Below, in pieces: positions 1 to 64,000 of a stretch of DNA of 64,000 bases. The position numbers and the translations under genes were made by a program. The DNA is from an uncultured Mycoplasmatota bacterium. Lineage in GTDB: Bacteria; Bacillota_I; Bacilli_A; RF39; UBA660. Position 1 is the stretch's first letter; the number at the start of each line of letters is the position of its first letter. The notes below the pieces were generated by a model. That model did not search any database. It had not been told where the DNA came from and was given only the letters and a program-made list of their open reading frames with translations. The stretch lies in assembly GCA_946497955.1 (NCBI GenBank), contig CAMMMH010000002.1, positions 22,496 to 86,495 on the forward strand, in the 5' to 3' direction.

Positions 1-2
1 GT

Positions 3-479
3 TTATATAATTATCTAATAGATTTTAATGATAAATATGATCATTTAAATAATAAAGATAGATTAATAGTTTTGCCATCTTATTGTATAAATAATGGATA
101 TGAAGCTACTAAATATAGAAATAATTTTATTAATTTAGGTTTTGAAGGTTTAATCTTGAGAAATCCTGATGCTGAATATCAATATGGAAAACGTAATTTA
201 TCTATGATTAAATATAAAAAATCTACTGATGGAAAATTTACTATTATAGATATATATCCAGAAGGAATAAAGCGTTCTAATATACCATTATTTTTATGTA
301 AAAATGATATTAATGATTCTACATTTGAATGTCATGTTGGAGGATCTCATGCTTATCAAGAATCTATATTACAAAATAAACAAAATTATATTGGAAAACA
401 AATGTATGTTGAATATGGAGAAAGAAGTGGTGTAAATCAATTACCTTTTCATATAAAAACTACATATATTATTAATTAA
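3..479 (+). CDS. ATP-dependent DNA ligase, C-terminal portion (gene starts upstream of the window)
   Basis: The frame is open from nt 3; the track start at 72 is an internal TTG. FEGLILRNPDAEYQYGKRNLSMIKYKK fits nucleotidyltransferase motifs IV (EGLIL) and V (KxK) of T7-type ATP-dependent ligases. An OB-fold-sized C-terminus follows. Confidence 0.7.
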   Translation, partial: LYNYLIDFNDKYDHLNNKDRLIVLPSYCINNGYEATKYRNNFINLGFEGLILRNPDAEYQYGKRNLSMIKYKKSTDGKFTIIDIYPEGIKRSNIPLFLCKNDINDSTFECHVGGSHAYQESILQNKQNYIGKQMYVEYGERSGVNQLPFHIKTTYIIN

Positions 480-480
480 T

Positions 481-834
481 ATGCCTATATTTAAATATGA
501 AGTTTTAAATCCTGTTATTAATAATAAAAAACCTTTTTATGATTTTAAAAGAAAATTATTATTTTTTCCAGTAAAAGGAGTATCATATAGATATTATGTA
601 GAAGTTGCTAGAAATAATAATAAAACTGGAAATAGAGAATATTTTATTCTTTTAAGTCATAATAAATTTGATGAAAATTGTAGAATATGTCATATTGATA
701 TTTATGGTAGATGTCAAATTAGAATACAAGGAGAATTAAAAGAATATATTATAAGAGAATCTTCTTATAGAGGAAATATTAATATCGAATATGTCGAAAG
801 TACTGAAGATTATGATGTATTTATTGTTGAGTAG
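481..834 (+). CDS. hypothetical protein (117 aa)
   Basis: ATG lies 2 nt after the preceding stop, in the same strand block, and a 14-bp hairpin follows. No recognisable motif. Confidence 0.55.
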   Translation: MPIFKYEVLNPVINNKKPFYDFKRKLLFFPVKGVSYRYYVEVARNNNKTGNREYFILLSHNKFDENCRICHIDIYGRCQIRIQGELKEYIIRESSYRGNINIEYVESTEDYDVFIVE

Positions 835-840
835 TATGTT

Positions 841-879
841 ATTGTGTATGGAATTTATTATAGTCATTCCATACACAAT
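841..879 (+). terminator. perfect 14-bp hairpin after ORF 481-834 (terminator or regulatory stem-loop)
   Basis: ATTGTGTATGGAAT (841-854) pairs with ATTCCATACACAAT (866-879) around an 11-nt loop. There is no clear U-tract. Confidence 0.4.
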
Positions 880-920
880 ACTTTGTACTATGTTCAAATT
901 ATTCAAAAATCGCTCTAAAT

Positions 921-934
921 AGCTATTTTTAGCT
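921..934. promoter_or_regulatory. AGCTAWWWWTAGCT palindrome (AGCTATTTTTAGCT)
   Basis: Exact copy, intergenic. It is part of a ~25-nt block ATAGCTATTTTTAGCTTTATATTAA shared with the sites at 39571 and 57322. Confidence 0.6.
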
Positions 935-987
935 TTATATTAAATTCAATACTGTTAAGTGATTAATTATATATCTTAAATTTTAAT

Positions 988-1001
988 AGCTAAAAATAGC
1001 T
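988..1001. promoter_or_regulatory. AGCTAWWWWTAGCT palindrome (AGCTAAAAATAGCT)
   Basis: Exact copy, intergenic, 67 nt from the site at 921. Confidence 0.6.
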
Positions 1002-1044
1002 TATAAAAAATCGAAAATAATTAATATTTTTCAGAAAAAAATTA

Positions 1045-1052
1045 TATATTTG
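1045..1052 (+). promoter_or_regulatory. Bacteroidota-type -7 promoter box (TAnnTTTG)
   Basis: TATATTTG lies 26 nt upstream of the ATG at 1078. Confidence 0.4.
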
Positions 1053-1077
1053 TAGTGTAATTTAATTATATAAATAT

Positions 1078-1320
1078 ATGGATATAAATCAAATTTATCG
1101 TGATATTGAATCTATACAAGATGATGTAGATAAATGTATTAAATATAATGCAATTATTAATCATCTAGAAGCAGTAAAAAGAAGTATAGGTTTTGAAAGT
1201 ACTAATATACAATGGATTAATGATATAAATAATATTGTTAAAGAAGAAACTATTAATCAAATAGATTTAATAATAGAGAATTGTAGAAAATTTATAAAAT
1301 TATTAGTAAATAAAAAATAA
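1078..1320 (+). CDS. hypothetical protein (80 aa)
   Basis: ORF begins 26 nt after a TATATTTG (TAnnTTTG) box and is tightly followed by the next gene. Confidence 0.5.
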   Translation: MDINQIYRDIESIQDDVDKCIKYNAIINHLEAVKRSIGFESTNIQWINDINNIVKEETINQIDLIIENCRKFIKLLVNKK

Positions 1321-1326
1321 TATATT

Positions 1327-2079
1327 ATGAAAAATTATATAATTGGTATTGCAGGACAAAAAAATTCTGGTAAAGATACTTTAGCTAGTATGATTAATTA
1401 TATATTTTCTGCTGGAATTACTAGAGCTAATTATTCTGATTGGATTACTAAACGTATAACTTATGACAATAAATACCAAAATAGAATAGTACATTTTGCC
1501 GATTCTTGTAAAGATGCTTTATCTATTATATTTAGTATTCCTAGAGTATTATTTGATGATAGAAAATATAAAGACGATTTATGGTATTGTTTTACTAGTG
1601 GAAACTTTGTAGAAGATAATATTATAAATAGAGTTAACGATACTCATATTAATATAACTATTGATATGTTAAAAAATAATAGTTTATCTGATATTATAAA
1701 AAATAATATAGGTAAATTTATATATATAAAAATTCGTACTCTTATGCAATATTTTGGTACAAATATATGTCGTAATTATATTTGTGATTATATTTGGATT
1801 AGATCTACTATAAATAAAGCTGTAGATATTGCATGTATTAAAAGAATATGTATTATACCAGATGTTAGATTTGAAAATGAATGTAATGCAATAAGAAATA
1901 ATGTTAATGATTTATATGGTTGTGTAATTAAAATAATTAGAAATAAAGAAGAAAATATTACTCATTCTAGCGAAAATATAAATTTTTCTACAGAATTTAC
2001 AATTTATAATAATGAATCTCTAATGTCTTTATTTTATAAAGCATTAAATATAGTTGAATCAATAAAAAAGAATAAATAA
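1327..2079 (+). CDS. P-loop NTPase, deoxynucleoside-monophosphate-kinase-like
   Basis: N-terminal Walker A GIAGQKNSGKDT is typical of phage dNMP kinases. It sits directly upstream of thyX, with ATGA stop/start overlap. Confidence 0.55.
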   Translation: MKNYIIGIAGQKNSGKDTLASMINYIFSAGITRANYSDWITKRITYDNKYQNRIVHFADSCKDALSIIFSIPRVLFDDRKYKDDLWYCFTSGNFVEDNIINRVNDTHINITIDMLKNNSLSDIIKNNIGKFIYIKIRTLMQYFGTNICRNYICDYIWIRSTINKAVDIACIKRICIIPDVRFENECNAIRNNVNDLYGCVIKIIRNKEENITHSSENINFSTEFTIYNNESLMSLFYKALNIVESIKKNK

Positions 2080-2981
2080 TGAAAATAATTGAGCCGTTTG
2101 TTGAATTTATTCCTCAAAAAGATGCTAAACATCATGTAGCAACTTGTGCTAGAATATGTTATGGAAAAGAAACTGGAAAAGATGATGTTACTATTAATAC
2201 TCTTATTAATAAACATCATTTTAGTATGTTTAGGCATGAAAGTGTATATGCTATTGGTAAATATAATAATGTTTTAAGAGAAATATTATTTGAATTTAAT
2301 AAATGTCATTATATAGATTATGTAATTACTGAAAAATCAGATAATGGAAAAATATATATTTCTACTAATGGTAATTTTATTATTGATTTAAATCATTTAT
2401 CTGAATGGAACTTTAAATATAAAGTTTTATTAAAATATATAGATAATAATAAAGTAGAACCTGAAGAATTTATAAATACTGAAATAGGATTTAATTTAGC
2501 AAGATATACTTTTAAAGTTACTACTCAAATAAGTACTTCTAGAGAATTTAATAGAGTAAGTCCTAATAATATTGCAGAAAGAAGTACAAGATATGTTTAT
2601 GAAGATGGAAGTATTTGTAGACCACATTGGTTAAAAGGTTATTTTATTTATAAAGATACTAATAGAAAATATATTATATATAAAGATAATAAATTAGATG
2701 AAGATGTTAATCATAAAGTATATAGATTTATAAAATCTTGTGATAATAGTTTTGAAAATTATAAATATCTTGTAGAAGCTGGATTGCATAGACAAGATGC
2801 TAGAGGAGTTCTTCCATTAGATACAGCTACTATTTGTATTTATACTTATTCTATTAAAGAATGGAGACATATTCTTGATTTAAGATATTATGGAACTACT
2901 GGAGAACCTCAACCTAATGCCAAAATTATTGCGAGTATGATTAGAAATGAATTAATATATTTAGGATATGACTTTAGATGA
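2079..2981 (+). CDS. thyX: flavin-dependent thymidylate synthase ThyX
   Basis: HHFSMFRHES, the ThyX-type R-x7-10-S-x-RY signature (REFNRVSPNNIAERSTRY) and RQDARGVLP match conserved ThyX blocks as I remember them. Confidence 0.8.
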   Translation: MKIIEPFVEFIPQKDAKHHVATCARICYGKETGKDDVTINTLINKHHFSMFRHESVYAIGKYNNVLREILFEFNKCHYIDYVITEKSDNGKIYISTNGNFIIDLNHLSEWNFKYKVLLKYIDNNKVEPEEFINTEIGFNLARYTFKVTTQISTSREFNRVSPNNIAERSTRYVYEDGSICRPHWLKGYFIYKDTNRKYIIYKDNKLDEDVNHKVYRFIKSCDNSFENYKYLVEAGLHRQDARGVLPLDTATICIYTYSIKEWRHILDLRYYGTTGEPQPNAKIIASMIRNELIYLGYDFR

Positions 2982-3255
2982 ATTTAGAAAACACCCTGCT
3001 TATAATTATTATATAACTACATTAGTATATAATAATTTATATGGTGATTTAATAAATGACTTTGGTTGTGATTGTATTTTTTATATAGAAACTGAAGAAG
3101 AGTATATATTAGAAATTATTAATGTTAATAATCTAGCTGATGAAGTTGAAGAAAGAATACAATTTTATCTTTCTTTAGAAAATTATGAAGATTTATATTA
3201 TGTTAGAAAAAATAATGAATTTTATTTTTATCTTAAAACATATAGTGATGATTGA
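2968..3255 (+). CDS. hypothetical acidic protein (95 aa)
   Basis: ORF overlaps the thyX end by 14 nt; compact same-strand packing. Confidence 0.5.
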   Translation: MTLDEFRKHPAYNYYITTLVYNNLYGDLINDFGCDCIFYIETEEEYILEIINVNNLADEVEERIQFYLSLENYEDLYYVRKNNEFYFYLKTYSDD

Positions 3256-3487
3256 TAAAGAATTTCATTATAGTAATTATGATGGAGAACATTATTTTAC
3301 AAATAATATTAAAGAAAATGAAAAATTTTATTATACTACTTATCTTATAAATGATAAAAATAGAAAAGAAATAAAATTAAAATTGACAAAAGGAAAAAAT
3401 AAATATAAAAGTTGTAATGAATGTCCTTTAGTTAGATATTATTGTGGTGGAATAGATTGTTGTTGTATAATTAATAAAATAATGTAG
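3248..3487 (+). CDS. hypothetical Cys-rich protein (79 aa)
   Basis: I prefer the ATG at 3248, which forms an ATGATTGA overlap with the upstream stop, over the track start at 3185. The C-terminus CNECP...YYCGGIDCCC is Cys-rich. Confidence 0.4.
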   Translation: MIDKEFHYSNYDGEHYFTNNIKENEKFYYTTYLINDKNRKEIKLKLTKGKNKYKSCNECPLVRYYCGGIDCCCIINKIM

Positions 3488-3491
3488 TTCT

Positions 3492-3668
3492 ATGTATATT
3501 TATATTTTAGATTTTTGTCAGAATAGTATTTATGAAATTAAATGTGATAATGCAAATGAAGATATTGAAATAGAAGAAATTTTTAAACAATATGGACTTA
3601 ATATTGATAACTGTAATTATATGATTTCTGAAGTTAAGTTAGAAATAGAACAAATAGAAAAAGTATAA
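3492..3668 (+). CDS. hypothetical small acidic protein (58 aa), absent from the supplied ORF track
   Basis: My translation is MYIYILDFCQNSIYEIKCDNANEDIEIEEIFKQYGLNIDNCNYMISEVKLEIEQIEKV. It starts 5 nt after the previous stop and ends 27 nt before the next ATG, filling an otherwise empty 208-nt gap. Confidence 0.4.
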   Translation: MYIYILDFCQNSIYEIKCDNANEDIEIEEIFKQYGLNIDNCNYMISEVKLEIEQIEKV

Positions 3669-3695
3669 AAATAATAAATTTAAAATTATAAAGAT

Positions 3696-3956
3696 ATGAG
3701 AAAGAAATTATTAATTTGTGATTGTGGAAAAAGTGACCATCAAATTATTGTAAGTGCATATATAGAAAATAATAATGAGCCTTGGGTTCTTTGTGAAATT
3801 CATTTATCTAGTCAGAGAAATATATTTAAAAGAATTTTATATGCTATTAAATATATTTTTGGATATAAAAATAGTACAGGTTGTTTTGAAGAATTTGTAT
3901 TATCTAAAAAACATGTAAATGATTTAAAAGCTATTATTAAATATTTAAATAAATAA
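3696..3956 (+). CDS. hypothetical protein (86 aa)
   Basis: ORF in the compact + strand block; N-terminal CDCGKSDH motif. Confidence 0.5.
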   Translation: MRKKLLICDCGKSDHQIIVSAYIENNNEPWVLCEIHLSSQRNIFKRILYAIKYIFGYKNSTGCFEEFVLSKKHVNDLKAIIKYLNK

Positions 3957-3959
3957 ATT

Positions 3960-4721
3960 ATGGCAAGTTTATATAGTATTTCGGAAGATATTCTTCGTAT
4001 TTTTGATGAAGTTGAAAATGCGGAAGGAGAAATCACAGATGAACAATATGATAAGCTATGTATAAAACAAGAAGAACTTAATACAAAATTAGAATCTTAT
4101 GTGAAAGCTGTTAAAGAATTTCAAGCAGATGCTGAATTTTGTAAAAAAGAAAAACAATCTATTAATATAAAGCAAAATGTATATAAAAACCGTGTTGAAC
4201 GATTGAAAAAAGCGATGCTTAATGCGGTAATGCAATTTGGTAATGATGGTAAAAATAATAAATATATTGAGTTACCAACTGTAAGAATATTTACTAAAAC
4301 TAGTAAATTAATTCAAAAAGATGAAAATAGAATTAGTATATTTATAAGAGAATTTACTCGTTATATCAATGAATTAGTTTCTCAAGGAATATTATATACT
4401 GGAGAAGATGTTGATTTACAAGGAATATTAAATTGTATAAATGCTAATTGTATAGCTGAAAATGGAGATTCTTTTGTTCCTTTTACTATTTCAGATTTAA
4501 CATCTATGAAATTAGCTATAACTACTACTAGTACAGTATATGATTTATTTAAAGAACACCCACATGCACTTGTTAGTATAGCTGATCTTTTTGATACAAA
4601 TGTAGAAGAAGTTACATCAAATAGTGATTTAGATAAAAGTATTCAATCTTGTATTAATAATAATATACCTCTTCCTACTATTGCAAGTGTTGAATATAAT
4701 AATTCAATTCAATTTAGATAA
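3960..4721 (+). CDS. hypothetical protein, possibly Gp157-like (Sipho_Gp157 family)
   Basis: The N-terminal helical pattern SEDILRIFDEVENAEGEITDEQYDKL...ELNTKLESYVKAVKEFQADAEFCKKE resembles Gp157-family proteins from memory. Not verified. Confidence 0.35.
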   Translation: MASLYSISEDILRIFDEVENAEGEITDEQYDKLCIKQEELNTKLESYVKAVKEFQADAEFCKKEKQSINIKQNVYKNRVERLKKAMLNAVMQFGNDGKNNKYIELPTVRIFTKTSKLIQKDENRISIFIREFTRYINELVSQGILYTGEDVDLQGILNCINANCIAENGDSFVPFTISDLTSMKLAITTTSTVYDLFKEHPHALVSIADLFDTNVEEVTSNSDLDKSIQSCINNNIPLPTIASVEYNNSIQFR

Positions 4722-4724
4722 TAT

Positions 4725-5450
4725 ATGGATATAGAATTTTTTAATATAACAGATAAAGATAAATCTTTAGCAATATTATTAAAAACAGAAGCAAATATAG
4801 TTTTACAAAAATATATTAATGATAAAAAAAGATTTATAGCAAATAAAATTAAATTTGAATATGTTTTAAAAGTTATTGAAACTATTAATTCTATAGATCC
4901 TAATGAAGAAATTATTAATTTTATATTAAATACTTTAAATACTCTATGGAATATTGGAATATTATCTCCTCTTACACTTAATGAAGATGAATTTATTTCT
5001 GAAAAGAGTAGATATGGTAGAGATAATAAAAGATATTCTTATATATATTTAAATGATTTTAATGAAATATGTAATAGAAATGCTTTTAATGTAATTGTTA
5101 AGAAACAATATGATCATCAAGCTAATAGTGAAATTATTTGTCCTTATACAGTTATAAAAGGAAATACTAGAATATACATTAATAAAGGTGGTTTCCTTAC
5201 AGGGGATTATATAGAGTCTTGTAAAATAAGACAAGATATAATTGATAGACATTGTTTTACTATTCAAAGTGTTGTTAATATTCCTTGTTCATATATAATT
5301 GATGAAGAAGAATTGATTTTAACTGTTGATCATAGAGAACCTAAATTAAAAGCTCTTAAGGAATTTTATGATGTTCCTATTAAATTCGATCAAACTATAA
5401 AAGATAGAAAATACGATATTAGAAATTATAAAAAACTTAATAAACAATGA
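4725..5450 (+). CDS. hypothetical protein (241 aa)
   Basis: Long ORF, compact packing, 4-nt overlap with the next gene. Confidence 0.6.
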   Translation: MDIEFFNITDKDKSLAILLKTEANIVLQKYINDKKRFIANKIKFEYVLKVIETINSIDPNEEIINFILNTLNTLWNIGILSPLTLNEDEFISEKSRYGRDNKRYSYIYLNDFNEICNRNAFNVIVKKQYDHQANSEIICPYTVIKGNTRIYINKGGFLTGDYIESCKIRQDIIDRHCFTIQSVVNIPCSYIIDEEELILTVDHREPKLKALKEFYDVPIKFDQTIKDRKYDIRNYKKLNKQ

Positions 5451-6484
5451 GTAAATATTTAGTTAAAGGTGCTCCTTTTAGATATAAAGGTGCAGTAAAT
5501 GTAGAAGATTGTGTTACATCTGAAGAAGTTATTCAACGGTCTGGTTTAAACTGGACTGTTGAAAAATGTAATATATATGCAGAAATGACTGCTATTGAAA
5601 ATAATACTGTAAAAAATAAAGATTCTTTTAATTTAGGATTTAGAGATTATGCTCCAATTGATAATGTTTTTGGTATATATAGAACTGATTATAATATTCC
5701 TCTTGGTATAGTTAAAGGTAGATATACGCCTGTACAAAATATTGATGCTTTTAAATTTTTTGATAAAGCTATTGGAAAAGATAAAGCTATTTGGCAAACA
5801 GCTGGATATTTTGGAAATGGAGAAAGAATATTTGTTAGTGCTAAATTACCTAAAAATATATTAGTGCATGGAGATCCTGTTGAAAATTATTTAGTATTTA
5901 CTACTTCTCATGATGGAACTAGTGGTGTTAGAATATTATTTACACCTATTAGAGTTATTTGTCAAAATACTTTAAATGCTGCTATTAAAAGTAGTACAAA
6001 TTATGTATCATTTAGACATACTCAATCAGTTCATAAAAATATTAGTATTGCAGATGAAATTTTAGGAATATGTAATTATCAAATTGATAATTTGAATATT
6101 ATTTATAATGAGTTATATAAAGATAAATGTACTGATAAAGAAGCCCAAAGTATATTTGCTGATATTATATTAAGTGAAGAAGAAAAGAATAATATTAAAA
6201 ATACAGGACATACTATTGAACAAATTATTTCTAGAAATTGGATAGCTATCGAAGATTCTAAAATTAGTATGAAAAAAGTTAATGTTCTTTCTGAAATGAA
6301 TAATTATTATTTTGACGGTATAGGTCAAAAAGAATATGTTGGCACTAAATGGGGAGTATATAATGCTGTGTCTGGATATTATTCTAATGTTGATAATGTT
6401 GAAGGAATTAAAAGAATGGACACTTTATTGTTTGGAAGTAAATCTAAAAAGATAGAAACTGCTGGTAAATTATTAACAATATGA
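5447..6484 (+). CDS. DUF932-family (phage/plasmid-like) protein
   Basis: FTTSHDGTSGVRILFTPIRVICQNTL matches the characteristic SHDGS...R..C.N block of DUF932 proteins. Confidence 0.7.
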   Translation: MSKYLVKGAPFRYKGAVNVEDCVTSEEVIQRSGLNWTVEKCNIYAEMTAIENNTVKNKDSFNLGFRDYAPIDNVFGIYRTDYNIPLGIVKGRYTPVQNIDAFKFFDKAIGKDKAIWQTAGYFGNGERIFVSAKLPKNILVHGDPVENYLVFTTSHDGTSGVRILFTPIRVICQNTLNAAIKSSTNYVSFRHTQSVHKNISIADEILGICNYQIDNLNIIYNELYKDKCTDKEAQSIFADIILSEEEKNNIKNTGHTIEQIISRNWIAIEDSKISMKKVNVLSEMNNYYFDGIGQKEYVGTKWGVYNAVSGYYSNVDNVEGIKRMDTLLFGSKSKKIETAGKLLTI

Positions 6485-6816
6485 AAATAATTTATAATAA
6501 TATTATTCCTTTTAAAGGATTTTCGTGTATTAATATATGTGGAATATTATTTGTTAGAAAAAATATAATTGTTACTGATATATTATTAAATCATGAAAAT
6601 ATTCATACTGCTCAAATGAAAGAATTATGGTATATATTATTTTATATTATTTATTTATTTGAATGGATTATTAAACTTATATATTATAGAAATTTTAAAT
6701 TAGCATATAGAGCAATTAGTTTTGAAAGAGAAGCATACCTATTTGAAAAAGACTATTACTATTTAAAATTTTATAGACTTAAATTTGCTAGTTTTAAATA
6801 TTTATTTTTAAAATAA
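6481..6816 (+). CDS. small hydrophobic protein with HExxH motif (putative minimal zinc metallopeptidase)
   Basis: HENIH at nt 6592-6606 (aa 38-42) is followed by a hydrophobic stretch WYILFYIIYLFEWIIKLIYY and FEREAY. Confidence 0.4.
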   Translation: MKIIYNNIIPFKGFSCINICGILFVRKNIIVTDILLNHENIHTAQMKELWYILFYIIYLFEWIIKLIYYRNFKLAYRAISFEREAYLFEKDYYYLKFYRLKFASFKYLFLK

Positions 6817-6838
6817 TATTATAAATAATTTTTTTATT

Positions 6839-7435
6839 ATGTTTATACAACCTTGTTTTATAAGAAAAAATACAAAAGAATTAAAAGATAGATTAGAAAA
6901 ATTAGGATATAAAATTTGTAAATGTTGTGAACTTGAAGATGCTATTTGGTTAAATAATTATACACCAACAAGTTCGATACATGGTACAGGTTATAGTAAT
7001 GAAGAAATTGGTATTTCTGCAAAAGAATCGTTAAATTTATTTTTAGAAGAAAATAGTAATTATATTGATTGTGGTACTAATGAGGACTTATTTCTTGCTA
7101 TAGCTGCATTAAGAGATGATACTGATAAAAATCAATATTTTAAACATAATAGTAAAAATCATTTTTATAAATGTGATATGGATAGTTTTAAAGATTATTT
7201 TGATGATTGTAATAAAGAATTAAATGACCATATTGAAGATTATCATAAAGCAACTGTTGATGAACTAAAAGAATTATTAAATAATAAGAAAATCTATTGT
7301 AGTAAATGTGGAGGAACTAATATATTAAAAGAAGCATGGGTTGATGCTAATACTTTAATATATGTTAATGATACATATAGTGATAGATATTATTGCGAAG
7401 ATTGTATGGAAGAAGTTAATGTAATAATAAAATAA
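6839..7435 (+). CDS. hypothetical protein with C-terminal CxxC...CxxC zinc-ribbon-like motif
   Basis: CSKCGG...CEDC near the C-terminus; ORF in the compact block. Confidence 0.55.
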   Translation: MFIQPCFIRKNTKELKDRLEKLGYKICKCCELEDAIWLNNYTPTSSIHGTGYSNEEIGISAKESLNLFLEENSNYIDCGTNEDLFLAIAALRDDTDKNQYFKHNSKNHFYKCDMDSFKDYFDDCNKELNDHIEDYHKATVDELKELLNNKKIYCSKCGGTNILKEAWVDANTLIYVNDTYSDRYYCEDCMEEVNVIIK

Positions 7436-7438
7436 ATT

Positions 7439-7804
7439 ATGTTTTATAAAGAAGATTATATTAGTCTTGATACAGCTAAATTATTAAAAGAAAAAGGATT
7501 TGATGAATATTGTAAATCTTTTTATAAAGAAAAAGAATGTACTAATAAAGAGACTTTTTATCCAAAAGTTACATTATATGAGGTTCAAAAATGGATTCAA
7601 AAAAAATATCAATGTCATATTCAAATAATTGCTGAATTTTATACTAATGGAATAAATTATCTTTTTCAAGTTCTATTTTATGATGAAAATGATTATGATT
7701 GTATATCTGATAAATCATCAGGATTATATGGAGATAATGGAGAATATAAAACTTATGAAGAATGTTTAGATGCTGCTATTAGAGAAGCACTTAAACGTAT
7801 ATAA
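7439..7804 (+). CDS. hypothetical protein (121 aa)
   Basis: ATG lies 4 nt after the previous stop. Confidence 0.55.
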   Translation: MFYKEDYISLDTAKLLKEKGFDEYCKSFYKEKECTNKETFYPKVTLYEVQKWIQKKYQCHIQIIAEFYTNGINYLFQVLFYDENDYDCISDKSSGLYGDNGEYKTYEECLDAAIREALKRI

Positions 7805-7832
7805 ATTTAATAATCATTTAATTAAACAAATT

Positions 7833-8375
7833 ATGAGTAAAATTTTAGATGTAGTTGCAGAAGCTATTGCTTCTGCTTCTATAAAAGAAATGTCGTTAGA
7901 AGAAGTAAGAGAAATTCTTAAACCTATTGATGAATGTCAAGTTAAAATTTATCGAGAAAGTGAAGATGTAAAACTTCCTACTTATGCTAAACAAGGAGAT
8001 GCTTGCATGGACGTTTATGTTCATAGTATTGAGCATAAAAGTGATTGCCGTACAGTTTATCATACAGGTCTTCATTTTAAACTTCCTGAAGATTATGAAA
8101 TGGAGATTCGTCCTAGAAGTTCTAATACTAAAACCACAGCTGTAATGCAAAATGCTCCTGGTACTTTAGATGAAGGATATACTGGAGAACTTTTAATTGT
8201 TCATAGGGATTTATATACACCAGATTCTATGATTAAAAGTTATGAAGTTGGTGATAGAGTTGCTCAAATTATTATTCGAAGAAGAGAAAAAATTATTTGG
8301 AAAGAAGTTAATTCTATTGAAGAATTAGGAGAAACTGAACGTGGAGCTGGAGGATTTGGTAGTACTGGAAAATAG
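7833..8375 (+). CDS. dut: dUTP diphosphatase (dUTPase)
   Basis: All five dUTPase motifs can be read: GDACMDVY, IRPRSS, GTLDEGYTGEL, GDRVAQIII, RGAGGFGSTGK. I prefer the ATG at 7833 (MSKILD...) to the track start at 7770, which overlaps the previous gene. Confidence 0.85.
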   Translation: MSKILDVVAEAIASASIKEMSLEEVREILKPIDECQVKIYRESEDVKLPTYAKQGDACMDVYVHSIEHKSDCRTVYHTGLHFKLPEDYEMEIRPRSSNTKTTAVMQNAPGTLDEGYTGELLIVHRDLYTPDSMIKSYEVGDRVAQIIIRRREKIIWKEVNSIEELGETERGAGGFGSTGK

Positions 8376-8523
8376 AATATATTAGAAAAATTATGACTAT
8401 TGAAGAATTTTATGATATGGACAATGTTACGGTATATGAATATGATAAAAGTGATATTATAGAATATGATGTTATAATTCAAATTAAATAATATTTAATT
8501 TTATCATAATTTATCACATTAAA

Positions 8524-8538
8524 TTCCCTGTAGAGGAG
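8524..8538 (+). repeat. GC-rich motif copy TTCCCTGTAGAGGAG (preceded by ATTAAA)
   Basis: The only intergenic copy, 38 nt upstream of the ATG at 8577. Confidence 0.8.
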
Positions 8539-8576
8539 AAACAATTTATTTATTAACCTTTTAAATTATTTTTGTT

Positions 8577-8990
8577 ATGAATATAGTTTTAATTATTTTA
8601 TGTGTAATTATAATAGTTTTAATTGCACTATTAATTAAATTTGTTTTGGAATATACTAAAGTTATTCAAGAACAAATTACCGCTTATAAAAAACAACTTG
8701 ATTCTAATACCGAATTAATATCTAAAGATATTGTTGATGTTTATAATTTAATTTCTGATAAAAAATTATCTTTAAATAACAAATTAATAGATATATTTAA
8801 TAAATTAGATAAAACTGATAATAATGTTACTGATATTCTTAAAATATCTGATAATGTTGAAAATAAACTTTATAATATTACTAATGATATTAAAACTGTT
8901 AATGATAAAATAGATAAACTTAAAACTAAGAAACAAGCTAAAAATAGCTCATCTAATAAATCAACGATAAATAAATCGAGTAAACAATAA
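8577..8990 (+). CDS. membrane-anchored coiled-coil protein (137 aa)
   Basis: N-terminal TM helix IVLIILCVIIIVLIALLIKFVL is followed by a heptad-like N/K/D-rich region. This is the last gene of the + strand block. Confidence 0.55.
   Translation: MNIVLIILCVIIIVLIALLIKFVLEYTKVIQEQITAYKKQLDSNTELISKDIVDVYNLISDKKLSLNNKLIDIFNKLDKTDNNVTDILKISDNVENKLYNITNDIKTVNDKIDKLKTKKQAKNSSSNKSTINKSSKQ
8936..8949. promoter_or_regulatory. AGCTAWWWWTAGCT palindrome (AGCTAAAAATAGCT)
   Basis: Exact copy within the last 55 nt of ORF 8577-8990, 68 nt from the site at 9004. Confidence 0.5.
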
Positions 8991-9003
8991 TTCGTTAAAT
9001 ATA

Positions 9004-9017
9004 AGCTAATAACAGCT
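9004..9017. promoter_or_regulatory. variant palindrome AGCTAATAACAGCT
   Basis: Intergenic, at the convergence point; both AGCT arms are retained. Confidence 0.45.
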
Positions 9018-9064
9018 TAAATAATTCGTATTTTGAAGATTATAATTATTGTTTATAAATAAAT

Positions 9065-9110
9065 ATGGCTCACGATTAAGAATAAAATCTTTTTCGTGAG
9101 CCATTTTTTT
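9065..9110. terminator. bidirectional intrinsic terminator at the convergence of the + and - gene blocks
   Basis: ATGGCTCACGA (9065-9075) pairs with TCGTGAGCCAT (9094-9104), with inner AAGA/TCTT pairing. A T7 run follows on the + strand and an AT/T-rich tract on the - strand. Confidence 0.75.
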
Positions 9111-9128
9111 ATTTCATTAATCTACTGT

Positions 9129-12100
9129 TTAATCAGGATTAATTTCATCAGCAATAGTTTTAGTAATTTTCATATTAAGAGATTTCTCGTTAATTCTATA
9201 ATAACTATTATTTTCTGTCATACTAGATAATCTATCAATAACTCTATAAAGAGGAATATTTCGTTTAAGTAATACCCAACCTTTATTTTCTCCAGCATAA
9301 AGACCTGTTTTATAAGTAGGATCAAAATCTTCATCTAATAACCATTGAGCTAGAAAAGTTATTCCTTTAAATAAATCTTCAGGTCCATTAGTAGCAGCAA
9401 TAGGACTAGACCATAATGTAGAACCTTCACTTATAAGACCCCAAGGAGTATATATTTGAGATTCTAAAAGAAGTCTATCTGAAAGATAAATAGCAGTAGC
9501 TATTAATTCACTTTCTTTTTCATCATCATCATCTGTCATAGCATATATTGCAATACCCATTAACATAGCACTAACAACTCCGTATAAGTCTCCTAATGCT
9601 CTTTTACAAGCATTACGTTCCCATTGAGGCATTAAATTCCAATTAGTTCTTATATTAATAATAACATCTAAAGCTGATTTAATAGTTTCTTGTACAGATA
9701 CTATAGCTTTACTTTCTCCAGAATCAACTCGTTTATCAATTCTATCTTTAATCCCAACAAATTCTCTTCCAAGTAATCTAACAATAGCTGCATAAGAACC
9801 AATTTCTACAGTATTAGTTTGCTCATTATAATATCCTTTCCAACGAAATCTTTTCATTATACCAGGATATAAATGTTTATGATATTGCATCACAAGACCA
9901 CCCCACCAACTAAATTCTATACGAGCAGCTCCAATTTTATCATAAACTCCATGAATTTTCTTATTAAGAGCAATAGTTGTATTTCTTAATTCTATTAACA
10001 TTTCTTCAGTTAGTTCACTATTATCAGCAATTTTAATATTACCATCTTTAGTAAGTTCTAATTGATTAATAGCTATAGGTTTCTTATTCCATTTTTCTTT
10101 TGCTTTTTTAATTGCTTCATTTCTCTTAGTAATATATTCTTGTATTTGTTGTTTACTACAATGAGCTCTAAGAAATTCTTCAACAATATTGCGTTTAAAA
10201 GTATCATATTTATATTCTTCTTGTTTATCAGTTTTAATTTGTCGTTTTAATTCTCTTAAATCATCTAATAATAATTCATCATCTTTTATAATAGAAACAA
10301 GAGTATCATATTCAAGTTTCCAAATATAATTTTGGAATGTTCCACATCTTTTAGTTCCATCAACATCATCAAATATACGACTAGTTTTTAATACAGCAAA
10401 TAAAACTGAATTTTGCATGAAATGTTCACCACCAGATTGCAAACTATATAAAGCATTTCTAACTCTTCTAGTATATTCTCCAGCAGTTTCACCATCTATT
10501 CTTTCTGTCATTGCAGTAAAATCTACTACATTAAAATATTTAGTAAGAGCTACAGCAAAATTGTTACTTTTTTCTTTATAAGCATCTGTTATCATAGATA
10601 TTGAATTAGTTAAATACATATTAACTGCATCTAATAAATCTTTTTTATTAAAATTATCTCCAGCAAATGCTTCTCCCATAATATTAACAAAACCAGTTCC
10701 TACGTTAGCAATACCTCCAGTAACATTAAATATCATATATTTTGCAGATGTAATATTTCTAGCTAAATCAGCGTATTTATTTAATTTATTCTTTTCTTTA
10801 AATTGATCAAAAATAATACGACGAGTAAATGCTTCTACAGATTCTAAACTTCTATTTTGTTTAGTTGTGATAAATCTTTCATTAGTATCTGTACTTCCTT
10901 TTCTATCATTTATTAATCTTCCAGTTAATTTACTTACTTTATAGGCTTCATTATTTCTTAAATCTTCTTGTAATAAGTAAAGCCAATTTTTAGCTTTATT
11001 TTTAGCATTATTTATAACTTGTTGTTGAATAGCTTCTGCAAATATAGTTCTATAATCAGAACTCATTAAAGCATTATCTATCTCAAGATTTTTACGTCTA
11101 ATTTCATCATTACGCTCTTTAACATCTTTAAGATATTTTTGATATTCTTCTACAGTTTCATCTTCTCCTTTACTTCTTATTGGTTCTAATTTTTGATAAC
11201 CTTTTCCTTTTAATAAATGAAGCATATCATTTTCAACTAATTCATCATTAGTATAATCAATTTTATCTCCCCATTTATCATCAGAATCATTTCTATATTC
11301 TAATCCAACAGAGCCTAATGCTTGTTTAATAAACCATTTAGTATCAGTTTCAATTTTACGTTTTCTAGGAATAAAACCTTGATCTATAAATGAATTATTA
11401 GGATTATATTTTGAAAAGAAATTCATTGTTTCTTGAAGCAATTCTCTAACTTGTTTTTCTTTTTCACTTAATTTAGTAAAATTATTATATTCTCCAGTAG
11501 ACATGTTATAATTTGTTCCATATTGCCTATAATTAGGATTAACATATTCAGCTTTTACATCTTTTTCTTGATTTTCATTAGTTGGCACATAACTATAAGT
11601 TTCTTTTAAAGTTCCATTAGGATTAACTTTCATAGTTGTCCAAATACGAAGAGGTTCCCATTTATGCTTATATGGATTATAAACATGATTTAATTTAAAC
11701 CATTCATTAAAAGTTCCATTTTCAGTAGCTTTATGTAAAGCATCATAATAATATTCTGTAGGAACAAAATCTAAATTTTCTTCTATAAGTTTTCTAGCTT
11801 CTGTTTTTTCTAAATTAATATAAGTATCATCTTTTGGCACAATATATCCATAAATATCACTATTAGGAATATAATTACCTTTTTCATCAAGTTGAATTTC
11901 TCCAGATGCATCTATTTGTACAAATATATCTATGAAAGTATCAAAATTTTTAGTACCTTTAAGATTAGTTAAAGCCCAAACATATTCTTCATTAAATGCT
12001 GCATCGTTATTTTTAAATTCAACATTATTTTTAAATTTTTCTCTAAGTTCTTTAGATTTTCTTTTACCTTTAATAGATTTTAAAGCTCTATAAGATTCTG

Positions 12101-15100
12101 CTAGTTCTTCTCTTTCTTTTTCTGTTAATTTACTAAATATATCTTTAGCATGAATTCTTCCATCATCTCCAATACATTTACTAAGTAATTCATTAATTTT
12201 ACCAATAATTTTTAATCTTCTACGATTAATTCCTTCTTCATTTTCACTAGGATCTCTAAGCATTCTATAGAAACTATCTTCTAATATAGGCAATCCAGAA
12301 GGAATATCTTTAATTAATATTGCTTCTCCAGCATTACTATCATAACTAAAATCATATTTATGTTTAGTAAGATTTCGTATAGTTTCTAAATCTTTATCGC
12401 TAAGTTTACGAGGATCAATATTTCCAAAATCATCATAAGCCATAGCTTTATCAATAATATTTCTTATTTTTTTACTTTTAACATTATCTTTATCTTTTAA
12501 AAGATCAAATGCTTTTTCTATGGCTTTATTAGCAGTTTCATCTAATATATAATAAGAATTATCTTTAACCCATTCATATGCTTCTCTATATGATTCATCT
12601 TTTAATCTTTCATCTAAAGGCATATTAGGATTATTTTTTTCAAATCTATTTATAATTTTAAGATTATTTTCTAATGCTTCTTTAAATCCATATGCTTCAG
12701 TCCAATCAAAATATTCTTTATCTAGTTTACGTTTTTCTTCTATAAAAGTTCTTAATTGATTAGCTCTAAATATTTCTTCTTGACTTTTTAATGTTGAAGT
12801 ATCTCTATATTCAGAAATTAATTGATTTATTTTCTTATTTATTTCTTTTCTTCTATCTCTTTCTTCTTTAGTAAGAATACCAGTAGGTCTATTATCATTA
12901 TATAATTCATGAATAAGTTTCATATATTCAACATATTCATTAGGAGCATTATTAATAACAATTCTTATAAGTTCATTCTTTCTTTTATAGTAATCACTTA
13001 TAACAATTTGTTCAGTATTTTTTGCATACCATTCATCACGTTTAAGTTTAGCTTTTATATATTCTATACTATCTTCTCCATAAGTGTCTCTAGCTTCTTT
13101 AACAGTATTTATTAAATTATCTCTATCTATTATATATTTATCGCTATAAGATCTAATTAATCTTCCTTTGCTATCAATAATATTTTTCCAATCAAAATCT
13201 CCTATTGCATTTAATATAGCATCTAACTTATCAAGAAATTGTTGTTTTCTTTTTGGTGCATCTATCATCATAGCTCGAGTCATAATATTATTAACTATTT
13301 TAACAATAACTTGAATTTGTTTATTGCTAATCATGGCGGTATCTCCAATCCAAGATTCCCACCAACCAGAATCACCAAAAGTATCATTTAAATTAACAAT
13401 TCCTATACGAATATTAGGATTAGTAGAATATTCATTAGCTATATAATTATTAAACATTTTTTTAAATCCTTGTTTAACAATTTCATTATTTCTAATTTTA
13501 TTAATACTATTTCTAATTCGTTTAATATAATTTGTAGTATCACTATCTATACCTTCAAAAGGTAAACTCATAATTTCTCCAAAAGCATTTCCAAAAGTAA
13601 TAGAATCTAATAATATTTTAATAATAGGTTCAACTTCTTCTTTATGTTCTCTTAATATATTATATAATTTATCGTCTCCTAAACTATATTCTTCGTCATC
13701 TATTTTATAATGTTTAATCGCATTATCTAATATATTACTATTAAGTTCCATATATTGTGCCATAATAGAATATATACTTTTACGATTATTAATAAGATCT
13801 TTAGAATTATGTTCGTTTATTTGTTTCATATTAATAATACGTATTGCTCTAATAGCATTAGGATCGCCTTGTCTTTCAGCTCTTTTTAAATAAGTTATCA
13901 TGCTATTTGCAATTCTATCAACACCATCAAGATTTTCATTTTGTTTTACATAAAAATCAGTAATATCAGAAGTAATAGCAGCCATATCTGGAGCAATTTC
14001 AGAATTTCTTTCTTCAGTTTGTTGTTCAACTTGCTCTCTAACATTTTCATTTGTTAATATTTCAACTTTATAATAAGTAGAAAATGCAGCATAACCTTCA
14101 AAAGCATTTTTATAAGCATCTCTATATTCAATAGGTATTTCTGTTATATCTAATTCATTTCTACTATTAATAGAAGCTGCAAAATTTTTAGGTTGTTTTA
14201 CTTTAGTAATACTAACAGTAATTATATCATCTCCTATTGGAATATTTTGAATAACACTAACTCCTTTAGGTATTTGACTATTTATAAATTTAGAATTAGA
14301 ACGAACAACAATATATGCACCTCTCTCCTCTACAGGGGATTTAATATAATCATTTATATGACTTATAAATTTATTTACTTCATCTTTTTCAACATTTTTT
14401 CCATTATTTAATATTCTTCTAAATTCATCTTTATTTTCAAGTATTTCTCTTATACGAGAAAATTTAAATTTAGGTATAATATGTTCTTGATAATCATTTT
14501 CTATTTCTTGAATTCCAGAACCATCTTTTAATATTTCTTTAGCTGTAGTATTTAAATCTATAGCAGCATTAATTAAATTATTATAAAATTCAATATTTGG
14601 ATATTGATTATTAGTAGGATTAACACTAAAATCTCCAGTTTCATTTCTTTCTAATAAGTTTAAAGGAATAAGATATATTCCGTTATTAGTTTTTCTAATT
14701 TTATATAAAACTGTTTTACGTTTATTTTTTCCAATAGTTTTATTAATTCTAATATATTCTTGAGAACTATTAGGATCACTAACGTTTATTTCAGTTAATA
14801 AATCTTTTGCTCTTTCTTCAAAAGGAATAAATACTAAACTTTTACCTTGACTATAAGTGTCAAATTTATATGCTAAATTAGATATTCCATATTTAGTTTC
14901 TGATTTACCTAATCTAATTGTTTTAACATATTCACTATGACTACGAATAAATTTATCAATAAATGAAGTAGTAGCATTATCTATAGGATTATTATAAAAT
15001 TGAAAAAGTTCTCTAATTACAGGTATAATATTCATACCCATATCTTCAATATTTTTATACATTGCATTGTTAGTAATAATTTTACTAAGTGCTCCTTTTT

Positions 15101-18100
15101 TAAATTTAAAGCCTTCAACTGCAAATGCATATTTAATTAAATCAACAGTAGCTAATCTAATAATAGGACTAGTATTAAAGAAACTAGCATTAAAAGCTCT
15201 ATATACTTCTTCTATATTATCAATACTATCATTAAATCTAATACTATCTTGTGAATATCCTTTATTTTTATATTCATATTGATTATCTATATTAACATTT
15301 AAATATTCAAATATTCCTTTTTCATCAGTAAGATTAGTTTGTATCCATAATACTTTTTGTGCAGGAGTTAATTTATTAAATTCTTCTAATTCATCTTTAT
15401 TTGGATCATATATATCTTTTATTGATAGACTAATACCTATAGATTTTTCATATCCATATATTCTAGATATTTCTTTATTCCAATAATTTTCATTATTTTT
15501 AGTATGTCTTAATGTTGCTTCATTATCAATATTAATCCAACCTTCTTGTGTAACAGTTAAAGCAGTATTAATATATGGTATAGAACTATATAAATGACTC
15601 ATCATATATTGTTTATATTCTTTATACTGTTCATCAGTAAATATAATTCCTAATTTTTGTTGAACAAAATTTGTAATATTAGTATATTTTTTATTTTCAG
15701 TAGGAAATAATACACTATTAATATCAATACTAGGTTCTGTTGCATATTTAAAGAAAGCAGCTAAATATGGATATTTACTTTTTTCAACTTTTATGCCTTC
15801 TTTTGAATTAAATCCGGGATAAATAGCTTCAAGGAGATTTATATTTCCAACCTTAACTACATCATAAACAGGATTACTTGTATTAAACCCATATTCAGAT
15901 ATATTATCTTTAATCATTCTAGTAGCTCTAATAGTTTGTTTTGCTCCAAATCTATCAGGATTACTACATCTCATAATTTTTTCTAAACTTTTAGTAGTAT
16001 TATATATTTTTTCAAAAGTAAGAGCCATAGCTATATCAAAAGCAGCATCTCTAATTTGTTTATCTTCTTTAGATAATTCAGAATTATTAATTATTTCGAC
16101 CGATTCTAAGCGATTTTTTAGCTTGTTTACGTCTAAGCTAAATGTTATATTTTGGATTGGATTATTATTGTCTATTTCAGCCCCAAATAGCTCTTTAACG
16201 GCTTGCTGAAATCTTTTATCGGTATTTAATAATAACATTACAGTATTATAATCTGTATAATCAGTAATAGGATTACCACCAAGAGTAAAACCAGCATTAG
16301 TGGCAATTCGTTTAATAGCATTTTTAATAACATTACCTCCGCTATTTATATAAATACTATTTGTTTCATTATTTACTTCATTAATTATACTAATAGAAGG
16401 TTGCATTAAAAACGCAATAGCAGTTCTATAATCTATACCAGTATCTATAAGTGTTTTAAATGTTCCAAAAGTAAATTCGTTTTCATTATATATAGCTCCT
16501 TCTTTAATAGCATCAAGAATGTGAGCAGTTGTTTCAGAACTATATACTGTAATAAGTCTGCCAACAGCATTTCTATTATTATTACTATTTGCTAATTTAT
16601 AATGTTTAATTCTAAGTTTTACAGTGTCTTCTTTTTTTGCAGAAAGTTTTCCATTTTTATCTAATGGAATAACATCTCCTGTTTTTGTTTTTGGATCATA
16701 TAATGTATATGCAGATGTAATAGTATCATAATCATATATAAAATTTCCATCATTATCTTTAAGAGTTAAATCATATTCTACTATAATTTCATGACCTTTA
16801 CCTAATTCACTTTCTACATAATTATTAACACTATTAAATGTATCTCGAGTAACAGAAAATGCTTTTAATGAAGCACCGCTCATAGCATTTTCCATAAAAT
16901 CGATTTGATCAAAAAGATTATATGTACTACGACTTAATGAACTAGCTCCTCTAGCACTATTCATTTCTTTCATAGCATCAGTAATATCATCAAAATTACT
17001 TCTAGAATAATTTTCTTCTCTACTATTTTTATGAGCCATGATTTTAATCATGGCATCAAGAATATTATTATTTCTAACTTTACGAGGAAGTTTTTCAATA
17101 TCATCAAGGTTTTTAAATTCATTAAAAGTTAAAAGACCAGCTTCTTTTCCAATTTTATTTATTTCTGCATAATCTTTATTTTTAATAGCAATATTTAATC
17201 TTTTCTTTAACTCTTTATATTTATTAGGTTTTAAATCGTCATCTATATCAGAAGGAATTTTATTTTCAATATTTTCTCTAATATAATATTTATATTTAGC
17301 AATATCGCTTCCAACAGATTGTTCAGTCCATTTTTTAACATCAATTATATCTCCGTTTTTATTTCTTACAGCATATAATTCATGACATATAGCATAAACT
17401 GAATCGACATCAAAGTCTGCACCTGTTTGAGTAACCCATTCGTCAGGAAGCATAATTGTACTTCCATATACATCATCAAGGAACCCTACAACTTTTATAA
17501 TACTAACAGATTGTTTACCTTCTGTAGGAATACGATAAGCAATTTGAATATCAAGTCCTTCTTTTTCGAGTTGTTCTACAGGATAATTTTTAGGTATAAG
17601 ATTACTCCATCTAGGAATTAAAACTTCAGCATATGCTTCTTGTTTTACAGTATATTTACTTTTTTCTTCATTAGATAAATTATTATATATATCTTCTTCA
17701 ATAATTTCTCCATTTTCATTATTAGTAATAATTGCAGGGTGATATTTAAGTTCTCTTAATTTTCCATTACTATCTAAAACTTTCATACCATGACCAACTT
17801 GAGTAACCTGAGCAGCGTGCCAGCCAGGAAGTTTTTGTCTAGTAATATTACTATTAAATATGGCTTGAGCGATACTTTCAAGTTTACTACTAACATTATT
17901 CATATAATTTGGCATAATAGGATTGCCTAAATTATCTGGAGTAATATAATCGATAAAATTAGAATCAAGTCCTAATCTTTGAGCTTCATGTCTAGCTCTA
18001 CTATAAAAATCTGTAAAATCAAGAGTTTCTTTATCTCCATCTATATTAGAAATACTTCCATTTTTATTAATTTTCCAACCCATATTAAAAATCATTTTTT

Positions 18101-21100
18101 TAAAATCATCTTTAATATTAGCACAGTAATTATCAAAAAATTGCTTAATATTATCAGTTAATTCTTTATCTTTTTTATCAGCATTATCTATAATTTTTTT
18201 CATAATTTGAATACCTGCCTTATTTGTTTCATCTTTCATATGTTCAGGTACTTCTTGCTGCTTATATAAAAATCTATAATAGTAATCTTCAATAGCAGCA
18301 TAATTATTAGCTATAATGTCTGACTCAAAATTAGGATTTATGTCTCCATTATTATCCCAAAAAGTAAGAACATTTTTCTTAGCAGCTTTAGAAGTTTCAG
18401 CAGTATTAACTTGACCAATATCATATTTTATCATTATATCATATAATTGTTTAAGCTGAGTACCTTCTAATAATTCAGGTATAAGAACAAATTCTGCATT
18501 TTTAATTTGTCTAGGATAATAAGTTTTTGTAGCAGTATCAAATTGTTTATCAAAATAAAAGTTCTTTTGAATTTGAATACGAGCATTAATTTTAGCTAAA
18601 TCTAAATCTTCAATAGTTTTTTCTCCTTTACGAATTGCATAAATTTGAGAAAGAATATCTTGATATTGATTTAAAGTTCCATCAGCATATCTACGTCTAA
18701 TAAATTCTTCTAAAGTAATATAAGATTGTGCATCATTAGTTTTAGTATCACTTTTAAATCCACTATATATTTGTTGAGCAATTTTAGTTGCTTGCTCTTC
18801 ACTCATTTTTTCTTTAAGAATATCGAATATTTCTTTTCTAATTCTATCAGCATATTTACTTGGACCAACAGTATTATTAATAGTTATTGCTCTAAAACCA
18901 TTTCTAGCATTTTGAGATGTATAATAATCATTTGTTCCTTCTACAGGGGAATATGCACGAAGAAATTCCTGAATATTTACTCCAGCAACAGTAATAGGTT
19001 GTACTTTTCCATTTCTATCAATAACATCTTTTATTTTTTGACTTAAAGAATCATTAATATCAAATCCAGCATAAGATTTTCCAGCAGCTTGTACTTCTTT
19101 AGCTCGTTTTAAAAAATCTTGAGCATCTTTATAAAATTTTACATCTCCTTCAAATATATCATCAAAAGACATTGATATATTAGCATAATTAAGCATACAA
19201 TCAAAAATTTGTTCATATGATATAGTTTTAGGAGCAGATTCTATAAGTTTTCTATATTGTTGACTTCTACGAATAGTTTCTTTATTAAAACCTTTTATCC
19301 ATTGTTCTGTAATATTGTCTAAAACAGAATTAATTTCATTAGTTAAATTTAATACTAATCTGTCATTTTCTTCTCGTACAAGATTATTATTCATATTAAT
19401 AGTTCCAGACTTTTCAGTAAGCTGTATTAGACCTTCGTTAAATTCCCTGTAGAGGGAGAGTTGTTGTTCAATTAGTTCTTGTACATTAACTCCATCAGTA
19501 TTAAATAGTTTTCTAAAACTAAAGAAATTACCAGATAATCTTTTAACTTCTACTTTTTTACCATTTATTATTTTTTCTTCAGTTTTAATTAAAGTTTTAT
19601 TATAATGCGCTCTATCAATAAGTCCTACAGTATCTTTTCTTAATGTCCAATTACCTTTAGAATCTTTTATAAATAGATTATTTAATTGGTCAATAAAAGT
19701 ATTAAGTTCATTTAAAAGATTTTGATGTATTCCTAAAAATATAGGAACAGATTTATTTATAGTTGTTTCTATTTCTTCTTTTTCAATTCCTTCTTGAGTA
19801 ATTATTTCAGAAATTTCATCATAAAAATTATCACTCATATTATTTTCATTATTTCCAGTAATATCTTCTATAGAAATATTATATAAAATATTATTAGTTT
19901 CTCCTTGAACTTTATCTCCTTTTATCCAAATAATATCAGTTTCTCCTTTAGACGAATAAATTATAGGAATAGATACAGTTCCATCTTCATTATTGACACT
20001 ATACATACTATTATATTGTATATTATCAATATTACCATTTAATAAATTATATATATCTTTAGCAGTCCATATATTCTTTTTATTAACTATAGAACTATCT
20101 AAAATATATTCATTTCTCCAATCTACATATTTATCTTTATTTTCTGTTTTAATACCAAATTTTTCAATTTTACTTTTAACAGAATTTATATATTTAACTA
20201 CTGAAGAATAAACTGGACTAAGAATATTTGTTGAATTAAGTTTAGGAGCTTGAACAATAAAATTCTTAGGAGCATCAGAAGGAGTACGCATAAAATATCC
20301 AGCATATTTTTCTGATAAAATAATCGAAGATTCTCCTATATTTTCTCCAATAGAAATAGGAGTTAAATAAGTATATAAATTAGTTAAAAAATAATCTCCT
20401 TTTGACATTCTGTTATACAGTACAGCTTTACTATTATCACTATCTTTAATACCATTAAATAGACTTATTTGGATTATTTTGCGAGCATTTGGATTTACTT
20501 TTACATTTCCCATATTATCTCGCATAAATAAACCTTCAGAAACATAATGTCCTTTATTATCTTTTACACCCCAAAATAAAGGAGTATATTTATATTGTTC
20601 TCCTTTAGTAATTTCTTCCAATAATCTTTGTAAACCTGCATTAGAATCTTTTTTATTGCCATAAGCAATTTGTCTCATTATATTAGTAATATAATTGTTA
20701 TTAATAATATCAGATCCTAAATTTCCTTCTGCATTAACACTATTGAGATCATTTTTAACAGCCATATAATTAACTAACTTTTTAGCTATTTTAATTATAG
20801 GACTATTAAGTCTATCATATTTTACTTCAGACATATCCCTAATAGGAGCTTCTTTAGTAAATGATTTATAAGGATCAGATTGTTCAAAATGAAGTTTATC
20901 TTGAGACCATTCATAATATGCTGTTTTATAAGCTTGATCTGCCTTATTATATTCTTCTATTGTAGTTTCTATTTTATCAAGAAATTCATTTAAATTATCA
21001 ATAATAGAATCTATATTATCTTTTACTGTATTAGTATTATTATATAAATATCCTTTTAATGATACTATAGTAAGTTTTGGATAATATTTTTTTAATATAT

Positions 21101-22649
21101 CATAAATAGTATTTTCAATATCAGATTTAATTTTATTAAATTCTTCTATATCTTTTTGTTTAGTACGTTGTTTAGAAAAAAACTCATTTTTTAAATTTTT
21201 ATATCTTGTTTTTAAATAGTTAAGTTTATCAATATCAGTAGTTGTAAAAACATCAGTCATAGTAGAACGAGTAGTATTTAACATATTATATACTACATGA
21301 CTTAAAGCATCAGCAGATTTATTTGATTGAATAAAATCTATTCCGTTTTCAGGTAATACTATCATTGTTTTAATAATCTTAGGATTATTAAGTTGTGTAC
21401 ATAAATAATTAGCAAATATAGGATCTTCAACTGCTCTATCTGCAATAGCAATAAAACCATATAATTCTGGAACTTGCTTACTCATATTAATAATACTATC
21501 AATAAAATCATTAACAGAGTTAAAATTTCCATATTGAACTAATTGAGAAATTACAAAATTAGCTCCCATTGTAGTACGAACTCCTACTTCATTATTAGTA
21601 TCATAAGTATAATTTTTACTTCCTAATTCAGAAGGAGCACTAAGTTTATAAAGAGTATTAAAATATATTTTTAAGTCAGCAGCAACAGCTTTATCGAAAC
21701 TAGACCAAATTTTATCTTCCCAACTTTTAGACATTTCGTCTCTAGACTCTGCATTAGGATTAGTATAATCATTTTCATCTTGATAATTTTCATTAATAAG
21801 TTTATCACTTTCTAAAATATTTTCAAATTCTCTAACGACAGATACAAGTTTTGGGCTATCAAATACTTTAGAAAACCAATCATTTGGATTACTTTTACTT
21901 TGTTCAACTAAATTTAAATAATTTTTTTGTATAGTATTTCCATATTTATTAATTAATCTATATGCCGTATTATATCTTTTTCTTTTAGCTTCAATAAGTT
22001 GTTCTTTTAATTCAATTAATAATTTATTATATTCTTTAATATCTATTGTATTTTTAGTAGTATTTAATTGTTTTATTTTATCCTTTATATCTAAATATTC
22101 ATTATTAGCATTTTTGAAATCTTCTAATTCTTCTCTATTCTTAATAGTAGTATCAGCAGAAATAATTTTATATATAGGAATAGCACATTCTTTCATAAAA
22201 TTATTTTCTATATCTAAAAGTGTTTGATTAATAATTTTTTTTCTATCTAGTTTAATATTACCATCTTTACTTTTTCTTAATTTAGTATAATAATTAATAT
22301 TAACCAATGTTGCAGTATAATCAATAGCAATATATTTAGCATTTACGCTACTAAAACCTTGAAGAGATTCTGCTTGTGCTTTAGCAGCACTTTCAATAAC
22401 ACTTTTATGTTTTTCTTTAAAATATTTACGTAAAATACTTCTAACAGTATTTTGCGGATTATCAGCAATAGATTTAGTAGAATCAAATTTATCATTTTGC
22501 TTACAATAATCAAGAAATTCTTGACTATTAATGTATCCGGCTAATACTGTTGCTTTACGTTTATTAGCACCAGCTACATACTCGACAGTTTTTCTTAATT
22601 TTCCATCAACATCTCCAACAATGTTAAAACCAAATTCAAAACATTCCAT
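9129..22649 (-). CDS. giant virion protein (~4506 aa) containing a putative virion-packaged DNA-dependent RNA polymerase (double-psi beta-barrel type) and C-terminal hydrophobic segments
   Basis: Uninterrupted 13.5-kb ORF. The first ATG is at 22649 (MECFEF...); the track start at 22688 is a TTG. GADFDVDS (nt 17403-17417) resembles the DxDxD metal-binding loop (NADFDGD) of two-barrel RNAPs. crAss-like phages are known to encode such an RNAP in very large virion proteins. Hydrophobic helices lie at about nt 10680-10745 and 9541-9595. Confidence 0.75.
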   Translation of the reverse strand: MECFEFGFNIVGDVDGKLRKTVEYVAGANKRKATVLAGYINSQEFLDYCKQNDKFDSTKSIADNPQNTVRSILRKYFKEKHKSVIESAAKAQAESLQGFSSVNAKYIAIDYTATLVNINYYTKLRKSKDGNIKLDRKKIINQTLLDIENNFMKECAIPIYKIISADTTIKNREELEDFKNANNEYLDIKDKIKQLNTTKNTIDIKEYNKLLIELKEQLIEAKRKRYNTAYRLINKYGNTIQKNYLNLVEQSKSNPNDWFSKVFDSPKLVSVVREFENILESDKLINENYQDENDYTNPNAESRDEMSKSWEDKIWSSFDKAVAADLKIYFNTLYKLSAPSELGSKNYTYDTNNEVGVRTTMGANFVISQLVQYGNFNSVNDFIDSIINMSKQVPELYGFIAIADRAVEDPIFANYLCTQLNNPKIIKTMIVLPENGIDFIQSNKSADALSHVVYNMLNTTRSTMTDVFTTTDIDKLNYLKTRYKNLKNEFFSKQRTKQKDIEEFNKIKSDIENTIYDILKKYYPKLTIVSLKGYLYNNTNTVKDNIDSIIDNLNEFLDKIETTIEEYNKADQAYKTAYYEWSQDKLHFEQSDPYKSFTKEAPIRDMSEVKYDRLNSPIIKIAKKLVNYMAVKNDLNSVNAEGNLGSDIINNNYITNIMRQIAYGNKKDSNAGLQRLLEEITKGEQYKYTPLFWGVKDNKGHYVSEGLFMRDNMGNVKVNPNARKIIQISLFNGIKDSDNSKAVLYNRMSKGDYFLTNLYTYLTPISIGENIGESSIILSEKYAGYFMRTPSDAPKNFIVQAPKLNSTNILSPVYSSVVKYINSVKSKIEKFGIKTENKDKYVDWRNEYILDSSIVNKKNIWTAKDIYNLLNGNIDNIQYNSMYSVNNEDGTVSIPIIYSSKGETDIIWIKGDKVQGETNNILYNISIEDITGNNENNMSDNFYDEISEIITQEGIEKEEIETTINKSVPIFLGIHQNLLNELNTFIDQLNNLFIKDSKGNWTLRKDTVGLIDRAHYNKTLIKTEEKIINGKKVEVKRLSGNFFSFRKLFNTDGVNVQELIEQQLSLYREFNEGLIQLTEKSGTINMNNNLVREENDRLVLNLTNEINSVLDNITEQWIKGFNKETIRRSQQYRKLIESAPKTISYEQIFDCMLNYANISMSFDDIFEGDVKFYKDAQDFLKRAKEVQAAGKSYAGFDINDSLSQKIKDVIDRNGKVQPITVAGVNIQEFLRAYSPVEGTNDYYTSQNARNGFRAITINNTVGPSKYADRIRKEIFDILKEKMSEEQATKIAQQIYSGFKSDTKTNDAQSYITLEEFIRRRYADGTLNQYQDILSQIYAIRKGEKTIEDLDLAKINARIQIQKNFYFDKQFDTATKTYYPRQIKNAEFVLIPELLEGTQLKQLYDIMIKYDIGQVNTAETSKAAKKNVLTFWDNNGDINPNFESDIIANNYAAIEDYYYRFLYKQQEVPEHMKDETNKAGIQIMKKIIDNADKKDKELTDNIKQFFDNYCANIKDDFKKMIFNMGWKINKNGSISNIDGDKETLDFTDFYSRARHEAQRLGLDSNFIDYITPDNLGNPIMPNYMNNVSSKLESIAQAIFNSNITRQKLPGWHAAQVTQVGHGMKVLDSNGKLRELKYHPAIITNNENGEIIEEDIYNNLSNEEKSKYTVKQEAYAEVLIPRWSNLIPKNYPVEQLEKEGLDIQIAYRIPTEGKQSVSIIKVVGFLDDVYGSTIMLPDEWVTQTGADFDVDSVYAICHELYAVRNKNGDIIDVKKWTEQSVGSDIAKYKYYIRENIENKIPSDIDDDLKPNKYKELKKRLNIAIKNKDYAEINKIGKEAGLLTFNEFKNLDDIEKLPRKVRNNNILDAMIKIMAHKNSREENYSRSNFDDITDAMKEMNSARGASSLSRSTYNLFDQIDFMENAMSGASLKAFSVTRDTFNSVNNYVESELGKGHEIIVEYDLTLKDNDGNFIYDYDTITSAYTLYDPKTKTGDVIPLDKNGKLSAKKEDTVKLRIKHYKLANSNNNRNAVGRLITVYSSETTAHILDAIKEGAIYNENEFTFGTFKTLIDTGIDYRTAIAFLMQPSISIINEVNNETNSIYINSGGNVIKNAIKRIATNAGFTLGGNPITDYTDYNTVMLLLNTDKRFQQAVKELFGAEIDNNNPIQNITFSLDVNKLKNRLESVEIINNSELSKEDKQIRDAAFDIAMALTFEKIYNTTKSLEKIMRCSNPDRFGAKQTIRATRMIKDNISEYGFNTSNPVYDVVKVGNINLLEAIYPGFNSKEGIKVEKSKYPYLAAFFKYATEPSIDINSVLFPTENKKYTNITNFVQQKLGIIFTDEQYKEYKQYMMSHLYSSIPYINTALTVTQEGWINIDNEATLRHTKNNENYWNKEISRIYGYEKSIGISLSIKDIYDPNKDELEEFNKLTPAQKVLWIQTNLTDEKGIFEYLNVNIDNQYEYKNKGYSQDSIRFNDSIDNIEEVYRAFNASFFNTSPIIRLATVDLIKYAFAVEGFKFKKGALSKIITNNAMYKNIEDMGMNIIPVIRELFQFYNNPIDNATTSFIDKFIRSHSEYVKTIRLGKSETKYGISNLAYKFDTYSQGKSLVFIPFEERAKDLLTEINVSDPNSSQEYIRINKTIGKNKRKTVLYKIRKTNNGIYLIPLNLLERNETGDFSVNPTNNQYPNIEFYNNLINAAIDLNTTAKEILKDGSGIQEIENDYQEHIIPKFKFSRIREILENKDEFRRILNNGKNVEKDEVNKFISHINDYIKSPVEERGAYIVVRSNSKFINSQIPKGVSVIQNIPIGDDIITVSITKVKQPKNFAASINSRNELDITEIPIEYRDAYKNAFEGYAAFSTYYKVEILTNENVREQVEQQTEERNSEIAPDMAAITSDITDFYVKQNENLDGVDRIANSMITYLKRAERQGDPNAIRAIRIINMKQINEHNSKDLINNRKSIYSIMAQYMELNSNILDNAIKHYKIDDEEYSLGDDKLYNILREHKEEVEPIIKILLDSITFGNAFGEIMSLPFEGIDSDTTNYIKRIRNSINKIRNNEIVKQGFKKMFNNYIANEYSTNPNIRIGIVNLNDTFGDSGWWESWIGDTAMISNKQIQVIVKIVNNIMTRAMMIDAPKRKQQFLDKLDAILNAIGDFDWKNIIDSKGRLIRSYSDKYIIDRDNLINTVKEARDTYGEDSIEYIKAKLKRDEWYAKNTEQIVISDYYKRKNELIRIVINNAPNEYVEYMKLIHELYNDNRPTGILTKEERDRRKEINKKINQLISEYRDTSTLKSQEEIFRANQLRTFIEEKRKLDKEYFDWTEAYGFKEALENNLKIINRFEKNNPNMPLDERLKDESYREAYEWVKDNSYYILDETANKAIEKAFDLLKDKDNVKSKKIRNIIDKAMAYDDFGNIDPRKLSDKDLETIRNLTKHKYDFSYDSNAGEAILIKDIPSGLPILEDSFYRMLRDPSENEEGINRRRLKIIGKINELLSKCIGDDGRIHAKDIFSKLTEKEREELAESYRALKSIKGKRKSKELREKFKNNVEFKNNDAAFNEEYVWALTNLKGTKNFDTFIDIFVQIDASGEIQLDEKGNYIPNSDIYGYIVPKDDTYINLEKTEARKLIEENLDFVPTEYYYDALHKATENGTFNEWFKLNHVYNPYKHKWEPLRIWTTMKVNPNGTLKETYSYVPTNENQEKDVKAEYVNPNYRQYGTNYNMSTGEYNNFTKLSEKEKQVRELLQETMNFFSKYNPNNSFIDQGFIPRKRKIETDTKWFIKQALGSVGLEYRNDSDDKWGDKIDYTNDELVENDMLHLLKGKGYQKLEPIRSKGEDETVEEYQKYLKDVKERNDEIRRKNLEIDNALMSSDYRTIFAEAIQQQVINNAKNKAKNWLYLLQEDLRNNEAYKVSKLTGRLINDRKGSTDTNERFITTKQNRSLESVEAFTRRIIFDQFKEKNKLNKYADLARNITSAKYMIFNVTGGIANVGTGFVNIMGEAFAGDNFNKKDLLDAVNMYLTNSISMITDAYKEKSNNFAVALTKYFNVVDFTAMTERIDGETAGEYTRRVRNALYSLQSGGEHFMQNSVLFAVLKTSRIFDDVDGTKRCGTFQNYIWKLEYDTLVSIIKDDELLLDDLRELKRQIKTDKQEEYKYDTFKRNIVEEFLRAHCSKQQIQEYITKRNEAIKKAKEKWNKKPIAINQLELTKDGNIKIADNSELTEEMLIELRNTTIALNKKIHGVYDKIGAARIEFSWWGGLVMQYHKHLYPGIMKRFRWKGYYNEQTNTVEIGSYAAIVRLLGREFVGIKDRIDKRVDSGESKAIVSVQETIKSALDVIINIRTNWNLMPQWERNACKRALGDLYGVVSAMLMGIAIYAMTDDDDEKESELIATAIYLSDRLLLESQIYTPWGLISEGSTLWSSPIAATNGPEDLFKGITFLAQWLLDEDFDPTYKTGLYAGENKGWVLLKRNIPLYRVIDRLSSMTENNSYYRINEKSLNMKITKTIADEINPD
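14326..14339 (-). repeat. GC-rich motif copy (- strand TCCCCTGTAGAGGA, preceded by ATTAAA)
   Basis: Inside the giant ORF, encoding KSPVEE. Confidence 0.8.
18936..18950 (-). repeat. GC-rich motif copy, one mismatch (- strand TCCCCTGTAGAAGGA)
   Basis: Inside the giant ORF, encoding YSPVEG. Confidence 0.65.
19443..19457 (+). repeat. GC-rich motif copy TTCCCTGTAGAGGGA (preceded by GTTAAA)
   Basis: Inside the giant ORF in antisense, encoding LSLYREF, a different frame from the other antisense copies. Confidence 0.8.
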
Positions 22650-22692
22650 AACTTTATTAATATTTATATGTATAAAAATAACCGCCAAATAA

Positions 22693-22700
22693 CAAAGCTA
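22693..22700 (-). promoter_or_regulatory. Bacteroidota-type -7 box TAGCTTTG overlapping the AGCT palindrome upstream of the giant RNAP-containing gene
   Basis: The - strand reads AGCTAAAAATAGCTTTG. It matches TAnnTTTG exactly and lies ~43 nt upstream of the ATG at 22649. Confidence 0.4.
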
Positions 22701-22709
22701 TTTTTAGCT
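22696..22709. promoter_or_regulatory. AGCTAWWWWTAGCT palindrome (AGCTATTTTTAGCT)
   Basis: Exact copy in the 92-nt spacer, 46 nt upstream of the ATG at 22649. Confidence 0.6.
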
Positions 22710-22741
22710 CTGTATTTGACGGTTTTAATTGGCTGACCTAT

Positions 22742-25700
22742 TTATCGGCAAGCGTATTTTAATTCGCCATTTTGAAGCATTTTAGCTATAATCGGCTTAT
22801 CTTGCTCGCTAAACATATTCAAATAGTCTGCCATGTTAGTGATACGAGTAACGCCGAAAGTTTCAGCAGTAGCATTACCGTCATTAGCTACATGGTCTAA
22901 TATATATTCTTCAGCAGAAGTAGTAGAAGAAAGTCTTTCATCATCTGTATCTAATTCTATATCTAATAAATCATCATCTTCTTTATTATTAGTATCATTA
23001 GTATCATTAAATTCATCATTAAAAGCTTCTGGATTATCTTCATCAAATTCTTGTGTTTCATCAATATCTGTATCTTGCTTAATTTCTTCAGTAATATTTT
23101 CTTCATTTTTAGTAATATCTTCTCCAGCATCATCTTTAATATTATCTTTAGCTTTTCTATTTGTTTCAGTAATATTTATATTATTATTTATATTTCCTAA
23201 AATAAGATATTGTTTTGCAAATATAGTATTATTTTTGACATTATTACTACCTTTTCCAAATAATTTTAATAATAAGTCAATTATTTTTTGCCATATAGAT
23301 TTAGTTTCATTAGAAATACCTTCAACGATTACTTCTTCTTTATCATACCTAGTATTATTAAGAAAATTCATTAAAGTAGGTTGAGTTAATGTTTCAACTA
23401 ACCATTCTTCAGCAAATATTCTTCTACGTTCTTCTTTAGTCATTTCAGCATATTGTGCATTTTTATCTGCTGTAAATTTAGTAAAATATTCAGTAGGATT
23501 AAATTTATTACTTTCTATCCATTGCCTTACAATAACAGCGTTTTTATATTCTGCACTATCTTCATTGGCAGTTTTAATTATATTATCAATAGCTTCTATT
23601 GTAGCATAATAAGTATCAAATAAATCATCAACTAATCCTTCTCTATCAAATAAATTTTGTTTACTTATTTTATCATGTAGATTTTCATGTATTAATAATC
23701 TTTTTAAAGTAAAAGGAGAACTATTAGCATAACTAGCACCTGCATTTCCAAAGAAAATTTTTCCATTTCTAAATACGGCATATTCTTTAGTTAATTTATT
23801 ATCATATCCATATTCTTTAGGAATTAAAGAAATACCATAAATATTAGTTCCACTTAGAAATTCTATTTCATCTTGAGGAATAGTAGCTTGTTTTAATAAA
23901 TCTTTTGAAGAATTAAATTTTTCTTTAGTAGCAGTTTTAATAGTATCAGCGATAGATTGATATTCTCCCTCTACAGGGGATAAATTAGATTTAGGTTTTT
24001 CAAGTACAGAAACATCGACATATAATGAATTAATTTTATCAGTATTACTAAAATATCCTCCATATTCATTTCTTCCTTGAGTAGTATTAAAAGCGTTTTC
24101 TCGTAAAACAAAATCTCCAAAATTTTCATAAACAGTTTTAATACCACCAAGTTCTATAACAAATTTTCCATTTTCTTTATACATATATGGATTATCTGAA
24201 GTATTATCTTTTTCAATATTATTTAAAGTATAAAATGTTCTATTATATACAACATTGTTAACTATTTCTTCAGCTATTTTTTCAATAAACTTTTTATTAA
24301 CAGAAATTGAACCAATAGTTTTATTAATATCTCCATTAGGTATATAACTTATTCCTGTTCCTAATTCATTACTATCTTTTTTAAATTTATTTATAACTAG
24401 TGCATATTTACCTAATTTTCCTCCAGTATTAAGAATAATTCTATTTCCATGATGAATAACACTATAACCTTGAAATATAGTAGGATTATTAATGCCAGGT
24501 CCATTAAATAAAGAAGATAGTTTTTTATCTACTTCTTCATAAGTATATCGTTTTTCTTGAAATCCTGTAATTATATCAATTATTTCATCTTTTAATTGTT
24601 TTTTAATTCCATCTTGTAATTTATTTGAACTAGTAAATAATACTAAAATAGGTGTATCTTCTCTACCTCCAATTAGCATTCCCATTGTTCCAATTTTAAA
24701 AGGAGCAAAAGTACTAATAGCTTTTTTAGTACCTTCATTTATAAGAACAGAATTATTTTGATCATTAATAACTCCTACTATTGGATTTTTATCAAAAGTT
24801 AAACCTATTTCAGATATACCATGTTCTTCTTCATCAATTAATGTTTTAACATCACTAGAATCTCCTATTCCATAAGTACTAGATAAACCTGCAAATTTAG
24901 TAATTATTTTTTTATTAGTATCTAATGCAGTTTGTATTCGATGAGTATTTTTAAAATTATTAAAAGCATTTTTAATCCATTGATTATAACTTTCTCTATA
25001 TTCTATACCAAGTTGTGCTAAAGGATTATAAAATACAATATTTTCTAATTTATTAATAATAAATTTAACTTTTTGTCTATCAGTAACATATTTATCAACA
25101 ACTTTTTTAGTTCTTTCATCATATTTTTTAGGTAATATAATTACTTTATCTTCTAATGCTTTTTTAATAGCTGGGTGATTTATAAATTTATCTATTTCTT
25201 CATCAGTTATTGATTTACTACCAGGATTAATATTATAAACATGTTCTTTATGAATAATACTCCAAAGAACATCTTCTTGGTCTAATATAGCATCAAATAA
25301 TTCATCTGTATTAGAAGAATATCCATTTTCAGTTTTAGATATATTATAAGCTATTCCTCCACTATAAGGACTAATAAAAACTTTATAACCAGTATTAGTT
25401 TTATTAGGAAATACTACAGATATATATCCTATTTCTTTACCTTTTACTTTAAAACTAATAGAATTAATATTTCCATTTCTATCTGGTAAATATTCTACTT
25501 CTACATCTTCATTTCCAGTTAATCCTGCTATTAATCGCTCATATTCTTCAGTACGTTTAGTTATAGGAGAAATATGCATATAATTATCTAATTGCACTTC
25601 CTGTAATTTAGCATTAGTAATACTATTAAAAAATTCACTAGGATTATTTAAAATAGCTGTTAAACTTCTACGAGAAGTAAATACATATTTAGTATTAATA

Positions 25701-28700
25701 GGATTATTAATATAATCTTTCATATTCCATAAAATATGTAATGCTGTATCTATATCAATTCCTATTTCTTCATTATATATAATATCATTAAATAGCTTAT
25801 CAAGATTAATTATAACTTTTTGTCCAGCAGGAGTAGAAATTTGTTTATATTCTTTATATGCCTCTAGAAAATTATCAATAATACTATCTAATTCTGATTC
25901 AGGAATACTTCTAGTTATTGCTGCCATATCTTTAGTCATATCTTGCATAGTAGCAATACTATCAGCTAATTGTTTAAATTTTTCAGCTCTACTATCTTTT
26001 CTAGAAGATAAACGTCTACTAATTGTATTAAGAGCAACTCTTACACCTCGTCTAGCAGCGGCAGGAGCAAATCCAACACTTACTCCTTTTTCTTCAATAG
26101 CTTCAGTAACCATCGAAATAATTCGTTGTACTTCAGGACTAGATATATCTTTATCTAAAGCGTCATTAAATAAATTTCTAGATGTTCTAAAAATATCAAA
26201 AGTTATAGTACTAGCCATTCCAACAGCTTCTTCATCAACACTAATATTATATGCTTCTGCTAATTTTTCGGCATCTTTTTTTGCAGCTTCATCAAATTGT
26301 TCAATATCTTCTGGAGTAATAACTTTTAATAACTTTTCTTCTTCAGATAATTCAGAATTATTTTCATTATCCACATTTGTTTTTGTTAAATTCCCTGTAG
26401 AGGGAGATGATTCTTTATCACCAGAATTAGTTTCAGTATTTTCTGTAATATTAGATATAGTTTTTATATCTTTTTTTATAGTTTCAGCTTTACTTTCTGA
26501 TACTTTTTTTCCATCTACAATAACTTCTTTTTCTTCTTTTTCTCTTTTTTTACGTTTTTGTTGTTCTTCTCTAACTGTTGCTATAATACTTTTAGTATAT
26601 GCATCTGTACTATAATATCCGATTTTTAAAATATCTAATTCATTTTTAAGTTCTTCTACTTTTCCAGACATAATATCTTCAATAGCTTGCTCAAGATTAT
26701 CTTGTTTTATAATATAATCTTCAACTTTTTTAGCAGCATTATTAAGTCTATCTTGAGTTAATCGATCAACTTGTTGAGATATTTCATTAATTCTATCAAT
26801 ATAATCTTGTTGATTTTTTGGTAATATATATTCTTGATAAGAATAAGCATCATCTAATCCTATTTGTTTATCAATAAATTCTTTAGTAGCATTTGTTATT
26901 TCTCCTTCTTCTTGAGAATTAATAATAGTTTCAATATCATTTAAAATATTATTAACTTCTGATGAAATATTTATTCCACTATTTTTAAATAAATTATTAA
27001 TTTGTTTCGTTATTTCTGTACTAAATAAATTATTATTTAAAAGATTAATTAAACTTTTTCTTCTATTATTATAATCTTTTTCATATTGATTTTTTGCTTG
27101 TTCAGTAATATTATGATTACGATAATCTTCATACATACTTTGCTCCATTCTATCAATTTGAGCAAGTTGTTTTTTAACATAATCTTTTAATGCTTTTCTT
27201 TTATAATCATTTATTACATTAATATCAGAAGTATTAATTTCATTTATTTTATCCTTTAATAATTGTCTTCTTTCATCAATTTCTTTTAAATATAATTGTT
27301 CTCTAGTAATTTCTCTAGCTGCTATTCTAGCTACAGATTCGTTTTCAACTTCTGTATTTTTTAAAATATTATATAAAGCAGTTTCATAATTATTATATAT
27401 TTCTTTACTTTTTTCTAATAATTGTTGATCAAATTGTTTATTTCCAATAGTTAAATTAAGACCAGTTTCTTTAAAATATTGTTGAAATTCTGGACTAGAA
27501 ATATAATCTATAAGTAAATTATAATTACCAGCATCAATTGCACTCATAGTAATTGCAGAAACATAATCATTTACTAATTTTGCTTTTTTAATTTCTGCTT
27601 CTTCTGGAGTAAGAGATTTATTAAGTTCAACTCCATCTTCTTTAATAATTTTACCTGTAATAGGATCAGTTTTATATTCATCTGGGTCTTTTAAATCTTC
27701 TAGTAATTTCATACTATCAACAAATTTTTTATTGATAGCAGCTCTTCCTTTAATTTCTTCAGATCTAATTTTTTCTTCAGCTGTCATATTTAAAGCAAAA
27801 TCTTCATCACTTATTTTTCCTTTTTTATGTTTATATTTTGCTTCAGCTTTTCTATATATATTACCTAATGCAGCTCCTCCTTTTTGAAAAGCTACTCCCC
27901 CAAGTACTCCCCAAAATGCTTGTTCCCATATTGCAGAATCAGATAAATAATTACCAATAGTACGAGGAGTATAATTAGGGTCGAGTATCATTTCAGCAAC
28001 TTCTTTTCCTTTTTCAGTTTGAATACCTTGATATCCTTCTTCTATACCTTCTGACCATTCTATTCCTGAAATTACACTTAAAGGATTCTTAAAACCTTCT
28101 TTTATTAATTCAATTCTATTATTTAACCAAGAAGAATTTTTAGCATTTTTAGTAGCAGTTTCTTCAGCTTTTCCAACAAGGTTTTTAATTGCTTTTTTAT
28201 TTTCACTTCTTAATTTAGATGTTGGAGTTTTTTTAGTAACTCCTTTCCAAAGACTACCAATAGCTTTAAATTGAGCAATATCCATTAATAGCATTGCATA
28301 ATCATTAACAAATGTTTTATCAGCAGATTCTCCAGCAATATAATTAGCTATTTCATCTAAACTTTTATCTTTAAATTGAGGATTTCTTTCAATTAATTCA
28401 TCTAATTCTTCTCCAGACATAGATTGAAGTTTGGCTAAAGTATTATCTTTAACTTCATTCCAAACTCCTCTAGCTTCCATATAATTTTCAATAGTTCTAG
28501 AAACAAAAGCATTTCCTACTATTTCAGAACTAAGTTTAATAGTTTTATCTAATCTTTCTACAGAAGGTGCTTTGCCAGAAATAAATTTAGAAGTATTTCT
28601 AGCTAATTTTGCTATTCCTCTAGTAGTATAATTAGCAGCATTATTTATAGCTCTAATTTTACCTAAAAGACTAATTCCTTTAGTAACTCCTAAAGTTGGC

Positions 28701-29260
28701 AAAAGCATAGATGCAGTAGAAAACACACTAACAGCATTATTAGCCCACCAACCAAAATCTCCAAGAACAAATGTATCTCCTGGATTTTTTTGATATATTT
28801 CAAATCTATTTCTTATATCATTTTGTAACCCTTCAATATACGTACTAACTGGATTAGTATAATCATTATCTTCTGCAGTAAAAGGTTGAATTACAGCATC
28901 GATTACATTACTAACTCCTAAAAATGTTCCAAGTATAGCTTCATTTACTATACCTTGAGTTACAGCTCTTCCTGCTTGTTCTAACGCAGATTGATTATTT
29001 GCTCTTTCATTTTGTAATTCTTCTTCACTATTAATAGGATTTATTGCTACATCATATTCAGAATATTTATCTGGATCACCGTATTGAGTAAATCCTGTTC
29101 TAATAGTATTAGCTAATTCGTTTATTCCTTTAGAAAATCCTTCTTCTCTATCGTTAGAAACAACATAAGGAGGCTCTAAGGCCCCCTTTTTTGTTTTAGG
29201 ATTATATTTAGGATTATTTTGTATTTCTCCGTTATTTATAAAATCAATTATATTACTCAT
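22742..29260 (-). CDS. giant virion/ejected protein (2172 aa) with zincin-like HExxH motif and acidic C-terminal tail
   Basis: Uninterrupted 6.5-kb ORF. LLIHENLHDKI (HENLH, nt 23675-23689, aa 1858-1862). Long coiled-coil-like central part and a D/E/N-rich tail near the C-terminus. Confidence 0.75.
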   Translation of the reverse strand: MSNIIDFINNGEIQNNPKYNPKTKKGALEPPYVVSNDREEGFSKGINELANTIRTGFTQYGDPDKYSEYDVAINPINSEEELQNERANNQSALEQAGRAVTQGIVNEAILGTFLGVSNVIDAVIQPFTAEDNDYTNPVSTYIEGLQNDIRNRFEIYQKNPGDTFVLGDFGWWANNAVSVFSTASMLLPTLGVTKGISLLGKIRAINNAANYTTRGIAKLARNTSKFISGKAPSVERLDKTIKLSSEIVGNAFVSRTIENYMEARGVWNEVKDNTLAKLQSMSGEELDELIERNPQFKDKSLDEIANYIAGESADKTFVNDYAMLLMDIAQFKAIGSLWKGVTKKTPTSKLRSENKKAIKNLVGKAEETATKNAKNSSWLNNRIELIKEGFKNPLSVISGIEWSEGIEEGYQGIQTEKGKEVAEMILDPNYTPRTIGNYLSDSAIWEQAFWGVLGGVAFQKGGAALGNIYRKAEAKYKHKKGKISDEDFALNMTAEEKIRSEEIKGRAAINKKFVDSMKLLEDLKDPDEYKTDPITGKIIKEDGVELNKSLTPEEAEIKKAKLVNDYVSAITMSAIDAGNYNLLIDYISSPEFQQYFKETGLNLTIGNKQFDQQLLEKSKEIYNNYETALYNILKNTEVENESVARIAAREITREQLYLKEIDERRQLLKDKINEINTSDINVINDYKRKALKDYVKKQLAQIDRMEQSMYEDYRNHNITEQAKNQYEKDYNNRRKSLINLLNNNLFSTEITKQINNLFKNSGINISSEVNNILNDIETIINSQEEGEITNATKEFIDKQIGLDDAYSYQEYILPKNQQDYIDRINEISQQVDRLTQDRLNNAAKKVEDYIIKQDNLEQAIEDIMSGKVEELKNELDILKIGYYSTDAYTKSIIATVREEQQKRKKREKEEKEVIVDGKKVSESKAETIKKDIKTISNITENTETNSGDKESSPSTGNLTKTNVDNENNSELSEEEKLLKVITPEDIEQFDEAAKKDAEKLAEAYNISVDEEAVGMASTITFDIFRTSRNLFNDALDKDISSPEVQRIISMVTEAIEEKGVSVGFAPAAARRGVRVALNTISRRLSSRKDSRAEKFKQLADSIATMQDMTKDMAAITRSIPESELDSIIDNFLEAYKEYKQISTPAGQKVIINLDKLFNDIIYNEEIGIDIDTALHILWNMKDYINNPINTKYVFTSRRSLTAILNNPSEFFNSITNAKLQEVQLDNYMHISPITKRTEEYERLIAGLTGNEDVEVEYLPDRNGNINSISFKVKGKEIGYISVVFPNKTNTGYKVFISPYSGGIAYNISKTENGYSSNTDELFDAILDQEDVLWSIIHKEHVYNINPGSKSITDEEIDKFINHPAIKKALEDKVIILPKKYDERTKKVVDKYVTDRQKVKFIINKLENIVFYNPLAQLGIEYRESYNQWIKNAFNNFKNTHRIQTALDTNKKIITKFAGLSSTYGIGDSSDVKTLIDEEEHGISEIGLTFDKNPIVGVINDQNNSVLINEGTKKAISTFAPFKIGTMGMLIGGREDTPILVLFTSSNKLQDGIKKQLKDEIIDIITGFQEKRYTYEEVDKKLSSLFNGPGINNPTIFQGYSVIHHGNRIILNTGGKLGKYALVINKFKKDSNELGTGISYIPNGDINKTIGSISVNKKFIEKIAEEIVNNVVYNRTFYTLNNIEKDNTSDNPYMYKENGKFVIELGGIKTVYENFGDFVLRENAFNTTQGRNEYGGYFSNTDKINSLYVDVSVLEKPKSNLSPVEGEYQSIADTIKTATKEKFNSSKDLLKQATIPQDEIEFLSGTNIYGISLIPKEYGYDNKLTKEYAVFRNGKIFFGNAGASYANSSPFTLKRLLIHENLHDKISKQNLFDREGLVDDLFDTYYATIEAIDNIIKTANEDSAEYKNAVIVRQWIESNKFNPTEYFTKFTADKNAQYAEMTKEERRRIFAEEWLVETLTQPTLMNFLNNTRYDKEEVIVEGISNETKSIWQKIIDLLLKLFGKGSNNVKNNTIFAKQYLILGNINNNINITETNRKAKDNIKDDAGEDITKNEENITEEIKQDTDIDETQEFDEDNPEAFNDEFNDTNDTNNKEDDDLLDIELDTDDERLSSTTSAEEYILDHVANDGNATAETFGVTRITNMADYLNMFSEQDKPIIAKMLQNGELKYACR
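23966..23980 (-). repeat. GC-rich motif copy (- strand TCCCCTGTAGAGGGA)
   Basis: Inside the 2172-aa ORF, encoding LSPVEG. Confidence 0.8.
26391..26405 (+). repeat. GC-rich motif copy TTCCCTGTAGAGGGA (preceded by GTTAAA)
   Basis: Inside the 2172-aa ORF in antisense, encoding SPSTGNL. Confidence 0.8.
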
Positions 29261-29263
29261 AAC

Positions 29264-31933
29264 TTATTTATTTAAATTATATCCTAAATCATTATATAAA
29301 GATACATAATAAACAGATGCTAAATCTGGTCTTCCTATACTATTAGCTATATTTTTAGCTATATTTTTAATAGATTCATCTAATCTTGTAACTACATTTT
29401 TATTATTAAAATTTATATTACCACCTATAACATTATCTTTAATAATATTATATTCTTCCATATTTGATACAATAGTTACAGCAGAATTTCTATTTATAGG
29501 ATATTCTTCATTATTAATTTTATACGAAAATATATTATTTCCATAGCATTTTAATTGTTGAGAACCTATTGTTGGAGTATCATAATTTTCAGATAATATA
29601 TAATTTAATTTCATAGCATCTCCTTTAATTATTTTATCTGAAGCTATAGTACTTGGGTCATTATCAAATTCTTCTTGAGCTTTACTAGTAATTAACCCAG
29701 GAATAAAATAAGTTTTAGGATCTCCTGTAGGATTTCCATTCCCATCTAATTTAGGATAAATTGTAATATTTATTCCACTTCCTTGTATAGCATTATGTGC
29801 AAAATTATATGATACTCTTTTATTTCCAGCATTGGCTATTATTGTATTTCCTATATCTATTCTATCTTTAGAATTAATTTGCTCTTTTAATGTTCCATAT
29901 TTATCATCTTTATCTACAGCAAACATAGGAGTTTGAGCAAAATTATGTCCAACTATTTTACTTAATAATTCTTTATCTATTCTTTTAGTATTAGTATTAT
30001 ATTTAGTGTCATCAATAATTCCTTGATCATATAAATAATTTATTTTAGCTTCTTCAGCAGTTCTATAAGGAAGATTTTCATGAGATATAGTAATACTTTC
30101 TGGATTAAAACTATTTATTTTTTTATTAATAGTTTTTTTAGTATAATTAAAATTATCGCTAATTGCTTTTAAATAATTATCATTATAAGGTCTTGAACCA
30201 TACATCGTAGGATAAGTCTTTCTAACTAAATTAATATTATTATAATCTTTATCTAATATTTCATAATATGAATTATTATTATTTACTGTATTCATAGTAT
30301 TAGCTAATAATACTATATTTTTATAATTACTTTTAGGTAATCTTATATAATTAACTAATTCTCCATTTACTTGTTTTTGTCCTGTAGTAAAACCTAAGTC
30401 ATAAAATCCTGTTTTAGTATCTCCATTTAATATATTTATAGCTTCATTATATTCATCTATATTTCTAATATTTATATCTAAGTATTCTCCATCATTAGTA
30501 TATAATTCATTTATCATTTTTAATAATTTTTTATCATAAGGATTATTAGGATTAAAATTTCCTCCAGTTTCCATTCTATTTACATAATCTAGTTTATCTT
30601 TATCTTCAGTATTTAAATTTCCTATAATATTATCATAATTTCTAGTGGCTTCTGTATATTCTCTTAATTTTTTTCTACTATTAATAATAAAATCACTAAG
30701 TTGTGCATCATTTGCACCATCTTTTTTATATTGATTATATGCTTTAGTTATAACTCGTTTCCATGCATCTGGACTAGCATTAGTCATATTTACATTAACA
30801 TTTCTTCCAGTTCCTAGTTTAAATAGTTCTTCTAGTCCATTTTGAGCGTTTTGTCTTTTACTAGTTAAATCAGAAGTTATATCATATTTCATAGTAATAG
30901 GTGTAGAAGAACTTATTCCTCTAATAAAATCATTAGACTTAGTATTTATTTCAGCGGCTTGAGCTGTAGCCTGTTCAGCGGCTTTAGTTGCCGCCATATA
31001 AGTTTTTAAACCAGATCCGTAACTAGTATTATTTATTTGATTATAATAAGAAGCAGCATTTACAGCAGGGGATATTCTTTTTAATAAATATTGTTGTGGA
31101 GAAAGAGTTATCCCATTTTCATCAGTAACATCATCAATTATTAATTCATTAGATTTATTATCTTTTACAAGTTTATCATGTTTCCATAACGCAACATCAT
31201 AATCTTGTTGTAAACTTTCTTTAGCTCCAGGAGTACTTTCAATCATTGAATTAATACCTTGTAATATTTTTTCTTTACTAAGTCTTTCCCAACAATTAGT
31301 AGAAGAATTATAAACTTCTCCATCAAATGCTTCTGAAGGATTAGTTGTAACATTTCCGTTAACATCAATCCATCTTGTAAGTGTACCTCCTCCAGATTCT
31401 TTAGCCGCAATATTAATTCCTTGAACAATTAGTTGATTTAAAGGAACAACTTTTTTAGGAGAATTTATAGGTTCCCATTTAGTACTACCTATTATATTAC
31501 CATTATTGTCATATTTATCTTTATAATAATAAGGATTATTTTCTAAATAATAATCTTTATAATCTTGAGGTAAAGTATCATCTTTTTCAACTCTTTCTCT
31601 AAATGCTTTAAAATCTTTTTGCGCTTGAAGTCTACCAATCATTCCTTGATCAGAAGATAAATTACCAGCTTTTGCGATTATATTATCTAAAGCAGCATAC
31701 GAATTTCCATATATAGTATTATCATCTATTGTTTTTTGTATTTCATTTATTTTTTGTTGTCTCCATTCGTTTTCAGCTTCATTAAGATCAAATTTAGCCA
31801 TTTCAGCTTGAAGATTAGATGCTGTTTTAATAGCTTCTTTATGTCCTTGTTCTAAAGTATTAAATGTATTATTTAATGTAGTTAAATCGACTGGAGGTAT
31901 ATATTGTTTATTTATATAATTAAATTCTTTCAT
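29264..31933 (-). CDS. large virion-associated protein (889 aa), function unknown
   Basis: Long ORF whose stop lies 3 nt from the next start, within the block of giant genes. Confidence 0.75.
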   Translation of the reverse strand: MKEFNYINKQYIPPVDLTTLNNTFNTLEQGHKEAIKTASNLQAEMAKFDLNEAENEWRQQKINEIQKTIDDNTIYGNSYAALDNIIAKAGNLSSDQGMIGRLQAQKDFKAFRERVEKDDTLPQDYKDYYLENNPYYYKDKYDNNGNIIGSTKWEPINSPKKVVPLNQLIVQGINIAAKESGGGTLTRWIDVNGNVTTNPSEAFDGEVYNSSTNCWERLSKEKILQGINSMIESTPGAKESLQQDYDVALWKHDKLVKDNKSNELIIDDVTDENGITLSPQQYLLKRISPAVNAASYYNQINNTSYGSGLKTYMAATKAAEQATAQAAEINTKSNDFIRGISSSTPITMKYDITSDLTSKRQNAQNGLEELFKLGTGRNVNVNMTNASPDAWKRVITKAYNQYKKDGANDAQLSDFIINSRKKLREYTEATRNYDNIIGNLNTEDKDKLDYVNRMETGGNFNPNNPYDKKLLKMINELYTNDGEYLDINIRNIDEYNEAINILNGDTKTGFYDLGFTTGQKQVNGELVNYIRLPKSNYKNIVLLANTMNTVNNNNSYYEILDKDYNNINLVRKTYPTMYGSRPYNDNYLKAISDNFNYTKKTINKKINSFNPESITISHENLPYRTAEEAKINYLYDQGIIDDTKYNTNTKRIDKELLSKIVGHNFAQTPMFAVDKDDKYGTLKEQINSKDRIDIGNTIIANAGNKRVSYNFAHNAIQGSGINITIYPKLDGNGNPTGDPKTYFIPGLITSKAQEEFDNDPSTIASDKIIKGDAMKLNYILSENYDTPTIGSQQLKCYGNNIFSYKINNEEYPINRNSAVTIVSNMEEYNIIKDNVIGGNINFNNKNVVTRLDESIKNIAKNIANSIGRPDLASVYYVSLYNDLGYNLNK

Positions 31934-31941
31934 ATAACATA

Positions 31942-34107
31942 TTATTTATTATATTTTTTACCATAGGCTTTATCCCAATCTTCTATCATTTTATCAGTAA
32001 TTCCTCTAATTCCTAACGTTTTCAAAATTCTAGGATTAACATTTGGATTACCAGCAGCTATAGCTCTTACATTATTATCAAAAGTTTCTCTTTGTTGAAT
32101 ATTTGATATAGTATTTTGTATACCAGAATTAATATTATTAATTAATGAAATCTCATTTTCAGATTTCTTTTCTCTTACTAAATTTTCAAAATTAGTTTTA
32201 TTTTCTGCCCATTTATTATATTCATCAATATTTTCATTAGTAACAGTTTGTTGATTTAATTTGTCTTTATTAATTAAATTATTTTCAATATTTTCTTTTT
32301 CAGAATATAATTGATTAATATTTCTAATAGCATTATTTCTAACTCTTTGTTTTCTAGCTAAAGCTACTCTAGAACTAGCTGTATTATTATCTATTTGTTC
32401 TTCAATTTGTCCAGTTTGTTCTCGAATAACATCTAATTGAGGATTAATATTAACATTAGTTTTAAGTTTTGTTGCTCGTTTAGAAATTGGAGGATTACTA
32501 TATTTTAATTTATTAAGCATATTTTTATTAGCTCCATAAGATATTAATCCCCCTATAATATTAGAAGCAATTCCAATTCCATCATTTATATCAAAATTAA
32601 AATTATTACTAGATTTTTTATTTTCATTTTTTGTATTAGTAGCAGGAATTTTAACTAAATTATTATTTATACTTTCTGAAGTTATTTTAGGAAAGGTAAA
32701 AGGTAATTCTCCATTTTCTATAGGAGATTTAATTTCTACTAAATTAGGTTGATTTCTATAATTTATTTTAGTACCAGTTTTAGCTTTATTACGATTATCA
32801 AATTTGACTTTTGTCCAATTCCCTGTAGAGGGATTCATATGTAAAGTTGTTTTTCCATTTACTGTAACAGAATAAACTCCTCCAGCTTTAGCTTTTTTAC
32901 GAAGTTCTGGATAACGACTATATACTTTAGAACGAATATCACTACGTCCATGTAAACCAGCAAGTCTTAATGCATCTATAGCATCAGCTTTTGTAGGAAT
33001 AGGATAACTTCTATTTTTTCCAGCAAAATCATTATTTTTAACTTTAGGATATGGTTTAGATTTAGAACCATAATCTTTAGAACGACTTAAACCACCCATA
33101 CGTTTTTTATTTCTTTTTTTATAAAAATCGTTAATTAAACTATCTCTATTAGCTAAACCAGCTTCTTTATATATTTTATTAATTTCTTCTCTAACTTCAT
33201 CATCAGTACCTTCAAGAATAGCTTTTTGCATAGGAATATATTTTTCATCTTTAGGATTAAAATATTCTCTTGCAGTTCTACCACTTCCTCTATTATAAAT
33301 TAAATTAGTGATTAACGCTTCTTTAGTTTCAGTAATATTACCTTCATTATTATAATATTTGCGAATAAAATCTATTCTTCGTTTAGCACTTTGATTAGCG
33401 TCTTTAATTCTTTTATATCTTAATTCTCTTTCATCTTCTTCAGTAATATATTCTCTTCCTTTAGAATCTTTTTTAATTTTATCGCTAATATTACCACCCG
33501 TATGTTTATCTATTCCCATTCCAAAATTATCTTTATCAAAACCTTTCTTTTTAGGAGCATACCATCTACGATTAACTCTATCAAAACCTATACTATCAGG
33601 ATTTTCAGAATAATTAATTAATTTACCAACTTCAGTATTATCGTAATTAGGAGTATAATTTGGACTAATAATAGGGTTTTCTAAAGTAGAAACATTATTA
33701 ATTAAACCTTGTATTTCTCTAATTTTTTCAAGACCATTTTTCTTAGTACCATATCTACTTTTATTTTTTCTATTTTGATTATTCTTAGTACCATCATCAT
33801 TAATATTATTTCTATCTTTATAATTTTCTTGTTCTTTAAATACTTGATTAGGATTATTTCCTTTTATGACTTTTTCAGCAGGAGATTCGCCATTAAGAAA
33901 AGGAACAGAACTAAATACTTTTATATCATTATTAGAAATATGCATTATTTCTCCATCTTCAACTTCTAATCCTGTTCTAGGATTTTTACCAATATCGATT
34001 CCTCCAGTTTCATGTTTCCTTCCTTTCATATAGTAATAATTCTTTTTTCCTTTAATAGGAATTGCTATTCCTCCTCTAACTATATTTGGAACTTTTATAT
34101 TAGTCAT
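31942..34107 (-). CDS. large basic virion-associated protein (721 aa), function unknown
   Basis: Long ORF, first gene after the 128-nt spacer. It has Lys/Arg/Asn-rich stretches. Confidence 0.75.
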   Translation of the reverse strand: MTNIKVPNIVRGGIAIPIKGKKNYYYMKGRKHETGGIDIGKNPRTGLEVEDGEIMHISNNDIKVFSSVPFLNGESPAEKVIKGNNPNQVFKEQENYKDRNNINDDGTKNNQNRKNKSRYGTKKNGLEKIREIQGLINNVSTLENPIISPNYTPNYDNTEVGKLINYSENPDSIGFDRVNRRWYAPKKKGFDKDNFGMGIDKHTGGNISDKIKKDSKGREYITEEDERELRYKRIKDANQSAKRRIDFIRKYYNNEGNITETKEALITNLIYNRGSGRTAREYFNPKDEKYIPMQKAILEGTDDEVREEINKIYKEAGLANRDSLINDFYKKRNKKRMGGLSRSKDYGSKSKPYPKVKNNDFAGKNRSYPIPTKADAIDALRLAGLHGRSDIRSKVYSRYPELRKKAKAGGVYSVTVNGKTTLHMNPSTGNWTKVKFDNRNKAKTGTKINYRNQPNLVEIKSPIENGELPFTFPKITSESINNNLVKIPATNTKNENKKSSNNFNFDINDGIGIASNIIGGLISYGANKNMLNKLKYSNPPISKRATKLKTNVNINPQLDVIREQTGQIEEQIDNNTASSRVALARKQRVRNNAIRNINQLYSEKENIENNLINKDKLNQQTVTNENIDEYNKWAENKTNFENLVREKKSENEISLINNINSGIQNTISNIQQRETFDNNVRAIAAGNPNVNPRILKTLGIRGITDKMIEDWDKAYGKKYNK
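32819..32833 (+). repeat. GC-rich motif copy TTCCCTGTAGAGGGA
   Basis: Inside the 721-aa ORF in antisense, encoding NPSTGNW. Confidence 0.8.
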
Positions 34108-34119
34108 ATTATAAGATTA

Positions 34120-34139
34120 TATAAAATTATTAATTATTA
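34120..34139 (-). promoter_or_regulatory. conserved 20-nt upstream block TATAAAATTATTAATTATTA (copy 1)
   Basis: Identical to 39470-39489. It ends 12 nt upstream of the ATG at 34107. Confidence 0.5.
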
Positions 34140-34152
34140 TAAACTTTATATA

Positions 34153-34166
34153 AGCTAAAATTAGCT
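34153..34166. promoter_or_regulatory. variant palindrome AGCTAAAATTAGCT
   Basis: Intergenic, 45 nt upstream of the ATG at 34107 and 68 nt from the site at 34221. Confidence 0.55.
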
Positions 34167-34220
34167 TGTTTATATATTATATGATTTATTATTTATATGA
34201 TATTGTTAAATTATATCATA

Positions 34221-34234
34221 AGCTAAAAATAGCT
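34221..34234. promoter_or_regulatory. AGCTAWWWWTAGCT palindrome (AGCTAAAAATAGCT)
   Basis: Exact copy, 1 nt from the stop of gene 34236-34859. Confidence 0.6.
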
Positions 34235-34235
34235 A

Positions 34236-34859
34236 TTATTTACGTTTCTTTTTATTACGACACCCGCCCATTTTCATTTGTTGAACTCTATCCATATATT
34301 GATTATTATTAGTATTATTATAACTATTAGGTGTTAAATTAGTTTTATTATTCATACTAAATCCATCACTACTTTTAACTTGTTTAGCTGGAGTAGAACT
34401 TTCAAATAAACTATTAACTAATGTTCCAATTCCACTAGTTGCAGAACCTATTTCTGAACCTATTTTATTATCTATTTCTGTACCAAATAATGCTTTCTTT
34501 TTTCCTCCGCAAGCATATTTATTTTTACCACCACAAGCATATTTATTTCTTCCGCCACACGAATATTTTTTAATTCTTTTTATTCTATCATTATATTTAT
34601 TATTCATATTTATTTTTCCTCCATTTTTTAATGTAATTTTCTTTTTATATTCATTAACATAATCTTGATTAGAATATGATTGAGTCATTGCTTGAGCTTG
34701 ACTTAATGCATCTTTTCTAGTTTGTTCTTTTTGTTGTTGTTCATAAGCAGCTTCTTCGGCTTTTTTCTTTTTATTTGCACTTATTGCTCCTCCAATAACA
34801 TTAGCAGCTAAACCAATTACAGCTCCAAGAAATGCTTTATTTCTATTATATTTATTCAT
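34236..34859 (-). CDS. basic protein with N-terminal TM helix and tandem KYACGG(K/R)NK repeats (207 aa)
   Basis: AFLGAVIGLAANVIGGAISA helix, then YSCGGRNK-YACGGKNK-YACGGKKK encoded by three 24-nt units. Confidence 0.65.
   Translation of the reverse strand: MNKYNRNKAFLGAVIGLAANVIGGAISANKKKKAEEAAYEQQQKEQTRKDALSQAQAMTQSYSNQDYVNEYKKKITLKNGGKINMNNKYNDRIKRIKKYSCGGRNKYACGGKNKYACGGKKKALFGTEIDNKIGSEIGSATSGIGTLVNSLFESSTPAKQVKSSDGFSMNNKTNLTPNSYNNTNNNQYMDRVQQMKMGGCRNKKKRK
34494..34565 (-). repeat. three imperfect 24-nt tandem units encoding Y(S/A)CGG(R/K)(N/K)K
   Basis: - strand units: tattcgtgtggcggaagaaataaa / tatgcttgtggtggtaaaaataaa / tatgcttgcggaggaaaaaagaaa. Confidence 0.7.
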
Positions 34860-34861
34860 AT

Positions 34862-37800
34862 TTATTTAGATAATTTATAAGTTAAAGATTCAAATTCAAT
34901 TTTTTCATTTTCAATCTCAACAGTACCATTATTAAATATAAATTCTACTATAAAATAATTTCCATATAATCTACTTAATTCAATAGCAGATACAGTAGGA
35001 TAACTAGATAACTTATTTCTTAAATAACTAAAATTCCAATTTCCTAAATCCCAATATGGTTTATCATAACTTCCAAATATATTTTTATTATTTTCATCGT
35101 TAACTTCTATATTTAATTCTCCAGTATTTACTTCATTATTATAAACAATTAATTTATTTCCAGAAAATGGAACTTTGTATTCCTCTACAGGGGAATAAGT
35201 ATCAGCATTTTTAGCAGTTTTACTAATTTTAGATAATTTATAAGATATATATTCTAAATATTTAATAATATCAAAATCATTATTTATTATAATACTTATT
35301 TTAGAATCACTTCTATTATTATTTATAAATATTGATGATAATAAACTAGTAAAATCACAATAATCATTACTATTATTTGTAAATGAATATATATTACTAT
35401 TTTCTTTTTGATTAAGTGTATTATAAATATTTTTAATAAAATATAATTTTGATTTAGTATTATAAGCTTTATCAAAAGTATAAGAATGAAAACTAATAAA
35501 AGATTTAATATTATAATTATAACTTAATGTAGTATTATATTCAATATCATTAACATTATAAGTCATAGTTATTAATAATCTATTATTAACTTTATCGTTT
35601 GCAAATCTAACATTATAAGGTTTATATTTAAGTAACCATTCTATAATATCATTATCTATTATAGCTAATTGCTTATTATCAAATTGATAAAAATGATTAT
35701 TGCTATTATCATAAAATATATATCCAAATTGATCAACTATAGCTGCATTATTATCTTGCAATCCGCCAAATCCTAAATCAGAAGTAAAAATTTCTTTATA
35801 GTCTACTTCAAAAGCATCTGGTTGAGATAATTGAATACTTTGATCTACAGTTTGTAATTCATTAGAAGTATCAAACATAAATAAACTATGTTCAGTATGA
35901 ACAAGTAACATAGTTCCAATACCAATTAAATTAGTAATTATTCCTTTATTTTCAGTAATATTTTTATAACCTTCTAAAGGAAATTCTCTCCAAGAATTAA
36001 TTCTAGATTCATCTTGAATAATATTACTTCTTCTAATAGTTTTATTATAATTATTTATGTCTAATATATCTTCTCTATAATTAGTATAAGTTTTAGGATT
36101 AAAATCATCAGAACTTCCTTGTTTATTTTCAAAAAGATCAATAGAATTTGCTGGAGTAACAATACAACCGGTATAAAATCTTATAGCATTTTGATCTTGA
36201 GAATTAACAACAAAAGAAATATTTTTTGGAGAATTTTTAAAAGATTTACTTTCATTTATAATATTAGATATTTCTAAAGTTTGAATATACGATAACATAG
36301 GATTATCTATGTTATAAGTTCTATATGTATAAGATGGATTTAATAAATCATTTGTTGGATAAAATGGATAACTATTTAAACTATAAGATGCTACATTATT
36401 AGTTTCGTTAAAAATAAATCCATCTCCATTATATACTATTGTTCCTCTATAAGTATAATGTCCGTCTAAACCATGTTTTATATTAACATTTGAATATTTT
36501 ATATTATTATTTATAGTATAATCATATATATTTTCACTTATTCTTATTAATTTTTTATTATTAGTAGTATATATATTCCTATTAGAATTTAATAAACTTA
36601 CTTTATATATTTTAATTTTATTATTTATTGATGTGCTAGTCTTATAAAAATTAAATAAATCATTTATACCTTCTATAGATAAACAAGTTCCTTTATCTGC
36701 TCTATTATCTTTTATAGAATTAGCTATACATAAATTATAATTTTTTAATACTTTAATTCTAGGAGTATATAATAAAGAATTATTACTCTTAAATAATTCG
36801 ACTTTATTTAAATCATACATATATTCAAACATAGAATTTCTTTGACAATAATCTTGAAAATATATATTATTGCGATACGTATAATTAGGAACATCTTGAT
36901 TATCAAAATTATCATTTTCTATACGTAGTAAATTATAATTTAATTCAATACTATCTTCTATGTCAAAATAACTACTAAAAAATAAAGTTTTATTAGATAC
37001 TTCTGTATTTTTAGAATTAATAATTATAGGTGTTATTCCAGTATCTGGTTGGTTAAGTTCTCTATTAACATAACCCATTCCATAATCTATAGTTTTAAAA
37101 TCACATTTAGATAATATTCCAGTAACTTTTTTAATATATTCTGGTTTTTCATATGAAATAAAATAACCAACATATCCATCTGGGATTATAATATTTTCAA
37201 AATTTGGATAATATAATCTAGGAACATTACTATACGGAACTTTAAATAATCTATCTCCATTATTATTAATAAATACATCATAATCTAATTGACTATAAGG
37301 ATATTCCTCTAATACTGTTTTTATAGAAACAATTTCAAACCATTTAAAATCACTATCGATATATTCTTTATAATCTTCCAATAAATTAATAAATTCTATA
37401 TCTGTTCTAGGAGAATATAATGTTCTTATTGTAGCATCATATTCTTCATATATAGTAGTTATTTGATCATTATTAATTTTTTGTATAGTTTCAGATATAC
37501 TTTCATTTATATTAGCATATATATATCCTTCTGTATAAGGGTCGCCAGCTCTATATTGAAATGTAATAGGTATTGGTATAATATCTTCTTCTATAATATC
37601 TGTTGAATAAATAGACTCTTTAGCAACAATTTTTTTCTTATTAGTGAGCTTATATCCTTTAGTAGCTTCTCCATATTTATCTATAAAATGAATAAAAAAA
37701 TTATATACTTCTCCAGGTATTAAAGTGGATTTAGTAATTCTTTCTTTAAAATTTTTATTAGTGTTAATATGTAAAGATCCAAATAATACAGCAGAATAAT

Positions 37801-39451
37801 TTCTATTAATAGTTAAAGATATTTTAGTATCTAAGTTTGTAATAGTATATATAGGATTTCCATAAGACACACTAAATGCTGGTATTAAATAATATGAAGT
37901 TCCATTATTTATATATTTAATAGTTATATATCCTTGTGTATACTCTGTAATACCTGTTAATTTTCCAAAAGTTCCTTCATTAACTCCTTCAACTTGAGTA
38001 CCAACAATGTAAAAATCTTTAGCTTTTCTTGTTTCTTCTATAATTGATGTATGTGTAGACTCTTCTTCTCTAGTCCAAATATTTATTGAAACTCTTATAT
38101 TAGTATTATCATCTATATTTAAATATTTAGCTAAAGATAAATTATATATTTTTAATAAAGAATTGTTATCAAATACAGCAGGAGTTAAATTATCTGTTTT
38201 AATAGATTGTAAATATGTATATTCATCTAAAGTAGTAGTAGGCTCAATTTTAATATTTGTTTTTAAATCTAGATTATCTACAAATTTTTGTAATTTATTA
38301 TCTGTATTTTTTTCTTTATAATTAGAAATATATAATCTATTTTTATAATTAATTATATTTTTAACATTATAATAATTATAATAATTATTAGTTAACTCAT
38401 TAACTGTATATTCAATATAATTATTTATATCTATATTATTAACTAAACAATCAATACTAATATCATTACTTCTATATGATTTAGTATATGATTTTGATGC
38501 AATAATAATTCCTATTTGATAAAATTTATAATTAGTATCTAAATTAGATAAATTAATAGAAATTAATTCATTTGATATATCTGTTTCATCACTAAAATGA
38601 TCAGAACAACCAACTCCAAATCCGTCTGTGGGATTATTCGGAATTAAATTTATTAAAAATCGGGAATTACTTGTAGTACTATTATTATTAATACTTAAAT
38701 TTAAACTTCTACCAAAACAATATCTAACAATTTGTTTTTCAACTAAAGTATCACTATAAATTGGATATCCAAATGAATACCATTGAGTATAATCATTTTT
38801 ATTTATTTTATATCTTATAAATAAATAATACCAACCTTTATATGTATTTCCTTTAACATAATTTATATTATTAATACTAGGTATTTTTACTTCAGGAACT
38901 ATACTTAATAAACTATCAGATAAATTTTTATCATTATTATCTTCGTTATCATTATTTTCTTTAAATGTTCCTAAATTAATTGTCTTTAAAGGAATTAATT
39001 CATCATTAGTAGTATTATATTCAGAAATAGCAATAATCAAATTATTTTCGACATTATATGTAAAAGTACCTTTTAATTCTCCACCATGATAATTTAATCT
39101 ATTATTAACAAAATTTCCTTCAGAATTTTTTCCTCCATATGCACAATAAATAGATTCTTCATGATTTAAATCTTTTTCTCTATATCTAATTATATCTAAT
39201 TTAGTTGTATCATTTGTAGATTGAGTTAATAATACTAATTCTGTATTACAAGGTATAATTCCTTTTATTTTATATAATCCATTATATAATTCTTTTAAAA
39301 AATCATTAATTGTAGAATTTATATGAATAGATTCTTCATTAGTAATACAGCTTTCATCATTACTAATTTTAACATTAAGAGCATCTACTAATGATAAATT
39401 AGTATTATCTTTAGGGTGTTTATTTAAACTAAGTTTTGGAATTATATTCAT
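34862..39451 (-). CDS. large tail-associated structural protein (1529 aa)
   Basis: 4.6-kb ORF downstream of the head/tail genes, N/Y/I-rich and probably beta-rich. The call rests on position only. Confidence 0.7.
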   Translation of the reverse strand: MNIIPKLSLNKHPKDNTNLSLVDALNVKISNDESCITNEESIHINSTINDFLKELYNGLYKIKGIIPCNTELVLLTQSTNDTTKLDIIRYREKDLNHEESIYCAYGGKNSEGNFVNNRLNYHGGELKGTFTYNVENNLIIAISEYNTTNDELIPLKTINLGTFKENNDNEDNNDKNLSDSLLSIVPEVKIPSINNINYVKGNTYKGWYYLFIRYKINKNDYTQWYSFGYPIYSDTLVEKQIVRYCFGRSLNLSINNNSTTSNSRFLINLIPNNPTDGFGVGCSDHFSDETDISNELISINLSNLDTNYKFYQIGIIIASKSYTKSYRSNDISIDCLVNNIDINNYIEYTVNELTNNYYNYYNVKNIINYKNRLYISNYKEKNTDNKLQKFVDNLDLKTNIKIEPTTTLDEYTYLQSIKTDNLTPAVFDNNSLLKIYNLSLAKYLNIDDNTNIRVSINIWTREEESTHTSIIEETRKAKDFYIVGTQVEGVNEGTFGKLTGITEYTQGYITIKYINNGTSYYLIPAFSVSYGNPIYTITNLDTKISLTINRNYSAVLFGSLHINTNKNFKERITKSTLIPGEVYNFFIHFIDKYGEATKGYKLTNKKKIVAKESIYSTDIIEEDIIPIPITFQYRAGDPYTEGYIYANINESISETIQKINNDQITTIYEEYDATIRTLYSPRTDIEFINLLEDYKEYIDSDFKWFEIVSIKTVLEEYPYSQLDYDVFINNNGDRLFKVPYSNVPRLYYPNFENIIIPDGYVGYFISYEKPEYIKKVTGILSKCDFKTIDYGMGYVNRELNQPDTGITPIIINSKNTEVSNKTLFFSSYFDIEDSIELNYNLLRIENDNFDNQDVPNYTYRNNIYFQDYCQRNSMFEYMYDLNKVELFKSNNSLLYTPRIKVLKNYNLCIANSIKDNRADKGTCLSIEGINDLFNFYKTSTSINNKIKIYKVSLLNSNRNIYTTNNKKLIRISENIYDYTINNNIKYSNVNIKHGLDGHYTYRGTIVYNGDGFIFNETNNVASYSLNSYPFYPTNDLLNPSYTYRTYNIDNPMLSYIQTLEISNIINESKSFKNSPKNISFVVNSQDQNAIRFYTGCIVTPANSIDLFENKQGSSDDFNPKTYTNYREDILDINNYNKTIRRSNIIQDESRINSWREFPLEGYKNITENKGIITNLIGIGTMLLVHTEHSLFMFDTSNELQTVDQSIQLSQPDAFEVDYKEIFTSDLGFGGLQDNNAAIVDQFGYIFYDNSNNHFYQFDNKQLAIIDNDIIEWLLKYKPYNVRFANDKVNNRLLITMTYNVNDIEYNTTLSYNYNIKSFISFHSYTFDKAYNTKSKLYFIKNIYNTLNQKENSNIYSFTNNSNDYCDFTSLLSSIFINNNRSDSKISIIINNDFDIIKYLEYISYKLSKISKTAKNADTYSPVEEYKVPFSGNKLIVYNNEVNTGELNIEVNDENNKNIFGSYDKPYWDLGNWNFSYLRNKLSSYPTVSAIELSRLYGNYFIVEFIFNNGTVEIENEKIEFESLTYKLSK
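35181..35194 (-). repeat. GC-rich motif copy (- strand TCCCCTGTAGAGGA)
   Basis: Inside the 1529-aa ORF, encoding YSPVEE. Confidence 0.8.
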
Positions 39452-39469
39452 AATTTTATTATTATATAT

Positions 39470-39489
39470 TATAAAATTATTAATTATTA
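39470..39489 (-). promoter_or_regulatory. conserved 20-nt upstream block TATAAAATTATTAATTATTA (copy 2)
   Basis: Identical to 34120-34139. It ends 18 nt upstream of the ATG at 39451. Confidence 0.5.
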
Positions 39490-39493
39490 ATAT

Positions 39494-39507
39494 AGCTATT
39501 ATCAGCT
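39494..39507. promoter_or_regulatory. variant palindrome AGCTATTATCAGCT
   Basis: Intergenic, 42 nt upstream of the ATG at 39451 and 77 nt from the site at 39571. Confidence 0.5.
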
Positions 39508-39570
39508 TAAATTTACTTTGTTCTTATATGTAATATTATTAATCATAAAGTTATAGTAAGTTTAATATAA

Positions 39571-39584
39571 AGCTAAAAATAGCT
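39571..39584. promoter_or_regulatory. AGCTAWWWWTAGCT palindrome (AGCTAAAAATAGCT)
   Basis: Exact copy, intergenic, within the shared ~25-nt block. Confidence 0.6.
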
Positions 39585-39590
39585 ATATAA

Positions 39591-40430
39591 TTAGCCTTTT
39601 GGATTAAAAGTAAAATTAAAAAATGAATTTCGCCATGCCTCATCATTAATATCTCCTTGAGCATCTATTATAGTAGCTCTTTTAGCTTCTTCTTTAAGAT
39701 TATTCCAAATATAATAAGGATTAGTTCCATATTGAGAAGCTCCTAAATTAAATACTGGGTGTTTATATCCTCGGCATAACATTTTATATAAACAATAATA
39801 TCCAATAGCTTCTATTAATAATCCATTATTAGGGATTAATGGAAGTTCACAACTATAAGTTTTACTAATTTCAGTTTTAATTGTATCATATTCTACTGTA
39901 ATACAATCAGTATCAAAATTTAATTCAATTTTATTACAATCTATTAAAACAAAATTATGAGTACATTTATCTTGTTTATTAAGATAATTATACTCATTTA
40001 TTCTATATCTGCCAGGCCATTCTTTACTATTTAAAGTTTCTGCTAATAAATAATCTGGAGCATTAGCTGCATTATTATTTTCAATAATATCTATAGTATC
40101 AGGAGTAAATTCCTCATGTATGTTTTCTGTTAAATCCCCTGTAGAGGAACAACCACAACAAGATTTTGTATTTTCTGCATTTTCTATTTCACAACCATAT
40201 TTATCATATACTTTAATATTAGTATTAGCAATTGAACATGGAGTATATGCTATTCTCTCATTTACTTTTAAATTTATTTTTTTTCTTTCAGTACAAAAAA
40301 TATTTAATTGGTGCATAGCATCTATACACCAAGCTCCAACTCTAGGAATCCAATCGCTATTGTCAGGATTAAAATCATTATCTATTTTAGCAATTATTCT
40401 TTCTATATTTGTATATTTTTCTTTAATCAT
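39591..40430 (-). CDS. hypothetical structural protein (279 aa)
   Basis: ORF overlaps the upstream gene by 8 nt. Confidence 0.65.
   Translation of the reverse strand: MIKEKYTNIERIIAKIDNDFNPDNSDWIPRVGAWCIDAMHQLNIFCTERKKINLKVNERIAYTPCSIANTNIKVYDKYGCEIENAENTKSCCGCSSTGDLTENIHEEFTPDTIDIIENNNAANAPDYLLAETLNSKEWPGRYRINEYNYLNKQDKCTHNFVLIDCNKIELNFDTDCITVEYDTIKTEISKTYSCELPLIPNNGLLIEAIGYYCLYKMLCRGYKHPVFNLGASQYGTNPYYIWNNLKEEAKRATIIDAQGDINDEAWRNSFFNFTFNPKG
40135..40149 (+). repeat. GC-rich motif copy TCCCCTGTAGAGGAA (preceded by GTTAAA)
   Basis: Inside the 279-aa ORF in antisense, encoding SSTGDL. Confidence 0.8.
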
Positions 40431-41334
40431 ATCTAATAAAGTTTAAATATTTATTTGGATATTTATATAATAATATGTTTAATTTATATTTAATATCTAC
40501 TTGTAAATTATATATATCTTCTAATTTATTACATATTTTATCTGCAATTTCTGTATATTTCATTCCTCTATATTTAGCAGTAACATATTCTGTATGTTGA
40601 TATTGTAAACTAGTTTTCTTAGATATATCTGAATTTCTAAATAATATATCATAATAATAATTTGTATCTTTAAAAACTCTATAATCAACAGCATTATATG
40701 GAATATTTCTAACTTTATACCAAGCTGCTTCTTGAGGATTAAATATTTTAACTCCTTTTTCTATTAATTCTTTTTTTCTGGCATTAGTTGCAGCATAATC
40801 AATAATTCGTTTTGGTTTATATTTATATGTTAATAATTTTTTATATTCAATACAATATATTCCAATACCATATCCAAATTTATATCCTTTTCCTTCTAAT
40901 ATATATTTATGTACTTGATTATAATAATTAATTATATATTTTCTATAAACACTAAATTTGATATTAATTTTTTTATTATTTAATTCTATTAGTTCTTTAT
41001 ATTTATATTCTTTTCTTAAAGTATTACAATATTTAATTAATTGAATTAATATTATTTTATTTTTATCTTCTATTATAGTTTGTAATAATTTAATACATTT
41101 ATTATATAGATGTTCACTATCATTATAAATTTTATTTACCCATTCTTTATTAAAAGAATTTAAATTTATATTATAAATTTTATATATATCTTCTTTAATA
41201 TTATTTAAATATTCATATAATTCATTTTTTGTATTAGTAATAATAAGTAATTCTTTATTATATCTATTATAATTAAATTTAGCATTATATATAAATTGTA
41301 AATAATAATTTTTAATATTTATATCTGGAATCAT
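40423..41334 (-). CDS. hypothetical basic protein (303 aa)
   Basis: Lys/Tyr/Asn-rich ORF, compactly packed. Confidence 0.6.
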   Translation of the reverse strand: MIPDINIKNYYLQFIYNAKFNYNRYNKELLIITNTKNELYEYLNNIKEDIYKIYNINLNSFNKEWVNKIYNDSEHLYNKCIKLLQTIIEDKNKIILIQLIKYCNTLRKEYKYKELIELNNKKINIKFSVYRKYIINYYNQVHKYILEGKGYKFGYGIGIYCIEYKKLLTYKYKPKRIIDYAATNARKKELIEKGVKIFNPQEAAWYKVRNIPYNAVDYRVFKDTNYYYDILFRNSDISKKTSLQYQHTEYVTAKYRGMKYTEIADKICNKLEDIYNLQVDIKYKLNILLYKYPNKYLNFIRYD

Positions 41335-41346
41335 ATAATATCTATA

Positions 41347-42027
41347 TTAAGATAAATTTATAGATTGAATTTCATTATTATCTCTTATAACATTAGTATT
41401 CCATGTTTCTAAAACAAGTTTTTTTACATTATTAATCATATCTTCGGGTAATAAAAATTCATCATCATCATCAATATCATCTATATTAGTTTTTTCATTA
41501 GTAGTTTCTATTTCAATTATATGAGGATATTCAAATACTGATTCTATAATAATAGAATTTAAATCGTTTAATATTTCATTATTTATAGTATTAATATAAA
41601 TATATTCATTTATATAATCATAAGTAACTATAGGACACATTCCAGGAAGTTTACAATAAAATTTAGAAGATGCTTCTTTAACAAAAGGTATTTCTATAGG
41701 ATTATTTACTCCTGCTGTTCTTACAGAATGAAAAGGAAGATTATTAGTTAATCTAACAGGTCGTGGAACTTTATTTGTTGTTCTTTTAATTCTAGGTAAA
41801 TCTAAATCTTCAGTTCCATATAAATCTCCATCAGGAACATCAGTAAGAGTAAGTTTAAATCTTTGTTGTAAAACTTTATCTGTATAATTATTATTTTGAT
41901 AAGTTCTACGAATTAATTCATTACGAGCATGAATAATACCAAGTTTAATAGCTCTACGTACAGGAATACTATTTGCTTGTTTTATAGAATGAGCAATTTC
42001 TGAAATAATTTGATTAATACTAGACAT
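41347..42027 (-). CDS. hypothetical structural protein (226 aa)
   Basis: I prefer the ATG at 42027 (MSSINQII...). The longer track ORF would run through a terminator hairpin and a TATATTTG promoter box. Confidence 0.6.
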   Translation of the reverse strand: MSSINQIISEIAHSIKQANSIPVRRAIKLGIIHARNELIRRTYQNNNYTDKVLQQRFKLTLTDVPDGDLYGTEDLDLPRIKRTTNKVPRPVRLTNNLPFHSVRTAGVNNPIEIPFVKEASSKFYCKLPGMCPIVTYDYINEYIYINTINNEILNDLNSIIIESVFEYPHIIEIETTNEKTNIDDIDDDDEFLLPEDMINNVKKLVLETWNTNVIRDNNEIQSINLS

Positions 42028-42062
42028 ATCATTATATTGTTTATTTTTATGACTCTTATTGG

Positions 42063-42070
42063 CAAATATA
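42063..42070 (-). promoter_or_regulatory. Bacteroidota-type -7 promoter box (TAnnTTTG)
   Basis: The - strand reads TATATTTG, 35 nt upstream of the ATG at 42027 and just downstream of a terminator. Confidence 0.45.
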
Positions 42071-42123
42071 ATATTTTCATTTTTATATGCAATAAATATT
42101 ACGAAAAAAAATTTATAATAGTA

Positions 42124-42170
42124 TAAACACAAAAAGCGACAACATGATTATTATATCATATTGTCGCTTT
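42124..42170 (-). terminator. intrinsic terminator after ORF 42189-42698
   Basis: AAAGCGACAA (42133-42142) pairs with TTGTCGCTTT (42161-42170), plus inner TGAT/ATCA. The - strand continues UUGUGUUUAU. Confidence 0.6.
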
Positions 42171-42188
42171 AATATTAATATAGATACC

Positions 42189-42698
42189 TCAACCTATATT
42201 TTTAAAATAATTCCAAACTTTACCTACGCCTGCATCTTCATCTTTAAACCAAAAATTAATACAAGATGTAATAATTTTATCATCTAATTCTTCTTTAGTA
42301 ATATCAGCAAACCAATCTTTATATAATTTAATATAATCATGATATTGTACATTAAGAGCAACATAAACGTCCCAAACAGTATTTTCAGAATTTATATTGC
42401 GTACATATTTATCATATATTGTTTTAGCATCTGAAATATTATAAAACTCTTTTTTACAAACATTTCCATTTTTATCAGTATGATACATATTAGCAACTTG
42501 ATATTTAGCATATTCTTCATCAAAGTGAGGACCTTTAATATGCTCATGGAATTTTCTCATAGACTCCCAAAATAATTTAGGATTATTTTTTTCTACATTA
42601 TCAAATATATGATGAAAACATTCAAAAGAATGAAGAAGTTCTGTACTATTTATTCCAGAAACATTATATTTTTCTATAATAGATTTATAATTTCCCAT
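42189..42698 (-). CDS. hypothetical protein (169 aa)
   Basis: ORF is followed by a hairpin plus U-tract terminator. Confidence 0.65.
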   Translation of the reverse strand: MGNYKSIIEKYNVSGINSTELLHSFECFHHIFDNVEKNNPKLFWESMRKFHEHIKGPHFDEEYAKYQVANMYHTDKNGNVCKKEFYNISDAKTIYDKYVRNINSENTVWDVYVALNVQYHDYIKLYKDWFADITKEELDDKIITSCINFWFKDEDAGVGKVWNYFKNIG

Positions 42699-42701
42699 AA
42701 C

Positions 42702-43070
42702 TTATTTCATTAAATTTTCTTTTAATAATTCTATATCATTTGTATCAAAAACTAAATCTTTAGAAAATGAAGGAATAGATATTTTAATAGTTCCATTTCC
42801 AATTTCAATTCCATCTAGAATATTATATTTTTTAGCTTGAGCTATAATTAAATTATCCATACTTTCAGACAATATTCCTTCAATATCTATTTTGCCATCT
42901 TTATCTTCAATAGGTTTTAATAAATTATCTAATTTTCCAATATAGTTATTAATCAATCTAGCCATATATGGTTTAATAATAAATGAAAAAGGACTATTAC
43001 TAGCAAATTCTAATATTTTATTATTAGCTAGTTCAACTACTTTATCTATAATTACTTTTCTTTCAATCAT
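42702..43070 (-). CDS. hypothetical protein (122 aa)
   Basis: 3-nt gap to the next gene. Confidence 0.6.
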   Translation of the reverse strand: MIERKVIIDKVVELANNKILEFASNSPFSFIIKPYMARLINNYIGKLDNLLKPIEDKDGKIDIEGILSESMDNLIIAQAKKYNILDGIEIGNGTIKISIPSFSKDLVFDTNDIELLKENLMK

Positions 43071-43076
43071 AATATA

Positions 43077-43583
43077 TTATTTTTTAATTGATTTAATAAA
43101 TTCTACGTATGTTAAATTAGGATTTACTTGAGCAGCTATTTGAAATTGTTTAAATAATTCTATTTCTTTATTAGCTTCTTCAATTATTTTATTCTTTTTA
43201 TCTTGTATATTCTTTAAATGTTTTTCAAGCAATTCTTTCCCTTTAGGGGAAGATGCTACTTTATTTTTAACAGAATTAATAAGTTCTTGTTGTATCATTA
43301 ATTGTAATTCTTGTTCAATAGAATTATATGTTTCATCTTTAGCAAGAATAGTTTTTTGTTCATTAGTCATACAAGATATTTCTTTATCAATAGTGTCCCA
43401 TATATTAATTCCACTATTATCTTGTTTTTGTTCTATTTGTTTATTTTGAGATAATTGTTGTTTAATAGTATTTAATTTTTGCATTTCTTGTTCGATAGCA
43501 GAAATATATGTATCTGGACTACTTTGAGCTATAGATAATAAAGGGTCTATTTGTCCTAGATTAACTTGATATTGAGGTATCAT
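43077..43583 (-). CDS. hypothetical coiled-coil protein (168 aa)
   Basis: Q/E/K-rich heptad-like sequence; first gene after a terminator. Confidence 0.6.
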   Translation of the reverse strand: MIPQYQVNLGQIDPLLSIAQSSPDTYISAIEQEMQKLNTIKQQLSQNKQIEQKQDNSGINIWDTIDKEISCMTNEQKTILAKDETYNSIEQELQLMIQQELINSVKNKVASSPKGKELLEKHLKNIQDKKNKIIEEANKEIELFKQFQIAAQVNPNLTYVEFIKSIKK

Positions 43584-43603
43584 ATTTTTAATGTTTTAAT
43601 TAA

Positions 43604-43643
43604 TTAATAAAATGTTAGGATAAGAAATTAATCTTATCCTAAC
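43604..43643 (-). terminator. intrinsic terminator after the higher-GC gene 43656-44345
   Basis: Perfect 12-bp stem: GTTAGGATAAGA (43614-43625) with TCTTATCCTAAC (43632-43643), 6-nt loop. The - strand continues AUUUUAUUAAUU. Confidence 0.65.
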
Positions 43644-43655
43644 AAAATCATATTA

Positions 43656-44345
43656 TTAAGCAGCAGGAGTAGTGGTAGCAGATTGAGCATTGCAAGGATT
43701 ATAACTAGGATAACCAGTTACAGTAGGAGTGCTAGGCAATACTAGTTCACCAGTAATCATTCGGCAAGTTCTACGCCACAAATTGAAATCAGCATGCTCA
43801 GCAGCACGACGAATGTCACATTGAATCAAAGCATCTTGATAAGGACGAGTAGCTTTCAAAATAGCAATTTCAGTACGAAGAGCACCAATTTCATTAGAAA
43901 GTTCGTCCTTACTATCACGAGAATATTTATAAAGATCAAAAGAATCTTTATTATGAGCAGCTACAATACCATCAAAACCATTATGCATAGCAGAATATAA
44001 TCCAAACAATTCACCATTAAGAACATTACGGTCCTCTTGACGAGCAGCTTGAGCGTTATAAGCCTGTTGCCACATAGCACTAGTAAGAGCTACAACATCT
44101 TGACATTCTTTTCTTTCAAGATATTGTTCATTTTGAGCAGTAGTAATTTCTCCAGCAATTACAGTGTTATTGCTTCGACCAAATAGGCCAAGACCAGAAA
44201 GACCACCATTAAGCATGGAAAGAACAACACCACCAATACCAAATCCGAGAGCAGTCCCGGCAAGAGTTTTAGAAGCATAGTCATGTTTTTTAGTTTCTTC
44301 AACCTCAACATAACTTTTACCATTTTCTTTATCAACGAGCATCAT
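43656..44345 (-). CDS. Ala/Gly-rich membrane protein (229 aa) in a stand-alone, higher-GC transcription unit
   Basis: Glycine-zipper TM LAGTALGFGIGGVVLSMLNGGLSGLGLFG. G+C is about 40% in the stretches I counted, against a very AT-rich background. Hairpin terminators lie on both sides. Confidence 0.75.
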   Translation of the reverse strand: MMLVDKENGKSYVEVEETKKHDYASKTLAGTALGFGIGGVVLSMLNGGLSGLGLFGRSNNTVIAGEITTAQNEQYLERKECQDVVALTSAMWQQAYNAQAARQEDRNVLNGELFGLYSAMHNGFDGIVAAHNKDSFDLYKYSRDSKDELSNEIGALRTEIAILKATRPYQDALIQCDIRRAAEHADFNLWRRTCRMITGELVLPSTPTVTGYPSYNPCNAQSATTTPAA

Positions 44346-44378
44346 AATTTAAACAATTTAAAAGTTAATATTTAGTTT

Positions 44379-44392
44379 TATAACCGGTTATA
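44379..44392. promoter_or_regulatory. perfect 14-nt palindrome TATAACCGGTTATA (operator candidate)
   Basis: Self-complementary sequence 3 nt downstream of the putative -7 box and 33 nt upstream of the ATG at 44345. Confidence 0.4.
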
Positions 44393-44395
44393 GTA

Positions 44396-44403
44396 CAAAT
44401 ATC
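44396..44403 (-). promoter_or_regulatory. near-consensus -7 box (GATATTTG) of the stand-alone higher-GC gene
   Basis: 7/8 match to TAnnTTTG, between the upstream terminator and the ATG at 44345. Confidence 0.35.
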
Positions 44404-44411
44404 AGCATAGT

Positions 44412-44457
44412 TGATAAAAGAAAAGCCACACTTACAATTTTACTTGTAAATGTGGCT
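44412..44457 (-). terminator. intrinsic terminator after ORF 44498-44827, upstream of the higher-GC gene
   Basis: AGCCACACTTACAA (44424-44437) pairs with CTTGTAAATGTGGCT (44443-44457) with one mismatch. The - strand continues UUUCUUUUAUC. Confidence 0.65.
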
Positions 44458-44497
44458 ATATCAGATATTTAGATTATAATATAATTATAATATAATT

Positions 44498-44827
44498 TTA
44501 TTTATGTTTATCTTTATATTCTTTAATACGATACATAACAGCTTCATCGAAATCTTTTTCTCTCCAAGATAATTCTTTAAATCCAACTTCTTTTCTTTCT
44601 GGAGGTATAAGACCTAATGCTAAATAATTATCAAAAGTACTTAAACTACAATGTAAAATTTTATCACAAGCATATCTTTTACTTATTCTATGTACACCTC
44701 TATTTAAAGTACTTAAAATATTAATAATTTCATCTAATTCTTCTTCAGATTTATTAGTATTTCCAGCATCAATATTATTTACTGTTTCTAAAAGAATATC
44801 TCTTAATATTTTTAATTTTAAATTCAT
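44498..44827 (-). CDS. putative helix-turn-helix DNA-binding protein (109 aa)
   Basis: ACDKILHCSLSTFDNYLALGLIPP has the look of an excisionase/MerR-type HTH. This is a weak call. Confidence 0.4.
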   Translation of the reverse strand: MNLKLKILRDILLETVNNIDAGNTNKSEEELDEIINILSTLNRGVHRISKRYACDKILHCSLSTFDNYLALGLIPPERKEVGFKELSWREKDFDEAVMYRIKEYKDKHK

Positions 44828-45131
44828 GTTTTTTATTAATATGATTATATGTATTAATTATTATAAATATAGCATAAATAAAATAATATACTAAAAGTAA
44901 TTGTAAATCAGAAATATTTATTTTATATATAGAATCTATATTAGCTATTAATAAATTAATAAAATTTGCTGTTATAATTAATCTATGCCATTTACAAAAT
45001 CCAAATACATAACTACAAATATAAAGTAATATAGTAGTAATAATAGAATTTCCAAGTAAAAAATCTAAAAAAATACGATGGAATATACATATCAGTAATA
45101 TAGAATAAAGTATTATTAAATAACATTCCAA
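44775..45131 (-). CDS. multi-pass membrane protein lacking an in-frame ATG (possible frameshifted gene)
   Basis: The 118-codon hydrophobic ORF has only a TTG start. An ATG ORF (MKKLFVILIKYMPIIQM..., ATG at 45183) lies just upstream in another frame. Confidence 0.4.
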   Translation of the reverse strand: MECYLIILYSILLICIFHRIFLDFLLGNSIITTILLYICSYVFGFCKWHRLIITANFINLLIANIDSIYKINISDLQLLLVYYFIYAIFIIINTYNHINKKHEFKIKNIKRYSFRNSK

Positions 45132-45186
45132 TCATTTGTATAATTGGCATATATTTTATTAATATAACAAATAACTTTTTCATTTA

Positions 45187-45285
45187 TTATTTCTTTTTAC
45201 CTCCATTACCATATTGAGGTCTATTAATAGGGGGATTAGGTTTCTTTGGACCAGTAGTACCAGTTCCTCTATTAGGTCTTCCCAT
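45187..45285 (-). CDS. small basic Gly/Pro/Lys-rich peptide (32 aa), absent from the supplied track
   Basis: MGRPNRGTGTTGPKKPNPPINRPQYGNGGKKK. The ATG lies 15 nt after the upstream stop. The segment is clearly GC-richer than true spacers. Confidence 0.35.
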   Translation of the reverse strand: MGRPNRGTGTTGPKKPNPPINRPQYGNGGKKK

Positions 45286-45300
45286 ATTATTTTATTTTTA

Positions 45301-45558
45301 TTAAGCAGAAGCTATAATTCCTGCATTAGTTAAACTTTGAATTAATTGATTAAGAGTATTTTTTACATCGGCTAATTCTTCAGTACTTACTTCTGCTACA
45401 GTCGCCCCTTGTTTCATTAGACCAGCTGTTTCTTTTGAAGCAACATTAGTTAAATCTGAAATAAATTTAATTAATTCATCTTTTTGTTGTTTTGCAATAG
45501 GAAGCCCTTCCAAAATCCAATTAAGTTTAGCAATGTTTTTACGTTCTTGTTCGTTCAT
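45301..45558 (-). CDS. hypothetical protein (85 aa)
   Basis: ORF lies 18 nt downstream of the previous gene; helical, Ala/Leu/Lys/Glu-rich. Confidence 0.55.
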   Translation of the reverse strand: MNEQERKNIAKLNWILEGLPIAKQQKDELIKFISDLTNVASKETAGLMKQGATVAEVSTEELADVKNTLNQLIQSLTNAGIIASA

Positions 45559-45576
45559 AATTTTAATTGTTTTAAA

Positions 45577-45894
45577 TTATTTAATATTCGATTTATAACC
45601 AATACCTAATTTATTTATAATAGGTCTTAAAAGCCAACTCCAAAATACAGGAGCAAAAATAGAAGAATTTACTAAAACAATATAGTTATTATATCCTAAA
45701 ATACTATATACTCCAAACATAATTATAGTCGATACTATTAATATAATACGTTTTTGTAAAACAGTAACTATTTTTTCTTTATTTAAATAATCTACTAATT
45801 TAATAATAAAATAAGTAATAAGATTTACAGATATAATATAAGAAAAATCAAAATTATTTATTATTTTTTCGGTAATAATATTTATAAAATCCAT
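45577..45894 (-). CDS. small three-TM membrane protein (105 aa)
   Basis: Three hydrophobic segments. First gene after the 253-nt nearly pure AT spacer. Confidence 0.55.
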   Translation of the reverse strand: MDFINIITEKIINNFDFSYIISVNLITYFIIKLVDYLNKEKIVTVLQKRIILIVSTIIMFGVYSILGYNNYIVLVNSSIFAPVFWSWLLRPIINKLGIGYKSNIK

Positions 45895-46147
45895 ATTTAT
45901 TTATTTATTTAAAATTAAACTTACTATTAAAATATTATATTTATTAATATAATAATTAACATTATAATTGATAGTATAATTAATTATATCATATTTTAAA
46001 TGTTAATATAATAATAATAAATATAACTTACAAATTTTTTAGAATAAATTTTATCATACTAATAAATATAATATTTAAAATTAATACTTATATTATATAT
46101 AACATTTAATAAATAATTAATTTATTAATATTAATTATTATTTATAA

Positions 46148-49100
46148 TTATTTTATATAATCATTTTTTAATTTATTATATATATATTTTGCCATTTTCC
46201 AACTACCATTTGTATTTGGGTGTAATCCATCAACTAAATCTCTTCCAGTTTTATTATTACTTGGATCCCACTCTTCTTTCCAATATGTACCTCCGTATTC
46301 AAAATCTCTATTAATGCCACATTCTTCTCCTACATGTATAACAGGCACAGATAAATGCTTAGCTACTTCCGTAATATATCTTTGTTTAATTTCTATTTGA
46401 GTTAAATAATCTTTATTAGGATTATAAGAACCTTGAATAGGAGTAAGAATATAAATTTTTGCATTAGGATATAAACTTTGTAATTTTAAAATACAATATC
46501 TCATTGCTCCAGCAATAGTTCTTCTATGTTCTTTATAAGTATCACTTTCATCAAACGTAGGTTCTGTTACTTGTATTGGAGTTGTTGAATTTTCATTAAA
46601 ATGTGAATCTATTTCAACTCTCATTTCATAATCAGTTTTATCTGCTGTAATTGGAGTTGTATCATTTGTTCCAGCTGCAATAATAATAACATTTGGAGCT
46701 GTATTATATGTATCTGGATTATTTATAATTTTTTGAACTTGATTTCCTAGTGTATTATTTACGTTATCACCGCCAAAAACTGGATTTCCATCATATATAG
46801 TATTTACATAATCTGCCCAATGCGCACCAGATATAGCTAAATTATAATATTTTGAAGGAGACATTAATTGTCTAAGTTTATCTATATAATATCCTTCCGT
46901 AGTTATACTATCTCCTAAACTCATAAAGACACAATTATGAATATCTGGATACTCATTTATTATTTCATTAACTACAGGTTTTATAGTTTCTTTATTAATT
47001 GGAGTTATATAATCATTTACATTTCTAACTACAGCATAATCTGGAAATTTACTTGTTGAAATAACTATATCTGTTATATAAAATTCTAAATCACTTGTAA
47101 GTGTTTTTGATTCTATACCAGAAAAATATACATACAATCCTATAGTATAATTTTTATTTGTTACTCCACTTTTTTTAGCTATAACATGTAAATAATGCCA
47201 ATTATTATCTTTAATTAAAGACATTATACTTATTGGAGAACCATTAATATCTGTATATTCCATAAAACTATTATTACATAGTAAATGAATATTTTGTAAA
47301 TTAGAAGTACATTTGTATCTAAAACTTATAGAAAATTCTGGTATAGTATTTTCTCCTACAAAATTTATATCAGTAAATAATTTTGGGTGAGCAAAAGCCT
47401 CAAAATTTGTTCCTTCAGGAAAATATCCTTTAATACAATATCTAGATGTTTCATAATCTAATACTCGTTCAATAGTACCTCCAAGCGATGGGTATGTCGA
47501 AAATCCAGGAATATTACTTTCAGTATAACCTTTTTCCATATCAGCTCCAACAAATAAATTACTCCATAATATTCCTGTAGATTTTAAAGATTGTAATTCA
47601 TTACATTCATTTTCTAGAATATTTACTTTATTTTGAATATCTGAATAATCGTTTAATTTTTGTTTAATAACATTAGTTACTCTCCAAGTATTAGAACTTT
47701 TATTTAACATAATTTCTATACAATCATCTGGAGATGATGGATTATACCCGAGACCAGCATATATCATTTTTATTTTTATATTATCATTATAATATTGAAA
47801 TAAAATAGGAGATATAGTATCATTATTATTTCCAGAATTAGCACGACATACAATTAATTTACCATTTTCATAAGCATTAGTAAAGTCGTTTACAGAACCT
47901 AATACTTTTTCTATTTCAGCAGAAGTAGAACTTGTCGAAAGAGAAAATATATTTCCAACATAATAAATAGGATTATCAGCAATATTTTCTAATTCTTCCC
48001 AAGTTATAGTACTTTCTCCTATACCATCTCTTTTAACAATATTACTTTTACTAATAGTACCAGTTAATGATAACGGAGTATATGTAAATATTTGTGTTAT
48101 TTGTCTATTAGTTGAAGGTAAACTTGACGCTGCGTTTGCTGCATAATTATTAACAACAGTCAATGTAAAAGTTGCTCCTTGAGGTAAAAAACCATCAGTA
48201 TCCATATAAACGCCAGCATATTGACCATTATCGATAGCAGCATCTATATTTGCTCTTGTAGCTATACCACTAGATTTTTCACCAAACATTTGTATAGTAT
48301 TAACTTCTTTCCAAGGAGTCCAATTTTGAACCCTTTCTGTTACGATACAGCTTCTTATAAATTGTTTCGTTTCTCCTTCAATTCTATTGGATAAAATTAA
48401 TGTTTGACCTATAACCCAATCCTGAGAAGATGTTACAGAAGACACTGTTACTATAAGAAAACCTCCAACATTACCATTTGCATACGCTTTTATTGGTAAA
48501 TTATCGCCAGAATTAGAATGTATACCATCTAAAAAATATATACCTGAACTGGTATAATTATTCATATTAGAAGAATTATCCCATTTTATAGTATTTTTAA
48601 ATATTATATTACTTTCTTTTTTTGAATTAGTAATACTAGATATTTCATTATATAAACCATAATTATCTTTTGACGCAGAAATTATTATTACATCGGATAA
48701 TATACTATTATTATAAATTACATTTTCATAACTTATAGTAAGAATTCCTCCGCCTATTCCTCCAGAAATAAAATATTTTAATCTATTTCCTTCAACATCT
48801 TCAAAATATTTAACTATAGTTTCTGGAGATAAAGAAAATAAACCGTTAACATCAGTTACTCCAAATAAATCAAACATTTCTTGTTTATCATGTTCTAATT
48901 CATTTGTTATTTGAATTTCTCCTATTAATTTATTAATTTTAGTAGTAGCTGTAAAATTAAATTTTTCATCTATTCCAGCTATTTTTAAACCATCTTTAGT
49001 AACAGAAATATATTTTTCACTAGATGGATCAATTTTTATAGATATTGTATTATTTGAAATATCAATACCTTGACCAGAAGTATAAATACCAATAAGTGTA

Positions 49101-49774
49101 GTAATATCTAAATATATAGGTTCTTTTCCAGCATCTGTATTAAATGTTATAACTAAATATGTTCCTACAGGTCTGCCATCAGGATTTTCAATTAGTTCTA
49201 CTGTATTTATCATTCCGTCTTTAATAAAATCAGTAGCATCTATTTGAGTAATAATATCATTATTTTCTTTTTTTATAGATATAATCTTATTTTCACGATT
49301 ATAATTTAAATTTAAATCAGAAATTCTAATTATTTCATCATCTATAATTGATTCAATATTTGTCCATTCTATACCATCACTATTAATAATTAGAGTTCTA
49401 TGTTTAATTTGAGAAGTATTATAAGTATCATAGTAAAAAACAGTAAAAGATACTTTAGCAGACTCTTGTTTAACGATAACTGGTGTTATTCCAACACCCA
49501 TTATAGTAATAAATACTTTTTTATCTGTTATAGCTTGAATAACATCTTTAAATGAACCTATAATTTCTTTAATACGTTGCGCTGATTCATTACTTAATAA
49601 TCCAATATCATTTAAAACAAATAAATTATTTTTTCCATAAGATTCTCCATTTAATAAAAGTTCTTTAGTATCTGTAGAAAAAAATAATTTATCTCTATGT
49701 ATATTATCAGGATCATAATTTGATTTAACATCTCTAAATAATAATCCTGTAAATTCTTCTAAATTAAGTTTCAT
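46148..49774 (-). CDS. tail fibre/receptor-binding protein (1208 aa) with C-terminal SGNH/GDSL hydrolase (esterase) domain
   Basis: All four SGNH blocks are present in order: FMSLGDSIT (GDS at nt 46907-46915, aa 954-956), NLAISGAHW, IIAAGTNDT, DGLHPN. Confidence 0.8.
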   Translation of the reverse strand: MKLNLEEFTGLLFRDVKSNYDPDNIHRDKLFFSTDTKELLLNGESYGKNNLFVLNDIGLLSNESAQRIKEIIGSFKDVIQAITDKKVFITIMGVGITPVIVKQESAKVSFTVFYYDTYNTSQIKHRTLIINSDGIEWTNIESIIDDEIIRISDLNLNYNRENKIISIKKENNDIITQIDATDFIKDGMINTVELIENPDGRPVGTYLVITFNTDAGKEPIYLDITTLIGIYTSGQGIDISNNTISIKIDPSSEKYISVTKDGLKIAGIDEKFNFTATTKINKLIGEIQITNELEHDKQEMFDLFGVTDVNGLFSLSPETIVKYFEDVEGNRLKYFISGGIGGGILTISYENVIYNNSILSDVIIISASKDNYGLYNEISSITNSKKESNIIFKNTIKWDNSSNMNNYTSSGIYFLDGIHSNSGDNLPIKAYANGNVGGFLIVTVSSVTSSQDWVIGQTLILSNRIEGETKQFIRSCIVTERVQNWTPWKEVNTIQMFGEKSSGIATRANIDAAIDNGQYAGVYMDTDGFLPQGATFTLTVVNNYAANAASSLPSTNRQITQIFTYTPLSLTGTISKSNIVKRDGIGESTITWEELENIADNPIYYVGNIFSLSTSSTSAEIEKVLGSVNDFTNAYENGKLIVCRANSGNNNDTISPILFQYYNDNIKIKMIYAGLGYNPSSPDDCIEIMLNKSSNTWRVTNVIKQKLNDYSDIQNKVNILENECNELQSLKSTGILWSNLFVGADMEKGYTESNIPGFSTYPSLGGTIERVLDYETSRYCIKGYFPEGTNFEAFAHPKLFTDINFVGENTIPEFSISFRYKCTSNLQNIHLLCNNSFMEYTDINGSPISIMSLIKDNNWHYLHVIAKKSGVTNKNYTIGLYVYFSGIESKTLTSDLEFYITDIVISTSKFPDYAVVRNVNDYITPINKETIKPVVNEIINEYPDIHNCVFMSLGDSITTEGYYIDKLRQLMSPSKYYNLAISGAHWADYVNTIYDGNPVFGGDNVNNTLGNQVQKIINNPDTYNTAPNVIIIAAGTNDTTPITADKTDYEMRVEIDSHFNENSTTPIQVTEPTFDESDTYKEHRRTIAGAMRYCILKLQSLYPNAKIYILTPIQGSYNPNKDYLTQIEIKQRYITEVAKHLSVPVIHVGEECGINRDFEYGGTYWKEEWDPSNNKTGRDLVDGLHPNTNGSWKMAKYIYNKLKNDYIK

Positions 49775-49792
49775 AATATTTATATTATTTTT

Positions 49793-50821
49793 TTAATGCC
49801 AATTTATAATTTTATTTATTAACGAACTAACTTTTTTATTTTGAACTGCATTAATAGATTCAGTATCTAAAGATTCATCTACATTAATTAAAGTTTCTGT
49901 TGTTATACTAATTATTCTATCCCAACTATTTGTATTAATATCTATTCGTATGAAATAATTATGTTTAGTTATATTATTAGTATTAAATACTAAATAACTA
50001 ATTTGACATATAGAACTATCTATCCCAACTATTGAACAATCTAAAAGTTTATTATCGCCTATGATTAACTTATTAATATTATTTTTAAATGTACTAAAAT
50101 TTCCTAATTGAGTAGTAATATTTTCAGATGTAGATTCTTCATTTAATTTATATAAATTTCCTGGTATTCTATATATATCGTTTGAATTAACTTCAATACT
50201 AAATATATTCCAATAATCCGTATTATTAATGTCTATATTTTTAGGTACTTTATTTTTTGAGATATATGTTTTATTATTATAATATACTAACGATAAAATA
50301 TCATATTCTTTAGAAGAATCCCAATTACCTTCGCTAGTTAAACTTACTTTTCCAATAATTCTTTCAGATGAAGTTATCATATTATTTATAATTAAATCTC
50401 CGTTATTTAATGTAAATGTATTTGTATCAGAGTCTTCTTTTAAATGTAAATATCCATCATTTTCTACTTCTATTATAGGTATATCATTATCACAACTCAG
50501 TTTTGCTTTTAAATAACCTCCATCAATATATACATAAGTTTCTTGTTGACAACAATCTGTTCCTTTATAAATAGTATTTATTTGGGATTTTATAAATTTT
50601 ATTAATAAATCAGCTTCTTTATCTTTACCTAATTTTTTACAAGCAATAGCAGATTGTAATGTATTCCAACAATCAATTATTATTTTATTATTACCTTTAC
50701 AAACATAATTACAATCTTTAATAATAGATTTTCCTACATTAGACATTAAAATAAGTAATTTATGATATATACATACATATTCTTTAGGTATAGTTAAATA
50801 TACATATTCTATCTCACTCAT
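49793..50821 (-). CDS. tail fibre-like protein (342 aa)
   Basis: It lies upstream of the fibre gene. GNWDSSKEYDILSLVYYNNKTYISKNKVPKNIDINNTDYWNI resembles the W..Y..GD.V.Y.G..Y carbohydrate-binding repeat common in fibre tips. This is a weak call. Confidence 0.5.
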   Translation of the reverse strand: MSEIEYVYLTIPKEYVCIYHKLLILMSNVGKSIIKDCNYVCKGNNKIIIDCWNTLQSAIACKKLGKDKEADLLIKFIKSQINTIYKGTDCCQQETYVYIDGGYLKAKLSCDNDIPIIEVENDGYLHLKEDSDTNTFTLNNGDLIINNMITSSERIIGKVSLTSEGNWDSSKEYDILSLVYYNNKTYISKNKVPKNIDINNTDYWNIFSIEVNSNDIYRIPGNLYKLNEESTSENITTQLGNFSTFKNNINKLIIGDNKLLDCSIVGIDSSICQISYLVFNTNNITKHNYFIRIDINTNSWDRIISITTETLINVDESLDTESINAVQNKKVSSLINKIINWH

Positions 50822-51028
50822 TTACATATTATTTATATCGTTTATAATTGAATTTATATTATTTAATTGTTCTATAGTAAATAATTTAGAATTATCAAGG
50901 CAATGTATTAGAATAGGAATTATCATATTAATAATATTTTGATTTCTTCCATTAATAAAACCAAAATCCAATAATTTAATTAGATTTACTCTATTATTTA
51001 TATCTCTTATAATTAATTCATTTTCCAT
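50822..51028 (-). CDS. hypothetical protein (68 aa)
   Basis: Its stop abuts the next start, and it overlaps the upstream gene by 11 nt. Confidence 0.5.
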   Translation of the reverse strand: MENELIIRDINNRVNLIKLLDFGFINGRNQNIINMIIPILIHCLDNSKLFTIEQLNNINSIINDINNM

Positions 51029-51578
51029 TTGTATGACATTTTTTCATTATATAAGAAATATATCCTCCAATTCTTATATTTACTTTATTATTAATATTAT
51101 AAAGTTTTTCTTCTTTAGAAAACTTAGAATTATAAATAATACCAATTATATCATTTTTTATATCTTCTTTCCATTTTGGATTTAAATAATTAGCTAATTT
51201 ATATAAAAATAAATTATTATATAATTCTTCATAATAAGAATCAACTATATTATTAATATTATCTATAATATTTGTTTTATTATATTCTATATGATTAGTA
51301 ATTATTATAGAAGTAGAATATTTAATTAAAGAATTGGCGAAAGATTTAACTGCCGCTTTTATTGCATAATCTCTTTTTTCATCGGCATCATTTAATATAT
51401 CCTTAGTTATATGATCTAAAAAATTATTTAATTTTCTAAAACATTCTATTATTTCAGAACTTATTTTTCCATGCTTTAATTCTTTTCTAGAATCAATAAT
51501 TTTAACTATAATAAGATAAACAGCAACAACTATTCCAGGAAGTATTCCTTCTTTAAGACCTTCGGTTAACTCACTCAT
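51018..51578 (-). CDS. hypothetical protein with N-terminal TM helix (186 aa)
   Basis: ILPGIVVAVYLIIVKII helix; first gene after a hairpin. Confidence 0.55.
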   Translation of the reverse strand: MSELTEGLKEGILPGIVVAVYLIIVKIIDSRKELKHGKISSEIIECFRKLNNFLDHITKDILNDADEKRDYAIKAAVKSFANSLIKYSTSIIITNHIEYNKTNIIDNINNIVDSYYEELYNNLFLYKLANYLNPKWKEDIKNDIIGIIYNSKFSKEEKLYNINNKVNIRIGGYISYIMKKCHTNGK

Positions 51579-51588
51579 ATTAAACTAA

Positions 51589-51624
51589 ATAGAACTATCA
51601 CTAATAATATAATGATAGTTCTAT
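51589..51624 (-). terminator. hairpin after gene 51640-52533 (probable terminator)
   Basis: ATAGAACTATCA (51589-51600) pairs with TGATAGTTCTAT (51613-51624). The U-tract is weak. Confidence 0.45.
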
Positions 51625-51639
51625 ATTTAAATTAAAAAA

Positions 51640-52533
51640 TTATTTATTCATAATTGTTTTACAAATAGTTTCAAATGTGGTAATAGCACTAGCTCCTGTT
51701 GGGAAAGCAACTTGTACAATTTGGTTAATTACTTCATCTTTTGTTTTTACTTCTCTAGGTTCAGCAAATTTCATTGTAAAAATAGTATATCCTGTATCTG
51801 CTGAATTAGGTTGAGCTAAAGGATCCAAAGGATATTTAGGATATAAAAGATTTACATCATCTTGATATGTATATTCAATACCTGCGTCAGCTGCAGCTTT
51901 ATTAGCCAAATCTGCTACGTATTTTGCATCTCCATAAGCAGGAACTCCAGAAGTTGTTTTAGTTACTGCTACTCCAGACAACATATCTGCAGGAATAATT
52001 TCATAATCTATTCCAGTAGCATTAGCTGAAATGGTAATTTTTGCACTAGAAACTGAGGCTGTTACTCCAGAAGATTCAGAATTATTATTAATAACATCTT
52101 TTAACTTAGTAGCTAAATCTGTTGCTGCAATTGAAGTATCTTTTACATAAACAGATGCAGTCCATTTATTACGTTCATTAAATTTAACCCCCTTTAAAGC
52201 AACAATGATTGAATATTCTCCAATAGCTACTGGAGCAGGAATAGTAATATCTGCTGAAAATTTCTTAGCTGCTTGATATACTCCTTTAGTATAAGAAAAT
52301 TTATTAATGTGCATAGGAATAACTACAGGACCACCATTTTCATCTTTACGCTTAAGTACAAGCATAAAATGTTTAAAATTTTCACTTCCTGTACTAATCG
52401 CGGTAAGTATATTTTTAGCAGGAGTAGCATCGTCTGTTTTATTATAAAAAAATCCAACAGCTCCTTCAGACATTCCAGAAATAGTAGCTTGAGTATTATA
52501 AGCTATATTTCCACCTAAAATAAATTGTCTCAT
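51640..52533 (-). CDS. abundant-type virion structural protein (297 aa), higher-GC gene
   Basis: Ala/Gly/Thr/Val-rich, beta-rich sequence with visibly raised G+C, like the capsid gene. A 12-bp hairpin follows. Confidence 0.65.
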   Translation of the reverse strand: MRQFILGGNIAYNTQATISGMSEGAVGFFYNKTDDATPAKNILTAISTGSENFKHFMLVLKRKDENGGPVVIPMHINKFSYTKGVYQAAKKFSADITIPAPVAIGEYSIIVALKGVKFNERNKWTASVYVKDTSIAATDLATKLKDVINNNSESSGVTASVSSAKITISANATGIDYEIIPADMLSGVAVTKTTSGVPAYGDAKYVADLANKAAADAGIEYTYQDDVNLLYPKYPLDPLAQPNSADTGYTIFTMKFAEPREVKTKDEVINQIVQVAFPTGASAITTFETICKTIMNK

Positions 52534-52568
52534 ATTGTTATATTATTTTTAATGTTAAATTATTATGT

Positions 52569-53240
52569 TTAAGTCTTATTTTCAATATTTTGACCTATAG
52601 AAATATTATATTTTTTAACTGCTAATTCTACTATTTCATTATGCAAATATTCAGGTAAATCACAATCAATATTATTACTTCCTGAAACATCATATTTTAC
52701 AATAGCAGGATTTTTAATATAATTTATTTTAATATTAGTTATTTTTTCAGTATTTTTTCCAGTAAATATATTAGCAGTAAATTTTTCGTTTTGATTAGAT
52801 AATGTAATGATTGGTTCATTTTTAGTAGCTGTAGTACAATAATCAATTAATGTTTCAGCTAATTTATCTGGTTCTATAAATCTACAATGCACATATTTAT
52901 CGGAATTTTCATATTTAATATAAAAATTTGTATATATCATTACATTATCCAGATTAATATCCAATTGAAAAGGATCAGTAACATTTTCAAAACTAGCATC
53001 TATTTCTTCAGTATTATATAAAGTTCTTAAAGAATTTATTGGACTAATTGGAGTACTTTGAGGAAGTACTCCAATTTTAATAGAATTTCCAACAGTATTA
53101 TAAAGTATGCTTCTACATTTTTCTATAATTGCTGCGTTTAAATATGTATCAATAGAGTGTGGAAGAATACCTCTAACAAGTTGTAATCCCATTGCTTGTC
53201 CAAAAGTTCTAAAAGTATTGTGCATTTCAATTATATCCAT
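52569..53240 (-). CDS. head-associated structural protein (223 aa)
   Basis: The call rests on its position two genes after the capsid gene and on compact packing. Confidence 0.55.
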   Translation of the reverse strand: MDIIEMHNTFRTFGQAMGLQLVRGILPHSIDTYLNAAIIEKCRSILYNTVGNSIKIGVLPQSTPISPINSLRTLYNTEEIDASFENVTDPFQLDINLDNVMIYTNFYIKYENSDKYVHCRFIEPDKLAETLIDYCTTATKNEPIITLSNQNEKFTANIFTGKNTEKITNIKINYIKNPAIVKYDVSGSNNIDCDLPEYLHNEIVELAVKKYNISIGQNIENKT

Positions 53241-53241
53241 A

Positions 53242-54390
53242 TCAAATATTTTTTAATTTATTTTGATAAGCTACAACGATAGAATTATTCTCCGGATTTT
53301 TAAACCAAGCAATAGCTTCGTTCATATTTGCTCCAATAAATTCTCCTTCATTGGTAGTAATGTTTTGATTATATTGTGAACGAACTAATTCACCTCTAGC
53401 AATTAACATTTCTATAGTTGCAATTAATTTATTATCCTTATTATAGAAAATTTTATTAAACTTAGTTGGTTCTTCTGTACTAAATTTATCAAGTTTAATT
53501 TCTCGATCAATTCTAGATTCTGCTAAAGAAGAAATAACAGGAAGATTATAATTAACACAATATTGAATATAAACTGCATCAAATAAAGAATCATCAGCCA
53601 AACAAGAAACATAATTAGCTTTAGCTTTATTAATTTCATGTCTTTGTTTTCTAAGTCTTTCAGCTTCTTTTTGATCATCTTTAAAATAAAAACGAATAGA
53701 AGAATCAGCATTAATTAATGCCATATCTTTTGCTACATCACTATATAATAAACAATGTCTATACATAAGATATTCTTCTACATTTAAAGGATAACCTAAA
53801 GTACATTTAGTAGTTTCCAAAGCATTTAAAGCATTAATTTTTTGTTTTAAAGCCTTTTTAATATTAGAAGTTCCTTGTCTATTAGAAGAAAGATATTCTT
53901 GTTCAATTTTTTCTTCTTCTTTCTTAATTTTATAATAATCTTTTTTATGATAATAATGAAAACTAGTATCAAATTGTTTTCCCAATTCATCTACAGGGAT
54001 TTTAATATTATTCAAATATTGTTTAACTCTTTGAATAAAAGAAGGGTCTGAAGGCGACAAACCAACAATATTTGGAAAATAAGTTTCAACTTCTAATTTA
54101 TTTGAAGAAAGAATTTTAGAAGAATTACAACAAGAACCTATATAATCTCTTCTTTTAGGAAGAACTTTATCATTTGCTTTTCTATATAAAGAAGTACTTT
54201 TTACTAAAGCAATAGTTACACTACGTTTATCTGTATATTCGTCATTTGAATTATAATCTTCGTTAAAATTATCTTCTACGGTAGATTCTTTTACAGAAGA
54301 ATTATTATTTGTTTGATTATTCTGTTTAGATACTTCAGAATTTGGTTTATTAAATCCAAATTTAATTTCTTTGTCAGAATTATTTTCCAT
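53242..54390 (-). CDS. head-associated structural protein (382 aa) with N/S-rich disordered N-terminus
   Basis: Immediately downstream of the major capsid gene. Confidence 0.6.
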   Translation of the reverse strand: MENNSDKEIKFGFNKPNSEVSKQNNQTNNNSSVKESTVEDNFNEDYNSNDEYTDKRSVTIALVKSTSLYRKANDKVLPKRRDYIGSCCNSSKILSSNKLEVETYFPNIVGLSPSDPSFIQRVKQYLNNIKIPVDELGKQFDTSFHYYHKKDYYKIKKEEEKIEQEYLSSNRQGTSNIKKALKQKINALNALETTKCTLGYPLNVEEYLMYRHCLLYSDVAKDMALINADSSIRFYFKDDQKEAERLRKQRHEINKAKANYVSCLADDSLFDAVYIQYCVNYNLPVISSLAESRIDREIKLDKFSTEEPTKFNKIFYNKDNKLIATIEMLIARGELVRSQYNQNITTNEGEFIGANMNEAIAWFKNPENNSIVVAYQNKLKNI

Positions 54391-54409
54391 AACTTAATTA
54401 TTTATAAAA

Positions 54410-55885
54410 TTACAATTTACATTTCAATAAGAACATTTTGGTAGAATTGTTTACTTGCAGACCAATAGAAGATTTAACTTCATATCTAGCCATATCTACT
54501 TCAGTAGCTGCATGATTGGTATTAGGCAATCCCCAACAAGCAGGAATATCTGTCATACCTTCAATAACTTTAGCTTTATAAATTTGTCCTTTTTGACGAA
54601 CAATACGAACATTTCTTTGACCTTCATAAGAGCTAAAATCAATAAATGCAGCCTGGTGAGAAGTAATAGGAAGACCACTTCTGGGGTGGATTTCTCCATT
54701 TTGTTTAGCAGCTTCAGCAATAGTTCCTTTATCAAAGAATGAACAATGCTTAACTGTAACAGTATGACCATCAACTGTTTTATATTTTCTAAAATAAGCA
54801 CCGTATTCAAGATTATCTCCCATACCTTGAATTTCTTTATCACCAAGAGGAGTAAGGAAACCATTTTCTTTAGCATCAGTTTTCATAGCCTCATCAAAAT
54901 CTTCCATGAAACCTTTACCTGCCATAAGAACAATATTCATAATACCACTATCTGTATCTCTATCGATAACATCTCCAACAGTACGTTTAATTTTATTCAA
55001 AGTAAGATATTCACCATAGGTATCATAATTAGATTCACGACAAATTTCAAGCATACCAGAAGTATGAGGAATAGGTTTTCCATTATCCCTATCTTTCAAA
55101 CTAATTTCGCCATTAATATTGCGATTGTATTCAGCAAGCCAAAGACGTTCTTCGTTCATTACACGCATATTAATATTGAATTGTCGCATCTCTTCATTAA
55201 TCCAAAGTTTATTAGAACCGCCGCTTTTATCTTTAAATTCATATTCAGTAATAACATTGGCCAAGTTACCAGCAATTTCTTTAGAATATCTATGGAACTC
55301 AAGTTGAGAAGTCATTTTACCGGGCCCCATAGAATTACTTCTATTACCTTTAGAATAAGATTCAGAAACAGTAGGAGCACTCATACTCCAATATTTTCCA
55401 ACTTCTAGCAAACTATTATCTACAAATGCACTAGGATTAGGATTTGTAAGTTTTACTAAATAGGCATATCCATAAGGAGATTCTCCAAGATCTTTTTGAA
55501 TACGAAGTTGAGTTTTACCATCAGGACCGATAAGACCATATTGTTCAATAAACCAATGAGTAGAAAAATGTACTTCAAATTCAGCACCACCTTCTCCAGG
55601 TTTAGTATTACTTGTATTAAAATAAGTAACCATATCGGTAAATTTCATACGACCCATAGTTGACCATGTCCATTGTACAGTAGCAATATCAACAGTTCCT
55701 GCTTTACCTTGACCTTCTGTCATGAATGTAAGAGGAAAACGGTCATCGTCCATTCCAAAATTGTACGTAAGAAAATTGTTAATTTCTACAGGTTTTTGCA
55801 ATTGAAGATAAGAAATACTTTCCTCATTAGAATATCCTCTATCTTCATATTTTCCCTGAGAAAGAACTTTCATTTTATAATACAT
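54410..55885 (-). CDS. major capsid protein
   Basis: 491-aa ORF in the terminase-portal-scaffold-capsid order, with raised G+C and codon bias suggesting high expression. The size fits the crAss-like MCP as remembered. Confidence 0.7.
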   Translation of the reverse strand: MYYKMKVLSQGKYEDRGYSNEESISYLQLQKPVEINNFLTYNFGMDDDRFPLTFMTEGQGKAGTVDIATVQWTWSTMGRMKFTDMVTYFNTSNTKPGEGGAEFEVHFSTHWFIEQYGLIGPDGKTQLRIQKDLGESPYGYAYLVKLTNPNPSAFVDNSLLEVGKYWSMSAPTVSESYSKGNRSNSMGPGKMTSQLEFHRYSKEIAGNLANVITEYEFKDKSGGSNKLWINEEMRQFNINMRVMNEERLWLAEYNRNINGEISLKDRDNGKPIPHTSGMLEICRESNYDTYGEYLTLNKIKRTVGDVIDRDTDSGIMNIVLMAGKGFMEDFDEAMKTDAKENGFLTPLGDKEIQGMGDNLEYGAYFRKYKTVDGHTVTVKHCSFFDKGTIAEAAKQNGEIHPRSGLPITSHQAAFIDFSSYEGQRNVRIVRQKGQIYKAKVIEGMTDIPACWGLPNTNHAATEVDMARYEVKSSIGLQVNNSTKMFLLKCKL

Positions 55886-55906
55886 AATTCAATCTGTTTA
55901 AATTAA

Positions 55907-57175
55907 TTAATAACCAAATTCAATTTCTTTATTCTTTTTATTGTCAATTTTAGGTTTAGTTATTCTAACAGAATTAGTTTTTTCTTTAGCCTTTAAACGT
56001 AAATTATTAACATTTTCTTTATTAATAGCCATATTTACTAAATTAGAATAATTTCCACCAACAAATTTTAAATAAGCTCGAAGAATTTCATCATCTCTTC
56101 TACTTTCAGGAGTTTCATCGTTTAATGCTTTTTGATAAGCAGATAGACCATTTTCATCAACTCTATATATCCAATTAAAAAAATCTTCAGGAGTGGCAGA
56201 TATTTTTCTTCCGTCTCTATTAATTATAATATTTTCTGGTATTTTATATCCAGCTATTGTTCTAGACTTAATAACATCATGTACTCCGTCCCAGTATTTT
56301 TCTAATTTTTTTATATTTTCTTCTTCTTTTTCTCTAGCTTCTTCTGCGAGTTGTTCTCTATATTGTTTATCAGATTCCTGCAAACCAGCCAATTCTTCTT
56401 TAGCAGTTGTAAATAAAGTACCAGAAGATTTAAGATATTGAATATAATTTTCAACATTTCCTTTTCTTCCTTGCTCTTCCCAAGCACTTCTAATAATAGC
56501 TTCTTGTTGAGCTTCATTAGTTTCATCAATAACAATATTGCTTCTATCGGGTATTTCGCCAAATCCTTTTAAAGAATTTCCATTAGCAATATAATAATCT
56601 AAAACATCAGACAATATAGGATAACGTTCATAAAGAGTATTTATAGCTGTTTCATAATGTTCTTGTTTAGAATTTTCAATAACAGCATTTATATAATTAG
56701 TTATACCTTCTACATTATTTTCAAAAGTTATAGGTTGGTCATTTTCATCAACAATAGATACTCCTAATTGTTTTTGAATATTATCAATATTTATATCATT
56801 ATTATCGTCAATTTCATCAAATTCACTAAGATAATTATCTACATCTTTAGCCTCTTTAAAAATATTCCCGCTCTCATCGAGCATATTACCATTATCATCA
56901 ATAGTATATTTTTTATCTGCAATTTCAATAATACTACCAGGAACTAATTCTCTTTTTTCAGTATCTTGTACTTTATCTTTATCATTATTTCCTGCATCAT
57001 TGTTATTATTTTCAGAAGAGTTATTACTAATTTCATTGTTACTTATATTATCAACATTATTATTTTCTATATTACCAGTATCTAAATTAGTTTTATTTTC
57101 TTCATTACTTACTTCATTGTCAAGATTAACATCATTGTTACTTACATCTTGACCTTCACCAAAATCAAAATTCAT
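55907..57175 (-). CDS. scaffolding-like protein (422 aa)
   Basis: It lies between the portal and capsid genes. It has a long N/D/E-rich low-complexity N-terminus followed by an E/K/Q-rich helical part. Confidence 0.4.
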   Translation of the reverse strand: MNFDFGEGQDVSNNDVNLDNEVSNEENKTNLDTGNIENNNVDNISNNEISNNSSENNNNDAGNNDKDKVQDTEKRELVPGSIIEIADKKYTIDDNGNMLDESGNIFKEAKDVDNYLSEFDEIDDNNDINIDNIQKQLGVSIVDENDQPITFENNVEGITNYINAVIENSKQEHYETAINTLYERYPILSDVLDYYIANGNSLKGFGEIPDRSNIVIDETNEAQQEAIIRSAWEEQGRKGNVENYIQYLKSSGTLFTTAKEELAGLQESDKQYREQLAEEAREKEEENIKKLEKYWDGVHDVIKSRTIAGYKIPENIIINRDGRKISATPEDFFNWIYRVDENGLSAYQKALNDETPESRRDDEILRAYLKFVGGNYSNLVNMAINKENVNNLRLKAKEKTNSVRITKPKIDNKKNKEIEFGY

Positions 57176-57321
57176 ATCTTTGTTATTTTAAGGTTTAATA
57201 CTATTACGAATATAAAATTATTTTATAAATATATCAATAGCAATATCTACATTAGTAGAAATATTATATTATATATCCGCATATTTATTTATACTGCTAT
57301 ACAATAAATTATAAAATATAA

Positions 57322-57335
57322 AGCTAAAAATAGCT
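57322..57335. promoter_or_regulatory. AGCTAWWWWTAGCT palindrome (AGCTAAAAATAGCT)
   Basis: Exact copy in the 295-nt portal/scaffold spacer, within the shared ~25-nt block. Confidence 0.6.
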
Positions 57336-57391
57336 ATATTTAAAAATGGCATATATAAATTATTTCCCATATAGAAGATAATAAATCAATA

Positions 57392-57405
57392 AGCTAAAAA
57401 TAGCT
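57392..57405. promoter_or_regulatory. AGCTAWWWWTAGCT palindrome (AGCTAAAAATAGCT)
   Basis: Exact copy, 70 nt from the site at 57322. Confidence 0.6.
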
Positions 57406-57470
57406 AATATAATTTACTTTATCGACTATACAGGAAATAACTAAATCAGATACCAATTTCAAATAATATA

Positions 57471-59885
57471 TTATTTTTTACTTTTTACATCATATTTATT
57501 TTTATTTTCTTGAGCAATTTTAAGTTTAGTTTCTATATCTTTCATTTTAATTTGTCTATCTCTTTCTTTATTAACAGTATCTAAAATATTTCTTTCTCTT
57601 TCAGCATTTAATTTTTCTTGTTCAATTCTAACTTTAGCGTTATTTAATCTATCATTAATATCATTTTTCATACTATTAGTAATATCAGCATTATAGCTAA
57701 TCATGTTTGCATCAGCCCTAATTAATTCTATCTGTTGATCAATATATCCTTCAAGTTCTTTAGTTTTACGATCTTCTTCACCTTTAGCAGATATTTTTCT
57801 TAATTCAAACTCTTGTTTCATTTGTTCTAATTCTTGATCCATCTGCTTCATTTGTATTTCATAATTTTCTTTTTGTTCTTGATACTTTTTGATTAATTTA
57901 GTAATAGCAGCGACATTATCTCCAGTAATAGCAGCAATAGCCATTAAACTATCCCCATTTTGAGAAGCATTAAATGCAAATTGTTTAAGTTGGTCTAATT
58001 TTTCTTTTTCTTTAACAGAATTTTTTGCTTTAATAACATAATCCGCATATAAATGTTTTTCAACATCTAAACTAACATATTTAATATTATCGTTATTATC
58101 TTTATAAGAAGTATCTAATCCATCAATCCAGGCTAATTTAGAATAATCCATATCTCTAGCATAATCTCTTTCTCTTAAGCAATCCATTATAAATTCTATT
58201 ATAACACTTCCCATAGAACCTCTAGTAATCGCTTCTTCAGTAATACCTTTACCTGCACTATTAGCAATTTCTCCATATCTTTGCGGAGTCATATCGACTT
58301 GCATATTTGCAGTCTGTTGTATTTCATTTAGCAAATTTCCAAGTTGAGTCAAATAATCTCCAAATGAAGCATTTAACATTCTAACTTGTTGTGCTCTTAA
58401 CATACCTTGGTCATTAGTATCATCTATATATAGTATACCATCAGCTATCATTTTATATATAGTATCTTCTGAATTTTCTCCTAATAAAGATTTAGCAATT
58501 AAAAGAATATTTAATTTATTTTTAGCAATTACCATTTCTCTATGATAAGAAACAATATTATAAAATACTTGAAAAGGAGTTACAATTTCTACTATACTAA
58601 ATTTACCAAAACCAGGAAGTAATTCATTTATACCATTATAAGGTAATTTACCATTTCTATTATAATGAATAGCTCTAGCTCCATAAGGATATATAGCATC
58701 ATTTCTTCCACCAATACGAATACTTTCATAAACTTGTGGTTCATAAACATATTCTATTGATAAATCCCCTGTAGAGGGATTGAATTGATAATCATCGTTT
58801 TCTACTCTAGTATCTATAAGTCCAATTTCATTAACATAAGTTACTATAGCTTTTCTAGCTTCACCTCTCCAAACTACATGCCAAACATCATATAAATCTA
58901 CATTAGTATCTCTCATAATATTTGGTGTCTTTCTAAATAGTTCTCTATCTTCCATAGAATATTTTTTACATATATCAGGAAAATATCTCTCATAAGTAGT
59001 AAACATTAAATCTTTAGTATTATCTATAGATTGCTTTGCATAATAAGTATTTAAAAATTCTCTTTGGTTATCATCTAAATAATCGTCAAATTCATCTACT
59101 ATTTGTTGATATGTAAGTTTTCTTCTACACACAAACATATCATCATCTTCTCTAAATATATTATCAGTATTAATAGGATATGCATCAATAGGAGCTATAT
59201 TTCTTTTTATTAGTTTAGTTCCAACAACGTCACTATATGTATAACATTCTCCAAAAGTTACAAAATCAAAATAAGCTCTAGCATAAAATAAAGTATCTTC
59301 TGTAATATCTCTAATAACATTAAAAATTTCTTGTCCTTGAGCACTTATATCATCAATATAATTTTCATTAAATTCTTTAATAAAATTTTCTATATCTAAT
59401 GATTGATTAACATTAAATTCTTTAGGATCATTACCTTGATTTATCCATTGTTGATAACTTTCTTGTATTTTAGCAGCTATTTTTTGTTGTACTAATATAG
59501 ATAATTCTTGTTTTAATTTAGCATTTTTACTAAGAATAACTTCCGGATTGTTAGCACTAACAATAAAATCGTGAGGATTTTTTATATATTCACTAACATA
59601 TCTTCTAATAATTCCTTTCATTAAATCATAATTACGCATTGTTGCAGGAAATCTTTTATATTTTTCCTGTGTAGCGTTATAAGGATTTAATATTTTTTTA
59701 TAAAATTCATCTGGAATTTTACCATTTAAAATATTATATTTAATTTCTATATTAGTATCATTTCCTCTATTATTAACAGCTTGCTGTATAATCCAATCAC
59801 AACAAGATGCTGCCCAAGCATCATCTTTTTGACTAGTCGGAATACGTTGTAAAGGAAAATCATAACTTTGCAAATTACTTCTCAT
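57471..59885 (-). CDS. portal protein
   Basis: 804-aa ORF directly downstream of the large terminase, with a C-terminal coiled-coil, charged tail. The call rests on position and size. Confidence 0.7.
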   Translation of the reverse strand: MRSNLQSYDFPLQRIPTSQKDDAWAASCCDWIIQQAVNNRGNDTNIEIKYNILNGKIPDEFYKKILNPYNATQEKYKRFPATMRNYDLMKGIIRRYVSEYIKNPHDFIVSANNPEVILSKNAKLKQELSILVQQKIAAKIQESYQQWINQGNDPKEFNVNQSLDIENFIKEFNENYIDDISAQGQEIFNVIRDITEDTLFYARAYFDFVTFGECYTYSDVVGTKLIKRNIAPIDAYPINTDNIFREDDDMFVCRRKLTYQQIVDEFDDYLDDNQREFLNTYYAKQSIDNTKDLMFTTYERYFPDICKKYSMEDRELFRKTPNIMRDTNVDLYDVWHVVWRGEARKAIVTYVNEIGLIDTRVENDDYQFNPSTGDLSIEYVYEPQVYESIRIGGRNDAIYPYGARAIHYNRNGKLPYNGINELLPGFGKFSIVEIVTPFQVFYNIVSYHREMVIAKNKLNILLIAKSLLGENSEDTIYKMIADGILYIDDTNDQGMLRAQQVRMLNASFGDYLTQLGNLLNEIQQTANMQVDMTPQRYGEIANSAGKGITEEAITRGSMGSVIIEFIMDCLRERDYARDMDYSKLAWIDGLDTSYKDNNDNIKYVSLDVEKHLYADYVIKAKNSVKEKEKLDQLKQFAFNASQNGDSLMAIAAITGDNVAAITKLIKKYQEQKENYEIQMKQMDQELEQMKQEFELRKISAKGEEDRKTKELEGYIDQQIELIRADANMISYNADITNSMKNDINDRLNNAKVRIEQEKLNAERERNILDTVNKERDRQIKMKDIETKLKIAQENKNKYDVKSKK
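58765..58779 (+). repeat. GC-rich motif copy TCCCCTGTAGAGGGA (preceded by GATAAA)
   Basis: Inside the portal ORF in antisense, encoding NPSTGDL. Confidence 0.8.
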
Positions 59886-59916
59886 ACTATTATATTTATA
59901 TTTTAATTAATATTTA

Positions 59917-62172
59917 TTAAAACCATTCTCTACTTAATATATCATTTTTATCAATATTTTCTGCTGTTAGAGGTTTTCTATTTTTTAGCTCTTCTTCTGC
60001 ATGAAGATTCATTGCTTTCCATTCAATACCTCTTAATAACATAGATGAAACTCTATCATAATTACCTTTTATTCCCCATTTTTTTAATTCAAGTATAGTT
60101 TGATAATCGTATATTCTATGAAAATTTCTTATAGGATTACCTTCACTATCTTTTCCTATTTCTTCATAAAGAAATTCTTTAGTTAATCGAACACAATCTA
60201 GTTTATGTTGCTCACCAGATATATTATATCCATAAGTAGTATTTATTTTTCCTTTAAAAGTAGGATCAAAAACTTCTAAAGGTTCACAAGATAAATATTT
60301 TAAAGCATTCCATTTTCTAAAATTAGAAACAGTTTCACCACGATTTATTTCGACATTTGTTGTTCCAACACAATTATAATATCTAGCTAATAAATAACAT
60401 ATTCTATCAGCTTCTTCAAGAGTATCAGGTCTTCCATAATAAGTACAAACAAGTTTTTGTTTATATCCATTAAGATAATGAGGATTCATCCAAACTTCAA
60501 TACTATTATGAGAATGTTTTAAAGTAATTTCGTTTTTATTTTTATCAACACCAACAGGGTCATAAGTAATACTATATAATCCTTCTGGTATTTGTTTAAT
60601 AATTTTACCATCTGATCTAGTAACATCTACATATTCTGGGGGAAACCATCTTCTAATACAACCATGAGGATCTTCATGTCCTTTTCTAGGAACTCCTACT
60701 ATATAATCATATGTTTTCTTATTTTCAGAATGTAAACGAGCATTAGATTTAAATACAACTGTGCCATTATCTTCCATTTCAAGCATACCATCTACATAAA
60801 AATGTAAATCAGTATCAACTCTTAATCGCTCTTCCCATGCACTTAATTCCTCAGAACTAAATATATTTTCAGATGCACTACTAAAAGATTCCGCAGGAAA
60901 ATTAGCATATTGTCCTAAATAATTAATATAATCAGAATATTTTTTAACAGTTTCTTTTTTTCTTAATCTTTCTCTTCTAGAAATTTCTAATCCTATTAAA
61001 ATATTACTGTTACCATTTTCATCTACTCCTTTTATACCATTTATATCTCCTTGTAATCCCCAGCAATAAGGTTTAAAAAATCCACAAGTTTCATTTCTGC
61101 AATCTCTATCCCATACATTTTCAAAAGGCATAAAATTAAAACCTTTTACATCATAAAAATTTTGTTCAAAAGTTTGCATATTTCCAGAAGTAGCAGTTCC
61201 CCAAGCACATAACATACCAGTTGTATAAGCCCCAGTTCTCATGGCAGGTTCAGTAACATTCATAAAATCATCAAAATTATCCATAGTAGAAACCTCTTCT
61301 ACTTTAACTTTAACAGCATCTTTACCAATAGCGCAATCTGGATTATTTGCAGCACTAACACTAATAAGAGCGGAACGCCAAGATTTATCTGCTTCTACTC
61401 CAGTTGGTAATTTATATCCTAATCTAAAATCAGATTTAACTGAACTAAATATACCTCTAACAAAAGGAGTATTTTCTTCATAAAATTTTAAATCATTTAC
61501 AGCAAAATCAGTTAAACCTCCAGTTTGAGTAAGATACTTTTTATCCACAGCTACATGAATAACAACTTTTCTACTTTCACAATTAACAGAATTTGCACTA
61601 TCAGCAGCCATCATATATGAAAACCCACCACGACGAGTTTTATCAATAATTAAATGAAAACCATTTTTTTCTGCAAATTCCATTACATGAAATATCCAAA
61701 ATTGACTATCAAAGAATTTAGGAAAATCATAAGTTTTCTTACCTGTAGCTATAATTCCATTTTTAATAGTAGCTTCATTTAATTGTTCAATTCTACAATA
61801 ATTTAAAAAATTATAATGACTACCAGTAATTCTTACATTATGAATAGTACCATTAGGATCCATTAAACATGGAGCTGAAAAACCATGTTTTCTTCTATAT
61901 TGTTCTCTTTTTCTAAATTGTCTATGTGGAATAGAATCAACTTTATAATTAGTATATTTTCCTTTATTCTTTTTATAAAATGTAGCAGCCTCATAAAACA
62001 ATTCAGTATTAACAAATTTCCAACCAGGTTCTATATTCATTAAAAATCCGCCACTATCTCCTATTAAAAATAAATCATCATCATCAATATAACCAGCATC
62101 TTTTGCATGTTTATATCGAGATGATTTATTAGGTTCGTTAATATAATCTAAAAAAGGATAACCTGTATTCAT
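59917..62172 (-). CDS. terL: terminase large subunit
   Basis: KTRRGGFSYMMAADSA is Walker-A-like (K.Rq.G.S), and AIGKDAVKVKVEEVS is Walker-B-like. The 751-aa ORF lies immediately upstream of the portal. Confidence 0.75.
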   Translation of the reverse strand: MNTGYPFLDYINEPNKSSRYKHAKDAGYIDDDDLFLIGDSGGFLMNIEPGWKFVNTELFYEAATFYKKNKGKYTNYKVDSIPHRQFRKREQYRRKHGFSAPCLMDPNGTIHNVRITGSHYNFLNYCRIEQLNEATIKNGIIATGKKTYDFPKFFDSQFWIFHVMEFAEKNGFHLIIDKTRRGGFSYMMAADSANSVNCESRKVVIHVAVDKKYLTQTGGLTDFAVNDLKFYEENTPFVRGIFSSVKSDFRLGYKLPTGVEADKSWRSALISVSAANNPDCAIGKDAVKVKVEEVSTMDNFDDFMNVTEPAMRTGAYTTGMLCAWGTATSGNMQTFEQNFYDVKGFNFMPFENVWDRDCRNETCGFFKPYCWGLQGDINGIKGVDENGNSNILIGLEISRRERLRKKETVKKYSDYINYLGQYANFPAESFSSASENIFSSEELSAWEERLRVDTDLHFYVDGMLEMEDNGTVVFKSNARLHSENKKTYDYIVGVPRKGHEDPHGCIRRWFPPEYVDVTRSDGKIIKQIPEGLYSITYDPVGVDKNKNEITLKHSHNSIEVWMNPHYLNGYKQKLVCTYYGRPDTLEEADRICYLLARYYNCVGTTNVEINRGETVSNFRKWNALKYLSCEPLEVFDPTFKGKINTTYGYNISGEQHKLDCVRLTKEFLYEEIGKDSEGNPIRNFHRIYDYQTILELKKWGIKGNYDRVSSMLLRGIEWKAMNLHAEEELKNRKPLTAENIDKNDILSREWF

Positions 62173-62177
62173 ATAAA

Positions 62178-62597
62178 TTAATTTATAAATAAACTAATAA
62201 TTATAGCTAAAATAGAAGCTCCAGCAATTCCTCCAAAAATTTTAGTTTTTGTTTTTTCTTTATCTAATTCATTTTTAATATTATTATTCAAATCATTTGC
62301 TTTACTTATTTTATTTTGAAAATCATTAATGATAAGTTGTTGTTCATTAATATATTTATCTTTTAACTGTATAATAGAATCTTGTTGTTTATTAATTTCT
62401 AATAAATATAATCTTTCTATCATTTTAACATTAGCTTGTTTAATAAGATAAATAGGAATTACCGCAACTGCTGTATCTGTTTGTATTAAATCCCCTGTAG
62501 AGGGAATAGCATTATCATTCGCTAATACTAAGGATTGTAAATTGTTTAATAGCATCGCTATCACTAGCATTAATAGCTTTATTTTTTTCATATTCAA
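62178..62597 (-). CDS. secreted/tail-anchored coiled-coil protein (139 aa), spanin-like lysis accessory candidate
   Basis: N-terminal signal-like KIKLLMLVIAMLLNNLQSLVLA, a central coiled coil, and a C-terminal TM IFGGIAGASILAIIISLFI. It overlaps the previous membrane-protein gene. Confidence 0.5.
   Translation of the reverse strand: MNMKKIKLLMLVIAMLLNNLQSLVLANDNAIPSTGDLIQTDTAVAVIPIYLIKQANVKMIERLYLLEINKQQDSIIQLKDKYINEQQLIINDFQNKISKANDLNNNIKNELDKEKTKTKIFGGIAGASILAIIISLFIN
62491..62505 (+). repeat. GC-rich motif copy TCCCCTGTAGAGGGA (preceded by ATTAAA)
   Basis: Inside the 139-aa ORF in antisense, encoding IPSTGDL. Confidence 0.8.
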
Positions 62598-62793
62598 ATT
62601 TCTTTTTAATTTTAATAATAGTAGAATCTTTTTTAATAATATTATATTGAATAGAATCTAATATTATTTTATTATACGATGTATCAATAGGTTGTATATC
62701 AATATTATTATTTATATATTTTTTATTTCCAATATAATATCCTGTAAAAAAACATATAACACAAAATATAAAGATTAAAATTATTTTATACAT
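62515..62793 (-). CDS. N-terminally anchored membrane protein (92 aa), holin/spanin candidate
   Basis: I prefer the ATG at 62793 (MYKIILIFIFCVICFFTGYYIG...), which overlaps the muramidase stop (ATGTATAA). Confidence 0.5.
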   Translation of the reverse strand: MYKIILIFIFCVICFFTGYYIGNKKYINNNIDIQPIDTSYNKIILDSIQYNIIKKDSTIIKIKKKFEYEKNKAINASDSDAIKQFTILSISE

Positions 62794-63214
62794 GTTTACC
62801 ATATTGCATAAGATTATATTTAAGTTCATCACTCCATTTTCCAGTAACAGTCATCATAAGTACTTGTTGAGCAATATTAATTGCTGTAGTTCTTCCAGCA
62901 TTAACGCAAGTATCAAATAATTGATGAGCAATATCTTGACTAGGAATATCATCTAATTCAAGACAATCCCAATATTTTTCTTTATATAATTGTTTTGCAC
63001 TTTCAGTTAAATTAGAATCTTTTTTAAGAATAGAAGTAATACCTTTAGTTCCATATTTCTTTTTAATTTCATCAATAATTTTCCAACCTTTCCAAGTAAA
63101 ATTATTCTTACGACTAATACCTAAATAAGTTTCTCCTCCTGCATCATCTGGATCATTAACATATCCACCTTCAGCGAGTATAAGTTTATCAAATTCTATA
63201 TCAAAGTTTGCCAT
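62786..63214 (-). CDS. glycoside hydrolase family 108-like muramidase (endolysin candidate)
   Basis: LILAEGGYVNDPDDAGGETYLGISR matches the EGGY.NDP.D.GG.T..GI signature of GH108 N-terminal domains. Confidence 0.7.
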   Translation of the reverse strand: MANFDIEFDKLILAEGGYVNDPDDAGGETYLGISRKNNFTWKGWKIIDEIKKKYGTKGITSILKKDSNLTESAKQLYKEKYWDCLELDDIPSQDIAHQLFDTCVNAGRTTAINIAQQVLMMTVTGKWSDELKYNLMQYGKHV

Positions 63215-63226
63215 AATATTTTATAT

Positions 63227-63475
63227 TTAAAAATTAATTATTTCATCTAATAATTCATTTGATTCTCTAATTAAAAATTCTTTATCGTCATCATTAGCAT
63301 TAATTATCGACCAGCATTTAATAGTTTTCCAAAAAGGAATAAACAGAAAATTACATTTAATTTGAATACTTATATTATATTCAAAAGAATAAATTTCGCC
63401 AATTCCATCTTTAACATTAAATATATATTCTTCTTCTATAATTCTAAAACTATTTATTTTTCTTAATATTTTCAT
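63227..63475 (-). CDS. hypothetical protein (82 aa)
   Basis: ORF in the compact - strand block. Confidence 0.5.
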   Translation of the reverse strand: MKILRKINSFRIIEEEYIFNVKDGIGEIYSFEYNISIQIKCNFLFIPFWKTIKCWSIINANDDDKEFLIRESNELLDEIINF

Positions 63476-63498
63476 AATTTAACTGTTTAAAAAAATTA

Positions 63499-63756
63499 TT
63501 ATTTATATAATAGTTTATTAAGTGTATTATTAAATTCAATTAATAATTCTTCTTTTGAAAGATTTTCTCCATACATACTACAAAAGTATTTATTATTTTT
63601 ATATATAATATAATGAGTTGAAAAATAATCATTATTTTTAATTTTTTCTGATATAAAATTATCTAAAGATTTATCTACTTTAATAGTAATATATCCAACT
63701 TCATAAATATCACCATTTATTTCTTTTTTAATATCTTTATACACATATTTACTCAT
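63499..63756 (-). CDS. hypothetical protein (85 aa)
   Basis: ORF in the compact - strand block. Confidence 0.5.
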   Translation of the reverse strand: MSKYVYKDIKKEINGDIYEVGYITIKVDKSLDNFISEKIKNNDYFSTHYIIYKNNKYFCSMYGENLSKEELLIEFNNTLNKLLYK

Positions 63757-63781
63757 AATTTATATTATAATAAAAAAATCA

Positions 63782-64000
63782 TTAATCATTTAAAACTCTA
63801 TTAATCCAACCTCTTAAATATTTTATATTATTTCCTTTTGCAGCTATATTATTATAATATTTAATTCTTCCTAATTTGTATTTTGCTACAAATAAATCTT
63901 CTCCTAAACTATCTCTTAAATAATTTAAACTATCTTTTGTTATTTGCAATTCTCTTTCTAAATTAATTATTTTAATAATATTAGCTTCATCAGATATAGT
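63782..64000 (-). CDS. hypothetical protein, C-terminal 72 codons (gene starts beyond the right window edge)
   Basis: My translation of the - strand is open from nt 64000 to TAA at 63784-63782: ...ELQITKDSLNYLRDSLGEDLFVAKYKLGRIKYYNNIAAKGNNIKYLRGWINRVLND. Confidence 0.45.
   Translation of the reverse strand, partial: TISDEANIIKIINLERELQITKDSLNYLRDSLGEDLFVAKYKLGRIKYYNNIAAKGNNIKYLRGWINRVLND

Follow-up and report, generated by a model that had tools for sequence, protein, structure and literature searches.

Phased pairs of a 14-base palindrome at operon boundaries of a crAss-like phage lineage: a candidate double operator

Introduction

Looped double operators are known from gal (OE/OI, with HU), lac (O1/O3), deo and phage lambda (OL/OR); each is a single locus, loops span 90-2400 bp, and the sites lie in phase on the same face. 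The elements described here resemble them in their two dyad-symmetric sites, their helical-repeat spacing and a possible architectural protein at the apex, but differ in occurring at about six loci per genome, in spans of 68 or 78 bp that are near half-integral turns, and in a function that is putative. The conserved inverted repeats (CIRs) of phiC31, a phage of Streptomyces, and the dispersed C1 operators of P1 are likewise (near-)palindromic; they are repressor sites scattered over many intergenic places, near promoters and terminators. They differ in belonging to the immunity systems of temperate phages, in their unrelated sequence and in having no fixed pairing distance. Extragenic palindromes are also familiar as REP/BIME elements of enterobacteria, 35-nt G+C-rich stems in bacterial chromosomes spread by RAYT transposases. 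REPs lie at the 3' ends of genes and are often paired in inverted orientation across a linker of defined length, in some cases with an IHF site between the two, whereas here the palindromes measure 14 bp, reside in a phage and have no transposase. Rho-independent terminators resemble our sites in standing after stop codons and in having a T-rich tract behind an inverted repeat; unlike them, the stem here is 5 bp (-3 to -4 kcal/mol), conservation falls on the sequence and not on the structure, and true terminators stand alongside.

Among phages, the stoperators of Cluster A mycobacteriophages (L5, Bxb1, TipsytheTRex) are immunity repressor sites: asymmetric 13-14-mers, single, bound by the monomeric repressor of a temperate phage and thought to halt elongating RNAP and to control promoters (PMC9283540). 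The present sites are similarly short, specific, repeated many times per genome, mostly within short intergenic spacers, and oriented to transcription; in contrast to stoperators they are palindromic, come as phased pairs with a third element, and belong to a phage group not known as temperate. The sole cis-element so far reported for Crassvirales is the phi14:2-type 'tripartite' middle/late promoter, reported only for beta-crassvirinae genus VI (bioRxiv 10.1101/2020.03.07.982082). Read from the phi14:2 genome, it comprises an A-rich tract, TTGAC/TTTGCA, 18-19 nt and TAnnTTTG, and is an ordinary Bacteroidota promoter. It occupies comparable places, ahead of the RNAP gene and in the region of portal and capsid, but has neither AGCT palindrome nor pairing.

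Results

The window – a stretch of 64,000 nt of contig CAMMMH010000002.1 – derives from a crAss-like gut phage. The palindrome AGCT-N6-AGCT, 14 bases long, matches it 11 times where 1.07 matches are expected, and AGCTAWWWWTAGCT nine times against an expected 0.04; none of 100 shuffles reached the observed counts. An unbiased scan of palindromes (all 4-mer arms, gaps 0-12) placed AGCT with N6 and GCTA with N4 among the top three of the window. A sequence-only reading had listed eight exact copies of AGCTAAAAATAGCT or its complement, at 921, 988, 8936, 22696, 34221, 39571, 57322 and 57392; all were found, and together with its variants at 9004, 34153 and 39494 they are precisely the 11 matches (Table 1). 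Its 'looser variants' at 29345 and 62205 are AGCT-N8-AGCT, and we exclude them because of the longer gap, their coding position and their lack of conservation in relatives. The concentration in spacers that it described holds: 10 of the 11 sites are non-coding (binomial P = 2e-13), where non-coding DNA, left between long ORFs, is 4.3% of the window. The single site within an ORF, 8936, lies in the last 55 nt of ORF 8577-8990. The 11 sites form five pairs, spaced 67-77 bp, and one single site.

Table 1. Palindromic sites and associated elements in the window
Locus	Element	Position	Strand	Sequence	Context
A	gene-upstream site	921-934	+	AGCTATTTTTAGCT, then TTATATTAA	T-form in gene's sense
A	central element	960-967	+	TGATTAAT	starts exactly 26 nt past end of 921-934
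A	gene-proximal site	988-1001	+	AGCTAAAAATAGCT	67 nt from first site
B	site	8936-8949			end of ORF 8577-8990, convergent junction with vRNAP gene
B	site	9004-9017		AGCTAATAACAGCT	68 nt from 8936
C	site	22696-22709	-		46 nt upstream of vRNAP ATG (22649)
C	possible partner	22784-22797	-	AGCCGATTATAGCT	88 nt upstream, in end of 2172-aa gene
D	gene-upstream site	34221-34234	-		T-form in sense; 1-2 nt past 207-aa gene stop
D	gene-proximal site	34153-34166	-		68 nt from first; 45 nt before 721-aa gene ATG
E	gene-upstream site	39571-39584	-	then TTATATTAA	T-form in sense; 6-7 nt past 279-aa gene stop
E	central element	39538-39545	-	TGATTAAT	starts 26 nt after gene-upstream site
E	gene-proximal site	39494-39507	-		77 nt from first; 42 nt before 1529-aa gene ATG
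F	gene-upstream site	57392-57405	-		65 nt past portal gene stop
F	gene-proximal site	57322-57335	-		70 nt from first

The start-to-start spacings reported earlier (67, 68, 68, 77 and 70) were verified, and pairing at about 70 bp extends beyond the window, to relatives and to 59 unique IMG/VR pairs. In that IMG/VR search, which allowed spans of 64-80 nt, spacing was bimodal, 53 of the 59 unique pairs measuring 67-69 or 77-78 bp. Pairs are not a feature of bacterial genomes, where 69 chance hits were spread evenly and only 16 fell into these classes (Fisher P = 7e-15 against IMG/VR). The two classes differ by one helical turn, and orthologous spacers change class – A and B measure 67-68 here and 77 in ctbg_1 – which indicates that length is selected in steps of one helical turn. 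Spans of 68 and 78 bp correspond to about n + 0.5 turns and so place the paired sites on opposite faces, an unusual arrangement for simple looping.

Throughout more than 100 sites the arms read AGCT, without compensatory variation; GGCT (wobble) and AGCC (mismatch) variants are rare and about equally frequent. Half-sites are one helical turn (10 bp) apart around a centre that is always A/T-rich. Read on the T-run strand, 33 of 118 sites have G at position 5 and only 5 have C at position 10. The sites have polarity, carrying TATATT at the flank and avoiding one arrangement of centres: 31 pairs are T-run/A-run, 31 have the same orientation, four are ambiguous and one alone is A-run/T-run. The gene-upstream site is nearly always T(U)-form in sense, with TTATATT after it, and the gene-proximal site mostly A-form. 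A third element, TGATWAA, occurs in about 45% of pairs, exactly 25 nt past the gene-upstream site (29 of 67 pairs have TGAT beginning exactly at +26, against a shuffle maximum of 8), and is itself followed by TATATT. The polarity given by centre, TATATT flank and TGAT agrees with gene direction in 24 of 29 cases. The AA/TT periodicity signal is only weak. Of the 25-nt block said to be shared by three sites, exact copies stand at 919-943 (+) and 39562-39586 (-); the third, at 57315-57337, shares 23 nt.

The loci differ in their surroundings. A terminator hairpin (840-880) ends 40 nt before the first site of pair A, and beyond the pair come a host-type -7 box, TATATTTG, at 1045-1052 and an ATG at 1078. 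Pair B marks the junction of the genome's two convergent halves, where no gene starts; its 9004 site falls between the ORF end at 8990 and a bidirectional terminator (9067-9102). A conserved 20-bp hairpin (22680-22724, -25.6 kcal/mol) has site C at its tip and a T run behind it. Its possible partner is kept at 89 nt in five relatives, a conservation that coding constraint could explain. The 57322 site of pair F lies 146 nt before the ATG of a 422-aa gene, with the capsid gene next. As previously noted, the proximal sites of C, D and E are close to gene starts: the distance to the ATG is 46 nt for the 4506-aa gene, 45 nt for the 721-aa gene and 42 nt for the 1529-aa gene (pair E; 41 nt in relatives). 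The suggested overlap with the Bacteroidota box TAnnTTTG is a full match at one site, 22696 (TAGCTTTG), and is lost in relatives (TAGCTATG); perfect boxes, where present, are about 40 nt downstream of the pair.

Relatives that share only 64-76% identity in the portal protein and 67-73% in vRNAP show the motif, its pairing and its positions again. Orthologous spacers with conserved sites are the one after the portal gene, those on either side of the vRNAP gene and the one preceding the dNMP-kinase operon; arms and spacing persist although the intervening DNA has diverged. When ten orthologous A spacers were aligned, the invariant columns were essentially the two sites and the central TGA. At the coding site of pair B, relatives retain the arms although the encoded amino acids have changed. 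Every member of the Crudevirinae that was examined retains the upstream site of pair F, cr3_1 among them and p-crAssphage as a remnant; the pairs are absent from the p-crAssphage and cr3_1 genomes. A second conserved dispersed motif, CCTCYACRGGG, was noticed inside genes, and in some relatives it stands at the position of site 2.

Discussion

We favour, with about an even chance of being right, a lineage-specific phased double operator at operon boundaries for a putative sequence-specific protein. The arms, invariant without covariation, suggest that AGCT-N6-AGCT is recognized as double-stranded DNA, and the candidate binder is probably a phage product that acts as a dimer or a dimer of dimers. 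Among the possibilities raised by the sequence-only reading, an operator with paired sites for a dimeric regulator emerges from the comparison of relatives as the best supported: invariant arms, half-sites one turn apart, spacing conserved in steps of about 10 bp. Several observations nonetheless count against it. Asymmetric sites whose polarity follows the genes fit a transcription-coupled signal equally well; the bias at positions 5 and 10 is what a G-U-tolerant hairpin on the T-run strand would lead one to expect; the hairpin that includes site C is of RNA type, is conserved and shows one compensatory pair; and the operator reading must accommodate near half-integral spacing and a pair B without a gene start.

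An alternative is that the sites act in RNA, where the transcript would fold into a 5-bp/4-nt hairpin (AGCUAUUUUUAGCU) with a U-rich tract behind it. Such a hairpin could terminate or pause transcription, weakly or with the help of a factor; it could serve in processing or stabilising the transcript; or it could load an antiterminator in the way of boxB. The U-form of the gene-upstream site with its TTATATT, the G-U pair that G at position 5 would allow (C at position 10 being rare), the terminator-like hairpin at C, and the avoidance of an A-run then T-run order that would permit convergent transcripts to overlap all speak for action in RNA, as does pair B, whose T-form faces the vRNAP transcript rather than the mRNA containing the site. 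We consider it unlikely all the same: the bare hairpin reaches only -3 to -4 kcal/mol where the canonical terminators of this phage reach -17 to -25, the arms never covary and their wobble and mismatch variants are about equally common, gene-proximal sites are mostly A-form, spacing in 10-bp steps has no RNA rationale, and Rfam holds no match for the sites. Canonical terminators also often stand just upstream of the pair; of 48 co-directional pairs, 28 have a strong hairpin (<= -10 kcal/mol) no more than 80 nt upstream of site 1. As an ordinary intrinsic terminator, the weak stem proposed earlier is unsupported; independent terminators would not hold a fixed spacing. About as unlikely, in our judgement, is a promoter for non-standard machinery, be it the virion RNA polymerase or a host RNAP that a phage factor redirects in the manner of T4 MotA/AsiA, reading the AGCT site with TATATT or TGATWAA-TATATT boxes. 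Orientation with the genes, TGAT at its fixed offset with TATATT next, conserved distances of 41-46 nt to three ATGs, and the places shared with phi14:2-type middle/late promoters (upstream of the RNAP gene and the post-portal gene) accord with such a promoter; yet half of the pairs are inverted, which would set two promoters face to face 54 nt apart, pair B serves no gene, and A-type spacers have a perfect host-type TATATTTG box about 43 nt past site 2. Nor does the module match -33 TTTG / -7 TAnnTTTG or the phi14:2 promoters as read from the phi14:2 genome, and no common motif was found for phi14:2 vRNAP transcripts (bioRxiv 10.1101/2020.03.07.982082). The promoter element proposed earlier is not of the host core type (the -33 element is absent and the -7 box present in one of 11 sites); since the module nevertheless points with transcription and lies shortly before gene starts, some regulatory role associated with promoters stays likely.

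That the modules serve some DNA transaction other than transcription – replication initiation or priming, a recombination 'boundary' for module exchange, nick sites, or nucleation of genome compaction by virion IHF/HU-like proteins – strikes us as very unlikely. Multiple dispersed copies, helical phasing, AT-rich spacers, a pair where the convergent halves meet and the presence of CCTCYACRGGG at the place of site 2 in some relatives are compatible with it, but the sites keep strictly to operon boundaries with an orientation that follows the genes; 14-21 identical bp make a short substrate for homologous exchange, which would need no fixed spacing; p-crAssphage has IHF-like genes without the pairs; and the AA/TT periodicity signal is only weak. 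Chance or composition in a genome of 24% G+C is scarcely conceivable: AGCT does occur at twice the count expected from mononucleotide composition (263 against 130), but the shuffles, the retention of motif, pairing and positions in diverged relatives, and the spacing statistics refute an artefact.

On the operator reading, the functional unit would be directional and composite, a module some 80-95 bp long: site 1, AGCT-(A/G)TTTTT-AGCT, then yTATATTRAA; 25 free nt; often TGATWAA; 25 or 35 free nt; and site 2. Two protein units bound at a distance of 6.5 or 7.5 (perhaps 8.5) helical turns would touch across the AT-rich spacer, perhaps assisted by a protein that bends the DNA at the central element; the phage encodes IHF/HU-like proteins. 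We identified no binding protein; the one lineage-restricted neighbour tested, ORF 481-834, has no recognisable DNA-binding fold, and a homolog of it occurs in cr3_1, a phage without the pairs. At an operon boundary the order runs from stop codon, often through a canonical terminator, to module, promoter region and next gene. The bound complex may gate transcription there, blocking read-through from upstream, activating or repressing the downstream promoter, or both, and might in this way time middle and late expression. The modules would then represent a control element not previously described for the abundant crAss-like phages, and the palindromes candidate docking sites for a regulator.

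Layout of the window and its AGCT sites

The window (24% G+C) encodes portal, terminase and capsid proteins together with a 4506-aa virion RNA polymerase (vRNAP), and its gene order and sequence similarity match crAss-like phages of the subfamily Crudevirinae. Genes on the + strand (72-8990) make up a nucleotide-metabolism and replication module; those on the - strand (9129-63756) encode the vRNAP and the cargo, tail and head proteins. The window start cuts an ATP-dependent DNA ligase gene (1-479, +), and ORF 72-479 matches only the end of the adenylation domain. For a 241-aa ORF (4725-5450, +), Pfam shows a weak similarity to the Thoeris inhibitor Tad3 that stays below threshold (E = 0.0016; 18.6 bits, cut-off 27); the ORF has homologs in the related phages ctbg_1 and cr3_1, with none detected in p-crAssphage. 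Searches for Rfam families and tRNAs across the window returned none.

The palindrome AGCT-N6-AGCT – the AGCT site – occurs 11 times where 1.07 copies are expected, a number reached in none of 100 shuffles, and ten of the 11 avoid long ORFs, lying in DNA that makes up 4.3% of the window (P = 2e-13). These matches are precisely the exact copies and three arm-conserving variants listed in a sequence-only reading of this DNA, whose coordinates for them all proved correct; the pair spacings, the common 25-mer and the distance of 42-46 nt from sites to three ATGs that it reported were likewise borne out. Two 'looser variants' with an N8 gap (29345 and 62205) were dropped because they lie in coding DNA and are not kept in relatives. 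A site has an A/T run at its centre and 10 bp between the middles of its half-sites, and its arms often extend to 5 bp (AGCTA/TAGCT). Over 100 sites have AGCT arms, and a change in one arm is not matched by a compensating change in the other. Most sites in the window are paired, and a pair with its spacer is here called a module. The spacer upstream of the 1208-aa gene (45895-46147; 253 nt, extremely A/T-rich) is without AGCT site, terminator or recognisable motif.

Coordinates of AGCT sites, associated elements, terminators and second-motif copies (pairs are given as site 1, the gene-upstream member, then site 2, the gene-proximal member, except pair B at the convergent junction, which is given in order of position)
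Feature	Position	Strand	Remark
Pair A	921/988		spacing 67 nt
Pair B	8936/9004		spacing 68 nt
Site C	22696		single
Pair D	34221/34153		spacing 68 nt
Pair E	39571/39494		spacing 77 nt
Pair F	57392/57322		spacing 70 nt
TGAT element, pair A	960-967		
TGAT element, pair E	39538-39545		
Host-type box TATATTTG	1045-1052		A-type spacer
20-mer TAATAATTAATAATTTTATA, spacer D	34120-34139	-	
20-mer TAATAATTAATAATTTTATA, spacer E	39470-39489	-	
Block AGCAGTATAAATAAA	57284-57298	-	downstream of pair F
Terminator	840-880		canonical
Terminator	9067-9102		canonical; bidirectional, between convergent genome halves
Terminator	42133-42170		canonical
Terminator	43613-43644		canonical
Terminator	44424-44457		canonical
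Terminator	51579-51639		canonical
CCCTCTACAGGG(R)ATTTAA, exact	19445, 23967, 26393, 32821, 58767, 62493		
CCCTCTACAGGG(R)ATTTAA, looser	8526, 14327, 35182, 40137		

Conservation and spacing of the pairs

Our comparison set comprised 13 loci fetched via the portal protein, five via the vRNAP and the complete genome of ctbg_1 (Whopevirus); searches with the 207-aa and 1529-aa proteins gave no loci. Sought in these related crAss-like genomes, the motif is present at the same junctions in every fetched relative: after the portal gene, downstream of and immediately upstream of the vRNAP gene, and before the dNMP-kinase operon, with spacings of 67-70 or 77-78 and a protein identity to the window of 64-76%. 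Aligning ten orthologous A spacers leaves the two sites and a central TGA as the invariant columns. The inter-site DNA of paralogous spacers is not alignable, and a search between the two sites found nothing conserved besides TGATWAA and the TATATT flanks. Where a B site falls within an ORF, AGCT...AGCT is retained even as the encoded residues change. A mobile repeat of the MITE or REP kind can be rejected, given that interiors differ between paralogous pairs and only the sites and TGAT are kept. Paired sites are absent from p-crAssphage (Carjivirus) and cr3_1 (Diorhovirus), in which only a lone AGCT-N6-GGCT after the portal is kept; the system is therefore restricted to a sub-clade. The 300-nt portal-downstream spacer holds a further element, the block AAGCAGTATATATAAT (AGCAGTATAAATAAA in the window), kept in loci L001-L012 and in cr3_1.

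The spacing of the pairs is far from arbitrary. An IMG/VR scan for two AGCTNWWWWNAGCT sites 64-80 nt apart gave 69 stretches; almost without exception they come from contigs of low G+C and 60-98 kb, with at most five on any one contig. Spacings of the 59 unique pairs were 67 (9), 68 (19), 69 (6), 71-73 (4), 77 (10), 78 (9) and 79-80 (2), the odd values stemming from high-G+C chance matches. The same pattern in 596 Gb of bacterial genomes yielded 69 scattered pairs, spread evenly over 64-80: the classes 67-69 and 77-78 thus hold 53 of the 59 IMG/VR pairs against 16 of the 69 chance pairs (P = 7e-15). This flat distribution, with no Bacteroides enrichment in the 596 Gb, speaks against a host origin of the motif, which we rejected. 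The favoured spacings lie near half-integral helical turns. Orthologous A and B spacers measure 67-68 in the window and 77 in ctbg_1, a class switch which indicates that length is selected in steps of about one helical turn. A third class at 88-89 is possible; site C may have a partner at that distance upstream, inside the preceding gene, where coding constraint could explain it.

The scan also touched on contig assignment. URRF01000001.1 (90,224 bp), deposited as 'uncultured Mollicutes bacterium UMGS1266', carries four pairs with the phage-type spacings 68, 68, 69 and 78 (L122, L130, L142 and L148), is as large as a crAss-like genome and is probably a mis-binned crAss-like phage; USBW01000147 ('Tenericutes') is likely another mis-binned phage.

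Orientation of the sites and a third element

Relative to the flanking genes, site 1 is almost always in the T-form, that is, read on the strand with the T-run centre. Among 67 unique pairs, T-run then A-run, which makes the whole pair dyad-symmetric, and same orientation are each found 31 times, with one pair in the opposite order and four ambiguous. The sequence yTATATTRAA follows a site read in the T-form, and does so for both members of inverted pairs. A third element, with the consensus TGAT(T/A)AAy and often followed by TATATT, starts exactly 26 nt past the end of one site in 29 of the 67 pairs (next commonest position, 7; maximum over 500 shuffles, 8) and points in gene direction in 24 of these 29 cases; in the window it is absent from pairs B, D and F. 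The +26 distance is identical in the 68 and 78 classes, and the extra turn must therefore sit between TGAT and site 2. A search of the spacer for phased A-tracts gave only a weak 10.5-11-bp signal.

Terminators, RNA signals and promoters

A junction usually runs from the stop codon through a terminator, site 1, TGAT and site 2 to the promoter region and the ATG, and in 28 of 48 co-directional pairs a strong hairpin precedes site 1 by no more than 80 nt. Stems of intrinsic terminators are G+C-rich, typically at least 7 bp long and at or below -8 kcal/mol. The bare AGCT hairpin, a 5-bp stem with two G-C pairs, reaches only -3.1 to -4.0 kcal/mol, against -17.6 to -25.3 kcal/mol for the six canonical terminators – hairpin plus T-run – at other operon ends of the window; what follows T-form sites (TTATATT or TATTGAT) is T-rich and interrupted. 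A terminator consensus scan called the canonical terminators and none of the AGCT sites. Energy, and true terminators alongside, led us to reject the AGCT site as an ordinary intrinsic terminator. The exception is site C, 46 nt before the vRNAP start, which forms the tip of a 20-bp hairpin (-25.6 kcal/mol) followed by a T run. Five genomes keep this hairpin, one of its pairs appearing among them as A-U, G-C and U-A; a true terminator has thus formed here around an AGCT site. Position 32644 of ctbg_1 presents a similar case. As for the sites in general, we think it unlikely that they are an RNA-level signal. Polarity along genes would suit such a signal, and on the T-strand position 5 is often G and position 10 rarely C – the sole observation favouring a hairpin there, and not a decisive one – but the arms show no covariation, and single changes that are compatible and incompatible with wobble pairing are about equally frequent.

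Polarity along genes would also fit an unconventional promoter, a reading that we likewise think unlikely. The Bacteroidota primary-sigma promoter (-33 TTTG / -7 TAnnTTTG) is rejected because the module has neither box: no TTTG consensus was found in the upstream flank of the sites, and only one perfect TAnnTTTG box lies inside any pair. The overlap or near match with the -7 box noted from sequence is a full match only at site 22696, which reads TAGCTTTG (TAnnTTTG) and is TAGCTATG in relatives; other sites have TAGCTTTA, TTAT, ATAT or CTAT at that place. A perfect host-type box, TATATTTG, does stand about 43 nt past site 2 in A-type spacers. The experimentally mapped middle promoters of phi14:2 (bioRxiv 10.1101/2020.03.07.982082), which we read from NC_021806 for g070, g075, g108, g110, g092 and g093, consist of an A-rich block, TTGAC/TTTGCA, 18-19 nt and TAnnTTTG; direct comparison revealed no similarity and excludes a tripartite promoter of this type. 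Transcripts of the phi14:2 vRNAP share no common motif (same study). The N4-type vRNAP hairpin promoter, with a 5-7-bp stem and a 3-nt loop, is found upstream of early genes only, whereas the AGCT loop is 4 nt and the sites occur in the late/structural and replication modules and at the convergent junction; it too is excluded. Spacers D and E have the 20-mer TAATAATTAATAATTTTATA in common, placed between the ATG and the gene-proximal site. This 20-mer may be the promoter region that serves the 721-aa and 1529-aa cargo genes, and TAATTTTA resembles TAnnTTTG.

The operator reading and the search for a binder

We give roughly even credence to the view, drawn from sequence comparison, that the pairs are double sites for a dsDNA-binding dimer (or dimer of dimers) controlling transcription at operon boundaries. 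A dimer at two cooperating sites is suggested by the invariant arms, half-sites one turn apart and A/T-rich centre, by retention in a coding region, by spacing steps of a helical turn, by the dyad symmetry of many pairs and by the restriction to one lineage. Of the proposals in the sequence-only reading, paired operators are the best supported, by a dyad with half-sites about one turn apart, sequence-specific conservation and helical-step spacing. Control at operon boundaries is indicated by the position between terminator and next gene and by polarity along genes; the bound module would block read-through and/or gate the promoter of the next operon. Our credence goes no higher because no binder was found, the spacings are near half-integral, pair B has no gene start and polarity fits the rival readings too.

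The search for a cognate binder among candidates found none; the window is without the early-gene region. ORF 481-834, next to pair A and not detected in p-crAssphage, showed no DNA-binding signature: Pfam and PHROG gave no match, its AF2 model (pLDDT 83) is largely beta, and no PDB structure came below E = 0.1 in Foldseek. It has a homolog in cr3_1, a phage without pairs. ORF 44498-44827, earlier put forward as a candidate, has no family match and a homolog in cr3_1, not in ctbg_1. The 'DNA binding protein' of ctbg_1 is an orphan with no homolog in other deposited phages.

A second motif

A mini-palindrome, CCCTCTACAGGG(R)ATTTAA, has six exact copies in the window against 0.04 expected. Each of these falls within a long gene; both strands and all three codon phases are represented, so that selection acts at the nucleic-acid level. 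In relatives CCCTCTACGGGG stands at the orthologous places, with 5-8 copies per 20-30 kb, and p-crAssphage has ten copies of (AT)CCTCCACGGGGAG(T), the clade-wide core being CCTCYACRGGG. In the portal-downstream spacer of six relatives (L001, L002, L005, L006, L007 and L009) CCTCTACGGG stands 72-73 nt beyond the first AGCT site. In the window and in four further relatives that place is taken by the second AGCT site (+69/70), and in ctbg_1 CCTCTACGGG abuts site 2. From this single orthologous spacer, the CCTCTACGGG motif and AGCT sites may be linked.

Comparison with known systems and significance

At operon boundaries the logic of the module resembles that of the stoperators of mycobacteriophages (PMC9283540), as that of the pairs resembles looped double operators. 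Stoperators are asymmetric 13-14-bp sites, bound by a monomeric immunity repressor and set in one orientation to transcription, whereas AGCT sites are palindromic and their pairs divide evenly between inverted and direct; neither a repressor nor an integrase was seen in the window. By analogy the module may work like a stoperator, though it is not a member of that class; the phage group carrying it is not known to be temperate. We found no description of the motif in the literature, and what appears to be new is a set of dispersed, operator-like phage sites, palindromic, phased in pairs and accompanied by a third element.

No viruses of the human gut are more abundant than crAss-like phages, yet hardly anything is known of how they time gene expression. 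In a 2023 review of the order neither 'promoter' nor 'terminator' appears once, and the sole cis-element reported is a host-type promoter in one beta-crAss genus (bioRxiv 10.1101/2020.03.07.982082). A conserved module at operon boundaries that is easy to recognise offers a handle for a regulator search by DNA pull-down or DAP-seq, could delimit transcription units in uncultured genomes and provides parts for controllable expression in Bacteroides phage engineering. As a metagenome marker for the sub-clade, the pairs have already flagged the 90-kb 'Mollicutes' contig as a probable crAss-like phage. A bolder and unlikely proposal is that the modules are a genome-wide set of polar 'gates'. In each, two dimers bound to the palindromes and bridging a bent spacer of 54 or 64 bp would form a small nucleoprotein complex that halts RNA polymerase coming from the operon upstream and also turns the next promoter on or off. 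On this view CCTCYACRGGG might offer the same machinery another place to dock, and one early phage protein would programme the middle-to-late switch across a whole clade of crAss-like phages.

Follow-up and report, generated by a model that had tools for sequence, protein, structure and literature searches.

The genome of a gut crAss-like phage, of which we have analysed a window of 64 kb (the whole stretch of DNA under consideration here), carries a GC-rich DNA signal of about 20 bases within genes that are unrelated to one another. The copies very probably constitute an ancient, genome-wide set of cis-acting DNA sites that is common to the Crudevirinae, under selection at the level of the DNA and inherited in position, and their reader is probably a phage-encoded, sequence-specific protein that co-evolves with them. 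That the sites serve as targets of programmed nicking is a more tentative proposal, and for the site set and the nickase targets taken together as the best explanation we would put the chances at about even.

The 11-mer CCCTGTAGAGG, to which a first-pass annotation of the window drew attention, occurs there in 10 exact copies at the coordinates given by that annotation, along with two one-mismatch copies that are both on the - strand; the 12 copies (Table 1) are split 7 + / 5 - between the strands. Dinucleotide shuffles lead to an expectation of 0.07 copies, exact or with one mismatch, as compared to the 12 observed, and shuffles among synonymous codons that hold the proteins fixed (n = 300, the highest count in any being 1) lead to an expectation of 0.057 exact cores as compared to 9 observed within genes, while codon-order shuffles produced 0 copies. 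The over-representation that was originally claimed is confirmed, and ATTAAA, GTTAAA or GATAAA precedes 8 of the 12 copies, as was also claimed. The "relic" proposed at 5192-5206 is a doubtful member of the set, as it has 3 mismatches and the mouse phage carries no motif to match it. Three more exact copies and one near copy lie close outside the window in other assemblies of this phage, and the roughly 9 kb to its right, which contain the lysis genes and a block of small, presumably early ORFs, have 0 copies.

Table 1. Copies of the motif in the 64-kb window and their counterparts in p-crAssphage and mouse crAssphage or other relatives
Extent	Strand	11-mer at	Match	Context	Peptide	Counterparts and remarks
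8518..8538	+	8526	exact, ATTAAATTCCCTGTAGAGGAG	intergenic (sole one of 12), ~40 nt 5' of the ATG of a 137-aa membrane/coiled-coil ORF (8577-8990)		mouse phage MH616963 position 68797 (-), same orientation, directly upstream of ORF; ORFs equated by position
14325..14345	-	14327	exact	giant RNAP gene (9129-22688), sense	K-S-P-V-E-E	mouse phage, distance 0, same orientation; protein around it 27% identical
18936..18956	-	18938	one mismatch (GAAGG), CCCTGTAGAAG	RNAP gene, sense		none at orthologous position in p-crAssphage or mouse phage (nearest copies 444 and 473 nt off); lineage-specific, or else a match by chance
19437..19457	+	19445	exact	RNAP gene, antisense	S-L-Y-R-E-F-N	mouse phage 1 nt, p-crAssphage 21 nt from orthologous position; same orientation
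23966..23986	-	23968	exact	2172-aa RNAP-associated protein gene, sense	S-P-V-E-G-E	p-crAssphage (42678) and mouse phage (53526), both at distance 0; protein 22-31% identical
26385..26405	+	26393	exact	2172-aa gene, antisense	S-P-S-T-G-N-L	mouse phage, same orientation, 27 nt off aligned position
32813..32833	+	32821	exact	721-aa gene (p-crAssphage gp47 homologue), antisense	N-P-S-T-G-N-W	p-crAssphage (51406), 2 nt off aligned position
35180..35200	-	35182	exact	1529-aa gene, close to 3' end, sense	Y-S-P-V-E-E	exact positional partner not found; mouse-phage sense copy 207 nt off
40129..40149	+	40137	exact	279-aa CrAss_Ring_1 tail protein gene (Pfam PF24228), antisense	S-S-T-G-D-L	p-crAssphage (58727) 1 nt off, mouse phage (36034) 6 nt off
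53986..54006	-	53988	one mismatch (GATG), CCCTGTAGATG	382-aa gene, sense	IPVDELG, kept in all relatives	doubtful member; motif absent at orthologous position in relatives; perhaps a coincidence due to coding
58759..58779	+	58767	exact	portal gene, antisense	N-P-S-T-G-D-L	CCCCGTAGAGG version on same codons in relatives L177 and L185; lost in L178 via a single synonymous change; other relatives without motif; length equal across relatives
62485..62505	+	62493	exact	139-aa membrane (spanin-like) ORF, just 5' of terL, antisense	I-P-S-T-G-D-L	p-crAssphage (91287) and mouse phage (7204), <=1 nt off aligned position

Eleven of the 12 copies are inside ORFs, eight different ones in all, and are translated much as was first described: the five sense copies all read (S/I)-P-V-(E/D), five of the six antisense copies read (P/S)-S-T-G-(D/N), and the sixth, at 19445, reads S-L-Y-R-E. 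A single frame is used by 5/5 sense copies and a single frame by 5/6 antisense copies. At one orthologous site the frame differs across relatives, which read it as PSTG, PLRG, HPPRG or LFTGQ. The synonymous shuffles, the use of two orientations and several frames and the frame-shifting orthologous site all argue, in agreement with the earlier suggestion, that the constraint acts on nucleic acid and not on a peptide. It is largely established that the motif is overprinted onto variable loops of unrelated proteins with no change in their length, and that the reading frames used are those that avoid stop codons and yield loop-friendly peptides.

Alignment of orthologues shows that the length-neutral sites have kept their positions and orientation in distant genomes. 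Seven of the 11 intragenic copies have, in p-crAssphage or the mouse phage, a same-orientation partner <=27 nt from the orthologous position, and such partners are found in 11 of 19 alignable comparisons as compared to an expectation of about 0.15, even though the proteins around the conserved sites are only 22-60% identical. The three copies that lie beyond the window are positionally conserved as well. The most deeply conserved of the window copies is the one that precedes terL. Of 19 relatives, 17 have it, antisense to terL and 297-341 nt ahead of the terL start, in a reading frame that varies among them. Orthologous sites agree at 79% of core positions as compared to 34-37% in the flanks, and an invariant T is found at position -8, which places it about one turn of the helix away from the core. 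Between p-crAssphage and strain ZA there are 9 differences in 352 core positions (the degenerate R accounting for 4) and 132 in 3184 positions of the motif neighbourhood, a modest depletion of polymorphism that comes from a single strain pair. The sites are also spaced more evenly than random ones (P = 0.005-0.012 in p-crAssphage and 0.03-0.04 in the mouse phage). Relative to the genes, 5 window copies are sense and 6 antisense; in p-crAssphage 10 are sense, 11 antisense and 11 intergenic, with a strand split of 18 + / 14 -. Since orientations are balanced in this way, the reader of the sites would appear to serve a DNA transaction rather than the control of mRNA synthesis.

A search of other crAss-like genomes revealed what could not be seen from the window alone, a subfamily-wide family of motifs to which the window motif belongs as the variant of a single lineage; all Crudevirinae genomes and fragments examined have a version of their own. 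That of the prototypical p-crAssphage, ACYCCCCGTRGAGGATGGA, is present in 32 copies (31 with exact CCCCGT[AG]GAGG and 1 with a single mismatch), and in the half of this genome that was shuffled there are 15 matches as compared to 0.00 expected. Mouse crAssphage has about 22 copies of CTGGCCCGTAAAGRGA, and relatives from IMG/VR have ATCCCCCGTAGAG, CCCCCGTAGAAGA and GCTTGCCCGTAGGG. The consensus across the Crudevirinae is TA-N5-CC[C/T]GT[A/G][A/G]AG[G/A], with a 7-9-nt core, CCCGTAG(A), that is common over wide distances, and the sites occur at a density of ~1 per 3-5 kb, on either strand and mostly within genes. Copies within one genome have lineage-specific flanks in common, and those of the phage described here share a C-to-T change in the core; the C and T forms are found side by side in a single related contig (at loci L012 and L183) and in one clade (L177 versus L186). 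From these shared flanks and core changes we infer a single phage-encoded, trans-acting reader that co-evolves with its sites. No comparable motif was found in phi14:2, the only marine, non-Bacteroides crAss-like phage checked, and in Bacteroides phage crAss001 a different 9-mer is enriched.

Two of the functions first proposed for the motif, a site for a DNA-binding protein and a target of nicking or modification, are viable. By analogy with other phages it is possible, at a low level of confidence, that the sites are targets of programmed nicking. A phage-encoded site-specific nickase, for which the PD-(D/E)XK nucleases characteristic of the order would be candidates, may make programmed single-strand interruptions in replicated or packaged DNA that the phage ATP-dependent ligase would seal after entry, in the pattern of tf/LUZ24-like phages, T5 and phiKMV but on both strands. 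The motifs with which we have compared the crAss sites, i.e., those of tf, LUZ24-like phages and Rembedalsseter (TACT/RTGMC, WACTRTGAC), phiKMV-like phages (CGACN5CCTACTCCGG) and T5, are dispersed, asymmetric 9-20-mers that are over-represented at about one per 3 kb, mostly within genes and unrelated to gene expression; they keep similar positions in relatives that share little nucleotide identity, differ by one base between lineages, are proposed to co-evolve with the nickase and belong to podoviruses with direct terminal repeats (PMC3517423; PMC11780129). The crAss-like phages resemble these systems on all of these points and in having two gene arms; the terminal direct repeats of p-crAssphage are about 1.9-2.5 kb (PMC6712665), and the phages considered here encode both DNA ligase and PD-(D/E)XK nucleases, which is compatible with nicking. 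All nick motifs described so far are confined to a single strand (PMC3517423; PMC11780129), whereas the crAss sites use both strands about equally, which speaks against nicking, and are longer, with lineage-specific flanks. The tf-group sites cluster towards one genome end, whereas those of crAss phages are evenly spread, and no nick is known from any crAss-like phage. Also against nicking is an inverted pair of p-crAssphage sites 27 bp apart (22901 and 22928), since nicking of both strands at so short a distance would leave the DNA fragile, as is the presence of ligase-type and nuclease genes in phi14:2 despite its apparent want of the motif. In a weak test of nicking, the points at which contigs of this phage end, in many independent assemblies, did not fall on motif sites.

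Alternatively, the sites may be bound non-catalytically by a phage protein that has a role in genome organisation, a class of readings that covers loading of a replication initiator or primosome at iteron- or DnaA-box-like sites, partition or condensation of a phage-plasmid, and silencing of the stoperator kind. Taken as a whole this class is plausible though short of probable, and no single member of it is likelier than nicking. Both strands and an even spread would suit binding that is indifferent to orientation, and the bipartite TA-N5-core would cover about two major grooves. Convergent motif pairs in p-crAssphage flank AT-rich spacers of ~100 bp just 5' of both RepL genes and look more like origin iterons than nick sites, but the window phage retains the motif with no recognisable RepL and has no motif pair in its divergent/early region. 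Initiator, centromere and operator sites are, moreover, normally clustered or intergenic, unlike the 11/12 intragenic copies here. A precedent for dispersed sites is found in Cluster A mycobacteriophages, whose stoperators (the sites of the L5 gp71 repressor) are 13 bp long, asymmetric, present in tens per genome, read by one phage protein, mostly in short intergenic gaps and oriented with transcription; the work of Brown in 1997 and of Mavrich and Hatfull in 2019 is said to show that their consensus co-evolves between lineages with the specificity of the repressor. The crAss sites, by contrast, are mostly intragenic and neutral in orientation, and these phages have no known repressor. When the small ORFs of the window and its surroundings were scanned with Pfam and PHROG, no DNA-binding domain was detected and no trans-acting factor identified, which counts against nicking and binding alike.

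It is rather improbable that the sites start RNA synthesis on unwound or single-stranded DNA, as primer/origin sites or promoters for the phage two-barrel RNAP or a primase, by analogy with T7-type promoters that double as origins or with the hairpin promoters of N4. The 3' half of the motif, GTAGAGGGAGA or GTAAAGGGA, resembles T7/T3 promoters in their initiation region (TATAGGGAGA or TAAAGGGAGA), a likeness that serves as a lead only. The intergenic copy lies in sense orientation 40 nt upstream of an ORF here and likewise upstream in the mouse phage, intergenic copies in p-crAssphage are preceded by a GC hairpin whose loop is 3 nt long, and priming sites on both strands are plausible. The three promoters of N4 lie upstream of the early genes at one end of its genome; each has a stable 5-7-bp stem and 3-nt loop and is used by a T7-like enzyme. 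The crAss-like phages share with N4 a giant virion-packaged RNAP and a short GC-rich inverted repeat, but their RNAP is a two-barrel enzyme and their stem is marginal and unconserved. The hairpin suggested by the first-pass annotation fares poorly: copies folded as single-stranded DNA give just -0.8 to -4 kcal/mol, for 6 of 12 copies, 43 or more out of 200 shuffled sequences do as well, the pairing register varies from copy to copy, and versions in relatives, e.g., CCCCCGTAGAAGA, are unable to form the stem. The virion RNAP of phi14:2 transcribes single-stranded and not double-stranded DNA, which favours RNA starts of this kind, but the early transcripts that it makes have no common upstream motif, and the middle and late genes use host RNAP (bioRxiv 10.1101/2020.03.07.982082). 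With copies in either orientation within the bodies of middle and late genes, none in the presumed early block and no common motif ahead of the early transcripts of phi14:2, an N4-type virion-RNAP promoter, as once suggested, is rejected. Half of the copies are directed against genes, no T7-like RNAP is among the p-crAssphage or mouse phage annotations, and no strand switch is seen around any candidate origin.

We consider it very unlikely that a sequence-specific base modification is placed on the sites, or that a host enzyme reads them in the manner of Chi or DNA-uptake sequences. Like USS, DUS and Chi, they are over-represented genome-wide, evenly spread on both strands and placed inside genes in variable protein segments and tolerant frames that preserve coding; the wide sharing of the CCCGTAG(A) core, the absence of the motif from marine, non-Bacteroides phi14:2 and the different 9-mer of Bacteroides crAss001 would also suit a host-related reader. 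USS, DUS and Chi are, however, read by the host (by an uptake receptor or RecBCD/AddAB), are 5-12 nt long and far more numerous, and the first two accumulate by drive; their individual orthologous sites are not known to be preserved over deep divergence, as crAss sites are. The conserved lineage-specific flanks imply a site of about 18-20 nt, far exceeding Chi and typical methylation motifs, and differ between close relatives. No methyltransferase is among the p-crAssphage or mouse phage annotations, and PacBio-based crAssphage work, which did not look for such a motif, reported none.

That the motif is a small mobile palindrome accepted in frame (RPE, MITE or GC cluster), or that it stems from a repeated peptide or chance, can be dismissed: the motif is a GC-rich quasi-palindrome in a genome of 24% G+C, has a length divisible by three and, like Rickettsia palindromic elements, recurs in unrelated coding genes that are left intact, but those elements are patchily present 100-150-bp insertions that add a peptide segment, whereas the crAss motif is ~20 nt, 0 copies are insertions relative to orthologues (length being the same at every alignable site), target duplications are absent, flanks are shared only to about 20 nt, the positions are ancient and orthologous in genomes with proteins 22-60% identical rather than recently dispersed, peptides and frames differ between copies, and the shuffles exclude chance.

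A prior description of the motif was not found in the literature, and the process that it marks is apparently undescribed. Since the relatives of this phage keep their own versions of the motif at the same places in their genomes, it would appear to mark a process that operates at the level of the DNA throughout this group of crAss-like phages.

The 11-mer CCCTGTAGAGG occurs in the 64-kb window ten times exactly and twice with one mismatch, seven times on the + strand and five times on the - strand, and a rescan confirmed the coordinates of these copies in the first-pass annotation. Dinucleotide-preserving shuffles predict 0.07 exact or one-mismatch copies as compared to the 12 observed, and shuffles in which the proteins and the per-gene codon usage were held fixed predict 0.057 exact cores in genes as compared to 9 observed, with a maximum of one in 300 shuffles; codon-order shuffles gave none. 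The over-representation claimed on first reading is thus upheld, and because neither the protein-fixed nor the codon-order shuffles reproduce the core counts, the signal is placed at the nucleotide level and a peptide repeat is rejected as the source of the motif. The same shuffles, together with the varied peptides and frames in which the motif is read, bear out the earlier view that the constraint acts on nucleic acid. With its flanks, the consensus of the window copies is RTTAAATYCCCTGTAGAGGRA, and a prefix of A/G-TTAAA or GATAAA is present in 8 of the 12, in a window of 24% G+C. The sole intergenic copy is at 8526; the remaining 11 lie inside genes (eight ORFs), where all five sense copies are read as (S/I)-P-V-(E/D) and five of the six antisense copies as (P/S)-S-T-G-(D/N). 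Frame usage is non-random. A stop codon shuts one frame in each orientation, either the TAG of the core or a TAA of the flank, and among the open frames the motif uses the one that encodes a small hydrophilic peptide.

The phage that carries the window is a crAss-like phage of the Intestiviridae/Crudevirinae type, and its capsid, portal and terminase genes are ~75% nucleotide-identical to those of two distant relatives, the prototypical crAssphage (p-crAssphage, BK010471) and mouse crAssphage (MH616963). Its genome, of ~93 kb and 24% G+C, was assembled from >20 ENA and Logan samples of several projects (contigs L217-L242), most of which are 100% identical to the window and the rest at least 99.98%. 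Only one divergent strain was seen, 96.6% identical and overlapping window positions 1-9465 only, and the phage is absent from IMG/VR; among the Crudevirinae it is unusual in its clonality, wide distribution and very high A+T content. Other assemblies of the same phage carry three further exact copies of the motif in SNF2-like, primase-like and ligase genes directly left of the window and one near copy directly to its right; no copy lies in the ~9 kb on the right-hand side that hold lysis genes and a presumed early block of small ORFs. RepL has no hit in this phage, Rfam recognises no known RNA family in the window, and no candidate small terminase was recognised there; the ORF next to terL on its upstream side, a plausible place for one, encodes a spanin-like protein. 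The dUTPase gene that is uninterrupted in the window is split by an HNH endonuclease gene in the divergent strain, in an arrangement that resembles the intron-containing gp34/gp35 of p-crAssphage, so that the presence of a homing element is polymorphic within a single phage species. The two gene arms meet where a 137-aa ORF and the end of the giant RNAP gene converge, and a terminator-like hairpin lies between the two. These and other located features are collected in the table.

Features located in the window and in related sequences, with coordinates in the sequence named in the first column
Sequence	Position	Strand	Feature
Window		+	End of replication/nucleotide-metabolism block: ligase, dNMP kinase, ThyX, Gp157, DUF932, dUTPase
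Window	after replication block	-	Giant RNAP, RNAP-associated proteins, tail and ring proteins, capsid, portal, terL, lysis genes
Window	4725-5450	+	241-aa ORF; weak Pfam match to Thoeris inhibitor Tad3 (E = 0.0016, 18.6 bits, below cut-off of 27)
Window	7770-8375		dUTPase, uninterrupted
L223 (contig of 96.6%-identical strain)	17553-19120		dUTPase split by HNH endonuclease gene (285 aa)
Window	9066-9115		Terminator-like hairpin GGCTCACG-N20-CGTGAGCC, then T run
Window	14327, 19445, 23968, 26393, 32821, 40137, 62493		Motif copies conserved in position
Window	18938, 53988 (one-mismatch copies), 35182, portal copy		Motif copies not conserved in position at p-crAssphage/mouse crAssphage depth
Window	43237-43251		Palindromic motif look-alike TTCCCTTTAGGGGAA, TTTA for TGTA, inside 168-aa ORF
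L217 (contig of window phage)	6684-6694		Second TTTA look-alike AATTCCCTTTAAAGGAATT, intergenic gap right of window
Window	62178-62597	-	ORF next upstream of terL: signal peptide/N-terminal TM, coiled coil, C-terminal TM (spanin-like)
BK010471	28030-28240 (in genome piece L188)		Composite pair
BK010471	95700-95930 (45700-45930 of genome piece L189)		Composite pair
BK010471	6022		Composite element
BK010471	93667		Composite element
BK010471	44953		Composite element, inside gene
BK010471	58727		Composite element, inside gene

Exact-motif scans of IMG/VR and metagenome contigs with AATYCCCTGTAGAGG returned only scattered, single, chance-like matches, which first suggested a motif private to one genome. 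This idea was dropped, as relatives retrieved via their portal and terL proteins have one-base and flank variants; they carry many copies of close variants of the motif, each genome with its own version. Versions CTCCCCCGTAGAGGGAG, CCCCGTAGAGGAA and ATCCCCCGTAGAG are found in relatives with terL ~82% identical, and CCCCCGTAGAAGA and GCTTGCCCGTAGGG in relatives with terL ~60% identical. p-crAssphage has 32 copies of tagACYCCCCGTRGAGGATGGA (31 exact cores and one with a single mismatch; 18 on the + strand and 14 on the - strand), 11 of them intergenic, and a shuffled half-genome gives 0.00 expected core matches for the 15 present; mouse crAssphage has ~22 copies of CTGGCCCGTAAAGRGA. Unsupervised k-mer enrichment ranks the motif as the top signal in all three genomes. 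Together with the window phage, p-crAssphage and mouse crAssphage, the sites have been seen in ~30 further genome fragments, and their versions are concerted within each genome. The peculiarity of the window is a core C-to-T change, CCCCGTAG to CCCTGTAG, in 12 of its 12 copies. Since a single related contig has both the C and the T form (loci L012 and L183), and both occur at one orthologous site within a single clade of relatives (L177/L186), this position can drift, and the change became fixed at every site in the window lineage. Outside the subfamily, Bacteroides phage crAss001 (MH675552, Steigviridae; genome pieces L215 and L216) is enriched in another 9-mer, CTCCAGAAG, mostly with nGA after it; its 100 kb carry 27 copies, distributed over both strands (~1.7 expected under a third-order Markov model), and the first 50 kb carry 14, where shuffles predict 0.47. 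The small gene upstream of terL has one crAss001 copy, in antisense to terL. No comparable enriched motif was found in the marine relative phi14:2. Because crAss001 has a different 9-mer and phi14:2 none, the claim is restricted to the Crudevirinae.

The positions of the sites, as well as their sequence, are shared between lineages. Intragenic window copies were mapped via protein alignments onto p-crAssphage and mouse crAssphage, and the sample for positional analysis consisted of these two complete distant genomes and ~20-kb fragments of ~30 others. In 11 of the 19 available comparisons the other genome has its own motif at most 27 nt away and in the same orientation relative to the gene, with 8 of these 11 partners at most 2 nt away; ~0.15 of 19 is expected from site density. 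Seven of the 11 intragenic window copies and likewise the three copies left of the window are conserved in position; among those that are not, 53988 falls within a conserved peptide and could be a coincidence. The small-ORF copy upstream of terL, antisense to it, recurs in 17 of 19 relatives at 297-341 nt from the terL start and is read in frames that differ among relatives (PSTG, PLRG, HPPRG, LFTGQ). When orthologous sites are anchored on the motif, the core is 79% identical and the flanks are 34-37% identical, which is the background level; a T located 8 bases before the anchor does not vary, and the shared form is TA-N5-CC[C/T]GT[A/G][A/G]AG[G/A], a bipartite site that spans about two helical turns. 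It had been proposed on first reading that the motif might be a small palindromic insert tolerated in frame, and Rickettsia palindromic elements and other in-frame mobile inserts are recognised as patchy, recently dispersed insertions relative to orthologues. The sites described here differ from these in being orthologous and without length change: every alignable site is of equal length with and without the motif, the orthologue alignments contain no indels, and a codon alignment of the portal gene places the motif, without a gap, on the codons that encode NTLIGD, NPLAGD or NQAIGD in relatives, one sister genome having lost it via a single synonymous change. Recent dispersal with patchy positions is ruled out by the shared position and orientation of sites whose flanking proteins are 22-60% identical. 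For polymorphism within a lineage, a p-crAssphage strain pair stood in for the window lineage, whose contigs are near-identical and whose divergent strain covers only 1-9465. Between the p-crAssphage reference and strain ZA (96.3% identity), 31 of 32 sites are kept, and in this one strain pair the cores differ at 9 of 352 positions (4 of them at the degenerate R) as compared to 132 of 3184 in the neighbourhood, a modest depletion. Taken together, these comparisons point to an ancient, positionally inherited set of DNA sites under nucleotide-level selection.

The orientation and spacing of the sites are also informative. Five of the window copies are sense, six antisense and one intergenic; the corresponding numbers in p-crAssphage are 10, 11 and 11, with intergenic copies that point both ways, and motif density is equal in its replication and structural arms. 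The sites are independent of transcription direction. In p-crAssphage they are spaced more evenly than randomly placed sites would be (P = 0.005; largest gap 7.1 kb), as they are in mouse crAssphage (P about 0.03-0.04); for the 12 window copies the evenness is not significant.

We infer that a single trans-acting reader protein encoded by the phage co-evolves with these sites, and that its role would be in DNA metabolism or organisation and not in mRNA synthesis. PHROG and Pfam scans of ~35 ORFs in and around the window, from sequence that covers all but ~10 kb of the genome, found no DNA-binding domain in these small ORFs, and RepL is excluded as a universal reader because the window phage has no RepL hit. 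The sites may be targets of programmed nicking, which we regard as the single most likely concrete mechanism, if on its own an improbable one. It is favoured because the closest documented analogue consists of the nick-associated motifs of tf and ~60 related Pseudomonas phages, phiKMV-like phages and T5 (PMC3517423, PMC11780129), and because crAssphage has features compatible with nicking, namely terminal direct repeats, a phage ligase and hallmark PD-(D/E)XK nucleases. The nick motifs are dispersed 9-20-mers in genes, at similar positions among relatives and with one-base lineage variants, and co-evolution of motif and nickase has been proposed (PMC3517423, PMC11780129). The sites of the Crudevirinae are likewise asymmetric, over-represented, dispersed and intragenic (12 versus 0.07; 11/12 in genes), and likewise keep positions common to relatives with small lineage changes (11/19 overall; 17/19 at terL). 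All known nick motifs are, however, confined to one strand, whereas the sites considered here occupy both strands (7/5 in the window, 18/14 in p-crAssphage). A further weakness of the nicking reading is that two p-crAssphage copies form an inverted pair with a distance of just 27 bp between them. Contig ends of assemblies, an uninformative proxy for nicks, have no association with motif sites.

As a class, non-catalytic binding is about as likely as nicking; here the sites would serve in replication-initiator or primosome loading, as architectural or partition sites, or in silencing. Several p-crAssphage copies belong to a ~55-nt composite element that consists of a GC-rich part, an 11-nt spacer TnCGCTAnACT and the motif, the GC-rich part being made of runs of CGCTN pentamers or of a 5-6-bp stem with a 3-nt loop (e.g., GGCAC-TAC-GTGCC). 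Two convergent composite pairs flank homologous AT-rich spacers of ~100 bp just upstream of the two RepL genes, and one convergent pair adjoins an origin predicted by others; these convergent pairs look like an origin, which gives a binding role some support. Against such a role, the window phage keeps the motif with neither RepL nor convergent pairs.

Readings in which the sites direct transcription fare less well. N4 virion-RNAP promoters form a stable hairpin with a 5-7-bp stem and a 3-nt loop and lie in sense orientation upstream of early genes. Neither property is found in the crAss-like sites: copies lie in the bodies of replication, RNAP and structural genes in both orientations, unlike sense sites upstream of early genes, and none lies in the presumed early block. 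The hairpin that the first-pass annotation had drawn is also weak, as single-stranded DNA folding of the copies gives only -0.8 to -4 kcal/mol and, for 6 of the 12, at least 43 of 200 shuffles fold as well; stems are 3-6 bp, seven copies have a 4-nt loop and the rest a loop of 7-12 nt, and the pairing register is not constant. In the versions of relatives the complementary 3' arm is lacking, 3' arms vary without compensating changes, and p-crAssphage shows no covariation between ACT/ACC and ATGGAG/ATGGAA. These results do not support a structured element. In phi14:2, early transcripts have no common upstream motif, and middle and late genes use the host RNAP (bioRxiv 10.1101/2020.03.07.982082). 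An N4-type promoter, proposed on first reading, is rejected because orientation and location are wrong, the hairpin is weak and the early transcripts of phi14:2 lack a motif. No T7-like RNAP is annotated in the p-crAssphage or mouse crAssphage records. T7-like promoters, ~23 nt long, accompany a phage-encoded T7-like RNAP and stand in sense orientation upstream of genes; GTAGAGGGAGA presumably resembles TATAGGGAGA in this comparison, but the sites lie in both orientations. Stoperators are sites bound by a cognate phage repressor. They follow transcription in orientation and are mostly intergenic, in contrast to the sense, antisense and intergenic counts of the window (5/6/1) and p-crAssphage (10/11/11). 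Chi and DNA uptake sequences are short signals of 5-12 nt, enriched in the host genome and read by host machinery, and the conserved span of ~18-20 nt with phage-lineage flanks argues against membership in that class. A TerS/pac role for the conserved copy upstream of terL is rejected because the ORF is spanin-like, p-crAssphage has defined terminal direct repeats of ~1.85-2.45 kb and not headful pac (PMC6712665), and no two motif copies of p-crAssphage are separated by the published length of the repeats.

A full-text literature search for the sequence or for a crAssphage motif, of incomplete coverage, found no prior description, and a 2023 Crassvirales review, the p-crAssphage phage-plasmid study and the virion-RNAP study do not mention it. 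Possibly, and we offer this as a tentative proposal, the Crudevirinae possess an unrecognised genome-wide system of ~20-30 co-evolving cis sites per genome for a DNA transaction without a described counterpart; candidates would be programmed single-strand interruptions of both strands or dispersed strand-specific replication initiation sites. The lineage-specific versions amount to a natural covariation experiment for finding the reader protein, and they might also provide compact markers with which to type Crudevirinae lineages. Samples rich in crAssphage have already been sequenced as native long reads, and the 32 known positions in p-crAssphage are a testable handle. In portal, tail, RNAP and replication proteins, certain residues (PVE, PSTG) are dictated by a DNA signal, which affects how the variable loops of these proteins are to be interpreted. 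The Crudevirinae include the prototypical crAssphage, which is among the most abundant human gut viruses. More broadly, crAss-like phages dominate the human gut virome, and how they replicate, which signals direct their packaging and what their hallmark nucleases do are gaps in current understanding (PMC10136315), so that an ancient and strongly selected set of sites would offer direct access to a replication, packaging or nuclease process in these phages.

Follow-up and report, generated by a model that had tools for sequence, protein, structure and literature searches.

A 4,506-residue protein of a crAss-like phage, very probably a virion RNA polymerase in one chain with a cargo protein

Giant virion RNA polymerases (vRNAPs) are the means by which the most abundant phages of the human gut begin infection without the host polymerase. 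On the minus strand of the window studied here, the whole stretch of 64,000 nucleotides that was analysed, lies a single gene of 13.5 kb, and the question raised by this locus is whether its product is a polymerase of that kind and, if so, what the remainder of so long a chain represents. Our analysis indicates that the giant is very probably a crAss-like virion RNAP that carries, in the same chain, a cargo protein for which other crAss-like phages have a separate gene immediately downstream. [quoted passage not shown]

The gene itself (9129..22649, minus strand) begins with an ATG at 22649, ends with a stop codon at 9129-9131 on the same strand and encodes 4,506 aa (~522 kDa, pI 5.9). The frame free of stops extends on the minus strand over 9129..22688, which amounts to 4,519 codons counted from a TTG. 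Five diverse homologues start exactly at the ATG at 22649 (MECFEFG...), and the length of the giant protein is hence set at 4,506 aa. An earlier reading of the sequence alone had reported an uninterrupted ORF of ~4506 codons, and this is borne out, the probability of meeting no stop in 4,519 codons being ~1e-203 at the base composition of the window (24% GC, with a stop expected about every 10 codons). The ORF listing likewise confirms the three ORFs that it had described upstream (2172, 889 and 721 aa), and the joint span of the four genes (9129-34107).

The giant finds no matches in Pfam, PHROGs or single-sequence PDB searches, a circumstance that would suit an artefact, such as an assembly error, two genes read through as one, or a DxDxD arising by chance in a structural protein that is not a polymerase. 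Such a reading has next to no probability in our view. Besides the stop statistics, it is contradicted by at least 120 cluster representatives from independent assemblies that have similar lengths (~4,240-4,690 aa) and are 59-97% identical to the giant, and by the finding that, of the 150 cluster representatives listed at 50% identity, most are proteins of 4,000-5,200 aa that end in the C-terminal module. Together with the alignment of the DxDxD motif on an experimentally validated catalytic site and the match of the predicted core fold to 6VR4, both described below, these observations refute an artefactual origin.

Judged from sequence similarity, the window belongs to a crAss-like phage of the family Intestiviridae. 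Its major capsid protein matches the Pfam family Crass_capsid (E 1.6e-40) and is 76% identical to the counterpart in Carjivirus communis, while its portal and large terminase match PHROGs, the terminase being 70-72% identical to those of Diorhovirus (Intestiviridae) and of a mouse crAssphage. Six consecutive genes match KP06_gp49 to gp44 of the prototype crAssphage in the same order, and the giant gene follows the structural genes of the Crassvirales genome, within its transcription/cargo block. Scans of the window for tRNAs, Rfam families and terminators returned no matches. Three of the genes in this block lie directly upstream of the giant:

22742..29260, minus strand: 2,172-aa gene, orthologue of KP06_gp45 ('RNAP-associated protein fused to zincin protease')
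29264..31933, minus strand: 889-aa gene, orthologue of KP06_gp46
31942..34107, minus strand: 721-aa gene, orthologue of KP06_gp47

From their position in the block, the 889-aa and 721-aa proteins are both probably virion cargo. The 2,172-aa protein contains the zincin HExxH motif in the form HENLH (aa 1858, nt 23675-23689); it has no significant BLASTP similarity to phi14:2 gp67, and its orthology is based instead on KP06_gp45 and on cr3_1 gp23.

Within this arrangement, the giant is best taken as the orthologue of crAssphage KP06_gp44, that is, as a putative vRNAP fused to a gp65/gp49-like cargo protein. KP06_gp44 is a 4,070-aa protein of Carjivirus communis, the prototype crAssphage, and is annotated as 'putative RNAP catalytic subunit fused to unknown RNAP subunit', an existing annotation that the sequence-only reading had missed. 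In tblastn comparisons ~80% of both halves are covered at ~30% identity, and the best single pieces reach E-values of 2e-141 and 2e-164. Both genes close the late block and are convergent with the nucleotide-metabolism genes, and both proteins have the fused architecture, with colinear homology over ~80% of the length, a DFDVD motif and a C-terminal module in which a hydrophobic helix is followed by DDD. Apart from the low identity, the giant differs from KP06_gp44 in being ~440 aa longer, the surplus being made up of an extended N-terminus, an insertion of ~145 aa (aa 813-960) and several short insertions within the core. The nearest GenBank record is 58-59% identical to the giant. The window thus adds a divergent, very AT-rich Intestiviridae example of the vRNAP and leaves the general picture unchanged, and a further small addition is the residue-level map of the fusion given here, which covers the elements of the polymerase core, the C-terminal module and, between them, the junction at aa ~2700-2950.

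The first part of that map concerns aa ~1-2750, for which the evidence supports a correspondence to phi14:2 gp66 and crAss001 gp50, the single-chain two-barrel RNAP. Its features are the following:

19350..22649, minus strand: N-terminal region, aa 1-1100, conserved among giant homologues (20-40% column identity)
19770..20213, minus strand: lineage-variable insertion, aa ~813-960, lacking in crAssphage gp44 and in roughly half the giants
15753..19352, minus strand: RNAP core, aa 1100-2299, the most conserved part of the giant, from AlphaFold2, Foldseek and BLASTP
18714..18737, minus strand: NDAQSYIT, aa 1305-1312, ahead of the beta-rich block taken as the first barrel
17508..17537, minus strand: YRIPTEGKQS, aa 1705-1714, within the beta-rich block taken as the second barrel, with Y, R, P and S invariant
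17403..17417, minus strand: DFDVD, aa 1745-1749, aligned exactly with 1361-DFDID-1365 of gp66
16815..16916, minus strand: bridge-helix equivalent, aa ~1912-1945, a predicted 34-residue helix aligned with the gp66 bridge helix (1529-1559)
16443..16562, minus strand: trigger-loop equivalent, aa ~2030-2069, aligned with gp66 1598-1636

Searches with a single sequence gave little indication of this kinship. The phmmer search against PDB sequences and the Pfam and PHROGs scans of the whole giant returned only noise, and phmmer with the core alone missed 6VR4 among PDB sequences. In a local test, however, single-sequence phmmer proved blind to gp66, which is detected both by BLASTP (E 1e-21) and by a profile of 44 sequences (E 1e-24), and the negative scans hence reflect sensitivity and not absence. 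The assignment as an RNAP rests accordingly on BLASTP, profile and fold evidence. BLASTP of the giant against phi14:2 gp66 places TGADFDVDSVY on TGSDFDIDKMY, and the profile built from 44 giants matches both gp66 (E 1.1e-24) and crAss001 gp50 (E 9.8e-31) in colinear fashion, even though the phi14:2 and crAss001 proteins are only ~25% identical to the giant in the core. The AlphaFold2 model of aa 1100-2299 (pLDDT 79.5, pTM 0.79) has 6vr4_A as its sole significant match among the 50 listed in a Foldseek search of the PDB (E 1.6e-29, prob 1.00, TMq 0.58), followed by a weak tail of RNAP beta-prime chains and double-psi beta-barrel (DPBB) proteins. Structure prediction and comparison with a crAss-like vRNAP structure had been put forward as a check on the polymerase reading, and it is this match to 6VR4 that they yield. 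The proposal of a virion RNAP is thus upheld by the alignment of DFDVD with DFDID, by the fold match and by the crAss-like context of the genome, and the motif lies precisely where it had been placed (GADFDVDS at aa 1743-1750, with DFDVD at nt 17403-17417).

The three aspartates of DFDVD are invariant in all 44 giants and in a four-way alignment, and they are predicted to bind the catalytic Mg2+. In phi14:2 gp66, the aligned 1361-DFDID-1365 is essential, as established experimentally by mutagenesis (bioRxiv 10.1101/2020.03.07.982082), and the Mg2+-dependent, DNA-templated RNA synthesis that Asp-to-Ala replacement abolishes has been demonstrated for gp66 only. The beta-rich blocks of the modelled core may be read as two DPBBs joined by a helical connector. 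The D, A and Q of NDAQSYIT are invariant in the window giant, crAssphage, crAss001 and phi14:2. In the trigger-loop equivalent D2046, K2049, N2055, N2057 and T2060 are invariant, and it seems plausible that the two aligned segments act as bridge helix and trigger loop. The giant thus resembles phi14:2 gp66 (PDB 6VR4), a characterised virion RNAP, in that DFDxD, bridge helix and trigger loop can be aligned and the core model superposes, whereas gp66 is a separate protein of 2,180 aa. The two also differ at the N-terminus, since the first ~950 aa of the giant have no significant alignment to gp66 and its N-terminal region aligns, weakly, from ~aa 948 on. No equivalent of the cleft-blocking domain of gp66 was located in the giant through the 44-giant profile alignment.

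The second part of the chain has relatives of its own, and its limits can be drawn as follows:

13800..14552, minus strand: aa ~2700-2950, fusion junction or linker, with the lowest conservation in the chain (column identity 0.07-0.26)
9132..13802, minus strand: part resembling gp65 (phi14:2) and gp49 (crAss001), aa ~2950-4506, from BLASTP, profile and fold matches
9822..9962, minus strand: most conserved C-terminal block, aa 4230-4276, KKIHGVYDK...WWGG.VMQYHKH.YPG..KR.R

In phi14:2 and crAss001 the corresponding proteins, gp65 (GenBank gp076, 1,421 aa) and gp49 (1,349 aa), are 'RNAP-associated' virion cargo encoded by separate genes. BLASTP of the C-terminal part detects them with E-values of 1e-14 and 5e-12, respectively, and the 44-giant profile with 3e-21 and 9e-36. 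The last 607 aa of the giant were modelled as an all-alpha structure, for which Foldseek against BFVD returns phi14:2 gp65 and many other crAss-like proteins (S0A048 among the matches). Here the module continues the reading frame of the RNAP, as it does in KP06_gp44 and in most of the listed relatives, and is not a separate polypeptide. The view that the catalytic motif is flanked by thousands of residues of unknown function therefore needs narrowing: the last ~1,550 aa fall in the gp65/gp49 family, so that the flanks are not all devoid of known relatives. Against PDB sequences the profile of the module gave no matches, and Foldseek of its model against the PDB gave at best an E-value of 0.12, to generic helical transporters, which we judge to be chance.

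Homology to gp65 and gp49 is plainest in the last ~550 aa, where a Gly-rich motif, an HG.Y(D/N) block, a hydrophobic helix and an acidic patch are common to all. The YHKH of the giant becomes FRKW or FRKY in these two proteins. A metal site, or an M23-like reading, of H4233-x3-D and H4257-K-H4259 was considered for the conserved block and rejected, given that HxH is not kept in gp49 and gp65 and that the predicted structure is helical; AlphaFold confidence is low at aa 4230-4276. An HExxH is present in the N-terminal part of phi14:2 gp65 (aa 245) but nowhere in the 4,506 aa of the giant, and a zincin protease within the giant was rejected on this ground.

The boundary between the two parts bears on the fate of the chain. 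The gp66-like part ends at ~aa 2650-2750 and the unfused gp49-like proteins begin at ~aa 2908-2960, so the least conserved stretch coincides with the gene boundary of phages in which the genes are separate. This coincidence would suit a precursor that is cut in the linker (aa ~2700-2950), and perhaps elsewhere, to release an RNAP like gp66 and a protein like gp65/gp49. The protease might be the zincin domain, with its HENLH, in the adjoining 2,172-aa protein, and fused forms have been suggested by Drobysheva et al. to be 'likely cleaved'. On the other hand, the junction shows no visible conserved cleavage motif, our search of the literature found no proteomic data on any fused form, and the persistence of the fusion in most of the 150 listed representatives fits equally well a function as a single chain, as in the N4 vRNAP. 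We thus regard processing as a real possibility, although the odds are somewhat against it, and it would in any case refine the preferred reading of a vRNAP made in one chain with its cargo protein, and not exclude it.

The route by which such a protein would act can be sketched from phi14:2 and crAss001, the phages from which the packaging, ejection and activity of the giant are inferred and the only ones for which presence of the vRNAP in the virion and its translocation into the host are known. By analogy, the giant would be made late and packed into the cargo zone of the capsid, extruded through the tail in a partly unfolded state, ahead of or with the DNA, and refolded in the Bacteroidota host, where it would transcribe the early genes of the phage independently of the host RNAP. 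Functionally this would make it comparable to the gp50 vRNAP of coliphage N4 (~3,500 aa), a giant RNAP that is packed in the capsid, ejected via a narrow tail and devoted to early-gene transcription. The polymerase folds are nonetheless unrelated, N4 gp50 being a T7-like single-subunit enzyme as opposed to a two-barrel RNAP, and the 50 PDB fold matches listed for the core model include no N4/T7-type single-subunit (right-hand) RNAP chain.

A translocon or ejection role for the end of the chain had also been proposed, on account of hydrophobic, Gly-rich segments described as membrane-like helices, the second of them followed by an acidic run:

10659..10757, minus strand: Gly-rich motif NITSAKYMIFNVTGGIANVGTGFVNIMGE.FAG, aa 3965-3997, conserved in sequence and not TM-like
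9537..9599, minus strand: position-conserved hydrophobic helix, aa 4351-4371, the sole such helix and the most hydrophobic 19-mer of the giant
9513..9533, minus strand: acidic patch DDDDEKE, aa 4373-4379, with DDD 91-95% conserved

All of these sequences are present, at coordinates ~20 nt away from those first assigned (~10680-10745 and ~9541-9595), NVTGGIANVGTGFVNIMGEAFAG corresponding to aa 3975-3997 (nt 10659-10727) and VVSAMLMGIAIYAM to aa 4358-4371 (nt 9537-9578). Their membrane-like character does not hold for the Gly-rich segment, a conserved polar motif (Eisenberg <H> 0.46) with almost no variation at N, G, N, G and E. It holds in part for aa 4351-4371, a helix conserved in position and in hydrophobicity but borderline for membrane insertion on three hydrophobicity scales. 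The equivalent of this helix is the most hydrophobic 19-mer of the protein in 40 of the 44 homologues (Kyte-Doolittle) or in 43 of them (Hessa scale); it always lies ~155 aa before the C-terminus, and its hydrophobicity is conserved while its sequence varies. R4350, just upstream, is 98% conserved in a flank with a net charge of +1.3, whereas the flank downstream has a net charge of -4.7, its 15 residues being net negative in 44/44 homologues. Helix and charge pattern are kept as well in the unfused phi14:2 gp65 and crAss001 gp49.

This combination would suit a helix that inserts into the host inner membrane, N-in/C-out, as the last of the chain emerges from the tail, with the basic flank cytoplasmic and the DDDD flank periplasmic, there to form part of an ejection channel or to tether the RNAP at the DNA entry site. 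Weak BFVD matches to podovirus 'internal (core) proteins' (Providencia phage; E 4.5e-3, TMq 0.21) point in the same direction, as does the proposal that the N4 vRNAP remains membrane-anchored. Insertion nevertheless seems unlikely to us, because the helix of the giant is of marginal hydrophobicity (Kyte-Doolittle 19-residue mean, KD19, 1.57 against a threshold of ~1.6, Hessa sum +4.6 kcal/mol, Eisenberg <H> 0.64, moment 0.15) and its uninterrupted apolar run spans only ~17 residues; among the homologues KD19 rises to 2.2, and the Hessa sum has a median of +3.4 and is in no case <=0. AlphaFold, moreover, sets the helix in a confident helical bundle, as befits a buried core helix of a soluble domain, and the C-terminal model has no significant fold match in the PDB. 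Kinship with the T7 ejectosome was rejected after hhalign gave a probability of ~0.1% for both gp15 and gp16, and the literature names C1 and C2, which are smaller cargo proteins, as those that form the channel. For the preferred reading of a vRNAP joined to its cargo protein, the hydrophobic helix with its basic and acidic flanks is a candidate for contact with a membrane or a partner. An anchor, if there is one, would hold the crAss-like vRNAP where the DNA enters, much as has been proposed for N4. Being common to fused and unfused members, helix and acidic patch offer a testable handle on the part that 'RNAP-associated' cargo may play in ejection, and constitute in this sense a modest lead.

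The window carries the genes of a crAss-like phage, in which the following features set the context for the giant protein (KP06 denotes genes of the prototype crAssphage, Carjivirus communis).

1327-8375, plus strand: genes for dNMP kinase, ThyX, a Gam-like protein and dUTPase, which crAssphage likewise has
39451 down to 9129: six genes equivalent, in order, to KP06_gp49, gp48, gp47, gp46, gp45 and gp44
54410-55885: major capsid protein, a 491-aa ORF (Pfam Crass_capsid, E 1.6e-40; PHROG major head protein, E 4e-154)

The capsid ORF is followed by the portal and large terminase genes. The capsid protein shares 76% identity with its C. communis counterpart, and the terminase 70-72% with those of Diorhovirus intestinalis (Intestiviridae, Crudevirinae) and a mouse crAssphage. 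Neither tRNA genes nor Rfam families at gathering score were found in the whole window. Local G+C ranges from 20 to 30%, and strand skew tracks the direction of transcription, switching at ~8.4-9.1 kb, where two gene blocks converge. A 1,208-aa protein (46148-49774, minus strand) bears a GDSL/SGNH lipase-acylhydrolase domain at C-terminal aa 953-1198 (Pfam E 7e-11), and probably serves as a tail fibre or spike whose esterase acts on host surface polysaccharide. Two antisense plus-strand ORFs, of 183 aa (22833-23384, inside the gene for the 2,172-aa protein) and 220 aa (54746-55408, inside the capsid gene), are unexpectedly long given a stop expected about every 10 codons, and are likely spurious.

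At a window G+C of ~24%, stops should occur about once per ten codons, and the probability of the minus-strand ORF that stays open from 22688 to 9129 (4,519 codons) is ~1e-203. Five diverse homologues share, to the residue, the conserved ATG start at 22649 (MECFEFG...), which yields a protein of 4,506 aa, 522 kDa and pI 5.9, in agreement with the single ORF of that length described in the sequence-only reading; ORF calls also bear out its three upstream ORFs of 2172, 889 and 721 aa. That reading took the DFDVD motif, which lies exactly where it was placed (aa 1745-1749, nt 17403-17417), for the catalytic loop of a virion RNAP. The interpretation is supported by BLASTP, which aligns aa 1109-1755 with residues 820-1371 of the characterised virion RNAP, phi14:2 gp66 (E 1e-21), superimposing TGADFDVDSVY on TGSDFDIDKMY, and RNA synthesis by gp66 needs every aspartate of the 1361-DFDID-1365 motif contained therein (bioRxiv 10.1101/2020.03.07.982082). 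A profile of 44 homologous giants matches gp66 (E 1.1e-24) and crAss001 gp50 (E 9.8e-31) colinearly, piece by piece, between aa ~948 and ~2650. Conservation peaks at aa 1701-1750, and all three catalytic aspartates are invariant in 44 of 44 giants, while motif positions 2 and 4 vary (DYDVD, DMDGD, DNDGD, DKDGD, DHDGD, DMDND). Position 4 is V or I in most crAss-like enzymes, the giant included, a trait reportedly tied to the unusual, inactive conformation of this loop in gp66. Cellular RNAPs have DFDGD, and Gly at this position (DMDGD, DNDGD, DKDGD, DHDGD) is also seen in some giant homologues (P0213, P0218, P0225, P0231, P0238 and P0196).

The AlphaFold2 model of aa 1100-2299 (47-sequence alignment; mean pLDDT 79.5, pTM 0.79) has a single significant Foldseek match in the PDB, the phi14:2 enzyme (6vr4_A, E 1.6e-29, probability 1.00, TMq 0.58 over 1,216 columns); RNAP beta-prime chains and small DPBB proteins make up most of the hits below significance. 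At aa 1912-1945 the model has a 34-residue helix that aligns with the bridge helix of gp66 (1529-1559), and the gp66 trigger loop (1598-1636) aligns with aa ~2030-2069, where five residues are invariant. The sequence-only reading would have been refuted by the lack of a two-barrel RNAP fold around DFDVD, and the predicted structure speaks against that outcome. Single-sequence phmmer misses the homology to gp66/6VR4 that BLASTP (E 1e-21), the family profile (E 1e-24) and Foldseek (E 1.6e-29) detect; for proteins that evolve this fast and are biased in composition, a negative single-sequence HMMER search should not be relied on.

Beyond the polymerase, aa 4210-4467 align (E 1e-14) with the last 240 aa of phi14:2 GenBank gp076, the gp65 of the published description (1,421 aa), whose gene lies directly downstream of the phi14:2 virion RNAP gene, and aa 3958-4086 and 4188-4473 align with crAss001 gp49; the corresponding profile E-values are 3e-21 and 9e-36. 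In crAss001, gp50 (RNAP, 2,412 aa) and gp49 (1,349 aa) are separate, consecutive genes, and mass spectrometry places both products among the virion cargo proteins (PMC10172136). The gp66-like part stops near aa 2650-2750, unfused metagenomic homologues begin at aa ~2908-2960, and conservation is lowest at aa 2700-2950 (column identity 0.07-0.26); on these sequence grounds, the putative fusion junction is placed at aa 2700-2950.

The two halves of the giant cover by tblastn ~80% of KP06_gp44 (4,070 aa, annotated as 'putative RNAP catalytic subunit fused to unknown RNAP subunit') at ~30% identity, with best pieces at E 2e-141 and 2e-164. Comparable giants occur in crAss002, cr3_1 (4,245 aa), ctbg_1 and others; identity is 58-59% to the nearest GenBank record and 59-97% to metagenomic relatives 4,240-4,690 aa long. 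When the last 607 aa served as query against 1.84 billion representatives clustered at 50% identity, 1,083 proteins scored E<=1e-3, and 292 of these E<=1e-30. Among the best 150 matches, most measure 4,000-5,200 aa and have the module at the very C-terminal end, so that the fused giant is the common architecture and not an oddity. A 2023 review names giant RNAPs, reaching ~6,000 aa, as a hallmark of the group (PMC10136315), and the protein is a divergent addition to a well-known type. A third of its extra length comes from an insertion of ~145 aa (aa 813-960, nt 19770-20213) that crAssphage gp44 and roughly half of the aligned giants lack. In some other crAss-like lineages the polymerase core seems to be encoded by a split or far shorter gene, since relatives P0121-P0129 (e.g. 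P0126, on a 193-kb contig) span 77-90% of the 1,200-aa core in ~900-1,015 aa, at 33-35% identity. The 984-aa P0193 combines Tex-like Pfam domains (Tex_N, YqgF, S1, HHH) with a segment that matches 11% of the core at 77% identity, probably as the result of a chimeric contig or gene call.

Two hydrophobic strings and a DDDDEKE patch had been proposed as translocon or ejection elements; all are present, but ~20 nt away from the coordinates first quoted. The Gly-rich string sits in a conserved, polar motif (N.TSAKYM.FN.TGGIANV.TG..NI..E, with N, G, N, G and E nearly invariant), and at an Eisenberg <H> of 0.46 and a moment of 0.31 it is not TM-like on this scale. The proposal is thereby reduced to one conserved, marginally hydrophobic helix, aa 4351-4371, the giant's sole segment with a Kyte-Doolittle 19-residue mean (KD19) >=1.5 (1.57). 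Its equivalent, ~155 aa before the C-terminus and with KD19 of up to 2.2, is the most hydrophobic 19-mer in the whole chain (4,200-5,000 aa) in 40 of 44 giants, and the most hydrophobic segment on the Hessa scale in 43. The sequence varies while hydrophobicity is kept, between a 98% conserved R4350 and a DDD conserved at 91-95%; the flanks carry net charges of +1.3 (upstream) and -4.7 (downstream, negative in all 44), and the pattern extends to unfused gp65 and gp49. Such a helix could possibly be truly transmembrane, although the position-independent Hessa sum is +4.6 kcal/mol (family median +3.4, none <=0), its uninterrupted apolar run is only ~17 residues, and AlphaFold makes it part of a 30-residue helix predicted with confidence (C-terminal-model residues 443-472) in a well-modelled helical region. 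The conserved helix with its acidic patch is the sole lead found beyond current annotation in the literature searched. The strongest TM-like segment of the cargo block, above any in the giant, is KAFLGAVIGLAANVIGGAISAN (nt 34773-34838, KD19 1.86), N-terminal in a 207-aa ORF (34236-34859, minus strand) orthologous to crAssphage gp48 and cr3_1 gp20.

The C-terminal model (aa 3900-4506) is all-alpha (pLDDT 72.8, pTM 0.69), and the PDB contains no significant neighbour for it (best E 0.12). Its BFVD matches are crAss-like proteins, phi14:2 gp65 among them, and, weakly, podovirus 'internal (core)' proteins (E 4.5e-3, TMq 0.21); hhalign against T7 gp15 and gp16 was negative. The module's most conserved block, aa 4230-4276 (nt 9822-9962; KKIHGVYDK...WWGG.VMQYHKH.YPG..KR), is poorly predicted (pLDDT <50 at model residues 336-357, neighbours ~90) and may bind a partner or switch conformation.

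Beyond the orthology, aligned catalytic motif, predicted fold and fusion architecture with its junction documented here, analogy with phi14:2, crAss001 and N4 suggests that the giant would be synthesized late, packed in the capsid cargo zone, extruded partly unfolded via the tail and refolded inside the host. The roles of RNAP-associated proteins are described as open as of 2026 (PMC13434306). Drobysheva et al. suggest cleavage of fused forms (bioRxiv 10.1101/2020.03.07.982082), on which no proteomic data were found in the literature searched. The 2,172-aa upstream protein (22742-29260, minus strand) has a single HExxH, the zincin motif HENLH, near its C-terminus (aa 1858, nt 23675-23689). In crAssphage, gp45 is annotated as a zincin protease fusion, and crAss001 gp47 has HEAFH at aa 2157, whereas in phi14:2 the motif (HEIMH, aa 245) lies in gp65, whose counterpart in the window is joined to the RNAP; between lineages, the zincin domain seems to have switched from one cargo protein to another.
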